IMG/VR virus record: IMGVR_UViG_3300032313_001465 | Span: 84,582 to 148,581 of that record | Strand: one strand, 5' to 3' | DNA from: a virus | Length of the DNA: 64,000 nt | Shown here: positions 1 through 64,000 of the stretch, piece by piece | How positions within the stretch are numbered: position 1 is the stretch's first letter | Layout of the letters: the number at the start of each line of letters is the position of its first letter | The notes under the pieces: model-generated | The model's database searches: none | Seen by the model: only the letters and a program-made list of their open reading frames with translations | What the model was told of the DNA's origin: nothing | Position numbers and translations under genes: made by a program

Positions 1-3000
1 TTATATGAGCCCCTACCTGCAGAATTTGATATTAAAAGTGAATGTTGGGTAGTAGAAAAAATATCGGATACTATAGCTTATTCTATTAATTCTTTTGAAA
101 CGTTTGAATTTACAGACAATAATATTTATTTATCTGGACCTAATACAAATATAGGAATAAAAGACCAAATAAATAATTCTACAGGGTATAGTAATTATAA
201 TTCATTAACTTCTAATACTTCAGTGTTAGGAACGGGAAGTTTATTTTATCAAGCAAAAAGTATTTTAGCCGAAAAAGGAATTGAAATTAATATAGATTAC
301 TCAGATTATTCTCAATTTGTAAACTTCTCATCAGCATATACTAGATTAGAAAACTTCTACTATAAACTTTCACTATTAGAACAATATCAAGTAAGTTCTA
401 GTTTTGGAGGATCTTCGGGTTATTATTTATCTTCTAGTAATGATTTATGGTTAAATAAAATAAATGACATCATAACTAATTTTGATGGTTATGAATATTA
501 TTTATATTTTGAGTCATCAAGTACCGCTTGGCCTAAAAGTAATAGTGTATTTCCATACAGAAATGTTATATCAACTTCAGCAGCCGGATTAACCTGGTTA
601 TCAGGACAATTAAGTACAGCATCACTATATGATGAAGAAAATTCAAACTATTTAATAAATACAATACCTGAATATTTAAGAGAAGATTCAAATAACGATA
701 AGTATAAATTATTTGTTGAGATGATAGGACAACACTTTGATAGTGTTTGGGTTTATCTTAAGGATGTAACTAATAAATCTAATGCTGATAATCGTTTAGA
801 TTATGGAGTATCAAAAGATATAGTAGCTGATATTTTAAGAGATTTAGGTGTAAAAATATACCAAAATAATTTTTCAACAAACGATCTATATTCAGCTTTA
901 ATAGGTATAACACCAACCGGAAATTTATATAACTTACCATATACAACAGGTTCGTTACCTACTCCAAGTGAATATGAATATATAAATTCTTATGTAACTT
1001 CTAACGCAACTGGATCTCTTGTTCCTGTTGATGATATTAATAAAGAAATTTATAAAAGAATTTATCATAATTTACCATATCTTCTTAAGAAAAAAGGCAC
1101 AGTAGAAGGATTAAGAGCATTAATTACAACTTATGGAATACCTGATACTATTTTAAGAATAAATGAATTTGGAGGAAAAGACAAAAATAGTAATACTTGG
1201 GATAGTTGGCAAGATGTATATGATTATGCTCTTAGATTTACTACATATGGAAGTGTATATGGTTCTTTTATTTTAAATAGTTTATGGCCTACTACGTTTG
1301 GAAATACACCTAACACAATACAATTTAGATTTAAAACTGACGGAGCCCCAACAGGTTCATATATTACATCGTCTTTAAACCAAAGTTTATTTTATGGAGA
1401 TATGGGTATATATCTCTCATTAAGATATAATGGGTCTGGTTCAACTACAGGCTCATACTCTGGAGCTCCTATTGACCCATATAACAAATATGGATATCTA
1501 GATCTTTCAATAGATGGATTTACATCTCAAAGTTTATATTTACCATTCTTTAATGGTGATTGGTGGTCAGTTCAAGTTACTAAAACCGATATTAATAACC
1601 TTACTGGAAGTTTTGTTTTATATTCTGCCAACAAACAGTATATCGGAGAGGATGGAAATATAATAGGTTTTAATAGTTCATCTTCTATGAACTCAGACCC
1701 ATCAGGGTGGAATACAAGTACATCTTGGCAAATGGGATATACTGGAGGTCCTGTATTTAAAGGAAATATACAAGAACTAAGATTTTATAGTCAAATTTTA
1801 AATAAAGATTCATTCTTTAAATATACTATGAATCCTAATTCTATTGAAGTTAATGAAATAAATGGTGCTGGAAATCATCTAGCTTTTAGAGCTTCTTTAG
1901 GTGGTGAATTATATACTGGTTCAAAATCCATTCATCCAAAAGTAACTGGTTCATGGGTTTCTACTTCATCTTTTGCATCTAATAGTAATTTTACAATAGA
2001 TAGTTGTTCATTTGAATCTAATACTGAAGTAATATTTTATGATCAAGTAACATCTGGTATTAGGAACGCAATATCAAACAAGATAAAACAAAAATCAAAC
2101 ATTTTACCATATAGTGGTAGCGACTCCAATACCTTCAATTCAGATGTATTATCACCGTTTAAATCGCTTCAACAATCGTTTTCAATAAGTGAAAGTTATA
2201 CTAGAGATATAGATTATGTTGAAATAGCATTTTCCCCTCAAAATGAAATAAATGAAGATATTAATTCTTCAATTGGGTATTTTAATATTGGAGAATATAT
2301 AGGAGATCCAAGAAATCAAAGTACAGATTTAACTTATTATCCGGATTTAAATGTTTTAAGAGATGAATATTTTAAAAAATATACTCATAACTATGATATA
2401 TGGGATTATACAAGATTAATCAAATATCTTGATAATTCATTATTTAAAATGTTACAAGATTGGGTTCCAGCTCACACAGACTTAGCATCCGGCATTGTTA
2501 TTAAACAACATTTACTTGAAAGAAATAAATATCCAGTACCTCAATTAACTCAATCTCAATATTACTATACAGCATCTATAGGAAGTTCGGGTTCAATGTT
2601 AAATGATCAAAAAATATATATTTCATCAACAGATCAACAATCATTTCCATTAGAAACTTTTGGTGGTGGTACAGCAGGTGTTATGCCGGATTTACCAGGA
2701 ACTTCTTCTATTAATTTATTTGTAAATATAAACCAAAACTGGTCAGGTTCTAATAATACAGTTTTAGGTATAGTTCCATTTATTCATAAAACACAAGACG
2801 AATTTTATAATGGAGAATTTAGTGGTTCTATTCTTCAAGTATCTCATCAAAGTCTTGTTGATATTGATTGTTTAGAATTATTACATGCCTCATCAACAGC
2901 TACTAGTTATAAAACAATATATTATAGAACTACTGATTTTGAAATACCATCTGGTTCTGCTTGGTATTCAGCATCTTTCCCTTTATTAAATAGTGTTAAT

Positions 3001-4995
3001 GCCGTTAATAATCAAATTAATTCATTCCTTAACTCTAATACCTCACCAAATAGTGGTGAAATATATATCTTTCAAAGAAATCCAACTGGCTATTTCTCTG
3101 GATTACCATCAGCAACTGATATAACGAGATATCCTCAATTTCAACCATATGGAGTTAATTATATTAAAATAAGCAAAACAGATTCAACAGGATTAGATAA
3201 TACTATTCCTTTAGGATTAGTAGATAATATAAGGATAAAATTTACAGATATTTTAGCAGGTGTAGATCATGCTGTTTTAAGCATAACTGAATATCCTACT
3301 TATTACTTATATAATATTTCTCCAGCACAAGATATTATTTCAACAAACACTGAAATATTAAATTATAGATCATCTGCTTCTTTTTCAGGTACAAAAGTAA
3401 TAAATTCCCCTTTTAAAACAATAATAGATAATTATAATTCAATAAGCGGAAATACACTTAGTTATTTTAACACTAGTTCGGGTTTATATACATTAAATAA
3501 TACTCCAAATATCCCAACAATATTTTCAGCATCAATAACCACAGACGTTAATAACCCAGGTACTCCTGGGGATGTAGGATATGTTTATATAGTAAAAAAA
3601 GACTCAAGTGGATTAGAAACTATTCTTAAAACTGAAATTTTTAATATAGTATCTGTAACTTCAATAAATACTAATATTTCTGCTTCTTATTTTGGAATCA
3701 AAGGAGACACTATAGGTTTATATTCTGCCGCCGGAATAGGCTTGTCATTCAATATGCGTAATGCTAGTTTTTTAATAACTCAATCTATAACCCCAATATC
3801 TGGCACAGTTAATCCTTTAATAATACCTGAACCATATATTGTAGAAGCAGGATACTATAATAGTGATTGTAATCCACTAATTAATAATGTTTTAGAAGCA
3901 AGTTCTAATAATGGTTTATATATGGATGTCGATTATTCTGATAATAATATAATAGCATTAAATCAATCTGGAATTTTAGCGGGTACAGCAACTTTAGCAA
4001 ATATAAACTTATGGAATTATTCATATGATTCACATATTAATGCTCGATATGTAGGAACAAAACAATTCCAAACTGCAAGTAATAAATATACTGCTGGAGA
4101 TACAGCCTTTGGTAAAGAACCACTTATTCAATCTTTAGATTCTTGTATATATGAAAAACTATGGGGAGGTAGTGGTTATCCTGAAAATACATCTGGAGGT
4201 AATATTCAATTATCAAATATTTTATTAGTAGGAGATAATAAAGATAGTATAACTGTAATCTCACCTTCTGACCCAGCATATAATGATACTATAGGAAGAG
4301 GCTTTAAACAATCTGTAGGACAAGCAGCATCAATGCAAAATTTCCAATATAATAATACAACTAATTTAATTTCACCACTACCTATTTTACACACAAATTT
4401 AGCAATGCAAGATGCAGCATATTGGGTTCCAACAAATTATGATAAACCAGTAGGTAGTCCTGTAGCTAATGTAGTAGTTTCTGAAAATAAAATGTATCTT
4501 ACAGCATCAAGTAATATCCAACTTGCTACAAGAAATTCTTCCAATCAACAAGTTTCATCTTCTACTACAGTTACAATGGGTGCAGCTTCAATGGTTATTA
4601 CTAGTTCATTTTATAATGGTGATAGGTGGTTTGTAAGTTTTTATAATAATTTAGGAGGCATAGCTACAGGAAATTTATATGCGGGCGGAGTATTTTATGG
4701 TCCACCTTGGGAAATAACATACGCTGGAACTCCTGGTTCATACAATACTTATAATATAATAAATCCTCCAGGATATAACATTGCTGATTATTTAAGTGAT
4801 TTCCAAATAGGAGTTGGTACTGGTATATTATTATTTAAAGGAATCCCATCTCCAGGTACTATGGTAATTTACGGCCCAGGTGGTGATAGATTCAGTAATT
4901 CAGGTCCGGGATACATGTTAGATTTATATCCGAAAAAAATAATTACTGATAATGTTCAATACATTACTAAAACTTATGGTTCAAACCCTAATTAA
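1..4995 (+). CDS. Large virion structural protein (baseplate wedge/tail-associated), 5'-truncated by the window edge
   Basis: The frame is open from base 1 (LYEPLPAEFDIK...), so 223 is not the true start. Ser/Thr/Gly-rich; the motif LPYLLKKKGTVEGLRALI is typical of myovirus baseplate wedge/tail-I-like proteins; a LamG-like segment follows. Confidence 0.6.
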   Translation, partial: LYEPLPAEFDIKSECWVVEKISDTIAYSINSFETFEFTDNNIYLSGPNTNIGIKDQINNSTGYSNYNSLTSNTSVLGTGSLFYQAKSILAEKGIEINIDYSDYSQFVNFSSAYTRLENFYYKLSLLEQYQVSSSFGGSSGYYLSSSNDLWLNKINDIITNFDGYEYYLYFESSSTAWPKSNSVFPYRNVISTSAAGLTWLSGQLSTASLYDEENSNYLINTIPEYLREDSNNDKYKLFVEMIGQHFDSVWVYLKDVTNKSNADNRLDYGVSKDIVADILRDLGVKIYQNNFSTNDLYSALIGITPTGNLYNLPYTTGSLPTPSEYEYINSYVTSNATGSLVPVDDINKEIYKRIYHNLPYLLKKKGTVEGLRALITTYGIPDTILRINEFGGKDKNSNTWDSWQDVYDYALRFTTYGSVYGSFILNSLWPTTFGNTPNTIQFRFKTDGAPTGSYITSSLNQSLFYGDMGIYLSLRYNGSGSTTGSYSGAPIDPYNKYGYLDLSIDGFTSQSLYLPFFNGDWWSVQVTKTDINNLTGSFVLYSANKQYIGEDGNIIGFNSSSSMNSDPSGWNTSTSWQMGYTGGPVFKGNIQELRFYSQILNKDSFFKYTMNPNSIEVNEINGAGNHLAFRASLGGELYTGSKSIHPKVTGSWVSTSSFASNSNFTIDSCSFESNTEVIFYDQVTSGIRNAISNKIKQKSNILPYSGSDSNTFNSDVLSPFKSLQQSFSISESYTRDIDYVEIAFSPQNEINEDINSSIGYFNIGEYIGDPRNQSTDLTYYPDLNVLRDEYFKKYTHNYDIWDYTRLIKYLDNSLFKMLQDWVPAHTDLASGIVIKQHLLERNKYPVPQLTQSQYYYTASIGSSGSMLNDQKIYISSTDQQSFPLETFGGGTAGVMPDLPGTSSINLFVNINQNWSGSNNTVLGIVPFIHKTQDEFYNGEFSGSILQVSHQSLVDIDCLELLHASSTATSYKTIYYRTTDFEIPSGSAWYSASFPLLNSVNAVNNQINSFLNSNTSPNSGEIYIFQRNPTGYFSGLPSATDITRYPQFQPYGVNYIKISKTDSTGLDNTIPLGLVDNIRIKFTDILAGVDHAVLSITEYPTYYLYNISPAQDIISTNTEILNYRSSASFSGTKVINSPFKTIIDNYNSISGNTLSYFNTSSGLYTLNNTPNIPTIFSASITTDVNNPGTPGDVGYVYIVKKDSSGLETILKTEIFNIVSVTSINTNISASYFGIKGDTIGLYSAAGIGLSFNMRNASFLITQSITPISGTVNPLIIPEPYIVEAGYYNSDCNPLINNVLEASSNNGLYMDVDYSDNNIIALNQSGILAGTATLANINLWNYSYDSHINARYVGTKQFQTASNKYTAGDTAFGKEPLIQSLDSCIYEKLWGGSGYPENTSGGNIQLSNILLVGDNKDSITVISPSDPAYNDTIGRGFKQSVGQAASMQNFQYNNTTNLISPLPILHTNLAMQDAAYWVPTNYDKPVGSPVANVVVSENKMYLTASSNIQLATRNSSNQQVSSSTTVTMGAASMVITSSFYNGDRWFVSFYNNLGGIATGNLYAGGVFYGPPWEITYAGTPGSYNTYNIINPPGYNIADYLSDFQIGVGTGILLFKGIPSPGTMVIYGPGGDRFSNSGPGYMLDLYPKKIITDNVQYITKTYGSNPN

Positions 4996-5011
4996 AAAAC
5001 ATAAAATTTAT

Positions 5012-5020
5012 ATATTTATA
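5012..5020 (+). promoter_or_regulatory. ATATTTATA putative late promoter
   Basis: Recurrent oriented motif, 17 nt upstream of ATG 5038. Confidence 0.6.
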
Positions 5021-5037
5021 ACAAAAACATAAAATAA

Positions 5038-5691
5038 ATGGGATATCTTAACTCTTCTATTGTAACAATAGATGCAATTCTTACAACAAAAGGTAGACAG
5101 CTTTTAGCTAAAGGAGACGGCACTTTTAAAATAACTCAATTTGCATTAGCAGATGATGAAATTGATTATACATTATATAATCCGTCTCATCCATCTGGAT
5201 CAGCATATTACGGTGAAGCTATTGAAAACATGCCTATTCTAGAAGCATTTCCCCAAGAAACACAAGTTATGAAATATAAACTTATAACTTTACCAAGAGG
5301 AACAGCAAAATTACCAATTCTAGATTTAGGTTATACTTCGATTGTTATTAAACAAGGAGCATCATTAGCAATTACTCCACAAACATTAAATTATTTAGGA
5401 GGAAACACATTTGAATCTAGTGGATATACGGCAACAATATCTGATGTTAGATTGATGCAAACATTTGAAGGTGTTGGTATTAATACACCTCAGGCAACAT
5501 CTTTAAATTCGACAACAACATTGGGAACAAATGTATCTAAAACAGTTGTAGGTACTACAATCAACATTAGAGCAACAACCGTAAATACATTGTTTGGTTC
5601 TAATACCTCATTATATGCAACTTTAACAGTTGAAGGACGTGATTCAGGGAGCCGTTTAACAATTCCAATTACTGTAACTCGAGTATCTTAA
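5038..5691 (+). CDS. Virion structural protein (baseplate/tail associated)
   Basis: Motif DAILTTKGRQLLA...ITQFALADDEIDY resembles tail-collar/baseplate proteins; structural context. Confidence 0.5.
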   Translation: MGYLNSSIVTIDAILTTKGRQLLAKGDGTFKITQFALADDEIDYTLYNPSHPSGSAYYGEAIENMPILEAFPQETQVMKYKLITLPRGTAKLPILDLGYTSIVIKQGASLAITPQTLNYLGGNTFESSGYTATISDVRLMQTFEGVGINTPQATSLNSTTTLGTNVSKTVVGTTINIRATTVNTLFGSNTSLYATLTVEGRDSGSRLTIPITVTRVS

Positions 5692-5723
5692 TAAAAATAA
5701 TTAAATCAAAAATATATTAAAAA

Positions 5724-6764
5724 ATGAGCTTTAAAAGATTAGATGCAGAAGATTTTGTAGTTAGTTCGGATACTATTTCCGCTACTTTATGGTCATCAGC
5801 TTCCCCAACATTATCAACTTTCTTTACTTCATCCACCCAAGAAGCAGGATCCTCAGGTAATTATTATTTAAACATATACCAAACTTCATCATCAGATACT
5901 AGCGCAGCCATCCAATTTGCTTTAGCTTATGGAAATAACAATGGTAGTGGTAGTTTAAATTATAATAATGCGGTGAATGGAAGATCACCAACGTCAACTA
6001 TATATGGTCAATATCAAAACCTAGTGATAGGAGATGAAAACACAAATTTTGCTTTTGGTTCTGTAGTTTCAGATGAATTTTATGTTTTATCAATTGATAG
6101 AACAAGATATAAAGAGAAATTATTATTAGGATCTTTAGCATTAACAATATCTGGTTCATCCGGTTCTATAACATTAACAGATAATAGCGCATATGTCCCT
6201 TCAATTTCATTTAATGAAGCAGGTAGAGTATTTCAATTAATTACAGGGTCTCAAGGATTAATAGGCCCTACTTCCGCAGGAAACACAGCAGATGGATATT
6301 CTAAGAACTCAGGATCTTACGGTTGGTTCTTACCGGATATTGGAACTATAATTTTAAACTCTAAAGCATTAGCCGACTATGCTGTGAGTGGGGGCATAGG
6401 ACTACAATATAGTGGTTCATCAACAGGTTCAGTAACACCTAATAGAACTCCAAATGCAAGTTTATACACAGCCATAAGTGGAGGAGCCAATTTTAAATTA
6501 AATAGTCAAGAAACAATAACTTCAGATTATATATTTATTAGAGCTAGAAATGCAGAATTTAATTATTCAGAAAATCCAAGTTACATCTCGGGTTCAACTG
6601 GAGAAATAGTATATAGTTCATTTATTAATGCACCACAAACCTATATAACTACAGTTGGTCTTTATAATGATACTAATGAATTATTGGCTGTTGCAAAGAT
6701 ATCTAGACCTTTATTAAAAGACTTTACGAAAGAAGCACTTTTGAGGCTGAAGTTAGATTTTTAG
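5724..6764 (+). CDS. Virion structural protein
   Basis: Ser/Gly-rich; C-terminal YITTVGLYNDTNELLAVAK is shared with the next gene. Confidence 0.5.
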   Translation: MSFKRLDAEDFVVSSDTISATLWSSASPTLSTFFTSSTQEAGSSGNYYLNIYQTSSSDTSAAIQFALAYGNNNGSGSLNYNNAVNGRSPTSTIYGQYQNLVIGDENTNFAFGSVVSDEFYVLSIDRTRYKEKLLLGSLALTISGSSGSITLTDNSAYVPSISFNEAGRVFQLITGSQGLIGPTSAGNTADGYSKNSGSYGWFLPDIGTIILNSKALADYAVSGGIGLQYSGSSTGSVTPNRTPNASLYTAISGGANFKLNSQETITSDYIFIRARNAEFNYSENPSYISGSTGEIVYSSFINAPQTYITTVGLYNDTNELLAVAKISRPLLKDFTKEALLRLKLDF

Positions 6765-6788
6765 TATATACTTATATAAAAATAATAT

Positions 6789-7739
6789 ATGAGTGCCTAT
6801 AAACCATTTTTAGCATCTAACATAATTGTTACTCCCTTTGAGGTAAATAAAAATTTTACATTCACTGGAAGTTTAACATCATCTATAGGTAGATATTTAG
6901 GTACAAATATTACAACATCCCTTTTTTCTCCAACAACTGACCCAACATCTAATGGTCAATATCAAAGATTAATTTATAATTCTATAAAAGAATTATATTA
7001 TTCAAATTATTTGAGTTCAAGTTATGGAGATCCTGTTAATAGAGCTACTTTAATTCCTGGGAGAGATTCTGAAGGAGATAGATACGTAGGAAGTCCTCAA
7101 GCTCCAGGAATGTATGAAAACTATCAACCCACAACATTAACATTCCCTAAAAATTTTCCAACGGCATCTAATAGTGAAATAGCTGTTATTTCAATTCCTT
7201 CCACTTATTACGGGAACTACGTCAAGCCGTCTACATTCGTTTTTAAATGTCAGAGTGGTTCATTTTATGATGATGGAGAAGGAAATATAAAATCAGGTAG
7301 TATAAGCTTACCTTATTCTAAATCCTTATCTTATGGTAATATATTTTATGAACATGGGATAGCAATTATATATGGATTACCTTCACCATCATTATATAAT
7401 ATTACAAGCTCAGTTCAAAGTACAACTTGTTCATTCCAATCCTCTCTTACTATTTACGAAACTCAATATAAATGTACTATAAGAGAAAGTGAATTTAATT
7501 TTACATTAAATCCATCAGTAACTTCTGGAAGTACACCTATAACCGGGTCATTTTATAATTATTACCCTCCCTCAGAAAACTTAAATGATTTTGCTACAGG
7601 TTCAGTATTTCAACCTTATATAACTACTATTGGATTATATAATGATAATAAAGAATTATTAGCAATAGCTAAACTTGCTCAACCCTTACCCCTATCCAAA
7701 ACAACGGATACGAATATCGTCGTATCATTGGATCGTTAA
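6789..7739 (+). CDS. Virion structural protein, paralog of the upstream gene
   Basis: C-terminal YITTIGLYNDNKELLAIAK; EFNFTLNPS versus EFNYSENPS. Confidence 0.5.
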   Translation: MSAYKPFLASNIIVTPFEVNKNFTFTGSLTSSIGRYLGTNITTSLFSPTTDPTSNGQYQRLIYNSIKELYYSNYLSSSYGDPVNRATLIPGRDSEGDRYVGSPQAPGMYENYQPTTLTFPKNFPTASNSEIAVISIPSTYYGNYVKPSTFVFKCQSGSFYDDGEGNIKSGSISLPYSKSLSYGNIFYEHGIAIIYGLPSPSLYNITSSVQSTTCSFQSSLTIYETQYKCTIRESEFNFTLNPSVTSGSTPITGSFYNYYPPSENLNDFATGSVFQPYITTIGLYNDNKELLAIAKLAQPLPLSKTTDTNIVVSLDR

Positions 7740-7752
7740 AAATAAATAAAAA

Positions 7753-8193
7753 ATGTGGTTATATAAAGAAAAAGAGGTTACATCTATATCAGATATGCCG
7801 GACAACACTTTTGGATTCATATATCAAATAGTTCACTTAGAAACCGGTCAATTTTACATTGGACGTAAAAATCTCCAACTAAAAAAGACTAAAAAGATAG
7901 GAAAAAAAGCCCAAGCATTGCAAGAAGGAAAAGGACGTAAAAAAACTAAAGAAGTAAAATACGAAGAAAGTGACTGGATAACATATTGGTCATCTTCTAA
8001 AATAATACATAAAATGGTAGAGGAACAAGGCCCACAAGTATTTAGAAGAGAAATATTAGAATACGCATATCATCCTAAACAATTAAGTTTCTTAGAAGCT
8101 GAATATCAATTTAAAGCAGATGTGTTACGCAACCCAAAAGCACTTAATGAAAATATACAAGCTAGATATTTTAGAAAAGATTTGGAGAACTAA
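7753..8193 (+). CDS. GIY-YIG family endonuclease (Seg-like)
   Basis: GFIYQIVHLETGQFYIGRK, YWSSS, FRREIL, LNENI motifs. Confidence 0.75.
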   Translation: MWLYKEKEVTSISDMPDNTFGFIYQIVHLETGQFYIGRKNLQLKKTKKIGKKAQALQEGKGRKKTKEVKYEESDWITYWSSSKIIHKMVEEQGPQVFRREILEYAYHPKQLSFLEAEYQFKADVLRNPKALNENIQARYFRKDLEN

Positions 8194-8211
8194 AATATTA
8201 TCATTATATTA
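8182..8211 (+). promoter_or_regulatory. Bacteroidota-type promoter TTG-N20-TATATT(A)
   Basis: Same spacing at 24841, 26521 and 61727; resembles the TTTG/TAnnTTTG consensus. Confidence 0.55.
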
Positions 8212-8217
8212 ATAAGC

Positions 8218-9150
8218 ATGACTAATCAGTTATTAATAAATCTAGTAAACTCAGTTTTGGGTGTTGGTAAAGCTACATCACGTAATAATTATGCTTATCA
8301 TTGTCCGTTTTGCCATCATAGTAAGAAGAAATTAGAAATTAACTTTACTGAAAATCAGGAGGGATTAAACCCATGGAATTGTTGGACTTGTCTTACTAAA
8401 GGTAAAAAAATATATAGTTTATTTAAAAAAATAGGGGTAGCTCCTGAGAAATATGATGAACTAAGAAAATTAGTTACGTCTACTTCTTCATTTAACCCCA
8501 CCACTCAACCTATCCATAAATTAGTATTACCTACTGAATTTAAATCATTGATTAATGTTCCTAAAAGTAATATAATTGCTAAACACGCTCTTTTATACCT
8601 TAAAAAACGAGGAGTAAATGAACACGATATTATGAAACATAATATAGGATTTTGCGAATCCGGAGAATATAACAATATGATAATTATCCCATCATACGAT
8701 GCAGATGGTAAAATTAATTATTTTACAGCCCGTTCCTTTAATAAAGATTCATTTATAAAATTTAAAAATCCTGAAGTATCAAGAGATATAATAGCTAATG
8801 AATTATTTATAAATTGGGATTTACCCATAATAATATGTGAGGGGATGTTTGATGCACTAGCAATTAAACGTAATGTTATTCCACTATTAGGAAAAAACAT
8901 CCAAAATAGTTTAATGAAAAAATTAATCACTTCTAAAGTAAAAAAAATATATATAGCACTTGACAAAGATGCTATTAAACAATCTGTTAAGTTTTGTGAA
9001 AATCTAATTAATGAAGGAAAGGAAGTATATTTAGTAAAAATAGACGGAAAAGATCCAAGTGAATTAGGCTTCAATAGATTTACAGAATTAATTCAACATA
9101 CAAACCCGTTAAGTTATTTTGATTTAATGGAAGCAAAATTATCATTATAA
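8218..9150 (+). CDS. DNA primase (zinc finger + TOPRIM)
   Basis: CPFC...CWTC zinc finger; ICEGMFDA and LDKD TOPRIM motifs. Confidence 0.85.
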   Translation: MTNQLLINLVNSVLGVGKATSRNNYAYHCPFCHHSKKKLEINFTENQEGLNPWNCWTCLTKGKKIYSLFKKIGVAPEKYDELRKLVTSTSSFNPTTQPIHKLVLPTEFKSLINVPKSNIIAKHALLYLKKRGVNEHDIMKHNIGFCESGEYNNMIIIPSYDADGKINYFTARSFNKDSFIKFKNPEVSRDIIANELFINWDLPIIICEGMFDALAIKRNVIPLLGKNIQNSLMKKLITSKVKKIYIALDKDAIKQSVKFCENLINEGKEVYLVKIDGKDPSELGFNRFTELIQHTNPLSYFDLMEAKLSL

Positions 9151-9941
9151 TGTTAATAGAAAAAGATACACATGTTTATAAAAAAACAATCACAAGAATT
9201 CTAGAAATAGATCAAAAGGCAAAACAAGTTAATTTTTTAGACTCTCGTTTCTACAAAAGAAATAACTCATACTATCCTTCTATCACATCAGTATTACAAT
9301 ATTTTCCAAAAGGTAAATTTTTTGAAGACTGGATTAAGCAAGTAGGTTCTAATGCTGAACATATAGCATATAAATCAGCCAAAGAGGGTACTCATACACA
9401 TGATGCTATTGAAAGATATCTTAAAGGAGAAGAAATATTGTGGGTAAATGAATATGGTAATGCTAATTATTCCTTAGAAGTATGGAAAATGATATTAAGA
9501 TTTGCTGATTTTTGGGAAACATATAAACCAAAACTAATACATTCAGAAATACATCTCTTTTCAGACGTCCATAAAATAGCAGGTACCTGTGATTTAGTAT
9601 TAGAAATAAATGGAAAAATTTGGTTATTAGATATAAAAACATCAAACAATCTTCATACATCATATGATTTACAAACCGCGGCATATGCCGTATGTTGGAA
9701 TGAAACATTTGAAGAAAAAATAGAAAACACAGGCATAATATGGTTAAAATCAGGTAAAAGAGGACCTGATAAAAATCAGAAAATAATGTGTGGAAAGGGA
9801 TGGGAAATCTATGAATCTCCTCGTTCTATTCAAGAAAATTGGAATTTCTTTTCAAGTATATTAGATATATATAGAATGGAAAACAAAAACAATAAACCCG
9901 CTTTTGAGTCATTTCCTACCAGTGTAAAACTTAAAAATTAG
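9150..9941 (+). CDS. PD-(D/E)xK exonuclease
   Basis: YPSITSVL, GTHTHDAIE, AGTCDLV...LDIKTS, QTAAY motifs. Confidence 0.8.
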   Translation: MLIEKDTHVYKKTITRILEIDQKAKQVNFLDSRFYKRNNSYYPSITSVLQYFPKGKFFEDWIKQVGSNAEHIAYKSAKEGTHTHDAIERYLKGEEILWVNEYGNANYSLEVWKMILRFADFWETYKPKLIHSEIHLFSDVHKIAGTCDLVLEINGKIWLLDIKTSNNLHTSYDLQTAAYAVCWNETFEEKIENTGIIWLKSGKRGPDKNQKIMCGKGWEIYESPRSIQENWNFFSSILDIYRMENKNNKPAFESFPTSVKLKN

Positions 9942-9976
9942 ATTTAACTATTATATTATCTGTCATATTTATGGGT

Positions 9977-10735
9977 ATGATTAAATTACTAAGTCTTTTA
10001 AAAGAAATAAAAGGTAAACCTAAAGCTATCTTTTTATCGGGTCCTGCAGGATCTGGGAAAACATTTATTTCTAAAAAATTAATCTCTTTAGACAAATTTC
10101 AAGTAATTAATATAGATGATACTTATGAGGAACTATTAAAATCTTCGGGTATGGGGATGAATCAAAAGAATTTTAGTCCTGAAGAGTTATCTCAAGCTAC
10201 TAAATTAATGGGTCGTGCTCAAGCAGTAACTAAAGAAAAATATGCTAAAGCACTTGAAGGATTAAACAATGTTATTATAGATGGTACAGGTGCTGCTTCA
10301 AAACCACTAATAAAGAAAAAATCAGAATTAGAAGCACTAGGATATGATACATTCATGTTAATAATTTGGACATCCCCTATAACTTCTTTATCTAGAAATG
10401 CAGAACGTGAACGTTCATTAATGCCAAGTATTGTGTTACGTACTTGGAGAGACATTAATAAAAATATAGATTTATATAAACAAGCATTTGGAGATAATAT
10501 AGCTATAATCAATAATGATCCTGAAGGTTTAGAAACCAAATTTGATGTTGAAGATATTAAGAAAAAATATTTTACAAAACAAATGGGAAAACCAAAAACA
10601 CCTGCAGAGCAAGAAAAATCTAAAAAAGAAACAGAACAGTTGAATAAAGATATAGAACAATTTATTAAAGAAAAACCACAATTCAACACCTTATCAGACG
10701 CTCAATCCAAAATAAATAAATTCATAAACAGCTAA
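9977..10735 (+). CDS. P-loop kinase (zeta-toxin/AAA_33-like) with MIKL leader
   Basis: GPAGSGKT Walker A; IIDGTG; RNAERER lid. Start placed at MIKLLSLLKE, just after the ATATTTAT motif. Confidence 0.7.
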   Translation: MIKLLSLLKEIKGKPKAIFLSGPAGSGKTFISKKLISLDKFQVINIDDTYEELLKSSGMGMNQKNFSPEELSQATKLMGRAQAVTKEKYAKALEGLNNVIIDGTGAASKPLIKKKSELEALGYDTFMLIIWTSPITSLSRNAERERSLMPSIVLRTWRDINKNIDLYKQAFGDNIAIINNDPEGLETKFDVEDIKKKYFTKQMGKPKTPAEQEKSKKETEQLNKDIEQFIKEKPQFNTLSDAQSKINKFINS

Positions 10736-11271
10736 TGATAAAACTTTTAGACCTCTTACGCGAAGAAAAACTAAATATTCTTAAACCTAGACGTTCCCCG
10801 GAAGAACGCCAATCTAACTTTCTTATTATAACCAATAAGAAAATTGAACAGTACATGAAGGATGGAGGCAAAGGTGATCTTGATTTAGCTAATACTAAAA
10901 TTACCTCACTACCAAATGGTCTAAAGGTTGGCGGTTTTCTGGATTTAAGAAATTCTTCCATCACTACATTACCAAATGGTTTAACGGTTGGAGATTATCT
11001 TTATTTAAGAGATACTAAAATTACATCATTACCCAATGATTTAACGGTTGGGGGTGAACTTGATTTAGCTAATATTAAAATTACTTCATTACCAAATGAT
11101 CTAACGGTTAGGGGTGATCTTAATTTAAGAGATACTAAAATTACATCATTACCAAATGGTCTAACAGTTGGAGGTAATCTTGATTTAGAAAATACTCCAA
11201 TAAGTAAAAAACATTCCGAAGAAGAAATTAAAAAAATGGTTCCGGGAGTAAAAGGCAATATTTATATATAA
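10735..11271 (+). CDS. Leucine-rich-repeat-like protein (20-aa repeats) with MIKL leader
   Basis: Repeats of LDLxNTKITSLPNxLxVGG; paralog at 21079. Confidence 0.75.
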   Translation: MIKLLDLLREEKLNILKPRRSPEERQSNFLIITNKKIEQYMKDGGKGDLDLANTKITSLPNGLKVGGFLDLRNSSITTLPNGLTVGDYLYLRDTKITSLPNDLTVGGELDLANIKITSLPNDLTVRGDLNLRDTKITSLPNGLTVGGNLDLENTPISKKHSEEEIKKMVPGVKGNIYI

Positions 11272-11282
11272 ACATAAAACAA

Positions 11283-11606
11283 ATGAAAAAATCAGAATTA
11301 AGACAAATTATTAAAGAGGAAATTAGTAAGGTGTTGAGTGAGATACAAACACCAATAGCTAATAAAACAGACAAATTTTTATTATATAGAAAGCCATCAT
11401 CTTCCCCTAGTCCGGGTCATGGTGCATATCTATTTTCATCTGGAAATACCCTAGATGAGTTATTTGATAATTGGATATTAACTATGCAATCCGGAGGATA
11501 TGGGTATAAAGGTCAATATTTAGATAATGAGCGCAAACGATTTGATATTGAACAAGAAAAATATTGGTCATCTCCTAGTTCATTTTACACACTCAAAATA
11601 AAATAA
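11283..11606 (+). CDS. Hypothetical protein with MKKSELRQIIKEE leader
   Basis: ORF with shared leader. Confidence 0.6.
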   Translation: MKKSELRQIIKEEISKVLSEIQTPIANKTDKFLLYRKPSSSPSPGHGAYLFSSGNTLDELFDNWILTMQSGGYGYKGQYLDNERKRFDIEQEKYWSSPSSFYTLKIK

Positions 11607-11611
11607 ATATA

Positions 11612-12004
11612 ATGAAAAAATCAGAATTAAGACAACTTATTAAAGAAGAAGTTGAATCTATAGTAAATGAGACACGTACTAAAGATTTTGAAGTAAAAGA
11701 TGAAATTGGTAAATTTTTTGTAGTTACATCCCCATATAAAGATAGTACTAAAGAAGATATATTATTTGATTCTGATGTTTTTCATTTTGCAAATCAAGTT
11801 AAAGAAGGACTATCATTACATGATGTTATAGGATTATACAAAAACAAATCAGATGCCAATAGAATAGCAACTGAAGCCTTAAAAGAACGTGATACCCATT
11901 TAGATGAATTAAAATCATCAATGGAAGAATTCAGAAACCATAAAAAAGAAACAGAAGATAAAAAATCAAAAGCTAAGGAATTAATTCAAAAATTAAAAAA
12001 ATAA
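11612..12004 (+). CDS. Hypothetical protein with MKKSELRQLIKEE leader
   Basis: ORF with shared leader; C-terminal coiled coil. Confidence 0.6.
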   Translation: MKKSELRQLIKEEVESIVNETRTKDFEVKDEIGKFFVVTSPYKDSTKEDILFDSDVFHFANQVKEGLSLHDVIGLYKNKSDANRIATEALKERDTHLDELKSSMEEFRNHKKETEDKKSKAKELIQKLKK

Positions 12005-13056
12005 TGAATTCTTTAGTAGAATATTTAATTATGCCTATTATAGGAGAATCTACCTATAAACCGGGAGTAGTATTACTTCCAGGAGCATTCAAACCCCCAA
12101 CCGAAGGACATTTTAATTTAGTTAAGGAATTGGCTATGGATCCTAGAACAAAAGAACTAATAATTATTATATCCTCAGGTCAGAGAGAAAATATAGGTTC
12201 TGAAGAATCTGAAAAAATATGGAAAATATATCTTAAACATCTTCCAAGTAATGTTAAAGTAATGATATCTCCTGAAAGTTCTCCAGTTAAAGCAGCATAT
12301 AGTATTATAAAAGATAATCCCGATACTCATTATTTAGTAGCAGTAGGATATAGAAATGAAAAAGATAAAAAGGATATCGATAGAATCAAATCCTCAGAAA
12401 AATATCCAAATGCTGAAGGATTAGTATATAAAACAGATTCATCCACAAGAGCTATAGACGCCCGAAAAGAACTAGAGTCAAATAATCAAGAAGGATTTAA
12501 TGAATATTTACCATCTCAACTTACCCCATCTGAAAAAAATAAAGTGTGGAATATATTAACTAAACCCCCAATCCAAGAGTCGGATCGAAAAGGAATTAAA
12601 GCATTTTCCCGTGAAATTATAACAACCAATGAATCACAATCTAAAGATTTTTCATTTTCATTAGAGGGGGGTTGGCTTCTTAAAGATGGGTTATTATCTT
12701 TATCAAATTCCATGATTGAAAGTGGAATAAATATTAAGCCGCTTCCTAAAGTTATATTAATAGAAGATGATAAAAGCAATGCATCTAATATTTTAGGTAA
12801 AACCGCTTATTATGATCCACAGAATAAAACAATAGTGCTTTATACTTTAAATCGTCATCCTATTGATGTGATGAAGAGCTTTTGTCATGAAATGTGGCAT
12901 CATCATCAAAACCTAGAAGGTAGATTAAACAATATAAATACTACTAATACTAATGAAGATGATTATTTAAATGAAATAGAAAAAGAAACATACTTAAATA
13001 GTCAGATTATATATAGGAATTGGGCTGATAAAATGAGAAAATTAAATAATGATTAA
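12004..13056 (+). CDS. Cytidyltransferase-like nucleotidyltransferase fused to an HExxH metallopeptidase-like domain
   Basis: PGAFKPPTEGH (HIGH-like) at the N-terminus; AYYDP...HEMWH at the C-terminus. Confidence 0.6.
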   Translation: MNSLVEYLIMPIIGESTYKPGVVLLPGAFKPPTEGHFNLVKELAMDPRTKELIIIISSGQRENIGSEESEKIWKIYLKHLPSNVKVMISPESSPVKAAYSIIKDNPDTHYLVAVGYRNEKDKKDIDRIKSSEKYPNAEGLVYKTDSSTRAIDARKELESNNQEGFNEYLPSQLTPSEKNKVWNILTKPPIQESDRKGIKAFSREIITTNESQSKDFSFSLEGGWLLKDGLLSLSNSMIESGINIKPLPKVILIEDDKSNASNILGKTAYYDPQNKTIVLYTLNRHPIDVMKSFCHEMWHHHQNLEGRLNNINTTNTNEDDYLNEIEKETYLNSQIIYRNWADKMRKLNND

Positions 13057-13567
13057 ATTGAAAGACATATTCGAAAACGAAGTAATAGATCAGGTATTTC
13101 AAATATATTGTGATCTTGATGGGGTGTTAGCAGATTTTGATAAACGATTCGAATATTTTGCAGGGATGTCTCCTTCTGAATATGAAAAAGCATTCGGAAC
13201 TAAAAAGTTTTGGGAACTGATAGACGAAAAAGTAGGTGTAAAATTTTGGACAGGAATACCGTGGATGTCGGATGGTAAAACACTTTGGGAATTTCTTCAA
13301 CCACACAATCCTATACTTTTATCCGCTCCCTCTAGAAATGAATCAAGTAAAATGGGTAAAAGAATTTGGGTTAAACGAAACATGCCTGGAACTAAACTTA
13401 TTTTAGCAAGTAGAAGTAATAAACAAAACTATTCTGATAAGTCTAACATACTTATCGACGATAGATTAGACACAATTGAAGAATGGAGAGCAAGAGGAGG
13501 AATAGGGATCCATCATACTTCAGCCGCATCAACAATAGCACAATTAAAAAAATTAGGATTTAAATAA
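13049..13567 (+). CDS. HAD-family 5'(3')-nucleotidase with MIKL leader
   Basis: DLDGVLADF, ILLSAP, ILIDDR, WRARGGIGI motifs. Confidence 0.8.
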   Translation: MIKLKDIFENEVIDQVFQIYCDLDGVLADFDKRFEYFAGMSPSEYEKAFGTKKFWELIDEKVGVKFWTGIPWMSDGKTLWEFLQPHNPILLSAPSRNESSKMGKRIWVKRNMPGTKLILASRSNKQNYSDKSNILIDDRLDTIEEWRARGGIGIHHTSAASTIAQLKKLGFK

Positions 13568-13573
13568 ATAAAT

Positions 13574-13969
13574 ATGAATATAAGATTAGTAGGTGATACC
13601 AAAGAAGATTTACAAGCCATTGTTAAAGACATTAAAGATTACTTTAAAAATGTTAACAAAGATTTTACAAGTAAATTTACAACCGAAAAACGTAAATTTG
13701 CAGAAGATGGAAAAATTGTTGAAAAATCAATAGATTTTATTACCGCTAAAGATAATGTTAATGGTAAAGAAACAACCATAAAACTTATTCCTATGTTAAA
13801 CCCAACTGAAATGAAAATTGAATTGGGAAATGAAGGAGAATCTGTTATTAAAGGTAAAATCAAAAATCAACTTAAGGGTCGTGGTAAGATTAAATCGTAT
13901 ACTAAGGATGCTAAAAAACCAATGAATGAAACACATTTATTGACTATAATCAAATCTATAATGAAATAA
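13574..13969 (+). CDS. Hypothetical protein
   Basis: 131-aa ORF in the operon. Confidence 0.55.
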   Translation: MNIRLVGDTKEDLQAIVKDIKDYFKNVNKDFTSKFTTEKRKFAEDGKIVEKSIDFITAKDNVNGKETTIKLIPMLNPTEMKIELGNEGESVIKGKIKNQLKGRGKIKSYTKDAKKPMNETHLLTIIKSIMK

Positions 13970-14541
13970 TGAGTGAAAATGTTTTAAAAAAGGAATTTAA
14001 TCCTAAAGATGTAAGTAGATTACGAAACCTTATCCAAGGTAAATATGGAGATAACACAATCACAGGAGTAGGTTATGCTAAGCCATTTATTTATAGAGAA
14101 GAAAATGATGTGTGGGAAGAAGATGGTAGAAGATGGACTATAAAAAACGGAATTAAACAAAATGTTACTAAATTAGACGAGGCTAAAAAAACACATCTTT
14201 TACCTTTATTATGTCCTTCTTGTAAATCACCAATGTCACCTCATAGAGATAGATCATTTTATAATATTCATAAGATGTGTTTAAATTGTGTTTCTGTAAT
14301 GGAAACTAAAATACGTCGTGAAGGAAAGTGGGAAGAATACGAAAGAAATATCCACAACAATGAAATAGATAATCTTATAAGAGAATTTAAGTTATGGGTA
14401 GAAGATGATTCAAAAGATAAAAACCAATCATATATCACGGAAGCTGGTGATCTTGAGAAATGGGTTGGGGGTTCTAGTACTGAACAAAAAGAACAACAAA
14501 TTCAAGAAACCCTCAAATATTTAGAAAATTTAAAGAAATGA
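13969..14541 (+). CDS. Hypothetical protein with a CxxC...CxxC zinc finger
   Basis: CPSC...CLNC. Confidence 0.55.
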   Translation: MSENVLKKEFNPKDVSRLRNLIQGKYGDNTITGVGYAKPFIYREENDVWEEDGRRWTIKNGIKQNVTKLDEAKKTHLLPLLCPSCKSPMSPHRDRSFYNIHKMCLNCVSVMETKIRREGKWEEYERNIHNNEIDNLIREFKLWVEDDSKDKNQSYITEAGDLEKWVGGSSTEQKEQQIQETLKYLENLKK

Positions 14542-15161
14542 ACATAACTTCTATTACATTATTATCTTCAATTTTAGTAGCACTAATTACTTCAGTATTA
14601 GGTCCCGTATTATTAGTATGGGTTCGAAGTAAATTTGATAATACTAAGAAAATCGATACATTAGGTGAAGCGTTTAAAGTCAATGAAGAAGTAGACCATC
14701 AATTAGATATTATGATGGACAAACTAAAATGTGATAGAATATGGATAGCTCAATTTCATAATGGAGGGCATTTTTACCCTACAGGAAAATCTATTCAAAA
14801 ATTCTCTATTTTCTACGAAAAAATATCACCACTAATAGTTCCAGTTAGAAACATATTCCAAAATATCCCGACCTCATTATTTCCTAAAACATTAGTTAAA
14901 CTACACAATGATGGGGAACTCATAATTCATGATAATGAAATAAGTAATTATCAAGATATATCCTATTTATTTGATAATTGTAAAGCTAAATCATTATATA
15001 TGATAGCCATAGAAGACTTAGAAGGACATTTTATAGGAATGATTTCAGTATCATATGAAAATAGTAAACATGTTCTGAATCAAGAAGAATGGATATTCTT
15101 ACGTCAAAAAATAGGAGCAATTGGAAGTATATTAACTAATTATTTAAACCCACAAAAATAA
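14538..15161 (+). CDS. Membrane protein with a GAF-like domain (holin T-like candidate)
   Basis: One N-terminal transmembrane helix followed by a GAF-like alpha/beta pattern (CDRIWIAQFHNG...IGMISVSY). Confidence 0.45.
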   Translation: MNITSITLLSSILVALITSVLGPVLLVWVRSKFDNTKKIDTLGEAFKVNEEVDHQLDIMMDKLKCDRIWIAQFHNGGHFYPTGKSIQKFSIFYEKISPLIVPVRNIFQNIPTSLFPKTLVKLHNDGELIIHDNEISNYQDISYLFDNCKAKSLYMIAIEDLEGHFIGMISVSYENSKHVLNQEEWIFLRQKIGAIGSILTNYLNPQK

Positions 15162-15168
15162 AACAAAA

Positions 15169-15366
15169 ATGGATAATTTTAGCGTAACTAAATGGAATAG
15201 AGAAAGATATATTGATGAAAACAAAGATGTTAAATCAACTAAAAAAATACAAGAAGCATATAATTCATTAATTTCTATGATTGAGAAAAAATCAAAACAA
15301 TTAAATGATGATGAATTATATGAATTACATGAAAAAATGAAATCGTTTTTTACAAAATCAATTTAA
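15169..15366 (+). CDS. Small hypothetical protein
   Basis: ORF with A-rich leader. Confidence 0.5.
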   Translation: MDNFSVTKWNRERYIDENKDVKSTKKIQEAYNSLISMIEKKSKQLNDDELYELHEKMKSFFTKSI

Positions 15367-15408
15367 CTTTTATACTATTTTACATATTTATTAATAAACA
15401 ATAACATA

Positions 15409-15936
15409 ATGAACAACGAATTTGATTTCAAAGGGTATTTAAAAAATAACCCACTATTAAAAGAAACTAATATTAATATCAATATTAACGAATCTAAACT
15501 TAGAGAAAGAGTAAAAGCCGAAATTTTATCTGCATTAAAAGAAAATGATGCATATGAAGGAATTGGGGAATTTGATAGTAATAAATCCGCTCGTATTAAA
15601 GAATTTATTATAGCACTTAATAGGCTTGTAGATGAATATCACGCAGAATTATACTTAAATGATAGTGTATTTGATGCTATTTCAATGGTGATAAAATATG
15701 CTCAAGAAGAAGCAATGAATATGAATGAAGCTGAAGAAAAAGACCAACCAGAAGAAGAAGAAACTCCAGAAGTAGCAGACGTAGAACCTGAAATTACGGG
15801 TGATGAAAAAATAGTACAAGACGCTTTAACAAAGGCATATGAAACTGCTAGTAAAATGGGTGATAAAAAATTATTAGACCAAATAGGAAACACTATTACA
15901 TTTTTTACCCGTACTCACATTGTAAGTAACAAATAA
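15409..15936 (+). CDS. Acidic hypothetical protein with several LxE sites
   Basis: LKE, INE, LKE, MNE sites; ATATTTAT at 15384. Confidence 0.55.
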   Translation: MNNEFDFKGYLKNNPLLKETNINININESKLRERVKAEILSALKENDAYEGIGEFDSNKSARIKEFIIALNRLVDEYHAELYLNDSVFDAISMVIKYAQEEAMNMNEAEEKDQPEEEETPEVADVEPEITGDEKIVQDALTKAYETASKMGDKKLLDQIGNTITFFTRTHIVSNK

Positions 15937-15964
15937 AATTTTTATAAACCAAAACCAATCATTT

Positions 15965-16141
15965 ATGAACACACAGGACTTAATTACCAGAATGCAAGAA
16001 GTATTTGAAACTCTAATTCATGAGGGCTCAAGTAAATTCAAATCAGGAAAAGCTAAAGCTAGAAAAGCAGCAAGTGAATTAAAAAAATTAGCAGGTGAAT
16101 ACAAAAGAGCATCTTTAGAAGAAAGCAAAACCACAATCTAA
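15965..16141 (+). CDS. Histone H1-like (Hc1-type) small basic protein, 58 aa, absent from the ORF track
   Basis: Manual translation: [58 protein letters not shown]. Confidence 0.6.
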
Positions 16142-17769
16142 TGACCCAAACATCAGGCCTCATCGTAAAAGGTGTAAATCCTATAGATAATCATGAAATA
16201 AGTAATGTTGTCCAAAGTGGTACATTTTACGGTGAGTGGTTTCCTGATAAAAATTATTGGTTTTTTCCTTTTGATGAGCAAAATTATGCATCATTAAGAG
16301 ATGATTTAGAACAAAAATTTATTGATACTGGAATTCATGCAGTATATACTGAAGTTAATGTTGATGTAGAATTAAACGAGTCTCTATCTAAAAAAGTAAT
16401 GGATGCTAGAGAGAAAATTCTTAAAAACATGAAATCAAATAAAAGAGAATTAGTAAAGCGATATGGTGCTGATGCTGAAAAAGTTATGTATGGTAGAGCA
16501 ACAAATTTAGCAAAAAAACAAATAAATAAAATGAATACAGAAAAATTAAGAGAACTTATAAAAAGTAAACTTCTAGAAGCTCCTAAAAAAGATCTAAATA
16601 ACGACGGAGAAATAAACTCAAAAGACTATTTAATGGCTCGTGATAAAGCTATTAAGGCAAATATGGGTACAAACGAAGCTGAAGAAGGTGATTATGTTTC
16701 TGATTTTATTAAAGCATTAGAAGATGTTAAAAGTGTTTTTTTATCTAAAGCCAAAAATAACAAAATAAAAGGCCCAATTTTAAAAGCATTTAATGAATTT
16801 ATTGACGAAATTGATAGACTTGCCCCTCAAAAATTAAAAGAAGACGAAAATGAATATCCAGAATTAACTGAAGCATATGTTCCAGATAATATTAAAGAAT
16901 TTTCCAAGAGAAAGGGTATTACTTCTTTAGTTAATAAAGCAGCAGGATGGGCTGAAAAAATAGGCAAAAGAATTACTGGAGGTACTGCTATTGGTAAAAA
17001 CTATGGTACATTAGTATTAGATATGGGTTATCAAAAGGGAGAAATTAGAATTAATATTGAAGATGAAATAATTGAATTATATGGTGAAGAAGTTAATAGC
17101 TTTCCTGAATTCAAACAAGTATATATGGATGAAAACGATAGTAAAGAATCGGAATCATTAAATGAAGATGATTATTTACAATCAGATGACGAATCAGATA
17201 TGGCTAAGTCGCAATTAATATCAATTCAATCTAGCGTTTCTAAATTAATGAATATGATTAAAGATAATGATCAACTAGACGCTTGGGTACAAGCTAAATT
17301 AACTAAAGCAGAAGATTATCTTGATTCAGTATCAGGATATTTAGAGGGTGAAAGTAGTTTAACTGAAAATGAAAAAGGATGGGATGTTAAAAAAGATACT
17401 CCAGAAATTAAAGCGTTAATGGTTACTGCAGATGATACATCAAAAACCCCATCAGAAAGAGATAAAGCAAGACAAAAAGCATACGATTTACGTAATAAAA
17501 TGTCTAAAGGTAAAATGGAAGAGAATGTAAGCTTAAGAAAAAATGATATTGTTATTTATAAAGGTAAAAAATTTAAAATAGGCATGATTGAAAATACTGG
17601 TGATTTTGATTTAGTTTATCTAAATACTATGGATGGTCAACCTGCCGAAGGTCCTAATGGAGGTTATTTAAGAGTACACGCTGATGGGTTACAAAAACAA
17701 TTGAAAGAGAATGATTTTGCTAAAACATTAGCTGAAAAATTAGCTAAACAAATTAAAGGAAATGACTAA
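16141..17769 (+). CDS. Modular putative head-internal polyprotein
   Basis: About 9 [LMT]xE-delimited segments, including EF-hand-like [12 protein letters not shown]. Confidence 0.5.
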
Positions 17770-18199
17770 AACTGATCTTCGAAATTTAATTAGAAGTATA
17801 GCTCAACCTATTCTAAAGACTCCACCATCTACAGAAATACCAAATGTAGAATATGAGGAATTAGAAAAATTTCCTGAATTAAAAAAAACAATCGTCGATT
17901 TACTTACTCAAGACTATGCTCGTTTTTTAGATGGAATTGATTGGGTTGCTCCTCGCCCTACTACATTTAGAGTAAATTTATTAAATGGTCAAAATTTTTA
18001 TTTAATTTATGGAAAACGTAGCTGGATAGCTCAAGTTGAAGGTAAAAAATATTATCTTCTAAATTTAAACGAAGAAGAATCAGCATGCCAAGCAATTGCA
18101 AGGATATTAAGGTTTGGTGCTAAAAATGAACCAGTAGCAGAAGGAGAAGAAGAACCACCAAAAGAAGAAAAACCACCAAAAGAAGAAACCCCCGAATAA
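17762..18199 (+). CDS. Hypothetical protein
   Basis: Leader [11 protein letters not shown]; Pro/Glu-rich tail. Confidence 0.55.
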
Positions 18200-18202
18200 A
18201 AT

Positions 18203-19414
18203 ATGGACGTATTTGATAAATTTTTTAAAAGATATTCATATAAATTTCCAAAAGGATATCCTGACATGAAAAATGAGCAGGATGTTTTACTATTAGAGAA
18301 TATACTTTATAATTTACTAGAAGAAAGAATTGTACTTAATGAGGCTTCTGCTAATAAATTTGCTAAAAATACATTATTATCTAAGAATCCTAAAGTATTT
18401 AGTGATACTGCTACTAATGATAGAATAGCAAATAAAGCTAACATATCAAATGATGAATTTGTTAAGCTAATTAAAAATACTTTTAAAGTAAAAAACGTTA
18501 AAGTTACACCTCCTAAACAAAAACCAAACCCTTCAAGTAAGTTTTCACTTTTCTCATTTGATACAAGTGAAGGTCCTGCTAATATTATTTTAGCGCTTCC
18601 TGCTACAGCAAATAAAGGAGTTGATTTTGAAAAAGGATTAACAAAAAGTCTACAAGATTATGCGGGTTATCCATTAGATGAAATTGATAATGAAATAGTA
18701 AAAAAAATATATAAAGATCTAAAAATAAACCCCGAATTATTATCTCCTGAAGACATAATAAATGCAGGAGAAACTGATACTAAACGTCCTATTAGTTTTA
18801 ATGGACCTCAATCTAGAGGAAAACAAATTGCTGATATTGTAATCACATATCAAAATAAACCATATTATTTATCCATTAAAGATCCTAAAGGCTCAGGAAT
18901 ATATAATGGTGGAACTTTAAAATCCATTAAATATAATAAGGATGAAACCAAAGTTATATTTGATGAAGGTGAATATAATTCTGATAAATTTAAAAAAGAA
19001 GTATTGGATGCATTTGGTGTTAATCCTAAAAGAATAGTAAAAGGCCTGAATGAATATTTAAACACTCAAGCTGGAATTAAATCAGGTAAACCTACCAATT
19101 TCGAAAGCACAAATGCTGATTTAGATAAAATATCAAAGTTCTTAGGCTCAGCACTAGATTATGGATATTATTATATAAGAAAAATTAATGATAATGACGT
19201 AAAAATATACAATATAAATTCAGCTAAAACAGCAAATCAATTAATGGGTACTCCAACAAGTGTTGAGGTAAAATATCCAGGTCCTACCACAAAAATAACA
19301 GCAGTAAAAGTAAACTTATCAGATTCAATATTTGGATTGAAAAATGCTACTCTAAACATTAGAAATGATCATGGTGGAGTAACAACCCCCGCTTTTAAAG
19401 TAACTATTAATTAA
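18203..19414 (+). CDS. Putative PD-(D/E)xK restriction-like nuclease with an N-terminal leader
   Basis: GVDFE...IADIVI...YLSIK catalytic-like pattern; leader ends at VLNE. Confidence 0.4.
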   Translation: MDVFDKFFKRYSYKFPKGYPDMKNEQDVLLLENILYNLLEERIVLNEASANKFAKNTLLSKNPKVFSDTATNDRIANKANISNDEFVKLIKNTFKVKNVKVTPPKQKPNPSSKFSLFSFDTSEGPANIILALPATANKGVDFEKGLTKSLQDYAGYPLDEIDNEIVKKIYKDLKINPELLSPEDIINAGETDTKRPISFNGPQSRGKQIADIVITYQNKPYYLSIKDPKGSGIYNGGTLKSIKYNKDETKVIFDEGEYNSDKFKKEVLDAFGVNPKRIVKGLNEYLNTQAGIKSGKPTNFESTNADLDKISKFLGSALDYGYYYIRKINDNDVKIYNINSAKTANQLMGTPTSVEVKYPGPTTKITAVKVNLSDSIFGLKNATLNIRNDHGGVTTPAFKVTIN

Positions 19415-19419
19415 ATAAG

Positions 19420-20232
19420 ATGAACAATAGACTCACTCGACTAATTAAAGAAGTATTATCATCCCCACCTAAAAAAGATTGTGGATGTGGTTGTCATGGA
19501 AAATGTACCAAATCCCCTACATTAAACGAAAATTTAGGAGTTAAAGTAATTATGACTGAAAATATGAAGTATCATATTGATAACAAAAAACCACTAATCG
19601 AAAATACATTCCGCTATGGTTCAAAAGCATTTTTAGATTTATGGGCTGAAGCTAGATACTTATATTCACGTGATGCTATTGATTTAAGTGAATCTGATAA
19701 ACAAATTATTTTAGAAACACATTTAGGAGAACGTGGTTTATTTAATGGTGAATTAGTTCCATTAGATTTACCTATGGAAGAATTAGACGAAAATACAGAT
19801 GATGTAGTGGCAGTATTGAATAATCCTAACATAGCTGACGACGTAAAGTCAATGTTATTCAACGCATATAAAAACGGACAATTAACATCTACCCAAGTAA
19901 TCAATATAATTAAAAAAACCGTTAAAGAGCATTTAAACGAAGCAGAATTTAAAGGTAAAGAAGTACAATTAGGTAAACCTAAACGTGGCGGTTCTAAAAA
20001 ATTCTTTGTATATGTAAAAGATCCTAAAACCAAGAAAGTTAAAAAAGTATCATTTGGAGATACAACTGGATTGTCAACTAAAATAAATAACCCCAAAGCA
20101 AGACAAGCTTTTGCCGCTCGTCATAAGTGTGGTACTGGGGAACCTAAAACAAGTGCTAAATATTGGTCATGTCGTTTACCTCGTTACAGCAAGCTTTTAG
20201 GATTAAAGAATTCATTTTCAGGATTTTGGTAG
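19420..20232 (+). CDS. Modular hypothetical protein
   Basis: CGCGC segment; basic C-terminal module after LNE (AEFKGKEVQLGKPKR...ARHKC...YWSC). Confidence 0.55.
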   Translation: MNNRLTRLIKEVLSSPPKKDCGCGCHGKCTKSPTLNENLGVKVIMTENMKYHIDNKKPLIENTFRYGSKAFLDLWAEARYLYSRDAIDLSESDKQIILETHLGERGLFNGELVPLDLPMEELDENTDDVVAVLNNPNIADDVKSMLFNAYKNGQLTSTQVINIIKKTVKEHLNEAEFKGKEVQLGKPKRGGSKKFFVYVKDPKTKKVKKVSFGDTTGLSTKINNPKARQAFAARHKCGTGEPKTSAKYWSCRLPRYSKLLGLKNSFSGFW

Positions 20233-20289
20233 ACTCATATATTCCAGTAAACTGCCTTAATCCTGTCATATGTATGATAAATACATAAT

Positions 20290-21075
20290 ATGACAAAAAT
20301 ATATTATTTACATAGAGGAAACAACATTCCATTTTATATTGGGAAAACTATAAATGAAAAGGATAGAAAACACCAACATAAAAACAAGTTAGGGAAAGAT
20401 GTAACTTTAGAAATTATAGATGAAATTCCCACAAAGGAATGGAGATATTGGGAAGAATTTTATATTTCACTTTTTAAACATTGGGGATTTAAATTAGAAA
20501 ATAAAAATAATGGTGGTTGTGGTAGTATAGGAGGTTATAAAAACCCCTTAACCTCAGAAGCCCATAAAGGGAGAATTAGCCCAAATAAAAATAAAGGGAA
20601 AAAAATAATCCAATATGACTTAACAGGAAAATTTATTAATGAATGGGATAACATAAATGAGGCCATACTCACCTTAAATCTTACAATAACTAATGAAAGT
20701 ATTCGTCAATGTTTAATTGGTAAAAGTAAAAAATCAGCTAATTTTATCTGGAGAAATTTAACCCAAGATTACCCAATCCATTTATCTAGTAACGAAGTAG
20801 AATATATATTAAAAAAAACAAATGGTCCTAAAGGTCAAAAACTTAATACCGGAGAAAAAATCAGCCAATCTTTAAAAGGAAAACGAAAATCCCCTCAATT
20901 CATAAAAAATATAAGTAAACCTGTAGCTCAATATGATAAACAAGGAAACTATCTTACACAATATAAAAGTATCACAGAAGCCGCTTTGGCTGTTAATGGA
21001 TGGAACGAAAACATATGTCAGTGTTGTAAAGGAAACAAAAAATCATCAGCTGGATATTTTTGGCAATATTTATAA
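20290..21075 (+). CDS. GIY-YIG homing endonuclease with two NUMOD1/IENR1-type DNA-binding repeats
   Basis: KIYYL...FYIGKT; IIQYDLTGKFINEW and VAQYDKQGNYLTQYKSITEAA...SSAGYFW. Confidence 0.8.
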   Translation: MTKIYYLHRGNNIPFYIGKTINEKDRKHQHKNKLGKDVTLEIIDEIPTKEWRYWEEFYISLFKHWGFKLENKNNGGCGSIGGYKNPLTSEAHKGRISPNKNKGKKIIQYDLTGKFINEWDNINEAILTLNLTITNESIRQCLIGKSKKSANFIWRNLTQDYPIHLSSNEVEYILKKTNGPKGQKLNTGEKISQSLKGKRKSPQFIKNISKPVAQYDKQGNYLTQYKSITEAALAVNGWNENICQCCKGNKKSSAGYFWQYL

Positions 21076-21078
21076 TAA

Positions 21079-21495
21079 ATGATAAAACTTTTAGATCTTT
21101 TACGCGAAGAAAAGCTTGATATCCTTAAACCTAGACGCTCTGAGGAAGAACGCCAAGCTAACTTTCTCATTGCAACCAATAAAAAAATTGAACAATACAT
21201 AAAGGATGGAGGCAAAGGTGATCTTAATCTACAAAATACCCCAATTACTACATTACCAAATGATTTAACAGTTGGAGGTAATCTTTATTTAGATGGTAGT
21301 AAAATTACTACATTACCAAATGGTCTAAAGGTTGGTGGTTATCTTGATTTAGATAATACTAAAATTTCCACATTACCAAATGATCTAAAAGTTGGTAGTG
21401 ATCTTGATTTAAGAAATACTCCAATAAGTGAAAAATATTCCGAAGAAGAAATTAAAAAAATGGTTCCCGGAGTAAAAGGCGATATTTATACATAA
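21079..21495 (+). CDS. Leucine-rich-repeat-like protein, paralog of 10735
   Basis: Near-identical N- and C-termini; 40 aa (two repeats) shorter. Confidence 0.75.
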   Translation: MIKLLDLLREEKLDILKPRRSEEERQANFLIATNKKIEQYIKDGGKGDLNLQNTPITTLPNDLTVGGNLYLDGSKITTLPNGLKVGGYLDLDNTKISTLPNDLKVGSDLDLRNTPISEKYSEEEIKKMVPGVKGDIYT

Positions 21496-21505
21496 ACATA
21501 AAATA

Positions 21506-22051
21506 ATGAACAAACTAAACAACTTAAACGAAATTACATCAGCTAACCAAGCTGATATCAAAATCCCAAATACTCTATCCCCAGATGTAACTAAAATGTT
21601 AATCGAAAGAATAGGAGATGAATATACTGCTCATTATTTTTATAGAAATGCATCTAACTGGTGTGATGATAAAGCATATAAAAAAGCAGCCGCATTTTTT
21701 AAAGCCGAAGCTGAAAGCGAATTAACACATGCCGAAAAATTACAAACATATTTAACAGGATGGAATATAATGCCTATCATTCCTCCAGTAAAAATGATCC
21801 CTTCATTCACTAATCTTATTGATATAGTAAACAAAGCATATGAAATGGAATACAATTTATTCTTATCATACAATTCAAATTCATCATCTGTTTTTCCTAC
21901 TGACTTAGCAACTTTTGATTTTTTACAAGAATTAAGACAAATCCAAAACCAGGCAATAGCTGAATATTCTGATTTATTAAATGCAGCTCAATTAGTTAAT
22001 GTGTCTAATAATTTTGAATTATTATACTTCGAAGGAAAATATTTTAAATAA
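21506..22051 (+). CDS. Ferritin-like protein
   Basis: IGDEYTAHYFY, AAFFKAEAESELTHAEKL, AYEME, DLATFDFLQ...Q..E ferroxidase pattern. Confidence 0.8.
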   Translation: MNKLNNLNEITSANQADIKIPNTLSPDVTKMLIERIGDEYTAHYFYRNASNWCDDKAYKKAAAFFKAEAESELTHAEKLQTYLTGWNIMPIIPPVKMIPSFTNLIDIVNKAYEMEYNLFLSYNSNSSSVFPTDLATFDFLQELRQIQNQAIAEYSDLLNAAQLVNVSNNFELLYFEGKYFK

Positions 22052-22426
22052 GTGATTAAGCTTATAGACATATTCAATCAACTTCTTCAAGAAGAAAAAG
22101 AAAAACGTGATAGATGTTTACGTATTGCTGATCGCAAATACGATAAACCATCTGCTTATAAATCAGGAGCCGTTGTAAGGTGTCGTAAAGGAGAGATTTG
22201 GAAAGACTTAAAAGAAGAAGAATCACTCCATAAATGGTTTAAACGTTCTGGTCCTAAAGGTAAAGAAGGTGGATGGGTAGATTGCAACGCACCTGATGGT
22301 AGTGGAGGATATAAAGCATGTGGTAGAAAAAAAGGTGAAAAACGTTCTAAATACCCATCTTGTCGTCCTACACCTGCACAATGTAAATCACCTGGAAAAG
22401 GTAAAAAATGGGGAAAAACAAAATGA
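22052..22426 (+). CDS. Basic Cys-rich hypothetical protein with MIKL leader
   Basis: GTG start; modules separated by LQEE and LKEEE. Confidence 0.55.
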   Translation: MIKLIDIFNQLLQEEKEKRDRCLRIADRKYDKPSAYKSGAVVRCRKGEIWKDLKEEESLHKWFKRSGPKGKEGGWVDCNAPDGSGGYKACGRKKGEKRSKYPSCRPTPAQCKSPGKGKKWGKTK

Positions 22427-23121
22427 TCAAACTATCAGATATCTTAAAAGAAATTATTGAGGGAACTTGTGGATATAATACAGATGTTAAAACAGGTAAA
22501 AAATTAGATACACCTGGTGGATTAAAAGAAGTAGATCCTAAAAAAGGAACAGGTAAAAAACCTAAGGGATCAGGTCGTCGTTTATACACAGATGAAAATC
22601 CAAAAGATACTGTATCTATTAAATTCAAAACTAAAGAAGATATAGTTGATACATTAAATAAAGATTCATTTAAAGCTAAATCCCACGCTCGCCAATCCCA
22701 AATTATTAATTTAATACACCAACGCGTTAGAGCTGCATATGGTAAAGCAAAAGATCCTGAAGTAAAATCTAGATTAAAACGCGCTCTAGACTATATTGAA
22801 TCTCGTAAAGAATCATCTAAAAAGAAAACAGAACGTTTAAATAAGCTAAAAGAAACATCAGACCCACAATCAGGTAAAGCAGCACCTTATGGTTCAGGAT
22901 ATGCTCCTGTTAAAGAATTAGTAACAGATACAGAAGTTATCTGTGATAACTGTGGATGGGAATGGGATATTGAAGATGGAGGGGAAGATTTATATATTTG
23001 TCATAAATGTGGTCATGATAATACTCCAGAACAATTAAATGAAAAATGTTGGAAAGGATATACTCAAAAAGGTATGAAAACAATGTTTGGTAAAAAATAT
23101 CCAAATTGTGTAAAAAAATAA
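22423..23121 (+). CDS. Modular hypothetical protein with MIKL leader and zinc ribbon
   Basis: Start at MIKLSDILKE (ATGA overlap); CDNC...CHKC; terminal KCWKGY...PNCVK module. Confidence 0.55.
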   Translation: MIKLSDILKEIIEGTCGYNTDVKTGKKLDTPGGLKEVDPKKGTGKKPKGSGRRLYTDENPKDTVSIKFKTKEDIVDTLNKDSFKAKSHARQSQIINLIHQRVRAAYGKAKDPEVKSRLKRALDYIESRKESSKKKTERLNKLKETSDPQSGKAAPYGSGYAPVKELVTDTEVICDNCGWEWDIEDGGEDLYICHKCGHDNTPEQLNEKCWKGYTQKGMKTMFGKKYPNCVKK

Positions 23122-23139
23122 CATATTTATAATTAAACA

Positions 23140-23457
23140 ATGGTAAAACTACTTCAATTACTAACTGAAGCTAAAGAAAGCTTTGAACAATTTGCTACAA
23201 ATCGTTTAGCAGGTGCTGAAAAAATTATAGCTAATGCCAAAGAAAAGGGTGGTGATGCTTTATTAACATACACCCACTTTAAAATAAAACCATCTTACTA
23301 TAAAAAAGCTATAGATGGGAAATTTGATAAAGAATCCGCTAAAAAAGAATTTGAGCAAACATACAAAAAAATATCATTAGATATGACTCAAACTGAATTT
23401 CAAAGAGAGGTTGGTCGTTTAGAAGTATTAGGTGAACTATTAATAAGAGAAAAATAA
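23140..23457 (+). CDS. Hypothetical protein with MVKLLQLLTE leader
   Basis: ORF; ATATTTATA at 23123. Confidence 0.55.
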   Translation: MVKLLQLLTEAKESFEQFATNRLAGAEKIIANAKEKGGDALLTYTHFKIKPSYYKKAIDGKFDKESAKKEFEQTYKKISLDMTQTEFQREVGRLEVLGELLIREK

Positions 23458-23458
23458 T

Positions 23459-23878
23459 ATGATTAAATTAACAGATATATTAAACGAAGCAGAGATAAAT
23501 AAATGTCCGTCTCCAACTCAAAGTATTGAGTTAAACCTTCAAAATAGACAGAAGGCAATTAATGAATATGGATATGGTCCCTTAAATCCTAATGAACCTA
23601 ATGAAAAGTTTTGGCAAGCTAAAGCAGATATGTGGAAACTTGATTCTGTAAAAGAGGCTAAAACATCACGTTGTGGTAATTGTGCGGCATTTGATGTTAC
23701 AGAAAAAACACTAAATTGTATAGCTAAAGGAATAGGAAACGATGAAGGATCAGAAGATCCATTTGACGTAATTAAAGCAGGACAATTAGGATATTGTAGG
23801 TTTTTAAAATTCAAATGTGCTGCTGCTCGAACTTGCGATGCTTGGGTTGTTGGTGGTCCAATTAAAGATCCAATGTAA
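23459..23878 (+). CDS. Cys-rich hypothetical protein with MIKL leader
   Basis: CGNC...GYC...C...CDAW, a possible metal-binding pattern. Confidence 0.55.
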   Translation: MIKLTDILNEAEINKCPSPTQSIELNLQNRQKAINEYGYGPLNPNEPNEKFWQAKADMWKLDSVKEAKTSRCGNCAAFDVTEKTLNCIAKGIGNDEGSEDPFDVIKAGQLGYCRFLKFKCAAARTCDAWVVGGPIKDPM

Positions 23879-24141
23879 TGAAACCATATACTGACGTTTT
23901 AACAACGGAAAATACAATTATTAGGGAGTTTGGTGATAACATAGACCCCGTTGAATTAAAATGGCATATGGACTCTTCTTCCCGCCACGTTACCATTTTA
24001 GAGGGTAAAGGATGGAAATATCAAGAAGATAATAAATTACCTTTGGAACTTAACGAAGGGGATTGTATATTTATACCAAAACAAACATTTCACCGTATTT
24101 ATAAAGGAACAACCCCATTAAAAATAAAAATTAAACAATGA
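23878..24141 (+). CDS. Cupin-fold protein
   Basis: WHMD...LEGKGW...GDCIFIPKQTFHRI. Confidence 0.65.
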   Translation: MKPYTDVLTTENTIIREFGDNIDPVELKWHMDSSSRHVTILEGKGWKYQEDNKLPLELNEGDCIFIPKQTFHRIYKGTTPLKIKIKQ

Positions 24142-24428
24142 AAAAACCAGAATTAAAGCAAATTATTAAAGAAGAAATACAAAAGATATTAAGTGAACAG
24201 CAAAAACGTATGCAAAAGCTTGCAGGTATTAACGAAGATAACACATTTAGTGACAATTACACAGTTAGTAATGAACAATATAAATTGATGGATAGTTATG
24301 TAAATCAACGTGCACTCCGTGATTTTCTAAATGCCGCTGAAAACATGATGGAAGATTTTCATGAAGCAGGATTTCCGGCAAGAGATGCATTTTATTGGTT
24401 TTATACTAAGCTAACTGCAAATATTTAG
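24138..24428 (+). CDS. Hypothetical protein with a double leader (MKKPELKQIIKEE + RMQKLAGINE)
   Basis: Both leader types in tandem. Confidence 0.6.
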   Translation: MKKPELKQIIKEEIQKILSEQQKRMQKLAGINEDNTFSDNYTVSNEQYKLMDSYVNQRALRDFLNAAENMMEDFHEAGFPARDAFYWFYTKLTANI

Positions 24429-24463
24429 GTAGATTATATAACAGATAAAATAAGAAATGCATA

Positions 24464-24745
24464 ATGGCAAAATTAAACAAACAATTCCGACGTATGCAAA
24501 AGCTTGCAGGAATTCTTAACGAAAACGAGGAAATAGATAATTTTATTGATGTATTAACAGATATGGCTATTAAAGCTAACATCATTAAAGACAAAGATAT
24601 AAATAAAGACGAAGTAATAGATGCATTATATGATACATGGGAAGATATGGGATTTGATGATTATGAAGAAACAGGACAGGGGATTAGTACATCAGATTAT
24701 AATAGATCTTTAGAAATATTTACCAATTATATTAAAGATAAATAA
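24464..24745 (+). CDS. Acidic hypothetical protein with RMQKLAGILNE leader
   Basis: Leader shared with 62528 and 63493. Confidence 0.6.
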   Translation: MAKLNKQFRRMQKLAGILNENEEIDNFIDVLTDMAIKANIIKDKDINKDEVIDALYDTWEDMGFDDYEETGQGISTSDYNRSLEIFTNYIKDK

Positions 24746-24756
24746 TAAAACATTTA

Positions 24757-24838
24757 AACCGATTTCATAGCCGGTTGCTCTAACAAGAGATAAAAATATG
24801 GAAGCTGTGGCTCCGATCGAAAGATTGGCGCCACTTTT
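24757..24838 (+). ncRNA. Candidate structured RNA ending in a terminator-like hairpin
   Basis: GC-rich island with three hairpins; the last (gtggc-tccgatc-gaaa-gattgg-c-gccac) is followed by tttt. Confidence 0.35.
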
Positions 24839-24840
24839 AC

Positions 24841-24870
24841 TTGGAAATTTAAACAAAATTTATTACATTA
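24841..24870 (+). promoter_or_regulatory. Bacteroidota-type promoter TTG-N20-TACATT(A)
   Basis: Same architecture as 8182 and 26521. Confidence 0.55.
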
Positions 24871-24895
24871 AAATATAAGTTAAAATAAAGAAATA

Positions 24896-26239
24896 ATGAA
24901 AAGAGACAAAATTGTAATTGTAGGTGGAGGAGTTGCAGGTATTAGTGCTGCTACTAAACTTGTAGATAATGGTTATCCTGGAGAACTTATCACAATAATT
25001 GATATGGGTAAGGATCCATATAAAAGATTACCTGAAGAAGTAATGACAGGTTTCCTAGGTGCTGGAGGTTGGAGTGATGGTAAATTGACTTACCACACAG
25101 CAATTGGAGGTCAATTATCAAAATATACAGGCGAGGATAAAGCAATGGAATTAATGGATCAAGTGATTACCAATTTTAAACGTTTTCATCCTAAACCTGA
25201 AGAAGTACAATGTTCAAATCCTGTTGAGGAACCTGAATTTATAAAACCATATTTTGGTTTACGATTGTTCCCTGTATGGCACGTTGGCACAGATTATCTA
25301 TCTGAAATTGCTAAAAATTGGTACGATTATTTAGTAGAGAAAGGTGTACAATTTCACTGGGAAACTAAGGTAAATTATATTGATTTTAATGATAATTATG
25401 TTGTTGGAGAAGTTCAAGAAAAAAATATAGATTGGCATTATGATGAACTTATTTTTGCTGTAGGTAAATCAGGTATTGATTTTGCTCAAGAATTAGCTAA
25501 TCAATATCAACTACCAGACGAACCTAAATCAGTACAAATTGGTGTTCGATTTGAAGCACCACAACACCATTTCCAAAAACTAATCGATATTTCATATGAT
25601 TTTAAACTTTATAGAAAATTTGAAGATAAAGGCGTTTCGCTTCGCTCTTTTTGTACAAACAACAATGCTGCTTATGTTGCTGTAGAAGAAACATATGGAG
25701 ACCATTCATATAATGGACATGCTAAGAAAGACGAAGCATATAGAAACAATATGACTAACTTTGGTATTTTGATGGAAATTAAAGGTATTGAAGACCCATT
25801 TACTTGGTCACGTGAGGTAGTAAATAAATTACAATCAAACAACACAGGTTTATATTACAGCCCGTCTCGTACTCCTTCAATTACATCTGAAGGCAATAAT
25901 GTAAGCGTAACTCAAATTAGTACTGAGGAATATTATGAGATGAAGAAAAATTTTGGAAAATATTTCAAATATGTTGAAGATTTTATAGTAGATATGAAAA
26001 AAGTATTCCCAACATTAGGTGATGATTGGGGTATTTATATTCCTGAGGTAAAATATTTATCACCTGAAGTAAAAGTAGATTACTCTAGTTTATCTCTAAT
26101 AGATTACCCAAATGTACACTTTGTTGGAGATGCTTTATCAGCTCGTGGTATAACAGTAGCAGGTTCTCAAGGTGTTTACGTAGCAGAACATATCCTTCAA
26201 AATACAGATTTCCCTGATTTTATAGAAAATTTTAATTAA
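24896..26239 (+). CDS. FAD-dependent oxidoreductase
   Basis: IVGGGVAG Rossmann motif; GAGGWSDGKL; FCTNN; VGDA...RGI. Confidence 0.8.
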   Translation: MKRDKIVIVGGGVAGISAATKLVDNGYPGELITIIDMGKDPYKRLPEEVMTGFLGAGGWSDGKLTYHTAIGGQLSKYTGEDKAMELMDQVITNFKRFHPKPEEVQCSNPVEEPEFIKPYFGLRLFPVWHVGTDYLSEIAKNWYDYLVEKGVQFHWETKVNYIDFNDNYVVGEVQEKNIDWHYDELIFAVGKSGIDFAQELANQYQLPDEPKSVQIGVRFEAPQHHFQKLIDISYDFKLYRKFEDKGVSLRSFCTNNNAAYVAVEETYGDHSYNGHAKKDEAYRNNMTNFGILMEIKGIEDPFTWSREVVNKLQSNNTGLYYSPSRTPSITSEGNNVSVTQISTEEYYEMKKNFGKYFKYVEDFIVDMKKVFPTLGDDWGIYIPEVKYLSPEVKVDYSSLSLIDYPNVHFVGDALSARGITVAGSQGVYVAEHILQNTDFPDFIENFN

Positions 26240-26244
26240 AATAT

Positions 26245-26520
26245 ATGTCTAAAAAAGAAAAATACTTCGAAACCAAAACCATGAAGATAGGAGGAGCACT
26301 CCATCATTTCTTTAGAACTGAGGAATCACCAAATTGGAAATACCATAATTTCTCAGGTCCTGCTATTGAACCTGTAGAAAGTGGAAGTACATTTAAGAAA
26401 TCATATTACTTATATGGTATTCAATATACATCTGAACAATTTAAAGAAGCAGTTAGAGATAGAGAAGGTCTTCCATTCCACAAAACGGCAGCATTTAAAC
26501 AAGGATCTAACAGAACTTAG
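26245..26520 (+). CDS. Hypothetical protein
   Basis: ORF; HNFSGPAIE...YYLYG motif. Confidence 0.55.
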   Translation: MSKKEKYFETKTMKIGGALHHFFRTEESPNWKYHNFSGPAIEPVESGSTFKKSYYLYGIQYTSEQFKEAVRDREGLPFHKTAAFKQGSNRT

Positions 26521-26550
26521 TTGGGAGTATAAATAAAATTTATTATCTTA
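26521..26550 (+). promoter_or_regulatory. Bacteroidota-type promoter TTG-N20-TATCTT(A)
   Basis: Same architecture as 8182 and 24841. Confidence 0.55.
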
Positions 26551-26564
26551 TAAAAAAATAAGTT

Positions 26565-27095
26565 ATGAAAATAGGATTTGTAGGAAGCATCAGTGTTGGG
26601 AAAACCACTTTAGTAAATGAATTAGCTAAATTAGAGCAATTTAAAGAATATTATATAGCAACTGAACGTTCTAAATATTTGAGAGATTTAGGCATTCCAT
26701 TAAATACAGACTCTACTTTATTAGGTCAAACTATATTCTTATCAGAACGTTGTTCTGAATTATTAAGGGATAAGGTATTAACAGATAGAAGTATAATTGA
26801 TGTAATGGCATTTACTTCTTTATCTAAATCAATGTCAAGAATAGAAATATTATCATTTTGTGATTATGCATCAAATTTTATATCTTTATACGATCATATA
26901 TTTTATGTGTCTCCGGAAGGTGTAAAGTTAGAGGACAATGGAGTGAGAGCGGTTGATGCAGAATATAGAGATCAAATTGATGAAGAAATTAAATATTTAT
27001 TAGGAATTTACAAATCTAAAATTAAAAACTTTCACGTAATATCAGGTACTGTTGAAGAACGTATAAAACAAGTTAAACAAGCACTTTCTTTATAA
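26565..27095 (+). CDS. NadR/Ttd14-like P-loop nucleotide kinase (AAA_28)
   Basis: GSISVGKTT, TDRSIID, EDNGVR, ISGTVEER. Confidence 0.75.
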   Translation: MKIGFVGSISVGKTTLVNELAKLEQFKEYYIATERSKYLRDLGIPLNTDSTLLGQTIFLSERCSELLRDKVLTDRSIIDVMAFTSLSKSMSRIEILSFCDYASNFISLYDHIFYVSPEGVKLEDNGVRAVDAEYRDQIDEEIKYLLGIYKSKIKNFHVISGTVEERIKQVKQALSL

Positions 27096-27116
27096 TATTT
27101 ATCATAAAAACATATA

Positions 27117-28016
27117 ATGAAGAAATCTGATCTTAAAAAACATATTAAAGAAGAAATACTTTCGATCCTAAAAGAAGCATCAACAGCATTAGTAACTACT
27201 AAAGGAGGAACAAAACCTGTATCATTCTCATCCCCTTCAGAATTAAGCGCTCTTAAAACGGATGCTAACGTATCATCAATCACAACAACAGCAGGGCAAA
27301 AGATTAAAGAAACTAAAAAAGAAATGAAAGAAGATAAATTCGATGATAAAATAACAAATCTTGAAAAATATACTTATACTGTAAATGGGAAAAAAGTAAC
27401 TCCGGAAATTGGTTATTTTGATCATTCATTAAAAGCTATGATATCCACTCCAAGAAGTGGTGATGAGTATTTTGATTATGAATTTTATAGAATTGGCGAA
27501 CCTGATGAAAGTGGTAATATTGAATTATCTCCTGAAAAAGGTAAAAAAGGAATGTATACTGAAGAAATGGATACTTCAGGATTTAAATCTGGTAGAGAAT
27601 TTATTAATATAAAATTACAAAAATATCCTAAAGCTGTAGCTAAAATTAATCAATTAATTAATATGATTGGTGAAGATAAATTCACAATGGAAATGGCTAA
27701 ATGGTTGTTTGATTTCTTTAATAATGCTTCATACGAAAGTCCAGTTAACGAAGCAAAAATTGAATCTGATTTTTTTGAACGAGAACCTAAATCTAAAGAT
27801 ATTGAGAAAGGAGAAGGCATAATAGCTAAAACTACAAAGCTTTTAAAATTTCAAAAAGAATTAAAAACATTATCTAAAGATATGCAAGATTTAGCTGCTG
27901 AATATAGAGAAGCTGAAGGATCTGATAAAGATGAAATTTTACGAACATTAAAAGTTAAAACTGCTGCTAAAAAGGAATTAGAGAAAAAAATAGAACAACT
28001 TGAAAGATATGTATAG
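27117..28016 (+). CDS. Modular hypothetical protein with MKKSDLKKHIKEE leader
   Basis: Leader; internal LKE/IKE/MKE/VNE sites; coiled-coil tail. Confidence 0.55.
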   Translation: MKKSDLKKHIKEEILSILKEASTALVTTKGGTKPVSFSSPSELSALKTDANVSSITTTAGQKIKETKKEMKEDKFDDKITNLEKYTYTVNGKKVTPEIGYFDHSLKAMISTPRSGDEYFDYEFYRIGEPDESGNIELSPEKGKKGMYTEEMDTSGFKSGREFINIKLQKYPKAVAKINQLINMIGEDKFTMEMAKWLFDFFNNASYESPVNEAKIESDFFEREPKSKDIEKGEGIIAKTTKLLKFQKELKTLSKDMQDLAAEYREAEGSDKDEILRTLKVKTAAKKELEKKIEQLERYV

Positions 28017-28671
28017 TATAGTATTAGGTGTATTAAAAAATATTTTAGTATTTCTAAAAAAATTAGATTTTAAATCTTTATTAATCATAGCACTAATCTT
28101 AATAATTTTATTTATTAAAGGATGTGGAGGTAATCACCCACCAACACCTACAAAAATTATTAAAATTGATGGAAAAAAATATAGCGTACTTAAACATACT
28201 ATTGATACTACATATATTCCAAAAAATACAGTTATATATCGTAAAGGTAAAGACATTGTTATTGAAAAAGAAATCCCAATCTATATTCCTCTAAACATAG
28301 ATACTTCAGCAATAATTAAAGATTATTATACAAGTAGATTATATAAAGATACACTTACATTAGATTCATTGTCGTTTGTTGTTATTAATGATACTATAGC
28401 AAAAAATAGAATAGAATCGAGAAAATTCACTTCACATATAGTATATCCTATTATTAAGGAAACTACAATAGTAAAAGAATTACCAAAAAATCAATTCTTC
28501 TTAGGCGCAACTCTTGGATTTGATAAAACAAACATAGTAAATTTCGCAGGTCCTTCATTTATATTTAAAAGTAAAAAAGATTATTTATACTCTTTTGGAA
28601 TAGGTTATAGTAATGCTAAAACCGTTAGTATACAGGGAGGAATGCTTTTTAAAATTAAATTAAAGAAATAA
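28009..28671 (+). CDS. Membrane-anchored or lipoprotein-like protein (possible lysis accessory)
   Basis: Hydrophobic stretch ending IKGC; C-terminal amphipathic beta strands. The start could be TTG 28000. Confidence 0.4.
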   Translation: MYSIVLGVLKNILVFLKKLDFKSLLIIALILIILFIKGCGGNHPPTPTKIIKIDGKKYSVLKHTIDTTYIPKNTVIYRKGKDIVIEKEIPIYIPLNIDTSAIIKDYYTSRLYKDTLTLDSLSFVVINDTIAKNRIESRKFTSHIVYPIIKETTIVKELPKNQFFLGATLGFDKTNIVNFAGPSFIFKSKKDYLYSFGIGYSNAKTVSIQGGMLFKIKLKK

Positions 28672-28674
28672 GTT

Positions 28675-30255
28675 TTGGAATCTCAAATAAAAGACATAAT
28701 GAGACAGGAATATATAAAATGTCTCCAAGATCCTGCCCATTTCATGAAAAAATATTGTTACATTAGTCATCCTCAAAGAGGAAGAATTATGTTTCACTTA
28801 TATCCATTTCAAGAAAAGGTATTAGGTTTATTTCAAAAAAATCCATACTCCATAATACTTAAATCTCGTCAGTTAGGTATATCTACATTAGCTGGTGGGT
28901 ATGCTTTATGGTTAATGTTATTCCATAAAGACAAGAATATTTTATGTATTGCAACTAAACAGGATACAGCTAAAAATATGGTTACTAAGGTAAAATTTAT
29001 GTACGATAATTTACCTTCATGGTTAAAAGAAAAAGGTAAACCCTTAGAAGACAATAAACTAACTCTCAAACTAAATAACGGCTCTCAAATTAAAGCAACG
29101 TCTGCCTCGAGTGATGCAGGTAGATCAGAAGCTGTGTCCTTACTATTAGTAGATGAGGCCGCTTTTATTGAGAATATAGGAGAGATTTGGGCATCCGCTC
29201 AACAAACATTAGCAACAGGAGGAGGAGCAATTGTTCTTAGTACTCCATATGGAACTGGAAACTGGTTCCATCAAACTTGGGTTAAAGCAGAATCATCTGA
29301 AAATGATTTCTTACCTATCAGACTTCCATGGTATGTTCATCCTGAAAGAGATCAAACATGGAGAGATAAACAAAATGACTTATTAGGAGATCCAAGATTA
29401 GCAGCCCAAGAGTGTGATTGCGACTTTTCAAATTCAGGAGATACTGTATTACATCCTGAATATATAAAATACTATGAAGAAACTTATATTAAGGAACCGT
29501 TGGAGAGGCGAGGAGTTGATCGTAACTTATGGGTATGGGAATCTCCAGATTATACTCGTCAGTATTTATTAGTAGCGGATGTAGCTCGAGGTGATGGAAA
29601 AGATTTCTCAGCATTTCACGTTATTGATGTAGAAACTAATACACAAGTAGCTGAATATAAAGGGCAAATTGGAACTAGAGAGTTTGGGTATTTATTAGTG
29701 GGAGTAGCTACTGAATATAATAATGCTTTATTAGTAGTAGAAAATGCAAATATAGGATGGAGTACATTACAAACCATTCAAGAAAGAAACTATGCTAATC
29801 TATATTATTCTCCAAAAAATGGAGAAATTACCGCAGATTCGTATTTTGATCAATTTATGGATTCAAGTAAAACAGTAGCTGGATTTACAATGTCTTTAAG
29901 AACAAGACCTATGGTAATAGGTAAATTCCAAGAATATGTTGGTGATAGATCAGTAGTTATTCAATCTAAAAGATTATTAGAAGAAATGAAAGTATTTGTT
30001 TGGAAAAATGGTAGAGCTGAAGCTCAACAAGGATATAATGATGATTTAATTACATCATTTTCTATTGCTATGTTTTTAAGAGATACAGCATTTAAGTTTA
30101 AACAACAAGGTCTAGATTTAACTAGAACCGCATTAAATAATTTTTCAACCGGAAAAAGTCAATACCAAGGAGCATATTTCGCAAGAGGAACAGATAACCC
30201 ATATTCTATGAATATAAAGGGCCAAAGCGAAGATTTAACATGGTTAACAAGATAA
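28675..30255 (+). CDS. terL: Terminase large subunit (T4 gp17-like)
   Basis: LYPFQ, KSRQLGIST, LLLVDEAAF, STPYG, ADVARG nuclease motif, NDDL. Confidence 0.95.
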   Translation: MESQIKDIMRQEYIKCLQDPAHFMKKYCYISHPQRGRIMFHLYPFQEKVLGLFQKNPYSIILKSRQLGISTLAGGYALWLMLFHKDKNILCIATKQDTAKNMVTKVKFMYDNLPSWLKEKGKPLEDNKLTLKLNNGSQIKATSASSDAGRSEAVSLLLVDEAAFIENIGEIWASAQQTLATGGGAIVLSTPYGTGNWFHQTWVKAESSENDFLPIRLPWYVHPERDQTWRDKQNDLLGDPRLAAQECDCDFSNSGDTVLHPEYIKYYEETYIKEPLERRGVDRNLWVWESPDYTRQYLLVADVARGDGKDFSAFHVIDVETNTQVAEYKGQIGTREFGYLLVGVATEYNNALLVVENANIGWSTLQTIQERNYANLYYSPKNGEITADSYFDQFMDSSKTVAGFTMSLRTRPMVIGKFQEYVGDRSVVIQSKRLLEEMKVFVWKNGRAEAQQGYNDDLITSFSIAMFLRDTAFKFKQQGLDLTRTALNNFSTGKSQYQGAYFARGTDNPYSMNIKGQSEDLTWLTR

Positions 30256-30266
30256 AATAAACAAAA

Positions 30267-32168
30267 ATGGCAGATAAAAGTGTATTTACAAGACTAAAAA
30301 GGTTATTTTCTACGGATGTAATCATCAGAAACCAAGGTGGGAATAACATTCGTGTAATAGATGTTAATCACATCCAAACTACTGGAGAAATTGAAACTAA
30401 TTCACTTCAAGATAGATTTAATCGAATATATAGTAGCACAAACCCATCATCTTTATATGGAGCTCAATTTAATCTTAACTATCAATATTTAAGAACACAA
30501 ATGTATTCTGAATATGATGTTATGGATACTGATGCTATTATAGCCTCTGCTCTAGATATTATTGCAGATGAAAGCACATTAAAAAATGAACAAGGAGAAG
30601 TATTACAAATTGTAAGTAGTGATGAAGATGTTCAAAAAATATTATATAACTTATTTTATGATGTATTAAATATAGAATTTAATATGTGGTCATGGGTAAG
30701 ACAAATGTGTAAATATGGTGACTTTTTCTTAAAATTAGAGATAGCTGATAAATTTGGAGTATATAATGTTATCCCATATACTGCATATCATATTGAAAGA
30801 CAAGAAGGATACGATAAAGCAAATCCTGCTTCTATAAGATATGCATTTTCACCTGATGGTTTTGCTGGGGGTAGTTATGGTTACTATAACTTACCAAATC
30901 AACCTACTAATTCAAATCGAATTTATTTTGATAACTATGAGATGGCTCATTTCAGACTAATCTCAGATGTAAATTATTTACCTTACGGAAGAGCATATAT
31001 TGAACCAGCGCGTAAATTATATAAACAATACTCTTTAATGGAAGATAGCATGCTTATCCATAGAATAGTTAGAGCGCCGGAAAAACGTGTATTTTATATT
31101 AATATTGGAGGCATTCCACCTAATGAAGTAGAAGCATTTATGCAAAAAACAATTTCTGCTATGAAACGTACTCCATATATTGATCCTGAAACTGGAGAAT
31201 ATAATTTGAAGTATAATATGCAGAATATGATGGAAGATTTCTATATTCCAGTTCGTGGGAATGATGCAACTACTAAAATTGATACTACAAAAGGTTTAGA
31301 GTATGATGGTATTAAGGATGTTGAGTATTTAAGAGATAAAATGTTTGCTGCCTTAAAAGTTCCAAAAGCTTTTATGGGTTATGAGAAAGATTTAACTGGA
31401 AAAGCTACATTAGCAGCCGAAGATATTAGATTTGCTCGTACAATTGATAGAATACAGAGAATAATATTATCTGAACTTGAAAAAATTGCTTTAATCCATT
31501 TATATACACAAGGATATGATGGTGAACAGTTAACTAATTTTAAATTATCTCTTACTACTCCTTCAATTATATACGATCAAGAACGTTTAGCTCTTTTAAA
31601 AGAAAAAGTAGATTTAGCTGTAACTATTTTCGAAAACGATGTTTTACCATCTGATTGGGTTTACACTAACGTATTCCATTTAAGTGAAAGTGAATTTGGT
31701 GAAATGAGAGATCTAAATGTGGAAGACGCAAAACGTAGATTTAGACTAAAACAAATATCAGAAGAAGGAAATGATCCATTAGAAACAGGTAAATCATATG
31801 GTACACCTCATGATTTAGCAACACTATATGGCACAGGAAGATATGATAATACAGCTGATGTTCCTGCTGGATATAATGAAAAAGCTACTTTAGGTCGTCC
31901 TGTAGAAAAAAGTTCAAATATAAATACTCAAGGCAATGCTTTTGGTAGAGATAGATTGGGGGTTGCTGCTATGAAAAAAGATGATCAACCATCATTTGGT
32001 AAAACCAATTATAAAGGAGGTTCACCTCTAGCATTAGAAGGAACCAAAAAATCTTATTTTCAAAATAGAAAATTATTAGAGAATATGAAAGTAGAACGCA
32101 AAGTAATGATTTTTGAATCAGACAAAAACAAAGAGTCATTACTAGATGATTCTCAGTTACTACCTTAA
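30267..32168 (+). CDS. Portal protein (T4 gp20-like)
   Basis: MEDSMLIHRIVRAPEKRVFYINIG, MMEDFYIPVR, ALKVPK. Confidence 0.93.
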   Translation: MADKSVFTRLKRLFSTDVIIRNQGGNNIRVIDVNHIQTTGEIETNSLQDRFNRIYSSTNPSSLYGAQFNLNYQYLRTQMYSEYDVMDTDAIIASALDIIADESTLKNEQGEVLQIVSSDEDVQKILYNLFYDVLNIEFNMWSWVRQMCKYGDFFLKLEIADKFGVYNVIPYTAYHIERQEGYDKANPASIRYAFSPDGFAGGSYGYYNLPNQPTNSNRIYFDNYEMAHFRLISDVNYLPYGRAYIEPARKLYKQYSLMEDSMLIHRIVRAPEKRVFYINIGGIPPNEVEAFMQKTISAMKRTPYIDPETGEYNLKYNMQNMMEDFYIPVRGNDATTKIDTTKGLEYDGIKDVEYLRDKMFAALKVPKAFMGYEKDLTGKATLAAEDIRFARTIDRIQRIILSELEKIALIHLYTQGYDGEQLTNFKLSLTTPSIIYDQERLALLKEKVDLAVTIFENDVLPSDWVYTNVFHLSESEFGEMRDLNVEDAKRRFRLKQISEEGNDPLETGKSYGTPHDLATLYGTGRYDNTADVPAGYNEKATLGRPVEKSSNINTQGNAFGRDRLGVAAMKKDDQPSFGKTNYKGGSPLALEGTKKSYFQNRKLLENMKVERKVMIFESDKNKESLLDDSQLLP

Positions 32169-32186
32169 TATTTATATATATTTATA
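32168..32186 (+). promoter_or_regulatory. Tandem ATATTTATA motifs
   Basis: Copies at 32168 and 32178. Confidence 0.55.
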
Positions 32187-32195
32187 AAAAACACA

Positions 32196-33047
32196 TTGAT
32201 GAAACATAATAGGACAAAAAATACAGGTATACTATTTGAATTATTAACAAGACAGATTACTTCAGATATTCTATCAGGTAAAGATTCACCTGCATCAAAA
32301 ATAATCAAATCTCATTTTGTTAATACTGAATTAGGGAAAGAATACAAGTTATATGAGTCTATTTTTAAAAATAACTTTGTTAGCGAAGCTAAAGCTAATA
32401 TGGTTATAAACACGGTATTAGAATCTTCTAAAAAGTTAAATCGTACAACTTTAAGAAAACAAAAATACAATTTAATTAAGGAAATAAAAGACCACTATAA
32501 CTTAGACGAATTTTTTAAAACTAAAGTTTCAAACTACAAAGAATTAGCATCTATATATGTTTTATTTGAAGTACATAGTGATCCAACATATTCAAATCCA
32601 CAAATTACTATAAATAATAAAACTACTCTTTTAGAATATTTAACAAAACCCAAAAGGGAAAAAGAACACACCCAAACCATTATTGAGGAGTTTCAAACAT
32701 ACGACAAAGATTTACGTATTTTAACTTACAAGATTTTACTTGATAAATTTAATACAAAACATGCTCATTTAAATGAGAACCAAAAATTAGTACTCAAAGA
32801 ATTTATCAACTCAATAGATTCAGCTCCAAAATTGATGAGATTTTATAATGATAAGATAAACGAAATCAAATCTGAAATAAAAACTCAAATCAACAAAACA
32901 GAAGATGCTGTTGTTAAAATTAAATTAAAGGAAGTAAGTAAACTACTAACTGAAGTTGATAAGAATCAAAAAGTTAAAACAAATAATTTAGTTGACTTAC
33001 TTCAATATTTTGAACTTTTAGAAGAATTAAAACATACTAATGGATAA
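32196..33047 (+). CDS. Conserved-looking head-module hypothetical protein
   Basis: Helical protein between portal and protease; KNTGILFELLTRQIT. Confidence 0.55.
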   Translation: MMKHNRTKNTGILFELLTRQITSDILSGKDSPASKIIKSHFVNTELGKEYKLYESIFKNNFVSEAKANMVINTVLESSKKLNRTTLRKQKYNLIKEIKDHYNLDEFFKTKVSNYKELASIYVLFEVHSDPTYSNPQITINNKTTLLEYLTKPKREKEHTQTIIEEFQTYDKDLRILTYKILLDKFNTKHAHLNENQKLVLKEFINSIDSAPKLMRFYNDKINEIKSEIKTQINKTEDAVVKIKLKEVSKLLTEVDKNQKVKTNNLVDLLQYFELLEELKHTNG

Positions 33048-33453
33048 TTTAAAAGGGAAAATTAAAAAGATATGTCAAGAATATCTTAAAAAACTAAAAG
33101 AAGAATCTACAACAGGTGGTGGAACAGCTAGTAGTGCCGGAATGACTACAGGTACTGGAGAACAATATGCTACACCATTTGCCTTTAATCCAAATAAAAA
33201 AGCTAAAGGTACAGCCAGTAATTACTACTATAAGTTAGGATATAAATTGGCACCTAACCAAGTAACTGAAATAGATAAATCTACATATGGAACCGGAAAT
33301 TTAGGACCGGGTCCAAAAGCAACTGAACGTGGAGTAGAAGATAATTATTATGTAAAGGCGTTTGGTTACAAAGTAGTTGATCGTAAAAAACAAGCAGACG
33401 CTTCTAAAGCTGTAGATTATAAAGATTTATGGGGAAAAACATATAAATATTAA
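33040..33453 (+). CDS. Head-module hypothetical protein
   Basis: LKEE|STT leader; YATPFAF. Confidence 0.5.
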   Translation: MDNLKGKIKKICQEYLKKLKEESTTGGGTASSAGMTTGTGEQYATPFAFNPNKKAKGTASNYYYKLGYKLAPNQVTEIDKSTYGTGNLGPGPKATERGVEDNYYVKAFGYKVVDRKKQADASKAVDYKDLWGKTYKY

Positions 33454-33454
33454 T

Positions 33455-33694
33455 ATGTATAGATATAAATTAAAAGAAGAAACACCACAAACTCCTAAAC
33501 AATATCAACAAACCCGCTTAAACGGATTTGATGAAGTTATAGATTTAATAGGACAAATACAACCTCTTTTAAAAGAAGCTAGACAAAAAACGATAGAATA
33601 TTATAATGATAATCCTGAGTCGTATGATGTAGTATATGGTACTGATTTAATAAAAGATTACTTATTAGATATAACAAAAATATTAAAAAAATAA
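33455..33694 (+). CDS. Small hypothetical protein
   Basis: ORF in the head operon. Confidence 0.5.
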   Translation: MYRYKLKEETPQTPKQYQQTRLNGFDEVIDLIGQIQPLLKEARQKTIEYYNDNPESYDVVYGTDLIKDYLLDITKILKK

Positions 33695-33701
33695 AACAAA
33701 C

Positions 33702-33980
33702 ATGGTAAATATCCCAGTAAATTTAGGAGGAACATTTTTAACAGCCAGTCAATCAGCCACTGGAGCATTCTCAGGAATGATATGTTTAGGAACAGGATCA
33801 GCAACAGCAATAACAGGTTCAATTATTTCAGGTATTAAATATGGATATGCGTTTGCTAACAACAAAGTTTCAGAAGCTGTAGGGGTACCATTTACAATGG
33901 CTCCAGGAACTACATTTCCTATGGTTATAACTTCTTGTAGTTTAGCAGCAGGTAGCGCTCCAGTATTTTTATATTCATAA
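33702..33980 (+). CDS. Small virion-like protein (possible capsid decoration)
   Basis: Ala/Gly/Ser/Thr-rich beta-type composition. Confidence 0.4.
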   Translation: MVNIPVNLGGTFLTASQSATGAFSGMICLGTGSATAITGSIISGIKYGYAFANNKVSEAVGVPFTMAPGTTFPMVITSCSLAAGSAPVFLYS

Positions 33981-33993
33981 TTTTAAATAAACA

Positions 33994-35205
33994 ATGAAAA
34001 CATTACAAACACAATATAATCTTATTAAAGAAGGAAAAGGAAGTAAACATGTATTTTTAAAGGAAGCAAAAAGCTTATATCCTGACATGATTACTAATTT
34101 TTCAACTTTTGAACAAACTGAAAAAATTCTTAAAAATAGAGGAGTAATTAACGAAAATTTTGTTGGATTACAACCTATTAACGATTGGGAACCATCTCCA
34201 AAACAAGACTATGAAATAGCATTTAAAAAATTCTTATCTGAAGTAGAAGAAGAAAAAGTTAAAGCTGATACTAAAAAAGTGTCTAAATATGTAGAAGATA
34301 CTGATGCTCATAGTTTTGATAATAAAGATCGTAAAAATATTGATAATTTAAGTGGTCAAGAAGTACTTAATGGGTTTTATACCGAATTAAAAGCGCCTAA
34401 AAACGCAGATAAAACGAAAGACGAATTAATGGATATCGTTACTAAAAATCTATCAAAAGATCCGTTATACTACATTAAAAACGGCCAATTTGGAACTGAA
34501 GGAGTGGGATATACTGAAGACGCTCCAGGTTTAGGTAAGCCTAAAGAAGCAAAAGGTAAATATAAATCAAGTGGATATGGCGATTTAGATAATAAACAAA
34601 CAGCTCCAAAATCAAACGTTAAGGATTCAGGAAAAAGTGAATACAAAACTGGTATGCCTAAGAAAGTAAAAGAAATGGATATGAAAGCTCAATCTTCTAA
34701 AGGTGTACAAAAAATGGCTACTCCTGGTAAACCAAAAACTATAAAACTAAATGAAATAGGAATGTTTCATGATCCTATGGGATATAATAAAGGAGCAAAA
34801 TCTCAAAAGGAAGTAGCTCGTGATATATTAATGAATGCTGGATTGTCTGATGAAGAAATAAAAAAGTTCATTAGTGATAATATGTTTAAAAAAGGAAGAT
34901 TAGATGATTTAGCTAAAGAATATATTAAATCCCTTAAAGGACTAAATGAAAATCAAGAATCAAATACAGATGTATTAAAAGATTTAATATCAAGACATGA
35001 TTGGTACTTTGAAATGAGTGATGATAATAGAAAATATAAAGATGGTCAAGCATCTGAAAAGAAAATTATGGATTTAGTAAATAGAATGGGAGATGAAGGC
35101 AAAAAAATCTATAATTCAATGGCACCAAAAGATAGACAATTAAAAGAATCCGTAGTTGATAGAATAATAGAATCTATTCTTGAAAGACTTAAGAAAATTA
35201 AATAA
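33994..35205 (+). CDS. Putative prohead core/internal protein
   Basis: Multiple LxE sites (IKE, INE, LSE, LNE x2, LKE); immediately upstream of the protease. Confidence 0.5.
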   Translation: MKTLQTQYNLIKEGKGSKHVFLKEAKSLYPDMITNFSTFEQTEKILKNRGVINENFVGLQPINDWEPSPKQDYEIAFKKFLSEVEEEKVKADTKKVSKYVEDTDAHSFDNKDRKNIDNLSGQEVLNGFYTELKAPKNADKTKDELMDIVTKNLSKDPLYYIKNGQFGTEGVGYTEDAPGLGKPKEAKGKYKSSGYGDLDNKQTAPKSNVKDSGKSEYKTGMPKKVKEMDMKAQSSKGVQKMATPGKPKTIKLNEIGMFHDPMGYNKGAKSQKEVARDILMNAGLSDEEIKKFISDNMFKKGRLDDLAKEYIKSLKGLNENQESNTDVLKDLISRHDWYFEMSDDNRKYKDGQASEKKIMDLVNRMGDEGKKIYNSMAPKDRQLKESVVDRIIESILERLKKIK

Positions 35206-35206
35206 A

Positions 35207-35827
35207 ATGAGTAAACAACTTCTAATAGAAACTAGACCATTCCAAGTTAATCCAATGCAACTTGTTGAAGGAACCAAAGGATCTTCAGGAAATCCATTAG
35301 TAGAAGGTATTTTAGCTACAGTAGAAGTAAAAAATGGAAATGGAAGATACTACAAGAGAGAGTTATGGGAAAGGGAATTAGAAACATACATGCAAAGTAT
35401 TAAAGAAAATCGTGCAACTGGAGAATTAGATCACCCCAGCACTGAAGTTATTAACTTAAAAAATGTATCTCATGCTATCAAAGATATTTGGTGGGATGGG
35501 GACAACATAATGGGTAAAATCGAAATTCTACCTACCCCATCAGGTAATATCCTAAAAGCACTTATAGAAAGCAATATCTCAGTAGGAGTATCTTCAAGAG
35601 GAATGGGTACTTTAAAACAAGAAGGCGATTTAATGGAAGTACAAGATGATTTTACATTAACATGTTGGGATTTTGTATCTACTCCTTCTAATCCAGGTAG
35701 CTGGATGCATCCAATAAATGGAATGATGAACGAAGGTTTACAATCAATTAAAACAAATAAGTATTCTAAAGTAAATTCTATTCTTTTTGAAATATTATGC
35801 GCTCACGGCACTTGCCCAATAATTTAA
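35207..35827 (+). CDS. Prohead protease (T4 gp21-like)
   Basis: NGNGRYY, GELDHP, VGVSSRGMG, WDFVSTPS. Start reassigned to MSKQLLIE. Confidence 0.93.
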   Translation: MSKQLLIETRPFQVNPMQLVEGTKGSSGNPLVEGILATVEVKNGNGRYYKRELWERELETYMQSIKENRATGELDHPSTEVINLKNVSHAIKDIWWDGDNIMGKIEILPTPSGNILKALIESNISVGVSSRGMGTLKQEGDLMEVQDDFTLTCWDFVSTPSNPGSWMHPINGMMNEGLQSIKTNKYSKVNSILFEILCAHGTCPII

Positions 35828-35857
35828 AATCTATCATAAAATAATATTTTAGAACTG

Positions 35858-35889
35858 ATGTCTCCCCTAAAAAGGAGACATTTTTTTTT
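35858..35889 (+). terminator. Intrinsic terminator
   Basis: atgtctcc...ggagacat stem followed by a T run. Confidence 0.8.
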
Positions 35890-36028
35890 CTTCAAAACGC
35901 GACTTTGACAAAAATGCGACATACGTATAGCTATAATGTACTATTCTCATTCTACTATATAGTACCAAACAATCATAACCCCAATTACAATTACTAATAA
36001 TTGTATTTCCAAAACAAATTTAAGGAAA

Positions 36029-37096
36029 ATGTCAACAAACAGAGATTTATTAAAAGAAGCGATCGCTGACGCTAAAGCAGTAAAAGATACAGCAATTGCA
36101 AACGCAAAAATGGCTCTTGAAGAAGCATTTACTCCACATTTAAAATCTATGTTCTCCGCTAAAATCAACGAGATGGAAGAGGAAGATATGGATGAAGATA
36201 TGGATTACAATGACGAAAACATAGAGCAAAACGAAGCCAAAAAAAGAGGTGGAAAAAATGAAAAGGTTGTTAAAGAATTCTATTTAGAAGAAGACGAAAT
36301 CAATCTAGAAGAACTTATGTCTGAATTAGAAAAAGATGAAATGGAAGAAGTAATTAATGATCCTAGAGGTCCTAGAGCTCACGGTAATATAGCTTCTGGA
36401 GGAATGTCAGATGATGCTTTAATGGAAGCCGAAGAAGAAACTGAGGAAGAAATGAGTATTGAAGACATGTCTGAAGAAGATTTAAAAGATTTCATTGAAA
36501 GTGTAATTAAAGACATGGTTGAAGCTGGAGAAATTGAAGCTGGTTCTGAAGAAGAAGAAGAAGAAGAAGAAGAAGGTGAAAGTATTGATGAGTTCTTAAA
36601 CGAAATGGAAGGTGATGACCTTAAAGAATATGGTCAAGAACAACCTATATCAGTTGAAGACGCTTTATCAATTGTATGTAAATCATATCCAAACAATGCA
36701 TTATGTAAAGGAATGAAAGAAGGCAAAGGTGCAAAAGAAAAATCAAACAAAGAATTAGAAGAAGCATACAGAGTTATTAGATCAATGAAAAAAGACATTA
36801 ACGAAGTTAACTTACTAAACGCAAAATTACTTTACACCAATAAAATCTTCAGAGGTAAGAGCTTAACTGAATCTCAAAAGATTAATGTATTAGGTGCTTT
36901 TGACAGAGCAACAACCGCTAAAGAAGCTAAACTGGTATATGAATCATTGTTGAGTAATTTAAAAACACCAACAAGAAACATTCAAGAAAATTTAGGTAGA
37001 GCTTCCAAGTCAGTAACTGTTCCTCAAACAAAACAACCTATTATTGAATCAAATGATATGGTAGCAAGGTTCCAAAAATTAGCAGGTATTATTTAA
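36029..37096 (+). CDS. Prohead scaffold/core protein (gp22-like)
   Basis: Very acidic coiled coil between protease and capsid genes; EVNLLNAKLLY; C-terminal RFQKLAGII. Confidence 0.8.
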   Translation: MSTNRDLLKEAIADAKAVKDTAIANAKMALEEAFTPHLKSMFSAKINEMEEEDMDEDMDYNDENIEQNEAKKRGGKNEKVVKEFYLEEDEINLEELMSELEKDEMEEVINDPRGPRAHGNIASGGMSDDALMEAEEETEEEMSIEDMSEEDLKDFIESVIKDMVEAGEIEAGSEEEEEEEEEGESIDEFLNEMEGDDLKEYGQEQPISVEDALSIVCKSYPNNALCKGMKEGKGAKEKSNKELEEAYRVIRSMKKDINEVNLLNAKLLYTNKIFRGKSLTESQKINVLGAFDRATTAKEAKLVYESLLSNLKTPTRNIQENLGRASKSVTVPQTKQPIIESNDMVARFQKLAGII

Positions 37097-37136
37097 AATT
37101 AACAAACAAACAAACAAAAACAAAACAACAGAAAAA

Positions 37137-38780
37137 ATGGCAAACATTCAAAACTTACTCGAATCAGCTAACCCGTATAAATCACTACAAGGTGATGCGG
37201 CTAGATTAGCAAACAAATGGAGTAGAACAGGATTGTTAGAAGGTATCAAAAATGAAACCGAGAAAAACAATATGTCTATGATCCTTGAAAACCAAGCAAA
37301 ACAATTGGTAATTGAAGCCTCTCAAACAGGAGGTGGTACTTCTTCAACAGCTACTTTTACAGCAGGTGTTGGTGAACAATGGGCAGGTGTAGCTCTTCCG
37401 TTAGTTCGTAAGATCTTCGGTCAAATTGCATCAAAAGAATTCGTTAGTGTTCAACCAATGAACTTACCTTCAGGTCTAGTGTTTTTCTTAGATTTCCAAT
37501 ATGGTACATCTAAAAATCCATTTACAGCAGGTAAATCAATGTATGGTGATACTGGTTCTAACTTTGGTAATACAAACACTGGTGGTCTATATGGTGCTGG
37601 TAGATTTGGTTACTCAGTTAACAACACTTCATCTATTCAGGCAGCAACAACTGGTTCAGCTACTTGGTCTACTTTTGATCTAGATAGTGATTATTCAGCT
37701 TCAGCAGCCGCTGGTTCTTGGAAAACATTAACTGTAACTTTATCATCTACAACTGATTTCTTAGCAGCTAGATCATTTACTCTTACTTCTGCTTCTAACA
37801 TCGCAGTAACAGATAACTTACCTGCATTTACTACTTTTAATACAGCAAATAACACTGTAACTTTCGTTATTACTGGTTCAAAAATAACTGATGCTTTTGC
37901 TCCAGCTGGTTCATTACCAAACGTTACTTGTTCATATTCATTACAACCAACTGATAAATACAGAGGTGATTTTGAAGATGCTAACACTGCTTTGAACGCA
38001 AACAACAGTTCAATTACAATTCCTCAAATCAACGTTCAAATGAGATCTGAAGCAATTGTTGCTAAAACAAGAAAATTAAAAGCAGCATGGACTCCGGAAT
38101 TCGCTCAAGATTTAAATGCCTACCATGCATTAGATGCTGAAGCTGAATTAACTAGCATTATGAGTGAATACATCAGTTTAGAAATTGACTTAGAAATTTT
38201 GGATATGTTGATCGAAACAGCAGCCGCAGGTACTGAATATTGGTCAGCAGTAAATAACCAAAGTTTAAGTGTAAGTGGTACTACTGTAACTAACAACCCA
38301 TCTTTAGGTTTCTTTAACACACAAGGACAATGGTTCCAAACTTTAGGAACTAAAATCCAAAAATTATCAAACGCAATTCACCAAAGAACATTAAGAGGTG
38401 GTGCAAACTTCATCGTTTGTTCTCCAACAGTAGCAACTATCTTGGAATCAATCCCAGGTTTTGCAAGTACTTCTGATGGTGAAGCTTCAAAAATGACTTA
38501 TGCATTTGGTGTACAAAAAATGGGTCAATTGAATGGTAGATATCAAGTATACAAAAATCCATACATGACAGAAAACACTATATTGATGGGTTACAGAGGT
38601 CAACAATTCTTGGAAACAGGTGCAGTTTTTGCTCCATATATTCCATTGATCATGACTCCGTTAGTGTACGATCCAAACACATTTACTCCTAACAAAGGTC
38701 TATTAACTAGATATGCAAAGAAAATGGTAAGACCTGAGTTTTATGCAAAGATCTTCGTTTCAGGTTTAAATACTCTATAG
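37137..38780 (+). CDS. Major capsid protein (T4 gp23-like)
   Basis: KWSRTGLLEG, VQPMNLPSGLVF, KTRKLKAAWTPEFAQDL, APYIPL, TRYA. Confidence 0.95.
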   Translation: MANIQNLLESANPYKSLQGDAARLANKWSRTGLLEGIKNETEKNNMSMILENQAKQLVIEASQTGGGTSSTATFTAGVGEQWAGVALPLVRKIFGQIASKEFVSVQPMNLPSGLVFFLDFQYGTSKNPFTAGKSMYGDTGSNFGNTNTGGLYGAGRFGYSVNNTSSIQAATTGSATWSTFDLDSDYSASAAAGSWKTLTVTLSSTTDFLAARSFTLTSASNIAVTDNLPAFTTFNTANNTVTFVITGSKITDAFAPAGSLPNVTCSYSLQPTDKYRGDFEDANTALNANNSSITIPQINVQMRSEAIVAKTRKLKAAWTPEFAQDLNAYHALDAEAELTSIMSEYISLEIDLEILDMLIETAAAGTEYWSAVNNQSLSVSGTTVTNNPSLGFFNTQGQWFQTLGTKIQKLSNAIHQRTLRGGANFIVCSPTVATILESIPGFASTSDGEASKMTYAFGVQKMGQLNGRYQVYKNPYMTENTILMGYRGQQFLETGAVFAPYIPLIMTPLVYDPNTFTPNKGLLTRYAKKMVRPEFYAKIFVSGLNTL

Positions 38781-38802
38781 TAATAACCTTACTTTTTAAA
38801 TT

Positions 38803-38830
38803 AAGCCGAACTTTTAGTTCGGCTTTTTTT
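38803..38830 (+). terminator. Intrinsic terminator
   Basis: aagccgaact-ttt-agttcggctt followed by a T run. Confidence 0.85.
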
Positions 38831-38888
38831 ATCCTAAAAAATATTTTGTATATTTATAAACGACAAGATGTGTTAAATAAATAGTAGG

Positions 38889-40388
38889 ATGAAAAAACAA
38901 TATAATTCAAAAATTATACAATATTCAATATCTGGGGATGTTATAAATATATTTAATTCACCACATGATGCTGTACATATTGTTAATTATGATTCTATAA
39001 TTAGTTGTTGCAAGGGAAAATATAAAACAGCAGGTGGATTTATATGGGAATTTGAAGATAATAAAATTCCAAATATATCTAAGGACGGAGACATACAATG
39101 TAAAATATGCAAATCCAAAGAATCAGTACGTTCTATGGCTATGCATTTAAGGTGGGTACATAACATAAAAACAAATGAATATGTAAAGGAGTTTGGAGAA
39201 TTTAGACCTAAAGAACTAAAATCAAATACAAAAAAACAAGAATCTGGGTTTGAATGTAAGGAATGTGGTGAAAAATTAAAAAGTAATCAAAATTTAATGT
39301 ATCATATTACAAAGTCTCACCCTGAAATAACTAAACATGACTATATAATTAAACATTTATATAAGGAAATCCATCCAACTTGTAAATGTGGATGTGGGGA
39401 GGAGGTAACAATATTAGAAAACGGTAAAAATTGTGATTTAGGTAAAGAAACGTATTCTAGAGACTATATAAAAGGACACTGGGATTGGGAAGTATTTTCA
39501 AACATAGGGAAACAATCTAAAGAAGAAATAAAATTAGTAGATTTCATAAAAACAATATATTCAGGTGAAATCCAAACCAGTGTTAGGGGGATAATCCCTA
39601 AATCAGAAATAGATATATATTTACCTGAATTAAATATTGGAATTGAATATAATGGATTATATTGGCACTCTGAAAAAGGAGGGAGATTTAAAGAATATCA
39701 TTTAGAAAAATTAAAAAAAGCTAATGAAGTAAATATTAGATTAATACAAATATTTTCAGATGAGTGGTTAAATAAAAATGAGATTACTAAAAATAAACTA
39801 ATATCAATCATTCAGCCTAAATCAAATAGAGTATATGCTCGAAAGTGTAATATAAAAGAAATATCATCAACTGATAAAAATATTTTTTTAAATAAATATC
39901 ATATTCAAGGTGAAGATAGAAGTACATATAAGTTAGGAATTTTTAATTTAGATGAATTGATAGGAGTTATGACTTTTTCCAAACCTAGAATATCATTAGG
40001 AGGTAATATAAAATTAGAAGATACTTATGAATTATCAAGGTACGCCTCTTCAACATATATTGTTGGTGGAGCTGCTAAATTAATAAAATATTTTAAAAAA
40101 CTCATCAACCCAAAATTAATATATTCATATTCAGATAATAGATGGACTAATCCTAACAATAATATGTACCTGAAATTAGGGTTTAAACATGTTAAAACTT
40201 CCTCCCCTAATTATTTTTATACAAAAAATTATCTAACACGAATTCATAGATATAATTTTAATAAATTTAATCTTAAAAAAATGGGAGCAGATGTACAAAA
40301 TCATACTGAGTTTCAAATTATGGAAGGATTGGGATATACTAAAATATGGGACTGTGGTTCTTCTAGGTATGAGTTAAAATTTAGTTAA
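38889..40388 (+). CDS. Homing-endonuclease-like protein (NUMOD1 + C2H2 fingers + Hef/Vsr-like nuclease)
   Basis: TAGGFIW; CKIC...HLRWVH; EIDIYLPELNIGIEYNGLYWH; YARKC; IWDCG. Confidence 0.7.
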   Translation: MKKQYNSKIIQYSISGDVINIFNSPHDAVHIVNYDSIISCCKGKYKTAGGFIWEFEDNKIPNISKDGDIQCKICKSKESVRSMAMHLRWVHNIKTNEYVKEFGEFRPKELKSNTKKQESGFECKECGEKLKSNQNLMYHITKSHPEITKHDYIIKHLYKEIHPTCKCGCGEEVTILENGKNCDLGKETYSRDYIKGHWDWEVFSNIGKQSKEEIKLVDFIKTIYSGEIQTSVRGIIPKSEIDIYLPELNIGIEYNGLYWHSEKGGRFKEYHLEKLKKANEVNIRLIQIFSDEWLNKNEITKNKLISIIQPKSNRVYARKCNIKEISSTDKNIFLNKYHIQGEDRSTYKLGIFNLDELIGVMTFSKPRISLGGNIKLEDTYELSRYASSTYIVGGAAKLIKYFKKLINPKLIYSYSDNRWTNPNNNMYLKLGFKHVKTSSPNYFYTKNYLTRIHRYNFNKFNLKKMGADVQNHTEFQIMEGLGYTKIWDCGSSRYELKFS

Positions 40389-40400
40389 TATTTATAATAA
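40388..40400 (+). promoter_or_regulatory. ATATTTATAATAA putative late promoter
   Basis: Full-length motif overlapping the upstream stop codon. Confidence 0.6.
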
Positions 40401-40408
40401 AAATACTT

Positions 40409-41107
40409 ATGTCTGATTATAACAAATCTAAAGAAGCACAAGAAGTTTTTAAAAATAAAACTAAACCAAAAACTCCAATTAAATTCGGAATTTCATTAAA
40501 TGAAGAACAAAAAGAGGGCAAAAAAATTATTCTAGATAATACCATATCTGTACTTAAGGGTAAAGCAGGTTCTGGAAAAACTCTTACAGCAATTCAAATA
40601 GGTTTAGATTTATTATTTCAAAAAGAAATAGACAAAATAATAATAGCTAGACCCTATATTACTGCTGGAGAAGATATAGGATTTTTACCTGGAGGGGTGG
40701 ATGAAAAATTAGCATACTTAACAGCTCCTATATATAATATTATGCATGATCTAATTGGTATCCAGAAAACAGAGAGTTTAGTAGCAGAAGGAAAAATCAT
40801 AATAGCACCATTTGGGTTTCTTAGAGGAAATACATTTTCATCTTGTTATGTTATAATAGATGAGGCCCAAAATGCAACTCACGGTCAAATAGAGTTAATG
40901 TTAGGGAGACTAGGATTAAATAGTAAAATGATATTTTGTGGTGATATGTCTCAATGTGACCTAAAAGACAAAAAATCTTCAGGATTTGATTTCTTTTCAA
41001 GACTAGAAACTAATGTAGATCAAATCAAAATCATAAGTTTAAAACAAAACCATAGACATCCAATAGTAGATAAAATATTAGATGTGTATAATGAATATAG
41101 AAATTAA
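40409..41107 (+). CDS. phoH: PhoH-like ATPase
   Basis: GKAGSGKT, IGFLPG, LRGNTF, IDEAQN, GDMSQCD, HRHP. Confidence 0.92.
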   Translation: MSDYNKSKEAQEVFKNKTKPKTPIKFGISLNEEQKEGKKIILDNTISVLKGKAGSGKTLTAIQIGLDLLFQKEIDKIIIARPYITAGEDIGFLPGGVDEKLAYLTAPIYNIMHDLIGIQKTESLVAEGKIIIAPFGFLRGNTFSSCYVIIDEAQNATHGQIELMLGRLGLNSKMIFCGDMSQCDLKDKKSSGFDFFSRLETNVDQIKIISLKQNHRHPIVDKILDVYNEYRN

Positions 41108-41143
41108 ATTTTATAATATTTATAACGAACCAATAAACAAACA

Positions 41144-41530
41144 ATGGGCGCAGGTAGGTATTCATTCACAATTGAACAAGGTTCAACATTAAATTTTGAA
41201 TTACAGTATAAAAACGCAACAGGTAGTGCCATAAACTTATCAGGATATAGTGGTAAAATGCAAATTAAATCAAATTATGCCGATAATTCTCCTACAATAT
41301 ATCTTACATTAAGTAGTTCCCTTCAAGCAGATGGAACAGGACTAAATTTCAGCGGATCTAACGGCTCTACTCCAACGGCTTCAGGTTCTATTGGGGTATT
41401 TATATCAGCTGCTACTTCGTCGTTACTTATGTTTGATACCGCTTTATACGATTTAGAAATTACATCAGGTAGTATAGTAACAAGAATTTTAGAAGGACAA
41501 GTAAAATTATCAAAAGAAGTAACTAGATAA
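41144..41530 (+). CDS. Virion structural protein
   Basis: IEQGST...NLSGYSGKMQIK...YDLEI...RILEG...EVTR, a pattern common in phage fiber/baseplate adaptors. Confidence 0.55.
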   Translation: MGAGRYSFTIEQGSTLNFELQYKNATGSAINLSGYSGKMQIKSNYADNSPTIYLTLSSSLQADGTGLNFSGSNGSTPTASGSIGVFISAATSSLLMFDTALYDLEITSGSIVTRILEGQVKLSKEVTR

Positions 41531-43587
41531 TGGCAGATTGTGCAAAACCAATAAATATTATTCCAAATAATAATACTGTTAAGATAGTAAATACTAATAA
41601 TACTATCAAGATAATAGATAATGATTGCTGTAAAACGGTTAGTGTTGAACAGCCCATTACTAGCGTCGTTCAGGTATTAACTGGTCCATTAGGTTTACCA
41701 GGAAACACGGGACCTTCAGGATCGCAAGGTCCTTCTGGTTCACAGGGACCTTCCGGTTCACAAGGACCTTCAGGATCGCAAGGTCCTTCCGGTTCACAAG
41801 GACCTTCAGGATCGCAAGGACCTTCTGGTTCACAGGGGCCTTCCGGTTCACAAGGTATCCAAGGTCCTTCCGGTTCACAGGGACCTTCCGGTTCACAAGG
41901 ACCTTCCGGTTCACAAGGTATCCAAGGTCCTTCCGGTTCATCTGCTCCATTTATATTTGTTGGGGGAAATGTTTGGAACACAACAAGTAGTATTGAAATT
42001 ACAGGCTCATTTACAGTTTCAGGATCTTCTACTTTTACAAATATAGGACCTGCTATTTTTAGTGGTAGCGTAACATCAACACAAGGATTTACAGGTTCAT
42101 TGCTTGGAACTTCTAGCTATGCATTAACAGCTTCATACGTTGAAAATGCACAAAGTGCATCTTATGTTTTAAATGCAGTATCAAGTTCTTTTGCAATTAC
42201 CGCATCATATGCTTTAAATGGAGGAGTAACACAATTACTAGCAGGACCAAATGTATTATTATCACCAACCAATGGTTTAGGACAAGTTACAATCTCATCA
42301 ACTAGTGGCGGAGGTGGATTTAACACAGCGACAGGATCATATGGGTCATTTTACTCTACTCAAACTCAAACCAATGTTGCTGGTACTGCTCGTTCAATGT
42401 CTCTTAATACAACAGACATTACAAACGGAGTATCTATCTCAGGATCAACAAATCCATATAACACATATATTAAAGTAGAAAATGCCGGTGTATATGATAT
42501 ACAATTTTCTGCTCAAGTAGATAAAAGCGATGCTGGAGCAGACGAGATATGGATATGGCTTAGAAAAAATGGAACAAATTTAACAGATACTGCAACCTCG
42601 ATAAAATTAACTGGTAATGCGGATCATCAAGTAGCAGCATGGAATTTCTTTGCTAATGCAGCTGCAAATGATTACTTTCAATTAATGTGGTATTCACCAG
42701 ACGCAAATGTTCGTTTACATGCAGAACCTGCATTCGGAGTAGTACCAGGTATTCCTTCTTTAATAGTAACAGTAAATAGAGTAGATCAATTTTTAAGTAA
42801 TACCGGATCATTTAGTGGATCGTTTGTTGGGATTGCAACTACTGCATCATTTGCTCAAACCGCTTCATACGTCCAAAATGCACAAAGTGCATCTTATGTT
42901 TTAAATGCAGTATCAAGTTCTTTTGCAATTACCGCATCATATATTCAGTTTGAAGGAAAACCTTTATCTCCTGGGTATCCCAATAACTACATACTTCCAG
43001 TTCGAACTTCAACTGGAATAATAAGCTTAGCAGCAGGTAATTTATTAGATTCTCCCGCTAACATAAGATACTATCCTATCCAACTATCAAGAGATACTTT
43101 GGTATCATCTATTGGAGCACTTGTAAGAGGAACTTTATCAACTACCACAGGTTCATATAGATTAGGAATTTACAATAGTACTGAAGCATCTTCATCATTA
43201 TTACAAGGAGCTACTGCACTTCCCGGAACGTTATTAGGAGATTATGGTGTAGTCCGTCAAATAGGAGTAGCACAAGCATTTGTTGAAATATTATTTGCAC
43301 CTGCAAATAGACCAACCTTAAAAAAAGGAGAAATATACTGGTTAGCAATCTCACCTTCAGGAAGCACAACAACCGCAGTAAATCCAACTAATGGTACTGT
43401 ATGGAATGATTATTTTGGCGCAACACCATCTGCTACTACTATAGCATCATACCTAGGGCTAGGTGTTACAGCGGATGCAGGGGCTGGATTTCCCAACCCT
43501 GCTAATATTACTTCATCCTTAACTTTAATAACCACTACCAATAGTAGACCTTTCCCAATGTTGAAGGTAACAGGTTCAATAGCATAA
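41530..43587 (+). CDS. Collagen-like fiber protein
   Basis: (GPSGSQ)n, TASY/ASY repeats, globular beta domains. Confidence 0.75.
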   Translation: MADCAKPINIIPNNNTVKIVNTNNTIKIIDNDCCKTVSVEQPITSVVQVLTGPLGLPGNTGPSGSQGPSGSQGPSGSQGPSGSQGPSGSQGPSGSQGPSGSQGPSGSQGIQGPSGSQGPSGSQGPSGSQGIQGPSGSSAPFIFVGGNVWNTTSSIEITGSFTVSGSSTFTNIGPAIFSGSVTSTQGFTGSLLGTSSYALTASYVENAQSASYVLNAVSSSFAITASYALNGGVTQLLAGPNVLLSPTNGLGQVTISSTSGGGGFNTATGSYGSFYSTQTQTNVAGTARSMSLNTTDITNGVSISGSTNPYNTYIKVENAGVYDIQFSAQVDKSDAGADEIWIWLRKNGTNLTDTATSIKLTGNADHQVAAWNFFANAAANDYFQLMWYSPDANVRLHAEPAFGVVPGIPSLIVTVNRVDQFLSNTGSFSGSFVGIATTASFAQTASYVQNAQSASYVLNAVSSSFAITASYIQFEGKPLSPGYPNNYILPVRTSTGIISLAAGNLLDSPANIRYYPIQLSRDTLVSSIGALVRGTLSTTTGSYRLGIYNSTEASSSLLQGATALPGTLLGDYGVVRQIGVAQAFVEILFAPANRPTLKKGEIYWLAISPSGSTTTAVNPTNGTVWNDYFGATPSATTIASYLGLGVTADAGAGFPNPANITSSLTLITTTNSRPFPMLKVTGSIA
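41710..41940 (+). repeat. 18-bp tandem repeat encoding GPSGSQ collagen units
   Basis: 8 + 3 complete units interrupted by GIQ. Confidence 0.9.
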
Positions 43588-43598
43588 AATAATTAATA

Positions 43599-43802
43599 AT
43601 GGCAATACATAGAGTAATACAAAGAGTAGAAAATGAACAAGGCCAACCTATTTTAGATAAAGATGGTAGAGAGCAATATATAACTTTAAGTGAAACTATA
43701 ACTGAAGATATTCCTGAAGTTCAACCTACAATTGATATTAATAACTTAACTACCGATCAATTAATAGAACTAAAAAAGAAATTAGACAGTTTATCTTTAT
43801 AA
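43599..43802 (+). CDS. Small protein, possible fiber chaperone
   Basis: Follows the fiber gene; short coiled-coil end. Confidence 0.4.
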   Translation: MAIHRVIQRVENEQGQPILDKDGREQYITLSETITEDIPEVQPTIDINNLTTDQLIELKKKLDSLSL

Positions 43803-43814
43803 TATTTATAATAA
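43802..43814 (+). promoter_or_regulatory. ATATTTATAATAA putative late promoter
   Basis: Upstream of the neck gene. Confidence 0.6.
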
Positions 43815-43826
43815 ACATACAAATTC

Positions 43827-44972
43827 ATGAACATTCCAATATATCCTGGTTCCTCATCATTTTTTCCTGGTAATACTCCATTTGGATTTTATGATTTAGA
43901 CTACCAATTCCAGGTAGATGCTGATAAAGTAACATTATTCTGTGCTAGAAGATTAGGATACCCAATTATAGATATTGAGTTACAAGATATAAACTTTTAT
44001 GCTGCATTCGAAGAAGCAGTTACTACTTATGGTAATGAATTATATGCATTTAGAGTTAGAGATAATTACTTAACTTTAGAAGGAGCATCTACAAGTACTA
44101 CTATTAATGATGCTATTATAACTCCAAATTTAGGAAATCTAATTAAAATATCTGAAATGTATGCTGCAGAAGCAGGAGCAGGTGGTAATGTTCCTTGGTA
44201 CAAATCAGCAATATCAGCATCATCTGGAGTTCAAGATTATGACTTAAATGAATGGGCAATTTCTCAAAGTTATAGTAATAACGATATTGAGATTAAAAGA
44301 ATATTTTGGGAACAATCTCCAGCAATTGTTAGATTCTTTGACCCATATGCAGGTACAGGTACTGGTATGATTAACTTAATGGATTCATTTGGATGGGGAG
44401 GATACAGTCCAGCTATTAACTTCCTAATAATGCCTTTAAGTTATGACTTACAAAAAATACAGGCTATTGAAATGAACGATATGGTCCGTAAATCTAACTT
44501 CTCATTTGAAATGCATAATAATGTGTTAAGAATATTCCCCATTCCTAGAAATGATGGTAAAATTTGGTTTGAATATATTCTTAAATCCGAAAGAACAGCA
44601 GGTTCAATTGATGCGAATAGTGGAGGTAATGTAAGTAATGTATCAAACGTTCCTTATACTAACCCAACATACTCAGAAATAAACTCAATAGGAAGGCAAT
44701 GGATATTTGAATATACTTTAGCATTAGTTAAAGAAATATTAGGATATGTTAGAGGAAAATACACTAATATTCCTATACCAAATGATAATTTAACTTTAAA
44801 TTATGGAGATTTAGTAACAGCAGCAACATCAGAAAAAATAGCGTTGATTGAAAAATTAAGATTATTTTTTGATGATACATCAAGACAAAAACTCTTGGAA
44901 AGAAGAGGAGCCGAAAGTGATGCTATGCAAACTGAATTAAATAAGATTCCATTCGTAATTTATATAGCTTAA
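43827..44972 (+). CDS. Neck/head-tail adaptor protein (gp13-like)
   Basis: RRLGYPIIDIEL; WIFEYTLALVKEILGYVRGKY...IP...LN. Confidence 0.75.
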   Translation: MNIPIYPGSSSFFPGNTPFGFYDLDYQFQVDADKVTLFCARRLGYPIIDIELQDINFYAAFEEAVTTYGNELYAFRVRDNYLTLEGASTSTTINDAIITPNLGNLIKISEMYAAEAGAGGNVPWYKSAISASSGVQDYDLNEWAISQSYSNNDIEIKRIFWEQSPAIVRFFDPYAGTGTGMINLMDSFGWGGYSPAINFLIMPLSYDLQKIQAIEMNDMVRKSNFSFEMHNNVLRIFPIPRNDGKIWFEYILKSERTAGSIDANSGGNVSNVSNVPYTNPTYSEINSIGRQWIFEYTLALVKEILGYVRGKYTNIPIPNDNLTLNYGDLVTAATSEKIALIEKLRLFFDDTSRQKLLERRGAESDAMQTELNKIPFVIYIA

Positions 44973-44982
44973 TAAATAAATC

Positions 44983-45492
44983 ATGGCATTATTTGGATCT
45001 AGTCGAGACGTGTCTTTAGTAAGGCATTTAAATAAAGAATTATTACATAATGTAATAAATCAACAGTGTGCCTTTTATAAGTACGAACTTGAAAAAACAA
45101 ATACTAATATATATGGAGAATCAGCAGGCGGGAAGTATTATTCTGGACCTATATTATTTAACTCATTAATTAACATTGGAGACAATACAAGTCCAACAAA
45201 TGATTTTGGAGTAGATTTTGATTGGAGTATTACAGTAGCATTATTAAGAGATGATTTAGTAGAAGCGAATGTCCATCCTGAAGTAGGGGATATTATATTA
45301 TATCAAGAAAGTTATTTTGAAATAGATAATACAGTTTTTACGCAATTTTGGGCTGGTAAAGATCCTGATTATCCTTATGAAAACAATCCTTTAAATCCCG
45401 GATTATCCGAATTTGGATATAATGTTTCAGTAGTATGTTTTTGTCATTATGTTCCCGAAGACAGAATTGGGATTTCTAGAACCAGATTATAA
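44983..45492 (+). CDS. Neck/head-closure protein (gp14-like)
   Basis: NIYGES, PEVGDIILY...FEI; position. Confidence 0.6.
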   Translation: MALFGSSRDVSLVRHLNKELLHNVINQQCAFYKYELEKTNTNIYGESAGGKYYSGPILFNSLINIGDNTSPTNDFGVDFDWSITVALLRDDLVEANVHPEVGDIILYQESYFEIDNTVFTQFWAGKDPDYPYENNPLNPGLSEFGYNVSVVCFCHYVPEDRIGISRTRL

Positions 45493-45505
45493 TATTTATA
45501 ATAAA

Positions 45506-46129
45506 ATGAAAATAACTTATATTTATTATCTATGTAAGGGAGATGGAATACCTATATATGTTGGGAAAACTAAAAATTCACCAAACCTAAGATTAAATGA
45601 TCATCATTTTAAAAAAGAAAAAGAATTAAAAATAGAAATTATAGATGAAGTTCCCACTTCTGAATGGGAATTTTGGGAAAAACACTATATAAGTTTATTT
45701 AAAAGTTGGGGGTTTGAGTTAATTAATAAAAATATAGGAGGAGGTGGTCCTCAAGGAGGATATTTTTTAACTCAAGATATTAAAGATAAAATAGGCAAAT
45801 CTAATTCTAAACTTAAACCTAAAGGATTCGGGGATAAACTAAGTAAAATAAAAATGGGCACTCCTCTACCATTAGGGACTGGAGATAAAATAGGAAAAAG
45901 TAAAACAAACCATAAGTGTTATAGTGATCCTAAACGAGGAGAAAAAATTAGAGAGTCTAAAAATAAACCTGTCCTTCAATATGATTTAAATGATAATTTT
46001 ATTAAAGAATTTGAAAGTGGACAACAGGCATCTAAACATACACTAATAGATGCTAGAGGTATATCATTATGTTGTAGAAATAAAGGAAAAAAAGCAGGTG
46101 GATTTAAATGGAAATTTAAATATTTATAA
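45506..46129 (+). CDS. GIY-YIG homing endonuclease with NUMOD1, paralog of 20290
   Basis: Start reassigned to MKITYIYYL...YVGKT; VLQYDLNDNFIKEF...AGGFKW. Confidence 0.8.
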   Translation: MKITYIYYLCKGDGIPIYVGKTKNSPNLRLNDHHFKKEKELKIEIIDEVPTSEWEFWEKHYISLFKSWGFELINKNIGGGGPQGGYFLTQDIKDKIGKSNSKLKPKGFGDKLSKIKMGTPLPLGTGDKIGKSKTNHKCYSDPKRGEKIRESKNKPVLQYDLNDNFIKEFESGQQASKHTLIDARGISLCCRNKGKKAGGFKWKFKYL

Positions 46130-46135
46130 TAAAAA

Positions 46136-46996
46136 ATGGCTAGAAAAAATAACCCAACACCTAAAACACAAAAAGAAATATCTATTTCTTTACAGACTCC
46201 TACTGAACAAAGAGGAGTGGGTTTTCAGCCTGTGGGAAATCCAAATGATGTAGTTGTTCCTAATAGAGCACAACAAACTTCATTTGATGGAGATGATGTA
46301 AAACCATTTAGTATTGGTATTCAAGATATTGATGAAGCGGTAATGTATTATTTTAAAAATGTTATTCAACCATTTGTAATTCAAAATGGAGAAAGATTAG
46401 CAGTTCCCATAATTTATGGTTCTCCTGAAAAATGGAAATCATTTCAAAAAGATGGATATTATAGAGATGTTCAAGGTAGGATAATGGCACCTATGATAAT
46501 GTTTAAATTAGATTCAATTTCTAAGAATAGAACTATAGCAAATAAATTAGATGCTAATATGCCTAACAATTTTGGAGTATTTACTAAAAAGTATTCTCAA
46601 AAAAACACGTACGACCAATTCTCAGTTCTAAATAATGTTGTTCCTGAACAAACATTTTATGCTACAGTTATGCCCGATTATTTAACAGTAACTTATTCAT
46701 GCGCTGTAATGACTTATTATGTAGAACAGTTAAATAAAATTATAGAAGCAGTAGAATACGCTTCTGATTCATATTGGGGAGATCCTGAAAAATTCAAATT
46801 CCAAGCAAGAATAGATTCATTTGATAGAATACATGAATTATCAGATGATAAAGAAAGAGTAGTAAAAACCACATTTAGTATTAAATTAAATGGACATATA
46901 GTTCCGGATGTTCCTCAGAAAGATATAAATGCAATAAAAAAGTTTACTAATAAATCAAAATTAGTATTCACAACCGAAGTAGTAAATAAAATCTAA
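46136..46996 (+). CDS. Tail terminator/sheath stabilizer (gp15-like)
   Basis: VPIIYGSPEKW, APMIMF, QLNKIIE; position before the sheath gene. Confidence 0.65.
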   Translation: MARKNNPTPKTQKEISISLQTPTEQRGVGFQPVGNPNDVVVPNRAQQTSFDGDDVKPFSIGIQDIDEAVMYYFKNVIQPFVIQNGERLAVPIIYGSPEKWKSFQKDGYYRDVQGRIMAPMIMFKLDSISKNRTIANKLDANMPNNFGVFTKKYSQKNTYDQFSVLNNVVPEQTFYATVMPDYLTVTYSCAVMTYYVEQLNKIIEAVEYASDSYWGDPEKFKFQARIDSFDRIHELSDDKERVVKTTFSIKLNGHIVPDVPQKDINAIKKFTNKSKLVFTTEVVNKI

Positions 46997-47009
46997 ATAA
47001 ATAATAGTT

Positions 47010-47261
47010 ATGGAAACTAAACAATTAACACCCGAAGAAATACAAACCATTAAAACCATTAGACAAGAAAGATCAAAAATAACTGATGAATTTGGTGATA
47101 TTGAAATTCTTATTCAAGAATATGAAATAATTAAGCAAGACTTAATAGAACAATTATCATCTCTTAAAAAAAGAGAAGTAAAAGTAGGCCAAGAATTGCA
47201 AGAAAAATACGGAGATGGAGTTATAAATATAGAAAAGGGAGAATTTGTTAGTAATATTTAA
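47010..47261 (+). CDS. Small coiled-coil protein
   Basis: ...LQEKYGDGVINIEKGEF. Confidence 0.55.
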   Translation: METKQLTPEEIQTIKTIRQERSKITDEFGDIEILIQEYEIIKQDLIEQLSSLKKREVKVGQELQEKYGDGVINIEKGEFVSNI

Positions 47262-47307
47262 CTTTAACAAAAACTTGTCATATTTATATTAAAACATAAT
47301 ATAAAAC

Positions 47308-49035
47308 ATGGCAACAACCCTAATTTCTCCAGGTGTACTTTCTATTGAGAATGATGCATCACAAATAAGTCAACAACCAGTTACTGTAGGTGCCGCTATT
47401 ATAGGTCCAACAGTAAAAGGTCCTTTAGAAATCCCTACAGTAGTAACATCATATAGTGACTACCAAAATAAATTTGGTACCACATTTGTAAGTGGTAGTG
47501 ATGTTTATACTTATTTTACATCAATTGCAGCTTATAATTATTTTAACAATGGTGGTGAATCATTATTAGTAGCAAGAGTAGCAAGTGCAAGTAGCGCTTG
47601 GACCTTTGCAACTACAGCAACTGCTTCAGCAGGTAATAGTGCTATTAAGAGCATTATTGGAAACAATGAAGTATTTGTTCTTGAAACATTATCTAAAGGT
47701 ACTATTATGAATTCTTCAAGTAGTATAGATGCTTCAGGAGCACTTGATAGTGGATCTACTGATAACGTTAGATGGGAAATTGTAAATTCTAATACAAGTT
47801 CAGGTACATTTAATTTATTAGTTAGAAGAGGAAATGATAATACATTAACTCCAACAATTTTAGAAACATGGACTAACTTATCATTAGATCCATTTTCTCC
47901 AAATTATATTTCAAGTGTAATTGGTGATTACACATATGCATATAATTCAACTAAAAACCAGATTGAATTAACAGGTTCATATCCAAATGCATCAAGATAC
48001 GTAAGAGTAAAATCAGTTCTTTTAACAACACCAAACTATTTTGACAACTCAGGAGCTCCAAAGGCAGCATTTACAGGTTCAATCCCAGCAATAGCTAGTG
48101 GTTCATTTAGTGGAGGAGTAGGAGCATTATTTGGGGCAGCAGCCGCTAAATATTATGATACTATATCAAATCAAACTCAAGGTTTAACAGGAAGTGATTA
48201 TAATAACATGATTAATTTATTATCTAATACTGATGATTATAAATTTAACTTATTATTAACTCCTGGTTTATGTGATTCTCTTCATACCACACAATGTACT
48301 TCAATTATTAGTAATACAGCAAATAGAGGTGATAACTTATTTGTTCTAGATTTAGTTCCATATAATTCAACAACAACAGCAGTTACTGGACAAGCAGCAA
48401 CAAGAAACAACTCATATGCAGCTTCATATTGGCCTTGGGTTCAAACACAAGATCCTGATTCAGGTAGAAATGTTTGGGTCCCAGCTTCAACTTTAATGGC
48501 TGGTGTATTCGCATATAATGATAAAGTAGCAGAACCTTGGTTCGCACCTGCCGGCATTAATAGAGGAGGTTTGACAAGTGTAATTAGAGCAGAACAAAAA
48601 TTAACTCAATCAGATAGAGATACATTATACCAAGGTAAAGTAAACCCAATAGCAACTTTCCCAGGTCAAGGAGTAGTAGCATATGGTCAGAAAACATTAC
48701 AAACTCAAGCATCTGCTTTAGATAGAGTAAATGTTAGAAGATTATTAATTTCACTAAAATCATATATTGGTCAAACAGCAAACGCTTTAGTATTTGAACA
48801 AAACACATTAGCAACAAGAAACCAATTCTTAGCCCAAGTAAATCCATATTTACAGTCAGTACAACAAAGACAAGGTTTATATGCATTTAAAGTGGTAATG
48901 GATGAAAGTAATAATACCGCTGATGTGATCGATAGAAACCAATTAGTCGGAGCAATTTATATTCAACCTACTAGAACAGCTGAATTTATATATTTGAACT
49001 TTAACATTATGCCTACAGGAACTTCTTTCTCTTAA
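47308..49035 (+). CDS. Tail sheath protein (gp18-like)
   Basis: ISPGV, YWPW, PWFAPAGINRG, DRVNVRRLL, QPTRTAEFI. Confidence 0.95.
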   Translation: MATTLISPGVLSIENDASQISQQPVTVGAAIIGPTVKGPLEIPTVVTSYSDYQNKFGTTFVSGSDVYTYFTSIAAYNYFNNGGESLLVARVASASSAWTFATTATASAGNSAIKSIIGNNEVFVLETLSKGTIMNSSSSIDASGALDSGSTDNVRWEIVNSNTSSGTFNLLVRRGNDNTLTPTILETWTNLSLDPFSPNYISSVIGDYTYAYNSTKNQIELTGSYPNASRYVRVKSVLLTTPNYFDNSGAPKAAFTGSIPAIASGSFSGGVGALFGAAAAKYYDTISNQTQGLTGSDYNNMINLLSNTDDYKFNLLLTPGLCDSLHTTQCTSIISNTANRGDNLFVLDLVPYNSTTTAVTGQAATRNNSYAASYWPWVQTQDPDSGRNVWVPASTLMAGVFAYNDKVAEPWFAPAGINRGGLTSVIRAEQKLTQSDRDTLYQGKVNPIATFPGQGVVAYGQKTLQTQASALDRVNVRRLLISLKSYIGQTANALVFEQNTLATRNQFLAQVNPYLQSVQQRQGLYAFKVVMDESNNTADVIDRNQLVGAIYIQPTRTAEFIYLNFNIMPTGTSFS

Positions 49036-49071
49036 AGGCTTTAAGTAAAATATTAAAATATTAAAATATTT

Positions 49072-49111
49072 ATCCTCTTCGTATATGTATAATAAACGAA
49101 GGGGATTTTTT
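49072..49111 (+). promoter_or_regulatory. Hairpin whose loop holds a promoter-like ATATGTATAATAA; also terminator-like
   Basis: atcctcttcgt / acgaaggggat arms (one G-U pair), then a T run and ATG 49112. Confidence 0.5.
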
Positions 49112-49819
49112 ATGGTAATATATATTACAACAAATGCAATTAATGGTAAAAAATATATAGGTAAGGATTCAAATAATAATCCTAAATATCTAGGCTCTGG
49201 TACTTTATTAAAAGATGATATAATTAAGTATGGTAGAGATAATTTCAAAAAAGAAATATTAGAGCACTGTAATACTGATGAAGAATTAATGATAAGAGAA
49301 AGTTATTGGATTAAATACTATAATGCTATATTATCTGATAAATACTATAATTTAGTAGATTTTAGTGCTGGGTGGAATTTGAATAAACTTGGGGAAGAAA
49401 AATATAATTTTATTAGAGAAAAATTATCTAAGTCTAAAATAGGCATAAAACCCAATATAAAAGATAGGGATGCTAAAAATAAAAAAATTCAAAAATCATC
49501 AAAAGGGAAAGCAAAACCTGAAGGATTTGGTGATAAAATATCTAAAACTAAACAAACCCAAAACCTTAAATATTCTCAAGAACACTGTGATAAAATATCT
49601 AAAGCCAAAACCGGAAAAAAACAACCCCAATCATTTTTAGATAAAAAATATAAACCTATATTGCAACTAGATAAAGAAAATAACATAATATGTACATTTA
49701 AAAGTATAAATGATGCGGCTAATAGTAATTTATTATTTAAAAGATCTAATATAAGCTGTTGTTTAACAGGACTTTCAAAATCTGCATATGGTTTTAAATG
49801 GATATATAAAAATAGTTAA
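49112..49819 (+). CDS. GIY-YIG homing endonuclease with NUMOD3-like and NUMOD1 repeats
   Basis: VIYITTNAINGKKYIGKD, YLGSG, RESYWI, YYNL; SAYGFKW. Start reassigned from 49085. Confidence 0.85.
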   Translation: MVIYITTNAINGKKYIGKDSNNNPKYLGSGTLLKDDIIKYGRDNFKKEILEHCNTDEELMIRESYWIKYYNAILSDKYYNLVDFSAGWNLNKLGEEKYNFIREKLSKSKIGIKPNIKDRDAKNKKIQKSSKGKAKPEGFGDKISKTKQTQNLKYSQEHCDKISKAKTGKKQPQSFLDKKYKPILQLDKENNIICTFKSINDAANSNLLFKRSNISCCLTGLSKSAYGFKWIYKNS

Positions 49820-49841
49820 TAAAAATACTTAATAAATAAAG

Positions 49842-49869
49842 AGGGAACCTATTTAGGTTCCCTTTTTTT
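49842..49869. terminator. Bidirectional intrinsic terminator
   Basis: agggaaccta/taggttccct stem flanked by A and T runs between convergent genes. Confidence 0.75.
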
Positions 49870-51333
49870 ATATATAAATTTCATATTACCACAATCCCAA
49901 ACCCTCCTAAATCCATTATCTAACATGTTTTGATATTCCGATTTTTCTGCATCAAATATATCTAATAATTTATTTAATTTGTGTTTTTGACATGACATCC
50001 TATTTAATATATTATTATTTTTCCAATATATGTAAGATGGAGATGTATTAGTATTAAATTCAAAACCTAATGTTTTATACAAATTCCCATCAAAAAACCT
50101 CCTATCAGCAAAACTCACAATATCTAAATTATCATTATTACTAATGAAATATTTAAATAATTTTGAGGCTCCTCCGACAACAGTAGTATTTAATTTATTA
50201 CAAAATCTAATCATTTCAAATTCATTTGAATTTTTCTTAAATCTATTTTTACCAAAAGTCATAATAGAAACTAATTCATTATTATAATACAATCCTAAAG
50301 AAACAGAAGCATGAGTATAACCTTGCATGTGATTTTCATTTAGAAATTTTCTAATTATAGTAGTATCTTCAATTTTATTAACTGTACATTTACGAGCATA
50401 TATTTTATCATCAAATACTCCCAATTTACTTAAAATTATAGATTGTATAATTGGTTTTTTAAAAATCCATTCATAATCTAAAATATGAATTAAATTAATC
50501 CCCACTTCATTACATTTTTCTGTTTTATATAAATGGTAATTTTTATATTTCCCCATAGATTCTGAATGCCAGTATACTCCATTTATTTCAATAGCTAAAT
50601 TATGTGACTTTATAAAAACATCAATTTCCTGTCTATTAGGTAATATATCTCTTCTATTTAAACATATATCTGAAGATAAAAGATGATTAGATAAGAAAAC
50701 TACCAATTCATCTTCAATTAAAGAGTATCCTTTATAATCAGAACACTTACATGATGGAAGATAACCATTACTTAAAAATACTTCAGTAACCTCAGAACAT
50801 TTATTACATTGAAATTTAAATTTATTCCTAAATAAATGATTTACTTTATTTTGCTCTAAATATTCTTTATCAAATAAAGGAACCATTCCGGATGTATTTT
50901 GATAGTTTATTAATTTTTCCCACTTTAAATTAACAAAATTTTTTCTATCATGTATTTGCCCTTTTAATTTTACAGATATCTTATCTGAAATATCTTTATT
51001 TTGAGATGCAAATACACACCCATATCTTTCAAAAACAGTATTGTTAGATTTATCTTTAAACTCTTTAACTAAAAATGGATTATTAACACCATATTTTTCA
51101 ATTAAATTATTTTTATATTTATCTTGTACTTCTTTAGATTTAAAGGCTATTTCATTCCCATATTTTTCTAAACATGTTTTTTTTCTTTTTTCCATCCACT
51201 CTCTATCAACTCCCTTATGTTGTTGAGCACATTTTTTAGTACAAAAATCTCTAGCAGATGAGGGTCGAGTTTCAAACATAACGGAACAATGTTTACATGT
51301 ATTTTGAATTGGTGGTTTTTTTGGACGTGCCAT
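49849..51333 (-). CDS. Homing-endonuclease-like protein (Hef/Vsr-like), paralog of 38889
   Basis: KYG repeats; EIDVFIKSHNLAIEINGVYWH; YARKC; VWDCG. The only credible minus-strand gene. Confidence 0.75.
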   Translation of the reverse strand: MARPKKPPIQNTCKHCSVMFETRPSSARDFCTKKCAQQHKGVDREWMEKRKKTCLEKYGNEIAFKSKEVQDKYKNNLIEKYGVNNPFLVKEFKDKSNNTVFERYGCVFASQNKDISDKISVKLKGQIHDRKNFVNLKWEKLINYQNTSGMVPLFDKEYLEQNKVNHLFRNKFKFQCNKCSEVTEVFLSNGYLPSCKCSDYKGYSLIEDELVVFLSNHLLSSDICLNRRDILPNRQEIDVFIKSHNLAIEINGVYWHSESMGKYKNYHLYKTEKCNEVGINLIHILDYEWIFKKPIIQSIILSKLGVFDDKIYARKCTVNKIEDTTIIRKFLNENHMQGYTHASVSLGLYYNNELVSIMTFGKNRFKKNSNEFEMIRFCNKLNTTVVGGASKLFKYFISNNDNLDIVSFADRRFFDGNLYKTLGFEFNTNTSPSYIYWKNNNILNRMSCQKHKLNKLLDIFDAEKSEYQNMLDNGFRRVWDCGNMKFIYKKREPK

Positions 51334-51362
51334 ATGGTTTAGGTTTAAATGATGTTACGTTG

Positions 51363-51370
51363 ATAAATAT
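51363..51370 (-). promoter_or_regulatory. ATATTTAT motif on the minus strand
   Basis: About 30 nt upstream of the minus-strand start codon at 51333. Confidence 0.55.
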
Positions 51371-51401
51371 ACGAAAAATTCCTTAGAAATCAAAACTAAT
51401 T

Positions 51402-51414
51402 ATATTTATAATAA
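51402..51414 (+). promoter_or_regulatory. ATATTTATAATAA putative late promoter
   Basis: Upstream of the tail tube gene. Confidence 0.6.
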
Positions 51415-51426
51415 AAACACAAAACT

Positions 51427-51915
51427 ATGGCAGTATTAAACCCAAATGAAATATTCTTTACGGCATTCGAGCCTAAACAGCAAAATAGGTTTATTATGTA
51501 TGTTGATGGTATTCCATCATATACTATTAAAGGAATAAGCGCAATTACTTTAACTCAAGACGAAGTAGTATTAAATCACATTAACATTTTACGTAAAGTA
51601 AAAGGAAAATCAAAATGGAGTAACATCACAATGACTCTTTTTGATCCAATCACACCTTCCGGAGCTCAAGCAGTAATGGAATGGGTACGTTTACATCACG
51701 AATCAGTAACTGGTAGAGATGGTTATTCTGACTTTTATAAGAAAGATTTAACTATGAACGTATTAGGTCCAGTAGGTGATATCGTAAGTGAATGGATTAT
51801 TAAAGGCGCTTTAATTGTAAATGCCAACTTTGGTGAGTATAGCTGGGATAATGAATCTGCAGCACAAAACTTAACACTGGAAGTCGCAATGGATTATTGT
51901 GTGCTCAATTATTGA
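51427..51915 (+). CDS. Tail tube protein (gp19-like)
   Basis: EPKQQNRF, WSNITMTLFDPI, YKKDLT...GP.G...EW...GA. Confidence 0.88.
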   Translation: MAVLNPNEIFFTAFEPKQQNRFIMYVDGIPSYTIKGISAITLTQDEVVLNHINILRKVKGKSKWSNITMTLFDPITPSGAQAVMEWVRLHHESVTGRDGYSDFYKKDLTMNVLGPVGDIVSEWIIKGALIVNANFGEYSWDNESAAQNLTLEVAMDYCVLNY

Positions 51916-51945
51916 TATATATTTATATACAAATCTACAATTATT

Positions 51946-51978
51946 ATCCTCCTTTCTGAAAAGATAGGAGGATTTTTT
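51946..51978 (+). terminator. Intrinsic terminator
   Basis: atcctcct...aggaggat stem followed by a T run. Confidence 0.75.
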
Positions 51979-52021
51979 ATCAAAAGTAATATCTGTATAT
52001 ATTTATAATAAAATAAAATCT

Positions 52022-52780
52022 ATGTCAAACGAAGTTACAAACAAATCCCCATTCCCAACTGAAATAGTTGAATTACCTTCTAAAGGTTTAGTCTATCCAT
52101 CAACAAATCCGCTTTCAAGTGGAAAAATTGAAATGAGATACATGACTGCAGCCCATGAAGATATTTTAACAAATCAAAGTTACATTCAAAATGGTACAGT
52201 TTTGGATAAATTAATTGAATCCCTTATAGTATCAAAGATTAATTATGGGGATATTATAGTTGGTGATAAAAATGCATTATTAATAGCAGCCCGTGTTTTA
52301 GGATATGGAAAAGATTATGAATTTACTTACAAAGGAGAAAATGTAACTGTAGATTTAAGTACATTAGAACCTAAACCTATTGATGAAAGTTTATTCACTC
52401 CTGGTAAAAATGAATTTGAATATGAATTACCATCATCAGGTACTAAAATTACTTTTAAGTTATTAACACATAGTGATGAAAATAAAATAAATCAAGAACT
52501 TCAGGGATTAAAGAAAATCAATAAAAATGCTTCACCAGAATCATCTACTAGGTTTAAATACATGATTACCTCAGTTAATGGAGATAGTACAACAAAAACA
52601 ATTAGAGAATTTGTTGATAATTATTTTTTAGCTAAAGATACTAGATCACTTCGAGAATATATTAAGTTAATTCAACCAGATATCGATATGAAATTTGATT
52701 TTGAAGGTCCAAATGGCTTAGAGGAGGGCTTAACGATCCCTATGGGGATTAGCTTTTTTTGGCCTGACGCAAGAATATAG
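52022..52780 (+). CDS. Tail/baseplate assembly chaperone (gp26-like)
   Basis: VELPSKG, MTAAHEDIL, ends ISFFWPD; lies between tube and tape measure genes. Confidence 0.7.
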   Translation: MSNEVTNKSPFPTEIVELPSKGLVYPSTNPLSSGKIEMRYMTAAHEDILTNQSYIQNGTVLDKLIESLIVSKINYGDIIVGDKNALLIAARVLGYGKDYEFTYKGENVTVDLSTLEPKPIDESLFTPGKNEFEYELPSSGTKITFKLLTHSDENKINQELQGLKKINKNASPESSTRFKYMITSVNGDSTTKTIREFVDNYFLAKDTRSLREYIKLIQPDIDMKFDFEGPNGLEEGLTIPMGISFFWPDARI

Positions 52781-53054
52781 ACTTCATTTATTTTCTCAAA
52801 TTCATGAAATAGTATTTCATGGAAATGGTGGCTATGATTGGGATACTATTTATAATATGCCTATTTGGTTACGAAAGTTTACATTTAATAAAATTAAAGA
52901 ATACTACGATAAACAAAATAAAAACCACCAAAACGAAGATTCATGGACTAATAAATCAGGAGCAGCTGCTCAAAACGCATCAAAAAATGTAAAAATACCT
53001 GATTTTATCAGTAAATCCCCACAAACATACCAAACTAAGGCATCGCGAAAGTGA
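52755..53054 (+). CDS. Probable frameshift extension of the tail chaperone (gp51/GT-like)
   Basis: The +1 frame is open from 52734: FFGLTQEYRLHLFSQIHEIVFHGNGGYDWDTIYNMPIWLRKF...; T7 run at 52754-52760. Confidence 0.6.
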   Translation, partial: FFGLTQEYRLHLFSQIHEIVFHGNGGYDWDTIYNMPIWLRKFTFNKIKEYYDKQNKNHQNEDSWTNKSGAAAQNASKNVKIPDFISKSPQTYQTKASRK

Positions 53055-53062
53055 TGCCTTTT
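53037..53062 (+). terminator. Intrinsic terminator-like hairpin
   Basis: aaggcatcgc-gaaa-gtgatgcctt followed by tt. Confidence 0.65.
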
Positions 53063-53089
53063 AATATTTATTATAAATACATTTATTAA

Positions 53090-55426
53090 ATGGCAGATCC
53101 TAAAGATAATCAAAATCAAGATACTTCAAAACTTCAAGAAACAATTAAATTTCAAAAAGAAGAAAATGATTTACTACGTAAAAGACTAACCCTTCAGGAA
53201 GAAGGATATTCTTTGTCAAGTTCATATTTAGAATCTTTAAAAGAGGTATTAGGAGTTAAAACTAAATTGACTACTTTTGAAAATGACATATATGGGATTA
53301 GTAAACAAATAAATAAATCTCTTCTTTCTCAAAAGGGAGAATATGACGATATTAAAGATTTAACCAAACAAATTAAATCGAATAAAGACTTAATAGCAAA
53401 ATCAACAATCTTAGAAAGAAATCTATCCAAAATAAGTAATGAAGAAAAAGTAAAAGCAGCTGCTAAAGAATTAAATAATATAAATAATTTTTATCATCAA
53501 AGACAAGAACTAATCCAAGGATTACAGGAAGAAAATGATTTAGAACAATTTCAATTAGATTTAATCCAACAAAGTATTAAAGAATTAAATGAAAAAATAA
53601 ATACTAGTGAAGAAAATTTCAATATATTAAATAAATCCTTAAGCGTTGAAGAACAGCAGCTTCTTTATTTACAGTTACAGACTAAAGAATTAGAAAAACA
53701 AAACGAAGAAAGAAAGGATGAAGAAAAATATCTCGAAGATTTAAATAGAAGAATGGGAGTAATAGGAGCCACCATGGCTGGGATTTCAAAAATTCCAATC
53801 ATCGGAAATCTTCCGGGAATAAGTACTGCTTTCGAAAAAGTCAAAACACAAATTAAAGAATTAGAAAAAGAAGAAAATAGAATTATTGGTAAAACTGAGG
53901 CTATGGGAATGGCCTTTAAGCATATTGGTAAGTCTATAAAAGAAAATCTACTTGATCCTACAGTACTTGTATCAGCGGCAGTAGGATTAATAGTAAAAGG
54001 ATTTTTATCATTAAACGAAGCCCAAACCGATTTTGGAAGAGAAACAGGAAGAACAGCAAGTAGGTGGGATGCTACAAGTACAAGTGTAACTACACTTTCT
54101 GATTATATTAAAACTGCTACTAATTTAACTAAACAATTAGGATTTCAAGCGGATTTAATTTTTACCTCTAAAACTCTACAAGAGGCAACTGAAATGGTTG
54201 AACTTATGGGAATGAGTAGTGAAGAGGCAGGTAAATTAGCTATGCTTTCTAAATTAAATGGAACTGAATTAAAAAAGGCAAATGAAAGTGTAATTAAAAC
54301 AGCGGGTAATTTTAATAAAACTAATAGAACAGCAATATCGCAAAAACAAATATTAAGTGATGTAGCCAATACCTCAAATGTTATTGCAGTTAATTTAGGA
54401 GGAAATGCTTCAAAAATTGCTCAAGCTAATTTAGAAGCAAGAAAGTTTGGTTTATCATTAGAAAAAGCAGATCAAATAGCAAGTTCATTACTAGATTTTG
54501 AATCATCTATCTCAGCAGAAATTGAAGCCGAATTATTAACTGGAAAAGATTTAAATCTTGAAAAGGCTAGATTATTAGCTTTAAATAATGATATGGCTGG
54601 ACTTACTAAAGAAATAGGCCAAAATCAAGATATAATAAATGCATATACATCAGGAAATAGGTTACAACAAGAAGCAATAGCTAAATCTGTTGGTTTACAA
54701 AAAGATGATATTGCTAAAATGATAATCGACCAAAAATCACAATTAGGATTAACAGATGAACAAGTACAAAAAGCATCTGGAATGAATGAAGAAGACTTCA
54801 AACGATTATCAGTTCAAGAAAGTATAAATAAATCAATTAGTAAAATGGGTGAAGCATTAGCGGGCCCATTAGAAATGTTAGCATCTATGGCTGAACATAC
54901 CGGGTTGATGAAAGCATTATTTGTAGGGATTGCAGGAATTATGACAGGAGCTATGTTAGTAGGATTAACAAAAAACATACTACAATTAGGGACAATGCTA
55001 GGTCTTAATTTAGCTAATGCGGCTGCTGCTACTGCAACCGCTGAAGCATCCACCTTAGGTTTAGCTACTCCTTTAATTATAGGAGGAATTGCACTAGTAA
55101 TGGGTGCAGTAATGGGAGCAGTAGGTACAGCAATGGCAATGAAAGATGGTGTTATTGATCCTAAAAAAGGCCCTATAGTTTCAGGAGAATTTGGTACAGT
55201 GCAATTAAATCCTAATGATCAAATAGTAGCAGGAACAGATTTAGCAGGTGATAAAAAGCCAAAAGGTGGTAAATCTCAACCTTCAATGGATATAACTCCT
55301 ATGGTACAAGAACTTCAAGCTGTAAAAGCTGTTTTAAATCAAATCCTAGCAAAAGATACTACAGTTAAAATGGATAGTAATAAAGTAGGACAAGCTCACA
55401 ATGTGGGAGCAGTTAAAGTTCAATAG
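53090..55426 (+). CDS. Tape measure protein
   Basis: Long helical coiled coil, Ala/Gly-rich hydrophobic C-terminal part; follows the chaperone. Confidence 0.8.
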   Translation: MADPKDNQNQDTSKLQETIKFQKEENDLLRKRLTLQEEGYSLSSSYLESLKEVLGVKTKLTTFENDIYGISKQINKSLLSQKGEYDDIKDLTKQIKSNKDLIAKSTILERNLSKISNEEKVKAAAKELNNINNFYHQRQELIQGLQEENDLEQFQLDLIQQSIKELNEKINTSEENFNILNKSLSVEEQQLLYLQLQTKELEKQNEERKDEEKYLEDLNRRMGVIGATMAGISKIPIIGNLPGISTAFEKVKTQIKELEKEENRIIGKTEAMGMAFKHIGKSIKENLLDPTVLVSAAVGLIVKGFLSLNEAQTDFGRETGRTASRWDATSTSVTTLSDYIKTATNLTKQLGFQADLIFTSKTLQEATEMVELMGMSSEEAGKLAMLSKLNGTELKKANESVIKTAGNFNKTNRTAISQKQILSDVANTSNVIAVNLGGNASKIAQANLEARKFGLSLEKADQIASSLLDFESSISAEIEAELLTGKDLNLEKARLLALNNDMAGLTKEIGQNQDIINAYTSGNRLQQEAIAKSVGLQKDDIAKMIIDQKSQLGLTDEQVQKASGMNEEDFKRLSVQESINKSISKMGEALAGPLEMLASMAEHTGLMKALFVGIAGIMTGAMLVGLTKNILQLGTMLGLNLANAAAATATAEASTLGLATPLIIGGIALVMGAVMGAVGTAMAMKDGVIDPKKGPIVSGEFGTVQLNPNDQIVAGTDLAGDKKPKGGKSQPSMDITPMVQELQAVKAVLNQILAKDTTVKMDSNKVGQAHNVGAVKVQ

Positions 55427-55462
55427 TATATAATATTTATAACAAACAAATAAAAACATAAC

Positions 55463-55750
55463 ATGGCACTTTTAGACAGATTAACATCAGGTCCCGGTTC
55501 TGTACTTTCAACAGGTAATGGAACAACACCCCCAACAAACGTAGGAGCAACTACATTATCAAAACTTCATGCTGATAATGATCAACCAGGATATTCATTA
55601 AATGGCGCAAATGCAGTCGACGTAAGAGCGGCATACAACGCTTATAACGACGGAGTTCCTAACTTGATACCAAACCCATCATTATTAGACTTAGACGGAA
55701 GAAGACCCGCTACTTACAGAGATACTGGCCCTATTGATGGACATTATTAA
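55463..55750 (+). CDS. Small tail-module protein
   Basis: ORF preceded by ATATTTATA at 55433. Confidence 0.5.
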   Translation: MALLDRLTSGPGSVLSTGNGTTPPTNVGATTLSKLHADNDQPGYSLNGANAVDVRAAYNAYNDGVPNLIPNPSLLDLDGRRPATYRDTGPIDGHY

Positions 55751-55759
55751 TAATTAAGT

Positions 55760-57676
55760 ATGCCTCTTTTAGATTTAAAAACAAACCTAAAATCCCTAAA
55801 ATATGGGAATGATAGGCCTGGAGGTGGTGATAGTGGGCAACCATATATCAAGAAACCTCTATATGCCGATCCCAACAAAATTCCTGTTGGTAATGGGGTG
55901 GTATTAGCTTCGATTCATACTCTTGAAGATATATCAAGGTTAACAAAAATGTTTTTTGATCTAAAATCTCCAAATGGCTATTTATTTACTTTAAATCAAA
56001 ATCTATTATCAAGAACTGGAGTTAAAACTCAAGCATCTGGTCTTTTAAATGACGGAGTATATTTACCAACAAGTACTTTAGCACAAGCCGGAGTTAGTGC
56101 AGCGGGTTTACATTTTAACAAACAAGGAATAAATCCGGTTCCTGGAACTTTTGGCTCTAGAACAACTTATTCTGATGTAGTTACTAATGATCAAGATAAT
56201 AATAATAATAGACTTTATGCTTTATATGAAACTAAAATGCAAACTGGATCATTGGGTGGATTTTCTAAAGTAACTAATGTAACATCTAAAGATGATCAAG
56301 TTAATCTTATATTATATCCGGGAGGCCCGGGCTCAGTATTAGGAGTAGGACCAACCCATATTAGATTTGCAGATCAAAGAACAGGTATTAATAATCCATA
56401 TTTTAAAGATAAAAAGGAGTTTTTTACTGGAGAATATATACCAGATGCTAGTAGAAACAAAACTTATTTTTCTTTAGGAACAAATATACCTGTTCCTGAA
56501 AATGATTATAATAACTTCCTTAGATTTACTAGATTTAATACACTTAATGCAAGTCCTACTTATGAAGATAATCAAATGTTAATTTATAATAAAATTTCAA
56601 ATGATATTACTAATATAGTAGGTAGAATTAAAAATTTTGATTACAGAAATAGTCCTAGTCCTAATTTCCCAAACAATACTCTAGTTTACACTCAAGAGAA
56701 TATCATATCGGCATCATTATCAATAAATGTAAGTAAAGATGCTCCTAGTTATACCCCAGAAATCCAAGATTTTAGAGTTCCATTAAGAACTAGCCTAAAG
56801 GGAAGATCTACAGTAATGTCAGATGCTCCTAATTATCAAACTCAAAATATTGAAACTCGAGTTAATATAGGAGGAACAAAGTCAAAACAAGGTCCTGGGC
56901 ATAAAGATTCTGATAAAAATTTATATTCATATACAAGCGGATCAGGAATAGGTCCAATAGATAGAATAAATCACTATCCTATATATTACAGTGATGAGGT
57001 CAGAAAAAATTATGAAGCTCCTATAAATGATTTAGTAAAATTTAGAATAGCATCAATTGATGCGGGTAAGCCTAATTATAAAACATTTATGCATTTTAGA
57101 GCATTTTTAAATTCAATTACTGATAATTATAGTGCTGATTGGAATTCATATAATTATGTGGGGAGAGGTGAAAAGTTTTATTCTTATGGTGGGTTTAATA
57201 GAACTTTATCTTTATCATGGACTGTAGCTGCTCAATCAAGAGAGGAATTATCCCCAATGTATAAAAAACTAAATTATCTAGCTTCAACATTAGCTCCTAG
57301 TTATAGTCCAAGTGGATACATGCGTGGGCCTTTAGTACAATTAACAATTGGAGGATATGTTTATGAACAAGTTGGATTCATAACTGGTTTAACATTTGAA
57401 ATTGGTGAGGATTCACCTTGGGAAATAGGAATTACAGATAAAGGAATTGACGAACCACTAAATAAATATGATAAAACTGTTAAAGAATTATGTCATTATA
57501 TTAAAGTAAGTAGTTTTAACTTTACACCAATTCATGATTTTGTACCTAAAACACAAGATATAGAAGATTGGGGTGGTACAAGTAGATTTATATCACTAGA
57601 TGATGGTTTAGGTAATAATCTATATGATATATTCCCCCCTAGTGAAGCTCAAAACATCAATGAAGTAAAGAAGTAA
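55760..57676 (+). CDS. Baseplate/tail tube initiator-like protein
   Basis: FRAFLNSITDNYSADW...YVGRGEKFYSYGGFNR...LTIG. Confidence 0.6.
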   Translation: MPLLDLKTNLKSLKYGNDRPGGGDSGQPYIKKPLYADPNKIPVGNGVVLASIHTLEDISRLTKMFFDLKSPNGYLFTLNQNLLSRTGVKTQASGLLNDGVYLPTSTLAQAGVSAAGLHFNKQGINPVPGTFGSRTTYSDVVTNDQDNNNNRLYALYETKMQTGSLGGFSKVTNVTSKDDQVNLILYPGGPGSVLGVGPTHIRFADQRTGINNPYFKDKKEFFTGEYIPDASRNKTYFSLGTNIPVPENDYNNFLRFTRFNTLNASPTYEDNQMLIYNKISNDITNIVGRIKNFDYRNSPSPNFPNNTLVYTQENIISASLSINVSKDAPSYTPEIQDFRVPLRTSLKGRSTVMSDAPNYQTQNIETRVNIGGTKSKQGPGHKDSDKNLYSYTSGSGIGPIDRINHYPIYYSDEVRKNYEAPINDLVKFRIASIDAGKPNYKTFMHFRAFLNSITDNYSADWNSYNYVGRGEKFYSYGGFNRTLSLSWTVAAQSREELSPMYKKLNYLASTLAPSYSPSGYMRGPLVQLTIGGYVYEQVGFITGLTFEIGEDSPWEIGITDKGIDEPLNKYDKTVKELCHYIKVSSFNFTPIHDFVPKTQDIEDWGGTSRFISLDDGLGNNLYDIFPPSEAQNINEVKK

Positions 57677-57685
57677 AAGTAAAAA

Positions 57686-57985
57686 ATGAATAGATATCAA
57701 GACATACCCCAAACAAAAATAGATGGTAAAGTAGTTTATAAAACTTCTCGCTATCCTGAAATTCCTTTGTCCCCTGATGATATTTATGTATATACAGTAC
57801 AAGGAGATAGGTTTGATATTTTAGCACAGCAGTTTTTCCAAGATAGTTCATTATGGTGGGTAATATCAATAGCAAATGCTAGTATTTTAAATCAAAGTTC
57901 ATTAGTTATCCCGGGAGGTATACAAATCCGAATTCCTGCCTCTTATATAGATGTTATAAGAAGTTTTAATTCAATAAATCAGTAG
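57686..57985 (+). CDS. LysM/tail-X-like baseplate protein
   Basis: GDRFDILAQQFFQDSSLWWVISIAN...GIQIRIP. Confidence 0.75.
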   Translation: MNRYQDIPQTKIDGKVVYKTSRYPEIPLSPDDIYVYTVQGDRFDILAQQFFQDSSLWWVISIANASILNQSSLVIPGGIQIRIPASYIDVIRSFNSINQ

Positions 57986-57987
57986 TT

Positions 57988-59031
57988 ATGAATATTGTAG
58001 GAGAAAATTTTCCAAAAGAAATAGTAGATCAAATAAATCTAAGGCAAACTAAATTAGGTTCATTACATAGAGATAATGAGTTATTAAGTTGGATGAATTC
58101 TAAAACAGGATGGGTAAGATTGGTTTCATCTGTAGATGTTAATCAAGAAATCAACCCCAGAAAAGTTTTAGATGGATTAAGAGGGGACGGAGAATCAGCA
58201 TTAGCTGAACAATATGTTTTATTCGGAGGAGTTACTAAATATACTCCAAATGTAACAGAAGGAGCAACAGTAAAACAAAGATCCGGAATCGCAAGAGAAG
58301 ATGGTTCCGTCCATAATATGGGAGCGTATGGATTAGGAGGTTTAGATTATGGACTAAGTCCAATGCCGGGTATAGTAAGTGCAAATATAAAAACAGAAAA
58401 TAGAGGATCATTAAGAACTTCCACAATTAATATAAAAGCATATAATCGAAAACAATTTGATATTATTGATTTATTATATCTTAGATTAGGATATACAGTT
58501 TTGTTAGAGTGGGGACATAGTATGTTTTACACTAATAGTGGAGAATTTCAAAAAGATGTTGATGGTAAGGCTACTTTAGAAAGTTTATTTTTAACAGGTA
58601 AAGATAAAAATGGAGCCTCTATAAACTATAATTCTTTATTACCCTTAATAGATAAAAGAAGAAAACAACTTTTTGGTAATTATGATGCAGTTTTAGGAAA
58701 AGTTGTGAATTATAGTTGGACTATAAATAAAGATTTAAGCTATGATATAACATTAACTGTTAGAAGTGTTGGAGATGTTATTGAATCACTCAAAATGAAT
58801 ACTTCTTTAGGAGGAACAATAGGTATTAATACAACCAAAGATGATACAACTGAAAGTTCAACTACTCCTAAAACTGATAGAGAAGCAATCGAAGCATTTA
58901 AAAAGAAAACCAAAATAGGAGAATATTTTTATTCTTTAATAGATGGTCAAGATAATGAATATGATATTGATTTTATATCCCCACCTTCTACCCCACCCAA
59001 TAATCAAGTTTCTACTCCAAAAACCAAATAA
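57988..59031 (+). CDS. Baseplate hub-like protein, N-terminal part
   Basis: PMPGI...GSLR...LYLRLGYTVLLEWG...NYDAVLGKVVNYSW. Confidence 0.55.
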   Translation: MNIVGENFPKEIVDQINLRQTKLGSLHRDNELLSWMNSKTGWVRLVSSVDVNQEINPRKVLDGLRGDGESALAEQYVLFGGVTKYTPNVTEGATVKQRSGIAREDGSVHNMGAYGLGGLDYGLSPMPGIVSANIKTENRGSLRTSTINIKAYNRKQFDIIDLLYLRLGYTVLLEWGHSMFYTNSGEFQKDVDGKATLESLFLTGKDKNGASINYNSLLPLIDKRRKQLFGNYDAVLGKVVNYSWTINKDLSYDITLTVRSVGDVIESLKMNTSLGGTIGINTTKDDTTESSTTPKTDREAIEAFKKKTKIGEYFYSLIDGQDNEYDIDFISPPSTPPNNQVSTPKTK

Positions 59032-59033
59032 AT

Positions 59034-61097
59034 ATGTCAACAGATATTAATTTTCTATTTTTTACAGATAACGTAAATAAATATCAAGTAAATCAGCATG
59101 ATCAAAAAACATATAAAAATGGAATATTTTATATTCGACTGGGGCACTTATTAGATTGGATACAAGATAATATAATTCCAACTATTAGAGATAAAAATGG
59201 ATCAACATCAAATGGGAAAGTTATAAAAATAAATACAGATACAAAAACGAATATTATTCATTTAGAACAAAGACAAATAATTACGGATCCTAGAATTTGT
59301 GTTTTTAAAACTACTATAGTTAACCCACTGTTTGGTTTAAATATTGATAGTTTTTTAAGTACTTCTCAAACCCCAATAAATCCACTAAACATTGCATCAA
59401 CCTTATCAACTACATACAATAATACTTTAATACAAGCTGCATCTAAACAAGAATTTTCGTCACCTATATGTTCTGACTTTGAAGAAGGAGAATTTTTAGA
59501 AAATAATAATCGTTATCTTTATTTAATGAATACCTACTTTAGTATGAGTTGGATTTTAAATAAAATGAATTCAATAGTAGATAGTGAAGGGAATATAATA
59601 TTACTTGATTTTTTACAATCATTGTGTGATGGATTTGCTGAGGCTACTTGCTATTATAATAAGTTAACTCCAACGATAAATGAAAATAATGAAATAATTT
59701 TTATAGATGAAATAGGCCTTCCTGATAGAGATAACATTTTAAAAAAACCAGATTTCGTTGATAAAGCAGTTCAAACCGTTGGAGATGGCCCAGAATTAGC
59801 TAAATTCAATATGTTTGGATATAAAGAAAGTGGAGGACAGGCTAGTTTTATTAGAGATTTCTCATTCAAAACAGAAATCCCAGCAAGTTTTGCAACTATG
59901 ATAACAGTAGGAGCCCAAGCTCGTGGGTTAGTTGTTGGAGAAGATGCTACATGTTTATCTAAAATGAATTATGGTTTAACAGATAGAATGAAGCCGGAAA
60001 TAATAGACGCAGACATAGACTTAACTGTTAGTGAAAATCAACAATTAATTAATAACTTCTTTGAAAAAACTTTTCCAATTATTTCTGTGGTTTTTGATTT
60101 TTTAAATAAAACATACAAACAAAGAGAATTAGACCCTGAACTAATAGATAGTATGAAGAATATAGGAAAAGATTTAGTAAAATTAAATGCAACCATATCT
60201 TCTATTAATCAAGCAATACAATTAGCCTTAGTAATGACAGCAGGTAAATCGCTCCCTAAATCATCCCCAGGAAGCGGTTTTATTCCATTTAACCTTCAAT
60301 TAACAATGGATGGACTCTCAGGATTTAAAATTTATCAAAAATACACCTCAGAACAAGAATTTCTTCCAACAAATTATCCTGAAAGTTTAGATTTTATTAT
60401 TAAAGGAATAACACATAACATAGAAAATAACCAATGGACTACGATAATAGAATCTTTTGGAATGCCTAGAAATCCTGAAGGAAGTGGGCATATTAAGGCA
60501 TCTGAAGCCGCAATTCAATTAGCTAAAAATATAGTTATCTTAGCCCCAGCAGCTGCTTCAAACCCAAATCTAACAGCATATGACTCAAATAATACTCCAC
60601 GATTAAGAAAAGCCGTTTTAGACCAGTCTTCATTTGTATATAATAAATTTGGTGAAAATACAGGAAATTGTGGAAAATATACATATAGTATAGCAAAATA
60701 TTTAAAAAAATACTTAGATAATAATAGTAATAAAGCAATCCCAGTAGATACCATTGGTGGAAGTGGTGGAAATACAAACCTAGATTCATTTCGAGCAGGA
60801 ATTATTGCTTTAGGCATTTATGATCAAGTTTATCTAGGAAGTTTCACAGCCTCTACTTTAAAAGCCGGATACTTTGGTACATTAAAATGGAATTATGGAG
60901 ATATATTAAATTATTATTCTCCTGGTAATTCACCTGGTCATAACATGCATGCTCAAATATATACTGGAGATATATGGTCCTCTACAAAATGGTCAACAGA
61001 TCGAAAAAATAACTATGGATCTAGTTTTATATACAAATCAGATAATAAAGTATTTAATGTATATGCGTTTAAAGTTAAAAAACAATATTTAGTATAA
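59034..61097 (+). CDS. Baseplate hub-like protein, C-terminal part, with a putative CHAP/NlpC-type peptidoglycan hydrolase
   Basis: IPFNLQLTMDGLSG...ITHNI...WTT; C-terminal GNCGKY...GDIL...HAQIY...W. Confidence 0.55.
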   Translation: MSTDINFLFFTDNVNKYQVNQHDQKTYKNGIFYIRLGHLLDWIQDNIIPTIRDKNGSTSNGKVIKINTDTKTNIIHLEQRQIITDPRICVFKTTIVNPLFGLNIDSFLSTSQTPINPLNIASTLSTTYNNTLIQAASKQEFSSPICSDFEEGEFLENNNRYLYLMNTYFSMSWILNKMNSIVDSEGNIILLDFLQSLCDGFAEATCYYNKLTPTINENNEIIFIDEIGLPDRDNILKKPDFVDKAVQTVGDGPELAKFNMFGYKESGGQASFIRDFSFKTEIPASFATMITVGAQARGLVVGEDATCLSKMNYGLTDRMKPEIIDADIDLTVSENQQLINNFFEKTFPIISVVFDFLNKTYKQRELDPELIDSMKNIGKDLVKLNATISSINQAIQLALVMTAGKSLPKSSPGSGFIPFNLQLTMDGLSGFKIYQKYTSEQEFLPTNYPESLDFIIKGITHNIENNQWTTIIESFGMPRNPEGSGHIKASEAAIQLAKNIVILAPAAASNPNLTAYDSNNTPRLRKAVLDQSSFVYNKFGENTGNCGKYTYSIAKYLKKYLDNNSNKAIPVDTIGGSGGNTNLDSFRAGIIALGIYDQVYLGSFTASTLKAGYFGTLKWNYGDILNYYSPGNSPGHNMHAQIYTGDIWSSTKWSTDRKNNYGSSFIYKSDNKVFNVYAFKVKKQYLV

Positions 61098-61098
61098 A

Positions 61099-61725
61099 AT
61101 GCCATATTATCCACTCTCTCAAATAAAAACCAATTTATATACTAATGGGCAAGAATTTACTTTTACCCCATATACTCCAAGTAATTCATATGTCGGATCG
61201 TATTGGAGTACATCTGATGGGAAATTTTTTACAGGTAAAACCCCCCAAGATCTTCCAAATAATGAGATATTTAAAATACCAAATGGTGATCCTACAATAC
61301 CTCAACCATTCTCACAAATTACTTTAGATATAATTTCATCAGTTGAAAGTCAACCTAGTCTTGAAACATATGTAGTGACTAAAAAAATAGATCCTAATTT
61401 TTCAATTTCCGTCCCTTCTCAAAACATAACACTTCCAACAACCCAAGACTATCAAGTAGGTGAATTTAGAAGATATTTTTGTAAAAAAACAAACGAGTTA
61501 ATATATATAGAAATTGATAAATCTACTTACGATAAATTAGTAAGTAAAAATCCACAAATTATATGGCAGTTATATACTCCCATTAATTTAGCATGGCAAA
61601 TATCGGGAAATAAAGAAAAAGTAGCTATAACTAATAAAAACATAGTATCATTAGCTATGCAGAGACAAAAATTATATCAATTTGATGAATATTTAAAATT
61701 TGATTATACAAAATATTTTCAATAA
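61099..61725 (+). CDS. Hypothetical tail-module protein
   Basis: LYTNGQEF, YVGSYW, DYQVGEFRRYF. Confidence 0.5.
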   Translation: MPYYPLSQIKTNLYTNGQEFTFTPYTPSNSYVGSYWSTSDGKFFTGKTPQDLPNNEIFKIPNGDPTIPQPFSQITLDIISSVESQPSLETYVVTKKIDPNFSISVPSQNITLPTTQDYQVGEFRRYFCKKTNELIYIEIDKSTYDKLVSKNPQIIWQLYTPINLAWQISGNKEKVAITNKNIVSLAMQRQKLYQFDEYLKFDYTKYFQ

Positions 61726-61726
61726 T

Positions 61727-61759
61727 TTGGTACTTTAACCCCCCTTTAATATATTTATA
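61727..61759 (+). promoter_or_regulatory. Overlapping TTG-N20-TATATT and ATATTTATA promoter motifs
   Basis: TTG at 61727, TATATT at 61750, ATATTTATA at 61751. Confidence 0.5.
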
Positions 61760-61776
61760 TAAAACAAACAAAAACA

Positions 61777-62205
61777 ATGAAAGTAACAGAATTTAGAAAA
61801 CTAATCCGAGAAGAAATAAGTAAGGTGTTGAAAGAAGAGAAACTTCCTGAAGACACAAAATACGATATTGATGATTTAATTGATAATGTTATTATAACCA
61901 CACTTATTGAAGATATGGGATTAACCCCTATAGGTCTGACTCAAGCTATTCATTATTTGATTCAAAAATTACAAATAAAGTATCAACAAATAAAAGGTGA
62001 AAATAGTTTAGCTGAAAATAGTATTAATACTTATTACAAAGACTTAATAATCCAACAAATTAATAAACGATTGTTTAAAATATTTGATAGAGGTGGAATG
62101 GTAGAATCTGAATACCAAGATCTTCAAAATTATCTTAAAATGTTAGATGATAAAAACAACAAACAATCAAAAACAAACAAAAACAATGAAAACAACAGAA
62201 TTTAG
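61777..62205 (+). CDS. Cassette gene with MKVTEFRKLIREE leader
   Basis: Shared leader. Confidence 0.6.
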   Translation: MKVTEFRKLIREEISKVLKEEKLPEDTKYDIDDLIDNVIITTLIEDMGLTPIGLTQAIHYLIQKLQIKYQQIKGENSLAENSINTYYKDLIIQQINKRLFKIFDRGGMVESEYQDLQNYLKMLDDKNNKQSKTNKNNENNRI

Positions 62206-62491
62206 AAAACTAATCCGAGAAGAAGTTCGTAAAGTAGTTAAAGAAAATGAATTTAATGATTTAAATTCAATAGTTCAAAAACTTAAACCAAGATGGGGTG
62301 ATGTATCTATAAAAGATAATAAAATACGGTTGAGAACTTATTATAAGAACGGTAATCTAAAAAATTGGTATACTATTGAAAAAATAGGTGATGATATGTA
62401 TCGTTTTGGTAGAGGAGGAAAACAATTAAGAGATTGGTCTTTAGATGATTTAATGTTTAATCTTGTATATAACAAAAATATTAGTTTATAA
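62186..62491 (+). CDS. Cassette gene with MKTTEFRKLIREE leader
   Basis: Start reassigned from 62147. Confidence 0.6.
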   Translation: MKTTEFRKLIREEVRKVVKENEFNDLNSIVQKLKPRWGDVSIKDNKIRLRTYYKNGNLKNWYTIEKIGDDMYRFGRGGKQLRDWSLDDLMFNLVYNKNISL

Positions 62492-62527
62492 AAACAACAA
62501 ACAATCAAAAACAAAAACAAAAACAAA

Positions 62528-62926
62528 ATGAAAAAACAAATACTAAGCGAACAATTTCGACGTATGCAAAAATTAGCAGGAATTATTAATGAAGGTCAAG
62601 AAAAATATCCAAAAGGTTTTACTCCATATACACCCACCAAAGAAGACGATGAAAATTATGATGGAAAAGTATTAGCTGCCTATACAGCACCTATGGATGG
62701 GTGGGATGAAAATAATTCGGATACTGTAGTAGTTATGAAAGATGAGGAGGGCTTTTGGGTAGATGGATATCTTAGCTTTGGTGATTTTGAAGACGAGGAA
62801 GGTACAGGACCATTCAAAACCCAAAAAGAAGCCGAAGATAAGGCTTATGAAATAATGGAAGACATTGTAGATAATTGGGAAGATGAGGATTATGATGATG
62901 AAGATGATGACGACGATGATTATTAA
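62528..62926 (+). CDS. Acidic cassette gene with QFRRMQKLAGIINE leader
   Basis: First 66 bp identical to 63493; poly-Asp tail. Confidence 0.65.
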   Translation: MKKQILSEQFRRMQKLAGIINEGQEKYPKGFTPYTPTKEDDENYDGKVLAAYTAPMDGWDENNSDTVVVMKDEEGFWVDGYLSFGDFEDEEGTGPFKTQKEAEDKAYEIMEDIVDNWEDEDYDDEDDDDDDY

Positions 62927-62970
62927 TTAAAAATAAACAATGAAAGCAACAGAATTTAGAAAACTAATCC
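62894..62970 (+). repeat. 77-bp direct repeat (second copy 63799-63875)
   Basis: Spans the poly-Asp tail, spacer and the next leader. Confidence 0.9.
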
Positions 62971-63461
62971 GTGAAGAAGTTAGAAAAATATTAACTGAAG
63001 CAAAATCCGAAAATTATCCTTTTATGTCAACTCCAGAGCAAGAAAAATTATATGATAGACTTGCTACAGACTTAGAAAAATTTATAAATAATATAGCTAC
63101 AAAATTAGAAATTAATCCTTCAAATATTAGAATGATATGTAGTGGATTAGGGGATAAAGGAGAATATAGAAATAAAGGATTAGTAGTTCAAATTAAAGCT
63201 AATGATAGTAAATGGAAAGGGATACATGGTAATAATCTTATTATACAAACTATAAATGACGAAGGTGTATTAATAGATACAAAAGAGGTTGAAATAAAAG
63301 GATCTAAAAATAAAGAATTAAGAGATATTTGGAATAAAGCAATAGATCTAGAAATGGACGATTATGTGTCACAGTTTAATACAAAATTAGCAAGTTCACT
63401 TACCCCAGAAGAAGCAAAATTAATACATCAATATACTCCAGTAATAATAACTGGTAAATAA
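62940..63461 (+). CDS. Cassette gene with MKATEFRKLIREE leader
   Basis: Shared leader. Confidence 0.6.
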   Translation: MKATEFRKLIREEVRKILTEAKSENYPFMSTPEQEKLYDRLATDLEKFINNIATKLEINPSNIRMICSGLGDKGEYRNKGLVVQIKANDSKWKGIHGNNLIIQTINDEGVLIDTKEVEIKGSKNKELRDIWNKAIDLEMDDYVSQFNTKLASSLTPEEAKLIHQYTPVIITGK

Positions 63462-63492
63462 TCAAAAACAATCAAAAACAATCAAAAACAAA

Positions 63493-63831
63493 ATGAAAAA
63501 ACAAATACTAAGCGAACAATTTCGACGTATGCAAAAATTAGCAGGAATTATTAATGAAAGCGAATTTAAAGTGGGGGATACAATAAAAATACCATTTACT
63601 TTATCTACAGGTGATGAAAGTGAAGGAGAAATTTTAGCAATTTCTACATATTTATCTAACAAAAAAGCAATTGATAAGGCTATTAGAGACAGTGGATGGG
63701 AAGGTGGAGAAAAAGAAGAATTAACTTGGTACAAAATAAAAACTCCAGATGGGATCGAATGGATAGATAGTGAGGAATTATCGGTAATGGGTGATGAAGA
63801 TGATGAAGATGATGACGACGATGATTATTAA
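63493..63831 (+). CDS. Acidic cassette gene with QFRRMQKLAGIINE leader
   Basis: Leader and tail identical to 62528; different middle (FKVGDTIK, SH3/KOW-like). Confidence 0.65.
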   Translation: MKKQILSEQFRRMQKLAGIINESEFKVGDTIKIPFTLSTGDESEGEILAISTYLSNKKAIDKAIRDSGWEGGEKEELTWYKIKTPDGIEWIDSEELSVMGDEDDEDDDDDDY

Positions 63832-63844
63832 TTAAAAATAAACA

Positions 63845-64000
63845 ATGAAAGCAACAGAATTTAGAAAACTAATCCAAGAAGAAGTTCGTAAAGTATTAAA
63901 CGAGGCTATGTCTTGGGACAAAAACACAATTAACAAATTTTTTGCATATTTGAAACGTCAGCACGGTATGAAAGCAGTCCCTGAATTTAAAACAGATACC
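63845..64000 (+). CDS. Cassette gene with MKATEFRKLIQEE leader, 3'-truncated
   Basis: Manual translation MKATEFRKLIQEEVRKVLNEAMSWDK..., open to the window end. Confidence 0.6.
   Translation, partial: MKATEFRKLIQEEVRKVLNEAMSWDKNTINKFFAYLKRQHGMKAVPEFKTDT

Follow-up and report, generated by a model that had tools for sequence, protein, structure and literature searches.

The window, a 64,000-nucleotide stretch of DNA, belongs to the 148.6-kb genome of a lake phage, a T4-like but distant relative of T4 with approximately 217 genes. Leader A, B or C stands at the start of 22 of these genes, 19 of them inside the window (Table 1), and the other three leader genes lie at genome positions 387 (B), 20582 (B) and 44218 (A). 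Leader A has 10 residues (MIKLxDLLxE), leader B has 20, and leader C has approximately 20 (20–22), including the motif RMQKLAGI. The first-pass annotation had listed about 20 proteins with shared leaders, and all 20 listed sites were found in place, on 19 genes, since the gene at 24138 had been entered under both B and C. The genome holds three classes of interchangeable tag, or four if a probable type D is counted.

Table 1. Leader genes and head-assembly genes of the window.
Position	Strand	Feature	Evidence or remark
9977..10735	+	Leader A (9977-10006), P-loop kinase-like payload	Pfam AAA_33 8.6e-10, Zeta_toxin 1.6e-9
10735..11271	+	Leader A, leucine-rich-repeat (LRR) payload	Leader matrix, Pfam
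11283..11606	+	Leader B (first 20 aa), payload of no assigned family	Leader matrix
11612..12004	+	Leader B, payload of no assigned family	Leader matrix
13049..13567	+	Leader A variant, 5'(3')-deoxyribonucleotidase	PHROG 2643 1.4e-24 from residue 16
15169..15936	+	Two genes (15169-15366, 15409-15936), probable leader type D	Absent from the first-pass list
21079..21495	+	Leader A, LRR payload	Leader matrix; paralogy
22052..22426	+	Leader A variant, read from a GTG codon, with its first L-x-E at 12-14; payload basic and DUF5872-like	
22423..23121	+	Leader A, basic payload with Cys4 ribbon-like motif	
23140..23457	+	Leader A, payload of no assigned family	Leader matrix
23459..23878	+	Leader A, Cys-rich payload	Leader matrix
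24138..24428	+	Leaders B and C in tandem (24138-24236), putative cut site at end of each, 63-aa acidic payload	
24464..24745	+	Leader C (24464-24523), acidic payload	
27117..28016	+	Leader B, 279-aa payload of no assigned family	Leader matrix
33040..33453	+	Small head-module protein	B-type leader at start of its orthologs in relatives
35180..35827	+	Prohead protease, gp21 type	Pfam Peptidase_S77 (PF03420) 3.8e-29
36029..37096	+	Scaffold protein; last 15 residues (37049-37093) behind I-I-E site, with leader-C motif	
37137..38780	+	Major capsid protein, gp23 type	58.8% identity to immuto capsid
61777..62205	+	Leader B, payload of no assigned family	Leader matrix
62186..62491	+	Leader B, basic payload of no assigned family	Leader matrix
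62528..62926	+	Leader C (62528-62593), acidic payload with terminal poly-Asp/Glu tail	
62940..63461	+	Leader B, payload of no assigned family	Leader matrix
63493..63831	+	Leader C (63493-63558), acidic payload with terminal poly-Asp/Glu tail	
63845..64000	+	Leader B, payload	ORF crosses contig end into overlapping contig start

Scoring matrices for A, B and C, built without the Met column, were run against this genome. Nine A matches scored at least 19.8 bits, the next best being a non-coding site at 15.7 bits; ten B matches scored at least 45 bits, with the next best at 12.8 bits; and C gave four matches. Every match coincided with the first or second Met of a plus-strand ORF, i.e. the leaders are N-terminal only. 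When the first 36 residues encoded by each of the 217 genes were compared in an unbiased blastp-short run, a single cluster of 23 emerged, in which one spurious link joined the 22 leader genes; the remaining N-terminal clusters were small, consisting of paralogs only, two or three genes each. The shared leaders proposed on unrelated payloads are confirmed and lie far beyond chance; related payloads within the genome were confined to three LRR proteins and the pair 62528/63493. As had also been stated, similarity ends at [LIVM]-x-E, directly past which identity drops from approximately 55% to background: pairwise identity per column was 0.55 for leader A (positions 2–10) and 0.58 for leader B (positions 2–20), and 0.08 and 0.07, respectively, over the next 20–30 residues. 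Invariant leader residues are written with several codons (four for the Leu at position 4 of leader A), which points to selection on the peptide and not on the DNA.

Leader A is conserved at positions 2, 3, 4, 7, 8 and 10, among them the four that count in the IPIII tag of T4, and it closes with D-L-L-K-E, in agreement with the N-terminus of this phage's scaffold. Position 10, which was outside the search pattern, was Glu in 72 of 79 IMG/VR copies. The kinase-like domain of the 9977 gene begins at residue 13–18 (Pfam), and kinases of this type with the same tag were also found in IMG/VR, as were a nucleotidase of the 13049 type (locus L227) and a payload of the 23459 type (locus L232), each again with its tag. 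The cut site in the 13049 leader is probably I-F-E at residues 7–9. In phage immuto, the ortholog of 22052 likewise starts with GTG and that of 23140 retains an A-like leader. The 10735 payload has paralogs in 21079 and in the gene at genome position 387, which is B-tagged (E 1e-31), so that one LRR payload family occurs behind A and behind B, a case of leader swapping. A-tagged paralogs of 250–280 aa in LR756508 were considered as Alt-like ADP-ribosyltransferases and dropped on finding no Pfam match.

In IMG/VR copies of leader B, position 18 was L/V/I/M and position 20 was Glu, each in 86 of 87, both positions being outside the search pattern; these copies span 73 unique payloads in 54 clusters. 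The matrices from this genome were too narrow for the diverged B leaders of immuto, which unbiased clustering recovered, and a tblastn search with leader B against cultured phages gave no match. A promoter-like ATATTTATA lies 25 nt upstream of 11283, and the promoter-like motif was also present 13, 22 and 26 nt upstream of 21079, 27117 and 61777, respectively. The same ATATTTATA is common to the tail and head operons; it also precedes non-structural genes, including a thioredoxin gene and a glycosyltransferase gene, and is present in the early region, so that late timing is not proven by it.

In the head module, the protease likely starts at the ATG at 35207, giving M-S-K-Q-L-L-I-E, an N-terminus that parallels that of T4 gp21. 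Based on alignment with the T4 gp23 site (L-T-E|A), the capsid protein is predicted to be cut after V-I-E at residue 61. The L-x-E sites that the first-pass annotation had pointed to at the N-termini of protease, scaffold and capsid are present, but they carry little weight by themselves because L-x-E occurs approximately 1.4 times per 100 aa of the proteome. The 33040 gene sits between the portal-adjacent gene and the protease, the place of gp67/gp68 in T4, and in relatives B-, D- and A-like leaders were found on genes within head modules. Type D is probably represented by the N-termini of the 15169 and 15409 genes, which resemble a five-member cluster of immuto ('NFDLKKFLxENKL') whose leaders end in L-x-E and of which one member lies between protease and scaffold. 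An S77 protease was encoded on four of five large tagged IMG/VR contigs.

Leader C reproduces the C-terminal 15 residues of the scaffold. Among 81 exact RMQKLAGI matches in IMG/VR, 66 lay 1–4 residues before the stop of scaffold homologs, all of these directly upstream of the capsid gene, and 14 lay near the start of small proteins, 6–15 residues past the Met, with a cut site behind the motif. The site thus precedes the peptide in the scaffold and follows it in the cargo: [LIVM]-x-E occurs 3–10 residues ahead of the motif in 55 of 63 scaffolds, and ends at most 5 residues past it in 14 of 14 C leaders. Scaffold homologs with the same C-terminal end were found in immuto, Mel-JY01, LR756508 and 63 IMG/VR loci, and both forms, scaffold C-terminus and cargo N-terminus, are present in the window phage, immuto and LR756508. 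Since both are nearly invariant across the compared phages, co-variation of scaffold end and cargo leader is uninformative. In a tblastn search of cultured phages with leader C, immuto was the only match. The C-terminus of T4 gp22 does not carry the C motif, an observation that counts against the reading favored below and shows that code C is not general to T4-like phages. A limited literature search, not aimed at this point, found no scaffold peptide naturally re-used as an N-terminal cargo tag, and we know of no such re-use of a shell-binding scaffold peptide.

Many payloads are acidic (pI 4–6), in contrast to the basic T4 internal proteins, and a nucleotidase and a nucleotide-kinase-like enzyme would be unusual head cargo; both observations also sit uneasily with head loading. 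The payloads are depleted in the cut motif, with observed to shuffle-expected ratios for [LI]xE of 0.63 versus 1.11 in other ORFs (B), 0.93 versus 1.25 (A), and 0.82 versus 1.23 in this genome; the controls throughout were long ORFs, which differ in size from the payloads.

The distribution of the leaders in IMG/VR and in relatives indicates that the system characterizes a large clade of uncultured aquatic phages; the claim that this phage had itself expanded the mechanism is not upheld. Cultured carriers were limited to Flavobacterium phage immuto and, for leader A, Microcystis phage Mel-JY01, and the leaders are conserved across phages whose capsids are only 35–70% identical.

Taken together, we consider it probable that the leaders are capsid-targeting propeptides of the T4 kind, which this clade has expanded into several codes; their most likely function is to bring proteins into the phage head. 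As a short amphipathic N-terminal peptide, the leader would dock the new protein on the assembling scaffold core or shell, and a gp21-type protease would remove it after the terminal [LIVM]-x-E. The freed payload would then be inside the head and exit with the DNA, some of it being degraded with the core, and at least three codes (A, B and C) would operate side by side. Binding, cleavage, packaging and delivery are all inferred here from sequence. The earlier proposal of a protease-cut head-loading tag gains partial support, apart from its attribution to this phage, from the S77 gene, the scaffold identity of C, the conserved [LIVM]-x-E, leader swapping, motif depletion and the leaders in head modules.

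Some tagged proteins, those that are small and acidic and end in poly-Asp/Glu, may act as helpers of the prohead core and be degraded or expelled instead of being injected as effectors. It appears unlikely, however, that this holds for most tagged proteins, i.e. that the leaders do take them into the prohead but as scaffold-core assembly helpers comparable to T4 gp67/gp68. Such a role would suit the C-tagged proteins, which are small and very acidic, two of them with tails like that of T4 gp67, as well as the B leader on a conserved head-module protein. Nevertheless, enzymes (kinase-like, nucleotidase) and LRR binders retain their tags across many phages, the payload diversity behind B is ill-suited to structural helpers, and depletion of the cut motif within payloads argues that the mature protein survives.

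The leaders might also be recognized by a different machinery, for instance a chaperone, a modifying enzyme or a secretion or localization system, or act as a degradation signal, with an incidental likeness to head-protease sites. Immuto does encode GroES/GroEL, but the identity of leader C with the scaffold end, the tagged genes within head modules and the almost invariant terminal [LIVM]-x-E make this improbable, and none of the three clusters in the window has a candidate enzyme next to it. We regard it as very improbable that the shared starts are maintained at the DNA or RNA level, as cassettes for recombination or translation initiation, with a peptide that has no role. The genes at 62528 and 63493 do share 66 identical bases plus flanks, and A/C-rich, cassette-like untranslated leaders precede the genes at 61.7–64 kb; yet up to four codons are used per invariant residue, the same peptide recurs at a scaffold C-terminus, and conservation extends across phages with such divergent capsids.

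Within the propeptide reading, and by comparison with the scaffolds of P22 and herpesviruses, the scaffold probably binds the shell through its C-terminal peptide, in which case C-tagged cargo would occupy scaffold sites on the capsid protein. We suggest, tentatively, that the clade may have turned this peptide into a transferable cargo tag that the protease can release, a naturally occurring viral equivalent of the loading peptides of encapsulins, alongside two or three tags that would dock other prohead-core parts, with tag class setting the site and copy number of the packed protein. To our knowledge, the binding partner of the T4 targeting tag is not known; a tag identical to the scaffold terminal peptide provides a testable answer for class C, namely that it competes for the scaffold's shell site, and the cultured phage immuto (Flavobacterium sp. 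LMO8) makes the leader system testable. If true, abundant T4-like phages of aquatic habitats would commonly load many proteins into the head, hundreds of uncharacterized small proteins would be flagged as likely first-minute host-takeover or anti-defense factors, and ready-made short tags would be at hand for packing foreign proteins into phage heads.

The leader concept itself is already known from the T4 internal proteins. In T4, the tags are 10–19 aa long, with residues 4 and 7 serving targeting and 8 and 10 processing, and gp21 cleaves after L/I-x-E (PMC9026906). The T4 tags (IPI, IPII, IPIII and Alt, gp21-removed) and the present leaders have in common a homologous S77 protease, a 10–20-residue N-terminal tag ending in L/I-x-E on otherwise unrelated proteins, the hydrophobic positions 4, 7 and 8 and Glu 10 of leader A, and a tag that resembles the N-terminus of the respective phage's scaffold (T4 IPII/IPIII tags end in F-I-A-E-A, and T4 gp22 starts ...L-I-A-E-A). 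In contrast, the tag sequences are not homologous and agree in position pattern alone, approximately 22 genes are tagged here versus four in T4, with three or four tag classes in one genome, the payloads include enzymes and LRR proteins, and class C derives from a scaffold C-terminus without counterpart in T4 gp22.

In the giant phages phiKZ and SPN3US, the prohead protease likewise processes many head-internal proteins at a short Glu-ending motif, but their propeptides are long and are not known to form a common short tag across unrelated proteins. In herpesviruses, a homologous maturational protease cuts off the scaffold C-terminal peptide. Shell-binding C-terminal scaffold ends are represented by the P22 gp8 hook domain and the last 25 residues of herpesvirus UL26/UL26.5 (PMC12005531). 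The present scaffold shares the short C-terminal peptide, here with [LIVM]-x-E before it, and differs in that its binding to a gp23-type capsid is proposed by analogy. Finally, encapsulin cargo-loading peptides are terminal, 10–20 residues long, and bring unrelated cargo into an HK97-fold shell as it assembles (PMC11664910). The leaders resemble them as short terminal peptides on unrelated cargo; encapsulin tags, however, are mostly C-terminal and uncleaved and serve a shell without DNA, whereas here an N-terminal tag is followed by a protease site in a true virus.

The first-pass annotation had described three families of N-terminal leaders shared by otherwise unrelated proteins of this phage, and every leader position that it gave was borne out; the shared-leader observation is confirmed. 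Using scoring matrices made without the Met column, we obtained nine matches of at least 19.8 bits for leader A (10 aa, MIKLxDLLxE; runner-up 15.7 bits, in a non-coding frame), ten of at least 45 bits for leader B (20 aa; runner-up 12.8 bits) and four for leader C (about 20 aa, containing RMQKLAGI). Every match fell on the first or second Met of a plus-strand ORF, and three of the leader genes lie beyond the window, at genome positions 387, 20582 and 44218. Unbiased clustering of 217 genes by their N-terminal 36 residues placed the 22 leader genes, about 10% of the phage's genes, in a single large cluster. Column identity was 0.55–0.58 within the leader and 0.07–0.08 directly past its terminal Glu, and the payloads (the remainder of each protein) were mutually unrelated except for an LRR trio and one pair. 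The recognised payload domains, namely P-loop kinase, 5'(3')-deoxyribonucleotidase and LRR repeats, begin only at about residue 13–18, which marks the leader as an add-on. The invariant leader residues are encoded by as many as four different codons, so that selection acts on the peptide.

Leaders and payloads also occur in different combinations. Members of one LRR payload family carry leader A in two cases (10735, 21079) and leader B in a third (genome 387; E = 1e-31), and gene 24138 carries B and C leaders in tandem, with a cut site closing each. The leaders of 62528 and 63493 are DNA-identical, and this pair is a recent duplication. Both of these C-tagged genes have near-identical poly-Asp/Glu tails, and the junction from each to the following B-tagged gene is DNA-identical (62894–62970 and 63799–63875 for tails and junctions); hence, recent duplication or recombination has expanded the 61.7–64 kb array.

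Leaders A and B were also found in IMG/VR. The nine-residue core of leader B, EFRKLIREE, occurred 97 times, with a Met exactly four residues upstream in 91 cases and most of the remainder compatible with GTG or TTG starts. Positions 18 and 20, which lie outside this search pattern, were L/V/I/M and Glu, respectively, each in 86/87 sequences, and position 21 was variable. The 73 unique B-tagged payloads fell into 54 clusters. A search with MIKLxDLL alone yielded 79 real ORFs; position 10, outside the pattern, was Glu in 72 of them, and identity was at background starting at position 11. The kinase, the nucleotidase, the LRR protein and the Cys-rich protein that are tagged in this phage recur, again tagged, in the A-leader contigs. 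In the uncultured phage LR756508 (L003), five adjacent paralogs of 247–281 aa (26274–32153) have A-like leaders of the form M-R/K-L-K-x-I/L-L-x-E; a Pfam search of these five gave no match.

The window is the final 64 kb of a 148,581-bp phage contig with overlapping ends, has a GC content of about 30% and carries nearly all genes on the plus strand. Since the contig ends repeat one another (window 63845–64000 and genome 1–130), the genome is either closed into a circle or terminally redundant; the window's last ORF (63845–64000) runs on at the contig start. After the cultured Flavobacterium phage immuto, the relatives of the capsid protein were, in order, Microcystis phage Mel-JY01, the 484-kb uncultured phage LR756508 and Rhodothermus phage RM378. 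LR756508 has an intein inserted in its S77 prohead protease gene (L003 5058–6782); Pfam identifies a LAGLIDADG endonuclease domain in this intein. Genes resembling GIY-YIG-type homing endonucleases lie among the structural and leader genes at 20290–21075, 45449–46129 and 49085–49819, with further copies at genome positions 24252 and 74849.

Coordinates of head-module genes, leader D genes and promoter-like motif sites (window positions unless a contig is named)
Feature	Position	Remarks
Capsid protein, T4 gp23 type	37137–38780	58.8% identity to immuto capsid
gp21-family prohead protease	35180–35827	Pfam Peptidase_S77, 3.8e-29
Scaffold protein	36029–37096	
Small head-module protein	33040–33453	Relatives' ortholog directly past the gene adjoining the portal gene, where T4 has gp67/gp68
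Leader D members	L001 (immuto) 3762, 17587, 18588, 25197; L005 1803	
Candidate leader D genes, window	15169–15366, 15409–15936	
ATATTTAT(A/C) motif, example sites	40388, 43802, 46120, 47280, 51402, 51999, 55433, 61751	

Leader C has its counterpart at the end of the scaffold protein. In the window scaffold, an I-I-E site precedes the last 15 residues, which include R-F-Q-K-L-A-G-I-I; the scaffolds of immuto, Mel-JY01 and LR756508 end in the same way. Exact RMQKLAGI gave at least 81 matches at no fewer than 80 loci in IMG/VR. Among the matches listed, the motif stood 1–4 residues before the stop codon of proteins of about 220–500 aa in 66/81, 6–15 residues past the Met of small proteins in 14/81, and elsewhere in 1/81. 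The C-terminal class, again among the matches listed, comprises scaffold homologs directly upstream of a gp23-type capsid gene, with the capsid found at 63 loci and scaffold similarity at 61. In the same set, [LIVM]-x-E lay 3–10 residues ahead of the motif in 55/63 distinct scaffold ends (exactly 6 in 40), and in all 14 listed N-terminal copies it ended at most 5 residues past the motif. A protease-type site, placed before the motif in scaffolds and after it in leaders, thus divides the peptide from the protein body in both. We know of no description of a cargo tag copied from a scaffold C-terminus, and none was found in limited literature searches not aimed at this point. In herpes simplex virus the last 25 scaffold residues are bound by the capsid protein (PMC12005531), and by analogy the RMQKLAGI peptide is probably the terminus through which the scaffold binds the shell. 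The GenBank annotation of the immuto scaffold (L001 25582–26823; MW353176.1 125582–126823) reads 'DNA polymerase phi-like protein', a label that is probably an artefact of the low-complexity acidic region.

Leaders were also found within the head modules of relatives. The relatives' orthologs of the small protein at 33040 have an N-terminal B-type leader of 16–20 residues, and unbiased clustering grouped the immuto ortholog with the B-tagged genes. Past its leader, the window protein has a Thr/Gly/Ser-rich stretch closing in G-E-Q-Y-A that is similar to the N-terminus predicted for the mature capsid protein, a likeness kept in relatives. Between the protease and scaffold genes of several relatives lie genes with A-like leaders and with leaders of a fourth family, D ('NFDLKKFLxENKL...', with an L-x-E end), which was absent from the first-pass annotation and has five members in immuto. 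Leader D is probably present in the window as well.

We compared observed [LI]-x-E counts in the payloads with composition-matched shuffles, taking other long ORFs from the same DNA as control. The observed/shuffled ratio was 0.63 for B payloads from IMG/VR (0/300 shuffles as low; other long ORFs 1.11), 0.93 for A payloads (1.25) and 0.82 for payloads of this genome (1.23). This depletion hints independently that the payloads meet the protease; since the payloads are shorter than the ORFs used as control, it is supportive only.

Nearly all operons for the tail, baseplate and head have a promoter-like motif, ATATTTAT(A/C), 12–35 nt ahead of their start. The window contains 29 copies against 12.6 ± 3.8 expected, 25 of them on the plus strand. 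The motif also precedes leader genes or clusters at 9977, 11283, 15409, 21079, 23140, 27117 and 61777, and the two leader genes that stand alone in the genome's other half. Because a thioredoxin gene and a glycosyltransferase gene have it too, the motif cannot be called strictly late. Its reverse complement includes the T4 late-promoter word TATAAATA. The untranslated leaders of the capsid gene (37097–37136) and of the 62–64 kb cassette genes (62147–62185, 62492–62527, 63462–63492) consist of A/C-rich repeats such as AACAAAAAC, which may act as a shared unstructured translation enhancer.

The proposal that the leaders are T4-style capsid-targeting propeptides, removed by the head protease, is largely supported by circumstantial evidence, namely the cut-site ends, the identity with the scaffold, the head-module genes and the motif depletion. 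Judged from sequence, the tagged proteins would be packaged, cleaved and delivered. Several payloads are small and very acidic, two of them with poly-Asp/Glu tails; instead of being injected as effectors, they may serve as core helpers.

The T4 tag has 10–19 residues, of which 4 and 7 are needed for targeting and 8 and 10 for processing, and is cut after L/I-x-E (PMC9026906); in leader A, positions 2, 3, 4, 7, 8 and 10 are conserved. In both phages the tag resembles the N-terminus of its own scaffold: in T4, F-I-A-E-A closes the IPII/IPIII tag and M-L-K-E-Q-L-I-A-E-A opens the gp22 scaffold; in the present phage, D-L-L-x-E closes leader A and the scaffold start includes R-D-L-L-K-E-A. T-even phages have diverse internal proteins with only the targeting tag in common, and a general route by which proteins could be loaded into the head has already been proposed for them (PMC3012670; PMC9026906). 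In comparison, the present phage carries tags on about 10% of its genes, uses several tag classes in parallel, includes enzymes and LRR proteins among its payloads and has one tag copied from the scaffold C-terminus, for which the encapsulin cargo-loading peptide is the nearest functional parallel (PMC11664910).

Follow-up and report, generated by a model that had tools for sequence, protein, structure and literature searches.

A candidate capsid-cargo polyprotein with a (L/M/T)-x-E tripeptide at every module boundary in a T4-type phage

The open reading frame P0001 probably encodes a precursor (polyprotein) of capsid cargo that would be processed by the prohead protease of the same phage, a reading drawn from sequence comparisons and structure models. 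The gene lies in a window of 64,000 nucleotides, which is the whole stretch of DNA analysed here (positions 84,582 to 148,581 of the IMG/VR virus record IMGVR_UViG_3300032313_001465). Its product is built like beads on a string, with about nine modules of 33-98 aa each, and every module boundary bears a tripeptide of the form (L/M/T)-x-E. Comparisons among the homologs show the modules to evolve, as judged from their alignments, as independent cassettes that are lost, doubled, re-ordered or moved between genes exactly at these tripeptides. Such behaviour fits fast-changing functions that may be directed at the host.

The modules, the joints and the genes discussed below are collected in Table 1. 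An earlier note on this DNA had named nine tripeptides at which blocks of distinct composition begin, and all nine are present in P0001. The ATG start codon shares 1 nt with the stop codon of the gene before it, and the 3' end overlaps ORF 17762 by 8 nt. The gene is located about 11 kb upstream of the terminase, outside the portal-to-capsid cluster (30267-38780), a location that weighs against a cargo role; no paralog of P0001 was found in the same phage genome. Pfam and PHROG scans assign no family to the chain: the PHROG scan returns only phrog_12788, which is without known function, Pfam at E up to 0.1 returns nothing besides a sub-threshold dockerin loop, and neither scan detects a peptidase domain in the chain.

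Table 1. Positions of P0001, its modules and joints, and other genes of the window (nucleotides of the window; residues of P0001)
Feature	Nucleotides	Strand	Residues	Description
P0001	16141..17769	+		542 aa and stop codon; candidate cargo polyprotein for processing by the prohead protease
M1	16141..16380	+	1-80	acidic, mixed alpha/beta; ends LNE 78-80
M2	16381..16578	+	81-146	constant region, basic, net +11, long helices
Leader-like peptide in M2	16531-16578	+	131-146	ends LLE 144-146
M3	16579..16677	+	147-179	putative single dockerin/EF-hand-type calcium loop plus helix; ends TNE 177-179
M4 and spacer	16678..16872	+	180-234 (M4)	helical hairpin, ends LKE 232-234; then 10-residue acidic spacer
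Acidic spacer after M4		+	235-244	ends LTE 242-244
M5	16873..17166	+	245-342	alpha/beta; core 245-334, then linker ending LNE 340-342
M6	17167..17367	+	343-409	acidic two-helix block; ends LTE 407-409
M7	17368..17523	+	410-461	two helices, pLDDT ~80-85; ends MEE 459-461
M8	17524..17709	+	462-523	putative SH3/chromo-like small beta barrel; ends LKE 521-523
C-terminal helix	17710..17766	+	524-542	19 residues; contains LAE 530-532
Tripeptides in P0001				LNE 78-80, LRE 136-138, LLE 144-146, TNE 177-179, LKE 232-234, LTE 242-244, LNE 340-342, LTE 407-409, MEE 459-461, LKE 521-523, LAE 530-532
Downstream ORF (ORF 17762)	17762..18199	+		145 aa; own leader-like N-terminus
Gene at T4 gp68 position (ORF 33994)	33994..35205	+		directly upstream of protease; modules common to polyprotein relatives
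Prohead protease, T4 gp21-type	35180..35827	+		proposed processing enzyme; Peptidase_S77 E 3.8e-29; phrog_207 E 1.8e-58

If the modules are separate units, stand-alone or differently ordered copies would be expected elsewhere, and both were found. The homologs of P0001 (761 mosaic proteins; 2994 representative clusters) are mosaics rather than collinear full-length proteins, with lengths of 134-1164 aa; a given module may be lacking, occur twice, change places with others or lie in a different gene. The slot of the P0001 gene is conserved in 80 IMG/VR loci, and the length of the gene in that slot varies. M2 opens the syntenic gene in 69 of these 80 loci, M3 is present in 29, M5 is found in another gene in 18, and M1 is present in just four. 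M1 is optional; most homologs instead carry a leader of 7-9 residues ending in L-x-E, which aligns to LNE 78-80. Second, internal copies of M1 follow an L-x-E in the homologs P0003, P0004 and P0015, and in P0003 and P0004 the M1-like copies are inserted exactly at the acidic spacer. M8 is missing from P0008, P0010 and P0011 and is preceded by a different module in P0080, and the C-terminal helix is retained in P0008 despite the loss of M8. In maps of the high-scoring segment pairs (HSPs), the homology breakpoints coincide with the tripeptides; residue 179, for example, is the exact end of 60 HSPs.

Three blocks had been described in the earlier note, and each can be placed on the chain. The EF-hand-like block corresponds to one loop only, at residues 151-162 of M3, with the pattern D-x-N-x-D-G-x-I-x-x-x-D; the Pfam Dockerin_1 match (residues 151-165) is below the cut-off (E 0.022, 15.4 bits versus a cut-off of 22.9). 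The helical block is present at residues 350-407, in M6. The SH3-like block is modelled as a beta-barrel at residues 470-513, in M8, a module that the whole-chain model predicts with pLDDT 69-90 by 10-residue blocks and for which the best Foldseek rows are of chromo/KOW type (MRG chromodomains and the eS4 KOW region, E 0.09-0.3).

M6 also occurs, with similar sites flanking it, in Flavobacterium phage immuto_191 and in SSM2_109 of cyanophage S-SM2. The latter belongs to the cyanophage family T4-GC119, an indirect link to the head: Suppl. Table 8 of PMC3037559 lists this family among structural proteins, with 13 peptides detected in the virion proteome of one phage; from the main text of PMC3037559, the detected member appears to be that of S-SM1. 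This proteome evidence comes from another phage family than that of P0001, and the M6 match is that of SSM2_109, the protein of S-SM2.

Within P0001 alone, the excess of L-x-E is only modest (9 occurrences versus 4.1 expected, shuffle P = 0.015). The strong evidence for the joints, as read from the alignments, is comparative, and consists of the homology breakpoints at tripeptides together with a rule for the residue at P1. We surveyed the residues preceding seven module types in 262 proteins, which gave 194 distinct upstream contexts that are phylogenetically non-independent. P1 is Glu in 190 of these contexts and Asp in none, against a background composition of 9.6% E and 8.0% D. P3 is L in 139, I in 21, V in 15 and M in 10, so that L/I/V/M account for 95%, and P2 is variable (N, E, D, T, S, K or G). 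By module, P1 is Glu in 94 of the 98 distinct contexts before M5 and in all 17 before M7, and all 36 distinct contexts of M6 end in (L/I/V)-x-E. The joint preceding M3 reads P-M-E in many homologs, and two of the sites in P0001 itself are non-canonical, namely MEE 459-461 and TNE 177-179, the latter at P3. Family-wide, LxE, IxE and MxE occur at 1.4-1.5 times expectation, whereas VxE, TxE, AxE, SxE, LxD and ExL do not. In T4, the gp21 motif is L/I-X-E with the cut after Glu, and replacing the Glu with Asp blocks processing (PMC9026906).

The modest excess inside P0001, the Glu-rich character of its linkers and the existence of many unprocessed phage proteins with shuffled, mosaic domains would all suit an uncut protein. 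P0001 would then be a multi-domain virion or cytoplasmic protein with flexible acidic linkers, and the tripeptide would be a structural feature, capping a helix or a domain for instance, or would simply reflect linker composition. A cap or a compositional bias should, however, admit Asp as well, yet Asp, almost as frequent as Glu here, never occupies P1 in the survey. The tripeptide also precedes seven unrelated module types (helical, alpha/beta and beta-barrel), whatever lies upstream, and where a module stands alone it gains a short leader with the same tripeptide at its end. We regard the uncut protein as unlikely.

The position of the tripeptides in structure models is also at odds with an uncut protein, since they fall in segments modelled as disordered. 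The earlier note had called for a comparison of the LxE positions with AlphaFold domain boundaries, and the two agree. The whole-chain AlphaFold model has a low overall score (pTM 0.24), and 9 of the 11 sites fall where pLDDT is <50; such stretches account for 39% of the residues (P = 0.0046). The acidic spacer after M4 is disordered both in this model and when M5 is modelled alone. With M5 alone, AlphaFold2 gives pLDDT 85 and pTM 0.74, and the folded core spans exactly from LTE244 to the linker that holds LNE342; it is bounded by sites at both ends. One further tripeptide, a conserved I-x-E, lies within folded M5 (residues 251-253, helical), which is a point in favour of the uncut protein. 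Because this I-x-E is kept inside a folded module, the tripeptide motif alone would not be sufficient for cutting.

At the DNA level, six of the joints in P0001 read TTR-AHN-GAR, and module exchange does occur at the joints. The joints could in principle be recombination seams at which DNA words of the TTA-AAN-GAA type guide exchange, with the peptide incidental or recognised by a factor other than the prohead protease; short regulatory cassettes are known to mediate shuffling in T4-type genomes (PMC2839356). We rank this reading low, as very improbable, because the DNA repeats at the joints are only short, chance-level matches, none of them longer than chance. The middle codon is free, and the roughly 5-6 nt that are shared follow from coding Leu and Glu in an AT-rich genome. 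Selection is instead visible at the protein level, in the preference for Glu and never Asp.

M5 is the most widespread module: of the 150 representatives listed, from 2994 clusters in all, most match P0001 best in this stretch. Identity in M5 is about 50-70% over 60 aligned representatives of the 2994 clusters, and the Glu preceding it, despite its position in a disordered segment, shows at least 90% conservation. Stand-alone proteins consisting of a leader plus M5 exist as well. No convincing known fold was found for M5 with Foldseek against the PDB, VIA-align wide, BFVD or ESM Atlas, and thus no function is claimed for it. The best VIA-align wide result is Mediator Med17 at Z 6.1, with the T4 MotA C-terminal domain at Z 5.2, and the sole match in BFVD is one family member. 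The fold search with the whole-chain model gave a best Foldseek E of 0.09.

The chain also contains a leader-like peptide at an internal position, in M2, which the earlier note had taken to suggest gene fusion; the homologs bear this out. Residues 131-146 are the true N-terminus of the syntenic gene in locus L011, and they are N-terminal in P0044, P0070 and P0109 as well. Other ORFs in the window have N-terminal leaders similar to this peptide, though a BLAST comparison with the N-terminus of ORF 19420 (9/18 identities, E 0.13) is not significant alone. A second case involves ORF 17762, whose synteny is conserved in related loci. In Flavobacterium phage immuto, the counterpart of this ORF is the C-terminal part of the polyprotein: residues 672-790 of immuto_191 align with residues 1-119 of ORF 17762 (E 2e-24), and the leader that is N-terminal here is internal in the fused protein.

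The enzyme proposed to cut P0001 is encoded in the same genome, which also encodes the gp20 portal and the gp23 capsid protein; the phrog_207 family matched by the protease is a head maturation protease. The cutting of P0001 is inferred from the presence of the motif together with that of the enzyme. The tripeptides are also found in the N-terminal or acidic regions of the capsid protein and the scaffold, and L-x-E is enriched in head-core genes (11 versus 3.0 expected in the gene at 32196-33047, 7 versus 1.6 in the protease) and not above expectation in tail or replication genes.

The proposed sequence of events begins with the basic M2, which together with its leader-like peptide may direct the chain into the prohead's scaffolding core. 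M2 is proposed as the targeting part. P0001 would need an internal targeting element because its first part is the 80-residue M1 rather than a short N-terminal targeting peptide, and targeting by an internal element is without precedent in T4. A complex prediction for the scaffold protein with residues 81-146 scored 0.00 and gives no answer, speaking neither for nor against binding. Once the shell is closed, the gp21-type serine protease would cut after the Glu of each exposed (L/I/M)-x-E between modules, yielding about 10 pieces of 10-98 aa (1.2-11 kDa). By analogy with T4 IPI*, the folded pieces may then be retained in the head alongside the DNA and pass into the host together with it.

P0001 could also be cut and yet have no more than a sacrificial role, as T4 gp22, gp67 and gp68 do. 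As a core or scaffold-accessory protein it would help to build or fill the prohead, after which its fragments would exit through the shell and its modules would be functionless. The core proteins of T4 are broken into numerous fragments, most of which exit the head (PMC9026906), they carry many L/I-x-E sites per chain and some acidic parts, the scaffold of this phage is equally motif-rich, and the predicted products of P0001 are small. Relatives of P0001 moreover share modules with ORF 33994, at the gp68 position: P0218 consists of the first 55 residues of ORF 33994 (67% identity, E 4e-21) followed by M5, and residues 326-378 of ORF 33994 match residues 101-158 of P0080 (E 2e-11). The sharing ties the family to the head genes under the cargo reading as well. 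However, the genes of gp22, gp67 and gp68 lie between those of the portal and the capsid protein, and their products are largely non-globular, whereas the pieces of P0001 are conserved folded domains and its gene lies elsewhere. A compact, confidently folded and strongly conserved M5, with M7 and M8 well modelled, is not expected of disposable filler, and the gain, loss and re-ordering of cassettes in syntenic phages resemble diversifying cargo rather than a size-critical structural part. We consider a sacrificial role improbable and prefer the cargo precursor.

As a cargo precursor, P0001 is most readily compared with the T4 internal proteins IPI, IPII and IPIII and with Alt (PMC9026906, PMC3012670). 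The shared features are a gp21-type protease with a hydrophobic-x-Glu cut motif, short N-terminal leaders ending in the motif (in most P0001 homologs and in stand-alone modules), and small, fast-evolving cargo in which only the leader and the site are conserved. In T4, however, each cargo protein comes from a separate gene and has a single N-terminal site, to which Alt adds one at the C-terminus, whereas here there are about nine modules per chain with a site at every joint. P0001 itself lacks an N-terminal leader and has only the internal leader-like peptide, and it has no sequence similarity to the T4 proteins.

We found no described protease-jointed polyprotein in the literature on T4-like phages; the nearest concept is that of polyvalent proteins (Iyer et al. 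2017, PMC5512222). These likewise have many independent, heavily re-shuffled domains per chain, are predicted to accompany the DNA when it enters a new host, and in some cases are thought to be released by proteolysis (PMC5512222). They differ in consisting of known enzyme and anti-restriction domains, with any processing done by a peptidase domain in the same chain, which many but not all members of the family have. The modules of P0001 are tiny (33-98 aa) and of no known family, the chain contains no peptidase, and its joints bear the motif of a prohead protease acting in trans. In the giant phages phiKZ, 201phi2-1 and SPN3US (PMC5694885, PMC9026906), diverged gp21 homologs cut many head proteins after the Glu of a three-residue motif, and the propeptides have several redundant sites. 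There the motif is S/A-x-E, and processing frees a single mature protein from its long propeptide; chains of interchangeable modules are not known from these phages.

A broader proposal follows for lake and ocean T4-type phages, which we put forward tentatively, as a possibility short of even odds. One capsid-targeted precursor, cut by the maturation protease within the head, may give rise to at least eight independently evolving mini-proteins that would be small enough to pass the tail, be injected with the DNA as a combinatorial cocktail for host takeover or anti-defence, and be renewed by cassette exchange at three-residue joints. A gene of this kind is also present in a cultured relative, Flavobacterium phage vB_FspM_immuto, which makes the cargo-precursor reading directly testable. 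If that reading is true, the T4 model of one leader per cargo would be extended to one precursor that delivers many, a compact and highly evolvable way of loading a changing set of small proteins into a tailed-phage capsid, and a natural design rule for multi-payload loading of T4-type capsids. Modules that follow an exposed (L/I/M)-x-E in phages with a gp21-type protease would become candidate injected proteins, providing a first handle on thousands of orphan phage proteins. On the broader proposal, M5, uncatalogued and spanning about 3000 sequence clusters, would represent a major class of injected phage proteins that has gone unrecognised.

The window covers the last 64 kb of a T4-type myovirus record that is 148,581 bp long, complete and bounded by direct terminal repeats. 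Among cultured phages the closest relative is Flavobacterium phage vB_FspM_immuto, with a capsid protein 59% identical to the one encoded here. An earlier note read the protein P0001 as a polyprotein of mini-modules cut at L-x-E sites by the prohead protease, and the tripeptides and blocks that it named are all present at their places in the protein. We refer to the modules as M1 (residues 1-80), M2 (81-146), M3 (147-179), M4 (180-234, followed by a spacer), M5 (245-342), M6 (343-409), M7 (410-461) and M8 (462-523). Pfam and PHROGs gave no usable match to P0001. L-x-E occurs nine times against 4.1 expected (P = 0.015), an excess that, taken inside this one protein, is suggestive and no more.

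Positions of P0001 and of genes and regions discussed with it
Feature	Position	Strand	Remark
P0001	16141-17769	+	542 residues
M5 of P0001	16873-17166
Low-confidence stretches of the P0001 model	residues 74-82, 130-150, 171-190, 227-248, 316-364, 396-413, 456-463
Homing-endonuclease-type gene	20290-21075
Large terminase	28675-30255
gp20 portal	30267-32168
gp21-type prohead protease	35180-35827		Peptidase_S77, E 3.8e-29
Acidic scaffold-like protein	36029-37096
gp23 capsid protein	37137-38780
Homing-endonuclease-type gene	38889-40388
Tail sheath	47308-49035
Homing-endonuclease-type gene	49849-51333	-

The homologs of P0001 are mosaic in build, and the breaks between their blocks lie at the tripeptides. 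A protein search yielded 761 relatives with lengths of 300-786 aa, and an exhaustive search of representatives gave 2994 clusters, with proteins of 134-1164 aa. The maps of high-scoring segment pairs (HSPs) show blocks that are absent (residues 237-327 in homolog P0007, 463-519 in P0008), duplicated internally (M1 in P0003, P0004 and P0015) or moved (the helical M6 precedes M4 and M5 in P0016 and similar proteins). HSP ends cluster exactly at residues 146 (13 times) and 179 (60 times), and starts at residues 78-82 (89 times), 181 (20 times) and 404 (65 times). Stand-alone modules are also found: a leader joined directly to M5 makes up the whole of the small proteins P0200, P0232, P0204 and P0262, plus others with a leader of the scaffold-tail type. 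Both the re-ordered and the stand-alone forms had been expected in the earlier note.

The residues at the joints were compared for seven module types, each located by its conserved opening residues; all distinct 10-residue stretches upstream were taken, which gave 194 contexts from 262 proteins. The residue just before the module (P1) is Glu in 190 of these and Ala in the remaining four, at least some of which are one-residue register shifts. Asp is never found at P1, though the family proteins hold 8.0% Asp against 9.6% Glu. Two positions before the P1 Glu, Leu (139), Ile (21), Val (15) and Met (10) predominate; the middle residue is unconstrained (N, E, D, T, S, K or G), and farther upstream the sequences are unrelated between cases because the preceding modules differ. 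Across the family, LxE, IxE and MxE occur at 1.4-1.5 times expectation, with no comparable excess of VxE, TxE, AxE, SxE, LxD or ExL. As read from these sequences, the joint rule is the published rule for the T4 prohead protease gp21, which cuts after L/I-X-E and is stopped by Asp at P1 (PMC9026906).

The predicted structure agrees with these boundaries. The full-length AlphaFold2 model (pTM 0.24, mean pLDDT 56) consists of discrete small folded units and low-confidence connecting stretches; 9 of 11 candidate sites fall within such stretches, whereas 39% of residues have pLDDT < 50 (binomial P = 0.0046). Modeled alone (residues 235-345, 61-sequence alignment), M5 reaches pLDDT 85 and pTM 0.74, with a confident core at 245-334 and disordered ends at 235-244 and 335-345; thus, the domain edges match LTE244 and the linker bearing LNE342. 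The Glu preceding M5 is at least 90% conserved despite its position in the disordered part. A counter-point is the I-x-E at 251-253, conserved within a helix of M5, and so the motif by itself is insufficient for cutting, as it likewise is in T4. Fold searches gave no convincing match for P0001 or for M5. M5 is a domain of about 90 residues that is predicted to fold confidently. Of approximately 3000 clusters defined at 50% identity, 150 representatives were listed, and in most of these M5 is the stretch that matches best. Pfam has no family for it, tblastn gave no match in the cultured-phage collection, and it seems to be known from metagenomes only.

In most homologs M1 is lacking, and the protein opens with a peptide of 7-9 residues whose terminal L-x-E aligns to LNE 78-80 of P0001. 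Such leaders are equivalent whether N-terminal or internal. The leader-like peptide at 131-146, from which the earlier note had suggested gene fusion, was found 36 times in the related loci, in 35 cases internally; in locus L011 it is the gene start, six codons past a stop, and it is also the N-terminus of P0044, P0070 and P0109. Conversely, ORF 17762 aligns in its entirety, from residue 1, to residues 672-790 of the 841-aa immuto_191 (E 2e-24), so that the N-terminal leader here is an internal leader there, which supports the fusion reading. Immuto_191 is divided by the same tripeptides and contains M6. More than 12 ORFs in 9971-28016 and 61777-63461 open with similar short leaders ending in L-x-E, of the types M-I-K-L-x-D-L-L-x-E and M-K-x-x-E-F-R-K-L-I-R-E-E, and the scaffold and capsid proteins, too, have a short N-terminal peptide with L-x-E at its end.

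Gene order is kept across 80 related IMG/VR loci: 13969-like, 14538-like, a variable part, 15409-like, 15965-like, the P0001-slot gene, then 17762-like, 18203-like, 19420-like and on to terminase and portal. The slot gene opens with the constant M2 in 69 loci and varies in length by up to ~1.7 kb; it contains M3 in 29 loci, M6 in 33, M1 in 4, M4 in 2, M7 in 3 and M5 in only 6. A second, equally motif-rich gene upstream of the 15409-like gene has M5 in 18 loci. P0001 is modular and evolves by cassettes. Locus L016 has two long genes in that neighbouring slot, 8102-10498 (798 aa, with M5) and 10812-12365 (517 aa), both made of numerous modules that terminate in L-x-E; in the window this slot has only a 65-aa ORF (15169-15366). 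L-x-E is enriched in the next two genes after ORF 17762, ORFs 18203-19414 (6 against 1.5 expected) and 19420-20232 (6 against 1.7), syntenic in all related loci. Conservation of the 18203-like gene is limited in most relatives to the first 40-60 residues, and ORF 19420 starts with a peptide resembling P0001 residues 135-152. Three homing-endonuclease-type genes (NUMOD1/HNH; phrog_3339) interrupt the run of structural and cargo genes; one of them lies immediately 3' of the capsid gene.

Several observations link the family to the phage head. In homolog P0218, M5 is preceded by the N-terminal 55 residues of ORF 33994 (67% identity, E 4e-21), which is the gene directly ahead of the protease, and a 58-residue module of P0080 recurs towards the C-terminus of the same ORF (E 2e-11). 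That ORF (33994-35205) has a leader-like N-terminus and is itself split by L-x-E sites. The motif is in excess in head-core genes (ORF 32196-33047, 11 against 3.0 expected; protease, 7 against 1.6) and is not over-represented in sheath, tail-fibre, primase or terminase genes. ORF 32196-33047 (283 aa, no Pfam or PHROG family) directly follows the portal gene, the position of T4 gp67/gp68, and probably encodes a protein of the prohead core that undergoes heavy processing. Candidate maturation sites in the capsid protein (residues 49-51 and 58-60) adjoin the position aligned to the mature T4 gp23* N-terminus. Cyanophage S-SM2 has M6 within SSM2_109, flanked by two M-N-E sites. T4-GC119, the cluster to which SSM2_109 belongs, appears among the structural proteins of one cyanophage virion proteome out of three, with 13 peptide counts (PMC3037559, Suppl. 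Table 8); as a head link for P0001 this is circumstantial, since the detected protein is a cluster member whose module overlap with P0001 is only putative. SSM2_109 (L002 2728-4854, between gp16 and gp17) is a mosaic split by (L/M/V)-x-E, and separate modules of it are found across 503 phage records, among them those of Pelagibacter and Prochlorococcus podoviruses.

The polyprotein reading is supported by indirect evidence: P0001 is quite likely cut in some manner, and we lean towards its being cut with the pieces retained. Literature searches found no account of protease-jointed polyproteins in T4-like phages. Polyvalent proteins (Iyer et al. 2017, PMC5512222) are conceptually near, but P0001 is without their domain repertoire and in-chain peptidase. 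The many cuts proposed would resemble those of gp22, gp67 and gp68, although the pieces of P0001 are conserved folded domains. The working principle would be that of T4 capsid-targeted cargo, except that P0001 has many modules per chain and no N-terminal leader. P0001 would enter the prohead through its basic constant region (residues 81-146, net +11), the scaffold being very acidic, and cutting at the joints would give pieces of 80, 66, 33, 55, 10, 98, 67, 52, 62 and 19 residues. By analogy with T4 IPI*, which has 76 residues, the folded pieces may then be kept in the head and delivered with the DNA.

What the first reader, a model, noticed from the sequence alone, without database searches (positions are those of the whole stretch)
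37058..37096. Scaffold C-terminus is reused as an N-terminal tag on four accessory proteins
Seen: the scaffold ends IIE-SNDMVARFQKLAGII*. Genes 24138, 24464, 62528 and 63493 begin with (QF)RRMQKLAGI(I/L)NE or a close variant. The DNA caaaaattagcagg(t/a)attatt matches at 20 of 21 nt between the scaffold and the 62528/63493 cassettes. Known: in several phages (e.g. P22) the scaffold C-terminal helix is the coat-binding element. Inference: cargo proteins mimic the coat-binding helix to be co-assembled and are released by cleavage at the following INE/LNE.
Basis: partly seen in the sequence, partly recalled or inferred. Interest (0 to 1): 0.85.

Follow-up and report, generated by a model that had tools for sequence, protein, structure and literature searches.

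The report
Scaffold tail peptide reused as cargo tag
In this T4-like Flavobacterium-type phage, the short peptide that ends the head-scaffold protein also starts four small proteins, just before a head-protease cut site. It is therefore probably a clip-off "load me into the head" tag copied from the scaffold's own anchor, but no binding or cutting has been measured.

Summary
QKLAGI occurs five times in the window and in the whole 148.6-kb genome, against 0.00 expected. One copy is the last residues of the gp22-type scaffold. The other four lie in the N-terminal leaders of genes 24138, 24464, 62528 and 63493, each followed directly by I/L-N-E.

The pattern is not private to this phage. Over 7,800 scaffold homologues exist, and every C-terminus read ends in this motif. 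T4 gp22 and a cyanophage gp22 keep a degenerate version. The 22-residue leader matches 919 protein clusters, nearly always at residue 1 and followed by [IL]-x-E. Some cargo carries the tag at the C-terminus or at both ends.

An AlphaFold2 model shows a helical domain, a roughly 30-residue disordered linker with cut sites, and a terminal helix plus 4-residue hook. This resembles the 80alpha scaffold/CpmB coat-binding element.

Best reading: a portable prohead-docking tag shared by scaffold and cargo and severed by the S77 protease. The partner (capsid protein or scaffold core) is unresolved. The one complex prediction gave no answer.

The tag does not co-vary with each genome's scaffold variant, and the 20/21-nt DNA match is explained by codon bias. 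The scan has noted T4-style leader systems on more than 100 other genomes. Identity with the scaffold end is the new twist: a new variant of a known kind.

The parts
35180..35827 (+). Prohead protease (T4 gp21 type, MEROPS S77)
   Evidence: Pfam PF03420 Peptidase_S77, E = 3.8e-29. It lies directly upstream of the scaffold, as in the T4 gene order 21-22-23.
36029..37096 (+). gp22-type scaffold protein: 355 aa, pI 4.4, 16 [ILV]-x-E sites
   Evidence: It lies between the S77 protease and the Gp23 capsid gene. A weak, collinear hhalign match to T4 gp22 (E = 5e-4, shared LTESQK) is. At least 7,853 homologues were found.
37040..37048 (+). I-I-E, predicted protease cut site that would sever the terminal peptide from the scaffold body
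   Evidence: Read from the sequence. The T4 gp21 rule L/I-x-E is from PMC9026906. An [ILV]-x-E lies 5-9 residues before the motif's first residue in 65 of 89 related scaffolds.
37049..37093 (+). Scaffold C-terminal 15-residue peptide SNDMVARFQKLAGII: predicted amphipathic helix plus 4-residue hook, the proposed docking element
   Evidence: AF2 model: helix at residues 113-121 of the last 125, final four residues non-helical, preceded by a low-pLDDT linker. R-x-QKLAGI is invariant in alignments A2 and A3. All 120 best homologues end this way.
37137..38780 (+). Major capsid protein (Gp23 family); residues 1-60 (37137-37316) form the predicted propeptide and are the candidate docking surface
   Evidence: Pfam PF07068, E = 2.6e-78. 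K27, W28, G32-G36, M46, L50-K55 and E60 are invariant in 35 MCPs down to 37% identity.
24138..24236 (+). 33-residue tandem leader (family B followed by family C, ending ..QKLAGI-N-E) of a 96-aa acidic protein (gene 24138-24428)
   Evidence: payload pI 4.4.
24464..24523 (+). 20-residue family C leader ending QKLAGI-L-N-E of a 93-aa acidic protein (gene 24464-24745)
   Evidence: payload pI 4.05.
62528..62593 (+). 22-residue family C leader ending QKLAGI-I-N-E of a 132-aa acidic protein with a poly-Asp tail (gene 62528-62926)
   Evidence: the same payload with the same leader occurs in metagenomes (P0137).
63493..63558 (+). 22-residue family C leader, identical to that of 62528, of a 112-aa acidic protein with a poly-Asp tail (gene 63493-63831)

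Best explanation
The peptide [F/V]-x-R-[M/F/W]-Q-K-L-A-G-I-I is a portable prohead-docking element of helix-plus-hook shape. In the gp22-type scaffold it sits at the extreme C-terminus. A roughly 30-residue disordered linker carrying protease sites tethers it to a conserved helical domain. A near-exact copy, followed directly by I/L-N-E, forms the N-terminal leader of four small acidic proteins. I propose that scaffold and cargo dock through this element to the same conserved site inside the assembling prohead. The most likely site is the inner face or N-terminal propeptide of the Gp23-type capsid protein. The S77 prohead protease then cuts at the flanking [ILV]-x-E and frees the scaffold body or the payload from its anchor. 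Shown: the motif identity, its positions, its conservation, the flanking site pattern, the protease family and the predicted helix-linker architecture. Inferred: docking, the identity of the partner, cleavage, and packaging. I put about 0.6 on shared docking regardless of partner and about 0.4 on the full chain with the capsid protein as partner.
For: 1. There are five in-frame copies against 0.00 expected.
2. Of 123 IMG/VR matches to the back-translated heptapeptide, 89 are extreme C-termini of 200-590-aa scaffold-like proteins and 26 are N-terminal leaders. These use 44 and 23 distinct DNA 21-mers, so selection acts on the peptide.
3. Flanks not fixed by the search agree between the two classes: R at -1 in 80/89 and 23/26, F/V at -3, I after GI.
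4. All 26 leaders, and 126 of the 131 library representatives in which the motif was located, are followed by [IL(V)]-x-E. Similarity between leader proteins stops at that E.
5. The leader profile finds 919 representatives at 50% identity, and 129 of the 141 newly inspected carry the motif within the first 30 residues. Sixty-three leader proteins fall into 30 payload clusters.
6. Every genome examined that carries leaders and includes the head-gene region also has a scaffold ending in the motif family: this genome, immuto, G002, G005 and G008.
7. The tag also occurs C-terminally on non-scaffold proteins, and at both ends of one 603-aa cargo. It therefore works as a terminal module in either position.
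8. The AF2 model shows a helical domain, a disordered linker and a terminal helix plus hook. The solved 80alpha scaffold/CpmB coat-binding element is likewise an 11-residue helix plus a 5-residue hook (PMC5644958).
9. The capsid propeptide is as invariant as the motif. In T4 the gp23 N-terminal region is thought to contact the core (PMC9546572).
10. The phage encodes an S77 protease, and T4 gp21 cuts after L/I-x-E (PMC9026906).
Against: There is no direct evidence of binding, cleavage or packaging, and no virion proteome for this phage or for the cultured relative immuto. In T4, targeted proteins enter the core before the shell forms and co-purify with gp22 (PMC9026906), which favours a core partner. 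The tag does not follow the scaffold variant of its own genome. Five of ten related genomes have the scaffold motif but no leaders. Payloads are mostly acidic, with median pI 4.4, unlike the basic T4 internal proteins. They may therefore be auxiliary core proteins rather than injected cargo.
Confidence: 0.4

Rival explanations
1. Same tag logic, different partner. The motif is a scaffold-scaffold (core) assembly element. It would bind, for example, the conserved helical domain of a neighbouring gp22 molecule. Leader proteins then co-polymerise into the core as in the T4 capsid-targeting paradigm, independently of the capsid protein.
For: In T4 the internal proteins are built into the core before the shell and co-purify with gp22 (PMC9026906). 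The scaffold's C-terminal helical domain is itself strongly conserved, with E29, N34, L37, Y39, N41, L49 and E51 invariant in A3. It could therefore be the equally invariant partner.
Against: A tethered terminal helix on a long disordered linker looks like the coat-binding ends of the 80alpha, P22 and herpesvirus scaffolds rather than a core-forming coiled coil. T4's own targeting sequence does not resemble the gp22 C-end, so the T4 data do not speak to this motif.
Confidence: 0.25
2. Shared ancestry without shared docking. The leader arose by capture of the scaffold gene's 3' end and now serves only as a removable propeptide. It might keep the payload inactive, or mark it as a protease substrate. 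It spreads as a recombination cassette, and the resemblance to the scaffold end is historical.
For: Leaders form their own nearly invariant 22-residue family that does not track the local scaffold variant. They sit in cassette arrays with identical leader DNA and in a syntenic hotspot upstream of the oxidoreductase gene.
Against: Synonymous DNA variation with an invariant peptide shows strong purifying selection on exactly the residues that are invariant in scaffolds. The tag recurs at C-termini and at both ends of cargo, which a simple propeptide role does not explain.
Confidence: 0.15
3. The motif is a docking site for the prohead protease that promotes cleavage at the adjacent site. It is not a capsid address.
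For: Every copy lies next to an [ILV]-x-E site, and scaffold and leader proteins are both expected protease substrates.
Against: The motif lies downstream of the site in scaffolds and upstream of it in leaders, so no fixed geometry relative to the scissile bond exists. T4 gp21 is described as needing only L/I-x-E (PMC9026906). The capsid propeptide site has no such motif.
Confidence: 0.07
4. Chance, or a DNA-level element (a repeat, or a regulatory or recombination signal) that happens to be translated.
For: A 20/21-nt identity exists between the scaffold and two cassettes.
Against: Five hits against 0.00 expected. All copies are in frame at protein termini. Dozens of synonymous DNA versions occur across relatives. 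The 20/21 identity is expected from codon bias.
Confidence: 0.01

Closest known systems
Phage T4 capsid targeting sequence (CTS) of IPII/IPIII, with gp21 processing
   Same: A short N-terminal peptide sits on unrelated proteins and ends in an L/I-x-E site for an S77 prohead protease. The genes lie in variable cassettes, and the head module is gp20-21-22-23.
   Different: The T4 CTS (10 residues, confirmed twice in the T4 genome) has no sequence similarity to leader C and does not resemble the T4 gp22 C-terminus. Its target is unknown and is thought to be the core. Here the leader is a copy of the scaffold's conserved C-terminal peptide, is 20-33 residues long, and its payloads are acidic.
80alpha scaffold protein and SaPI1 CpmB (shared C-terminal helix-and-hook, RIIK motif)
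   Same: A second protein carries a copy of the scaffold's C-terminal amphipathic helix plus short hook and uses the same site on the capsid protein N-arm (PMC5644958). The predicted shape here is a 9-residue helix plus a 4-residue hook, often ending IIK.
   Different: CpmB is a satellite-encoded alternative scaffold with the motif at its C-terminus, and it redirects capsid size. Here the phage's own small proteins carry the motif at the N-terminus, followed by a protease site. There is no sequence homology, and binding is not shown.
Herpesvirus protease/scaffold and lambda C/Nu3 nested genes
   Same: From my own knowledge: a shared scaffold C-terminal capsid-binding tail brings another protein into the procapsid, and in herpesviruses that tail is cut off by the maturation protease.
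   Different: In those systems the sharing arises from nested in-frame genes and concerns only the protease. Here independent genes carry a transplanted copy at the opposite terminus.
Encapsulin cargo-loading peptides
   Same: From my own knowledge: a short terminal peptide on a flexible linker addresses diverse cargo to the interior of an HK97-fold shell.
   Different: Encapsulins have no scaffold and no proteolytic removal, use a different motif, and are bacterial compartments rather than virions.

Membership tests
T4-type capsid-targeting propeptide system | Phage encodes an S77 (gp21-type) prohead protease with a gp22/gp23-type head module | tested here: met
   PF03420 at 3.8e-29 and PF07068 at 2.6e-78, with syntenic gene order.
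T4-type capsid-targeting propeptide system | Shared short N-terminal peptide on otherwise unrelated proteins, ending in L/I-x-E | tested here: met
   Four genes here; 30 payload clusters among 63 proteins; 919 representatives; [IL]-x-E follows the motif in 126 of 131.
T4-type capsid-targeting propeptide system | Sequence similarity to the T4 CTS of IPII/IPIII | tested here: not met
   Leader C shares nothing with the T4 decapeptide. Only the separate leader family B looks loosely similar by eye.
T4-type capsid-targeting propeptide system | Leader is sufficient for packaging and is removed by the protease in vivo | not testable with these tools
   This needs virion mass spectrometry or reporter fusions. 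No proteome was found for immuto.
gp22-type head scaffold | Gene between protease and major capsid genes; acidic, helical, with many protease sites | tested here: met
   pI 4.4, 16 sites; helical.
gp22-type head scaffold | Sequence homology to T4 gp22 | tested here: inconclusive
   hhalign probability 31%, E = 5e-4, collinear, with shared LTESQK. The C-termini align by eye in T4, S-SSM7 and RM378. No Pfam or PHROG hit.
Scaffold C-terminus mimicry (80alpha SP/CpmB type) | Second protein carries the scaffold's C-terminal helix-and-hook sequence | tested here: met
   Identity over RxQKLAGI(I) plus the flanks. hhalign aligns the scaffold end with a leader. Helix plus hook is predicted.
Scaffold C-terminus mimicry (80alpha SP/CpmB type) | Both peptides bind the same site on the capsid protein | not testable with these tools
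   This needs a prohead structure or binding assays. The one complex prediction gave no verdict and counts neither way.

The most novel reading that the evidence does not exclude
An abundant clade of aquatic T4-like phages runs a natural cargo-loading system resembling that of encapsulins. The coat-binding helix-and-hook of the gp22 scaffold has been copied onto the N-terminus of hundreds of unrelated proteins, and sometimes onto the C-terminus or both ends. Cargo then competes with the scaffold for the same site on the capsid protein and is released by the head protease. This would give the first molecular explanation of how T4-type phages address proteins to the head.
Probability: 0.35. Interest if true: 0.75.

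Novelty: new variant of a known kind. Interest (0 to 1): 0.6.

Why it matters
How T4-type phages direct internal proteins into the prohead is still called mysterious (PMC9958956), and no scaffold-capsid contact has been resolved for this lineage (PMC9546572). Here the tag is recognisably the scaffold's own, most conserved terminal peptide. That converts the question into a concrete two-peptide, one-site hypothesis, testable in a cultured relative (Flavobacterium phage immuto carries two such leaders). The tag also marks hundreds of unknown, mostly acidic proteins as candidate virion-internal or core proteins in a very common group of aquatic phages. It is short, modular and seems to work at either terminus, which is of practical interest for loading proteins into phage capsids.

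Tried and rejected
- Complex prediction of the capsid protein (A1) with the scaffold's last 50 residues (A2) returned no answer, with scores 0.00 and 0.00, and the controls were not run. It counts neither for nor against binding.
- A short-peptide tblastn against cultured phages found only the immuto phages for the leader and nothing for a distant-clade scaffold tail.
- Pfam and PHROGs gave nothing for the scaffold or the four tagged proteins. A PDB profile search with the scaffold tail gave only a chance hit, APC16 at E = 0.88.
- An Atlas search on the 63493 payload gave only weak small-barrel look-alikes and no function.
- Pfam on ten larger leader proteins gave one HD domain.
- Co-variation of tag and scaffold end was sought in ten genomes and not found, apart from G002 and the two ends of P0252.
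- I tested whether the T4 CTS mimics the gp22 N-terminus, or whether any T4 protein mimics the gp22 C-terminus. Neither stands out in a whole-genome scan.
- The idea that leader family B mimics this scaffold's N-terminus was rejected by eye, with only a few similar positions.
- The 20/21-nt DNA identity as a sign of recent recombination was rejected.
- No paper contains the motif string.

Full report
**Setting**

The window is the last 64 kb of a single-contig 148,581-bp phage genome with 30% G+C. Its nearest named relatives are the Flavobacterium phages vB_FspM_immuto, whose capsid gene is 75% identical at the nucleotide level. The head module is T4-like. It comprises an S77 prohead protease (35180-35827; PF03420, 3.8e-29), an acidic 355-aa protein with no family hit (36029-37096), and a Gp23-family major capsid protein (37137-38780; 2.6e-78).

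I call the middle gene the gp22-type scaffold on several grounds. Its position matches the T4 gene order 21-22-23. It has pI 4.4 and 16 [ILV]-x-E sites, and its predicted structure is helical. It also gives a weak but collinear profile match to T4 gp22, with E = 5e-4 and a shared LTESQK.

**Observation**

The scaffold ends ..IIE-SNDMVARFQKLAGII-stop. Genes 24138, 24464, 62528 and 63493 carry K/R-R-MQKLAGI followed by NE, LNE, INE and INE within their first 33 residues. The back-translated hexapeptide hits the window five times against 0.00 expected. These are the only hits in the whole genome.

The 20/21-nt DNA identity is real. With this genome's codon usage, however, two codings of the same seven residues should share 17.4 of 21 nt, and P(>=20) is 0.058. 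The DNA identity is therefore not independent evidence. Gene 24138 carries a second leader type in front of this one.

**The scaffold end is the most conserved part of a very large family**

A search with the last 120 residues found at least 7,853 proteins with E <= 1e-3. None has a Pfam domain, and all 120 best hits end in R-F-QKLAGI followed by I, K or N. Other clades carry variant endings:

| Source | Scaffold ending |
|---|---|
| Many IMG/VR contigs | RMQKLAGII(K) |
| immuto | RWQKLAGIIK |
| G002 | RWQKIAGIK |
| G008 | RMKKLAGL |
| Microcystis phage Mel-JY01 | RMKKLAGIVK |
| Rhodothermus phage RM378 | RIKRLAGL |

T4 gp22 (..VYAKVASRF) and cyanophage S-SSM7 gp22 (..AYLDALGRMK) keep a degenerate pattern at the very end: aromatic, x, x, hydrophobic or Ala, Ala or Leu, small, x, hydrophobic. 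That alignment is by eye only. In alignments A2 and A3, R, Q, K, L, A, G and I of the motif are invariant while the surrounding sequence varies.

**The leader is widespread and modular**

- 89 matches are extreme C-termini of scaffold-like proteins and 26 are N-terminal leaders.
- Of the 8 others, five are internal copies followed by I-S/T-E, and three look like chance.
- The two main classes use 44 and 23 distinct DNA 21-mers, so selection acts on the peptide.
- Positions the search did not fix agree between the classes: R at -1 (80/89 and 23/26), F or V at -3, and I after GI.
- All 26 leaders are followed by [ILV]-x-E.
- 65 of 89 scaffolds have such a site 5-9 residues before the motif's first residue.

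A protein search with the first 40 residues of 63493 returned 60 small proteins sharing an almost invariant 22-residue leader. Their similarity stops at the E of the cut site. Sixty-three leader proteins fall into 30 payload clusters with median pI 4.4.

A profile of the leader, scored against 1.84 billion representatives, found 919 proteins at E <= 0.001. Of the 141 newly inspected, 129 carry the motif within the first 30 residues. Of the 131 in which the motif was located, 126 have [IL]-x-E directly after it.

The tag also occurs at the C-terminus of non-scaffold proteins. One example is a 77-aa protein in G005. Another is a roughly 210-aa acidic protein found in L014 and L017. The tag also occurs at both ends of a 603-aa cargo, P0252, where the C-terminal copy is preceded by I-T-E just as in scaffolds.

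**Co-occurrence and co-variation**

I read ten relatives in full, as whole genomes or long fragments. Five carry leaders and the head-gene region, and all five also have a scaffold ending in the motif family. They are this genome (4 leaders), immuto (2), G002 (2), G005 (4 plus one C-terminal tag) and G008 (3). G001, G003, G004, Mel-JY01 and RM378 have the scaffold motif but no leaders.

The leaders do not follow the local scaffold variant. They keep M-QKLAG-I/V/L where the scaffold has F (this genome, G005), W (immuto, G002) or M-KKLAG-L (G008). Only two cases hint at co-variation. In G002, QKIAGI appears in the scaffold and in one of two leaders. In P0252, QKIAGL appears at both ends. The picture is co-conservation of a core motif, with leaders forming their own horizontally shared family. 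In T4 nothing comparable exists, because no T4 protein resembles the gp22 C-end.

**Architecture**

AlphaFold2 on the last 125 residues, with 40 aligned homologues, gave a mean pLDDT of 80.

- Residues 2-80 form a confident helical domain.
- Residues 81-112 form a low-confidence linker that contains the conserved I-x-E sites.
- Residues 113-121 (DMVARFQKL) form a short helix.
- The final four residues are non-helical.

The helix is amphipathic, with a hydrophobic moment of 0.5-0.7 in scaffold and leader versions. This matches the solved 80alpha scaffold C-terminus, an 11-residue amphipathic helix plus a 5-residue hook that binds beside the capsid protein's N-arm. The satellite protein CpmB copies that element to use the same site (PMC5644958).

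The capsid protein's predicted propeptide is unusually conserved. K27, W28, G32-G36, M46, L50-K55 and E60 are invariant in 35 sequences down to 37% identity. T4 work places the gp23 N-terminal region in contact with the core but has not resolved the contact (PMC9546572).

**Mechanism**

The most economical reading is that the motif is a detachable anchor. In the scaffold, cleavage upstream of the anchor frees the body. In cargo, cleavage downstream of it frees the payload. Both layouts fit the T4 gp21 rule L/I-x-E (PMC9026906).

Which surface the anchor binds is open. Analogy with 80alpha, P22, T7 and SPP1, the tethered-helix architecture and the invariant capsid propeptide all favour the capsid protein. 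T4 data favour the core, since internal proteins enter naked cores and co-purify with gp22. The single complex prediction gave no verdict.

The acidic payloads may be auxiliary core proteins rather than injected effectors. Two of them end in poly-Asp tails like the acidic tail of the T4 core protein gp67.

**Comparison and novelty**

The system works like the T4 capsid targeting sequence, and this scan has already noted more than 100 T4-style leader systems on other genomes. It fails the sequence criterion for the T4 CTS itself. Three things are new:

- the leader is a copy of the scaffold's conserved terminal peptide;
- that peptide can sit at either terminus of cargo;
- the arrangement is common in an abundant, mostly uncultured clade.

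No paper in the library contains the motif. Recent T4 reviews call the targeting mechanism mysterious (PMC9958956).

**Verdict**

This is a new variant of a known kind, of moderate-to-high interest because it makes an old question directly testable.

Noticed in passing
window 61777-62205, 62186-62491, 62940-63461, 63845-64000, 11283-11603, 11612-12001; genome 387-788: A second leader family (B: M-K-x-T/S-E-F/L-R/K-x-L/I-I-R/K-E-E) sits on other small proteins and loosely resembles the T4 CTS by eye. A third family (A: M-I/V-K-L-x-D-L/I-L-x-E) sits on at least six more genes. The array of B and C cassettes runs across the contig ends, so the genome is probably circularly permuted or terminally redundant.
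   Followed up: partly
window 24138-24236: Gene 24138 carries leaders B and C in tandem, which suggests that leaders are stackable modules.
   Followed up: partly
window 62894-62926 and 63799-63831: The two cassette proteins 62528 and 63493 end in the same poly-Asp-Tyr tail. The T4 prohead core protein gp67 also has a long acidic C-terminal tail. These may therefore be auxiliary core proteins rather than injected cargo.
   Followed up: no
L232:1-5249 compared with window 23878-26239: A metagenomic contig is syntenic with the region upstream of the FAD oxidoreductase gene (24896) but holds different tagged proteins there. One is a 232-aa protein with the tag near its C-end. Another is a 603-aa protein (P0252) tagged at both ends. 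This slot looks like a cargo-cassette hotspot.
   Followed up: partly
window 37137-37316: The capsid protein's predicted propeptide (cut probably after V-I-E at residue 60) is as conserved as the mature fold, with the K-W..G-L-L-E-G and L-E-N-Q-A-K blocks invariant. T4 gp23 has the related N-K-W-K-P-L-L-E-G.
   Followed up: partly
window 36029-37096 and relatives: The scaffold family (at least 7,853 proteins) has no Pfam or PHROG model. Sources name it wrongly, for example 'DNA polymerase phi-like protein' in immuto and 'RNA polymerase subunit L' or 'RNase H-like nuclease' in JGI records.
   Followed up: no
window 38889-40388: A 499-aa protein with Zn-finger-like repeats and a sub-threshold Mom-family hit lies directly downstream of the capsid gene, where T4 carries the homing endonuclease segD. 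It may be a mobile or DNA-modifying gene.
   Followed up: no
P0181, P0184, P0290, P0218, P0272: A few database proteins carry the leader twice in tandem, or internally. One example lies after an HD domain, and others lie near the C-end of 870-1000-aa proteins. These are either polyproteins with the leader as a linker or merged gene calls.
   Followed up: no

Follow-up and report, generated by a model that had tools for sequence, protein, structure and literature searches.

The internal proteins of bacteriophage T4 are basic, and mutating the last Glu of their leader stops processing while loading goes on. The T4 protease gp21 cuts after L/I-X-E and takes a 10-residue capsid-targeting sequence off internal proteins (PMC9026906); this sequence is MKTYQEFIAE (PMC8442874), and T4 Ip1, Ip2, and Ip3 are inhibitors of GmrSD restriction enzymes, each with its own target enzyme (PMC12373910). 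In the T-even phages, a short N-terminal peptide ending in L/I-x-E is common to the otherwise unrelated small proteins IPI, IPII, IPIII, and Alt, a gp21-family protease is encoded, and two hypervariable ip loci differ among close relatives between conserved flanks that are thought to guide exchange (PMC3012670, PMC9026906, PMC8442874, PMC2839356, PMC12373910). In the PeSL cassettes of T4-type phages (Arbiol et al. 2010, PMC2839356; PMC4122927), an early promoter and a GC-rich stem-loop form repeated conserved non-coding DNA between ORFan genes; this DNA is a site of homologous recombination, and genes are inserted, deleted, and replaced in hyperplastic regions at module borders. In the giant phages phiKZ, 201phi2-1, and SPN3US, a prohead protease related to gp21 processes many ejection and inner-body proteins, cutting each after a glutamate (PMC9026906, PMC5694885).

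Here, we analyzed a 64-kb stretch of DNA (64,000 nucleotides, referred to as the window) that is the last part of a 148,581-bp viral contig (G000:C1:84582-148581) from an uncultured water phage. At its end begins an array of seven genes, each headed by one of two short leaders, in the order B B C B C B B (B1 B2 C1 B3 C2 B4 B5). We consider it probable that the phage is a distant T4-like (Immutovirus-like) myophage and that the array is a late operon in which a leader would dock each body into the prohead, the prohead protease would free it, and the conserved flanks would drive exchange, amounting to an expanded T-even internal-protein system. The T-even internal-protein loci, which a preliminary description of this DNA had named as its analogue, are the right comparison (PMC3012670, PMC2839356): a short N-terminal peptide on otherwise unrelated small proteins, a peptide end in L/I-x-E together with an encoded gp21-family protease, and variability between conserved flanks are common to both, although the system described here is known from sequence alone. 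The PeSL cassettes share with the array the repeated DNA between genes and the turnover of genes at a module border, and the cut after glutamate in the giant phages is like the one predicted here; unlike the leaders here, however, giant-phage propeptides are long and provide no uniform portable tag, and cassettes arranged in tandem with leader DNA in common are undescribed in those phages. A literature search found the T-even precedent but no published description of these leaders or arrays.

The genome encodes T4-like head and tail proteins (large terminase, portal, S77 prohead protease, gp23-like capsid protein, and tail sheath) and keeps the T4 gene order of portal, protease, scaffold-position gene, and gp23-like capsid gene. 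Its closest cultured relative is Flavobacterium phage vB_FspM_immuto (capsid identity, 59%). The host is probably of the Flavobacteriia type, a Bacteroidota-type group that sets this phage apart from the T-even phages. The 148.6-kb contig is a circular assembly with a 123-bp direct terminal repeat, and the window edge is the contig end. Since the window ends in this terminal repeat, the array goes on at genome position 1; the circular join is sound because an independent contig, L146, carries B4 uninterrupted (97% identity). The preliminary description had reported at least six genes with leaders in the order B-B-C-B-C-B, running off the window edge. Both points were correct (starts at 61777, 62186, 62528, 62940, 63493, and 63845), with B4 completed at genome positions 124 to 330 and a seventh gene, B5, now added. 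The array genes are as follows:

61777 to 62205, + strand: B1, leader B, 142 aa
62186 to 62491, + strand: B2, leader B, 101 aa, with a basic payload (pI 9.6)
62528 to 62926, + strand: C1, leader C, 132 aa; payload of net charge -31, with a D/E run plus Y at the end
62940 to 63461, + strand: B3, leader B, 173 aa
63493 to 63831, + strand: C2, leader C, 112 aa, with an acidic tail as in C1
63845 to 64000, then genome positions 124 to 330 past the terminal repeat, + strand: B4, leader B, 120 aa in total
Genome positions 387 to 791: B5, leader B, the seventh and last array gene

The B1 frame has no stop codon ahead of the spacer and ends within the B2 leader. Downstream of B5 lie 183 bp of non-coding DNA, followed by the replication module. 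Two pairs of repeats run through the array:

62518 to 62593 and 63483 to 63558, + strand: repeat 1, copies a and b, identical over 76 bp; spacer end plus the 22 codons of leader C
62888 to 63001 and 63793 to 63906, + strand: repeat 2, copies a and b, 91% identical; acidic tail, stop codon, 13-nt spacer, and leader B

The segments 62528 to 62593 and 63493 to 63558, previously noted as identical over 66 bp, are indeed so; the exact match reaches 76 bp and sits within a longer alignment of 62509 to 62593 with 63474 to 63558 (96%). The 77-bp identity between 62894 to 62970 and 63799 to 63875 was also borne out and forms the exact core of repeat 2. The enclosed coding middles had been called unrelated, in agreement with blastn, which returned only chance 7- to 9-mers, and with hhalign (C1 family versus C2; probability, 0.3%). 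The spacers had been described as built from aaaaac/aacaatc units; this applies ahead of B2, C1, C2, and B5, but both C-to-B spacers consist of another 13-nt unit, TTAAAAATAAACA. Because Shine-Dalgarno-like sites precede only 8 of the 205 genes and the 20 nt upstream of start codons are 56% A, the AAAAAC/AACAATC spacers are an extreme form of the usual start regions of this genome. At the nucleotide level, the B leaders of the array are 78 to 90% identical to one another, with a 21-nt core that is invariant except for one G/A position, and B leaders elsewhere in the genome are 57 to 75% identical to them.

Five array genes and at least seven genes elsewhere in the genome begin with leader B (consensus MKxTEFRKLIREEVRKVLKE). 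Leader C (consensus MKKQILSEQFRRMQKLAGIINE) heads C1, C2, and the gene at 24464 and stands behind leader B in the gene at 24138. Tagged genes off the array include the following:

11283 to 12004, + strand: two leader-B genes (11283 to 11606 and 11612 to 12004), with a promoter-like motif at 11258
24138 to 24745, + strand: two genes, one with leaders B and C in tandem (24138 to 24428) and one with leader C (24464 to 24745)
27117 to 28016, + strand: leader-B variant gene, 299 aa, just upstream of the terminase genes

Both leaders are basic and 20 to 22 residues long, compared to 10 residues in the T-even phages, and the two types alternate within one operon; a genome of the kind described here has about a dozen or more tagged genes, whereas T4 has three or four. 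An h-h-x-E end falls at residue 20 in 12 of 12 leader-B genes of the genome, and the prohead-protease motif L/I-x-E closes the leader in these 12 and in 4 leader-C genes. Leader B is loosely similar to the T-even tag (MK.T.EF...I.E); by eye, its resemblance to T4 MKTYQEFIAE (PMC8442874) can be written MK.T.EF..LI.E, but peptides of this length do not permit a statistical test. Leader C does not resemble the T4 tag.

Both leaders recur far outside this genome. A leader-B profile searched against 1.84 billion cluster representatives (cutoff, E <= 0.001) matched at least 1,684 protein-cluster representatives. Among the best 150 of these 1,684 matches, the leader stood at residue 1 in 145, h-h-x-E ended exactly at residue 20 in 138, and the 125 longer bodies fell into 89 similarity groups. 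A degenerate DNA scan of IMG/VR for RMQKLAGI gave at least 120 loci; among the 120 listed, the peptide was the C-terminal end of an acidic protein of 300 to 450 residues in 94 and an N-terminal leader on a small protein (53 to 357 residues) in 26, followed by h-x-E in 26 of 26 listed (background, 15% per 10-residue window). A tblastn search with the B+C-tagged protein against cultured phages gave no match. The acidic tail was considered as a general third module and ruled out, since outside this genome only 2 of 129 proteins with leader B and none of 26 with leader C have such a tail.

The head module includes the following two genes:

35180 to 35827, + strand: prohead protease of the T4 gp21 family (Pfam Peptidase_S77, PF03420, 102 bits versus a cutoff of 27; phrog_207, 1.8e-58)
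36029 to 37096, + strand: scaffold-position gene, 355 aa, acidic, between the protease and major capsid genes, with C-terminal RFQKLAGII

The RFQKLAGII that ends the 36029-37096 protein is the core of leader C, and the large acidic proteins ending in RMQKLAGI are homologs of this gene. Its product is a putative scaffold on the basis of position (that of T4 gp22), composition, and N-terminal resemblance to T4 gp22; the BLASTP comparison with T4 gp22 was not significant (E = 0.56), and no library model matched the protein. The immuto homolog, annotated "DNA polymerase phi-like," ends in RWQKLAGIIK, and immuto has two leader-C genes, gp083 and gp230. Leader C is a copy of the C-terminal peptide of the putative scaffold, in contrast to the T-even system, and the T4 tag resembles the N terminus of the T4 scaffold gp22 (MLKEQLIAEA..). 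The scaffold-tail copy in leader C suggests where the tags came from and what they bind. Nowhere along the scaffold did leader B match significantly. The idea that leader B mimics a motif inside the scaffold (..DLKDLIRDI..) was rejected as unsupported, because its profile scored scaffold homologs no better than shuffled sequences. Co-variation of scaffold tail and leader C in five related phages gave no clear signal.

Predicted transcription signals would place the array with the virion genes. The relevant element is as follows:

61751 to 61759, + strand: late-type promoter-like motif ATATTTATA, 26 nt upstream of the first array gene

This motif occurs 26 times on the + strand of the genome and 5 times on the - strand, and for 21 of the 26 + strand copies a start codon follows within 45 nt (expected, 1.6). 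It precedes the tail sheath gene (47280), the head-tail adaptor gene (43802), and other virion genes, as well as two other leader-tagged genes (11258 and 21066), and we infer that it acts as a late promoter. A distinct early-type motif, TTCGTATATTGATGTATAAT, marks 18 small genes (genome, 41.8 to 69.5 kb) and is absent from the array. Within the array, the promoter-like motif is found only upstream of the first gene, no terminator-like hairpin was found on the + strand within 61000 to 64000, and B5 is followed by a 9-bp hairpin and a U-run (z = -4.0). With ATATTTATA at the 5' side, a hairpin and U-run at the 3' side, and no early-type motif, the seven genes look like one operon co-regulated with the virion genes. 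The array thus lacks the promoter and stem-loop bounding each cassette that characterize PeSLs: its promoter-like motif stands at the first gene only, it has no intergenic + strand hairpins, and much of its repeat DNA is coding (leader and acidic tail). An Rfam search of 60000 to 64000 gave no match.

To compare the locus in related genomes, a check proposed in the preliminary description, we used the 208-aa gene upstream of the array (61099 to 61725), relatives of which are present in at least 80 viral contigs. The cassettes that follow this gene are, in order:

This contig: B1 B2 C1 B3 C2 B4 B5
L146: Bx Cx B2 C1 B4
L129: Bx' B2 C1
L130: Bx'
L220: C1 B3 Bx' C1'
L221: ..C1 B3 By Bz Bw B5

The array is not invariant: this contig and five relatives show six arrangements at one site, with flanks 90 to 100% identical (the flanking DNA of all five relatives is 90 to 99% identical to this genome, and the flanking genes of L146, L129, and L130 have 64 to 100% protein identity). 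B2 is 93% identical to its counterpart in L146 and 79% identical to that in L129, and C1 is also present in L146, L129, and L220; for the payloads of B1 and C2, a relative was found in none of the fetched loci. The earlier proposal that payloads are swapped by recombination between conserved flanks is supported by these differences in cassette sets and orders and by breakpoints that fall in the leader, spacer, and tail repeats. Homology breaks off at the final codons of a leader (61843, 62593, 62994, and 63558), at a spacer or ATG (63491/63499), or in the acidic tail (63793), and the proposed crossover sites are leader codons, spacers, and an acidic-tail segment rather than promoter/stem-loop elements as in the T-even phages. 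Positions 62995 to 63792 (B3 body, spacer, leader C, and C2 body) are absent from L146 and are bracketed by an approximately 105-nt direct repeat (62888 to 62994 and 63793 to 63903), as is expected of an unequal homologous crossover; counted by the repeat 2 pair, the bracketed block absent from L146 is 905 bp. More distant relatives (208-aa protein identity, <=50%) have no array at the site, which makes the array a hyperplastic region lying where the tail module meets the replication module.

Leaders, too, have been exchanged. The B3 payload follows leader B both here and in P0004 (93% identity), but in L134 and P0005-P0009 (55 to 59% identity) it follows leader C, and similarity within the B3 family starts right after the glutamate of ..LTE-A, ..ITE-G, or ..INE-G. 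That the B3 body is found behind both leaders, with the joint at the predicted cut site, is the best in silico indication that the address is separable from its cargo.

A tandem layout and a common N terminus could also arise if the array genes were diverged paralogs of one family in which the N terminus is best conserved. We regard this as very improbable, since no pair among the 13 mature payloads of the genome beats E = 0.2 by blastp, C1 and C2 stay unrelated by hhalign, DNA identity breaks off abruptly, from 100% to noise level, one body is found behind two different leaders, and the predicted secondary structures differ. In the AlphaFold2 model of B3 (pLDDT 72), a loose linker joins a helical leader to an alpha/beta domain (150 residues), and neither Foldseek against the PDB (best E = 0.22) nor VIA-align wide (best Z = 4.7, at background) gave a fold match. 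The C1 model, a beta-sheet with a long helix, is of low confidence (pLDDT 55) and too poor for fold searching. B5 is LRR-like at a sub-threshold level, with longer relatives elsewhere in L129, L130, and L146, and C2 gave weak SH3/Tudor-like hints, namely a sub-threshold SH3-like library match, and low-score leads only in the ESM Atlas. Across all payloads, Pfam, PHROGs, and NCBIfam returned sub-threshold matches only (LRR for B5 and SH3-like for C2), and no payload matched a known anti-defense protein or a known fold. The payloads also differ in charge: C1 (net -31) and C2 (net -19) both have a D/E tail ending in Y, B2 is basic, and the remaining bodies are near neutral. Most bodies are thus neutral or acidic, unlike the T4 internal proteins, a point that counts against packaging. 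Together with the lack of a detectable scaffold counterpart for leader B, it would fit leaders that are shared modules for cytoplasmic factor binding, oligomerization, or regulated turnover rather than capsid tags, with payloads that act in the producing cell. However, leader C is the terminal peptide of the putative scaffold itself, both leaders end at a fixed h-x-E that is the motif of the encoded S77 protease, the motif ahead of the array is that of virion genes rather than that of early genes, and one payload can have either leader, with the switch precisely at h-x-E. These observations are easier to reconcile with a removable address than with a functional portion of the protein, and we consider shared modules of this kind unlikely.

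The order of the array could also be in part an assembly chimera, if the exact 66- to 77-bp repeats in a mixed population had joined cassettes of different strains. Contigs do break here: 18 of the 80 related contigs stop no more than 1 kb past the 208-aa gene, compared to 3 that start within 1 kb upstream, as would be expected if repeats or strain mixtures interrupted assemblies. Moreover, C2 and B1 are the cassettes that lack relatives in the fetched loci, and a partly chimeric order is conceivable because the B3-to-C2 and C2-to-B4 junctions were found in no other contig and so lack independent support. In contrast, independent contigs from other samples contain the junctions of the 208-aa gene with a B leader, of B2 with C1, of C1 with a B leader, and of C1 with B3, as well as those of B4 and of B5 with a 419-aa gene. 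Every contig alone carries several tagged cassettes in a row, and this contig closes on itself through B4, which is intact in L146. We therefore judge it quite unlikely that the order is chimeric.

In the reading that we favor, an expanded internal-protein system, a leader would dock its protein into the assembling prohead, leader C doing so by presenting the peptide that ends the phage's own putative scaffold protein. The gp21-type protease would then cut after the terminal h-x-E of the leader, and the freed body would remain in the head and enter the host with the DNA. Because the leaders end in h-x-E, the genome encodes an S77 protease, leader C matches the scaffold tail, and the promoter motif is of late type, we infer that the tagged proteins are packaged in the head. 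After injection, the bodies may serve in host takeover or anti-defense, by analogy with the T4 precedent. The near-identical leader codons, the A-rich start regions lacking Shine-Dalgarno sites, and the acidic-tail segment would be the crossover sites of homologous recombination. Such crossovers would add, delete, reorder, and re-tag cassettes; the outcome is seen among the relatives, and the pathway is proposed from it.

A broader reading, which we offer tentatively and hold to be possible rather than likely, is that peptides from the scaffold terminus serve as portable head-loading addresses whose coding DNA doubles as the crossover site, giving many aquatic T4-like phages an integrase-free cassette system and possibly new inhibitors of host defense. 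If this is true, these phages would have a fast-changing set of injected proteins, to which leader B by itself would contribute at least 1,684 protein clusters. The cultured phage immuto has the same tags (gp083 and gp230), making the idea directly testable. A leader end in h-x-E at residues 20 to 22 in a genome with an S77 protease would be a rule for finding candidate injected proteins, and this rule would yield a large catalogue of small proteins for testing against defense systems. Removable capsid addresses on diverse injected proteins, the principle known from T4, would hold far beyond the T-even coliphages and on a much larger scale.

In P0006, a leader-C relative of the B3 gene product, the B3-type body is fused with another module, the last residues of which are ..LVRNSY. 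The same C terminus closes a leader-C gene in two other viral loci, L133 and L134, indicating that cassettes can fuse into two-module proteins. In three further loci (L020, L022, and L079), proteins of 220 to 290 residues begin with a leader-B-like sequence (MELRKYIREMVE.., ..QLRQLIRESI..) and terminate in RMQKLAGII(K), so that a single protein carries a tag at either end. Within the array, the frame of B1 (window 61777-62205) has no stop codon ahead of the spacer; the spacer is translated (..KNNKQSKTNKNNENNRI), and the frame terminates within the B2 leader. The last 47 nt (62137-62183) share 89% identity with the B2 end and its spacer (62475-62521), and this arrangement looks like a recombination scar.

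The features considered below are as follows:
NC_055915.1, 125626-126867 (L209:25626-26867): homolog of the scaffold gene in Flavobacterium phage immuto; its annotation reads "DNA polymerase phi-like protein"
L235:8118-8927: T4 gene 22 (scaffold gp22), N terminus MLKEQLIAEA..
Window 62888-62926 and 63793-63831: acidic tails (D/E runs) of C1 and C2
Window 38889-40388: 499-aa gene between the capsid gene and phoH
G000:C1:41828-69545 (whole-genome coordinates; precedes the window): motif TTCGTATATTGATGTATAAT, occurring 18 times in a small-gene region
G000:C1:12564-13208: QueC homolog (99 bits)

The polymerase label on the immuto gene is probably a low-complexity artifact, since the prohead protease gene lies on one side of it and the major capsid gene on the other. 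In T4, the start of gp22 is similar to the capsid-targeting sequence MKTYQEFIAE, suggesting that the classical T4 tag may also derive from a scaffold terminus. The C termini of C1 and C2 consist of a D/E run and a closing aromatic residue (..DDDDDDY); such tails are rare in other tagged proteins (2 of 129). Single-strand-binding proteins have acidic C-terminal tails, which these ends recall.

The 499-aa gene matches PHROG families labeled homing/HNH endonuclease (phrog_3339; 6.9e-90). The majority of the TTCGTATATTGATGTATAAT copies lie ~30 to 40 nt 5' of a small-gene start, and the motif is probably the early promoter of the phage. It may also constitute a second type of repeated recombination site, in which case it would be comparable to PeSL elements, the mobile promoter/stem-loop cassettes of T4-type phages.

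Despite the QueC homolog in the genome, no Pfam match to TGT/DpdA was found. The relative immuto makes 7-deazaguanine DNA (bioRxiv 10.1101/2023.04.13.536721). If the DNA of the present phage were modified, type IV restriction, the target of T4 internal proteins, would threaten it.
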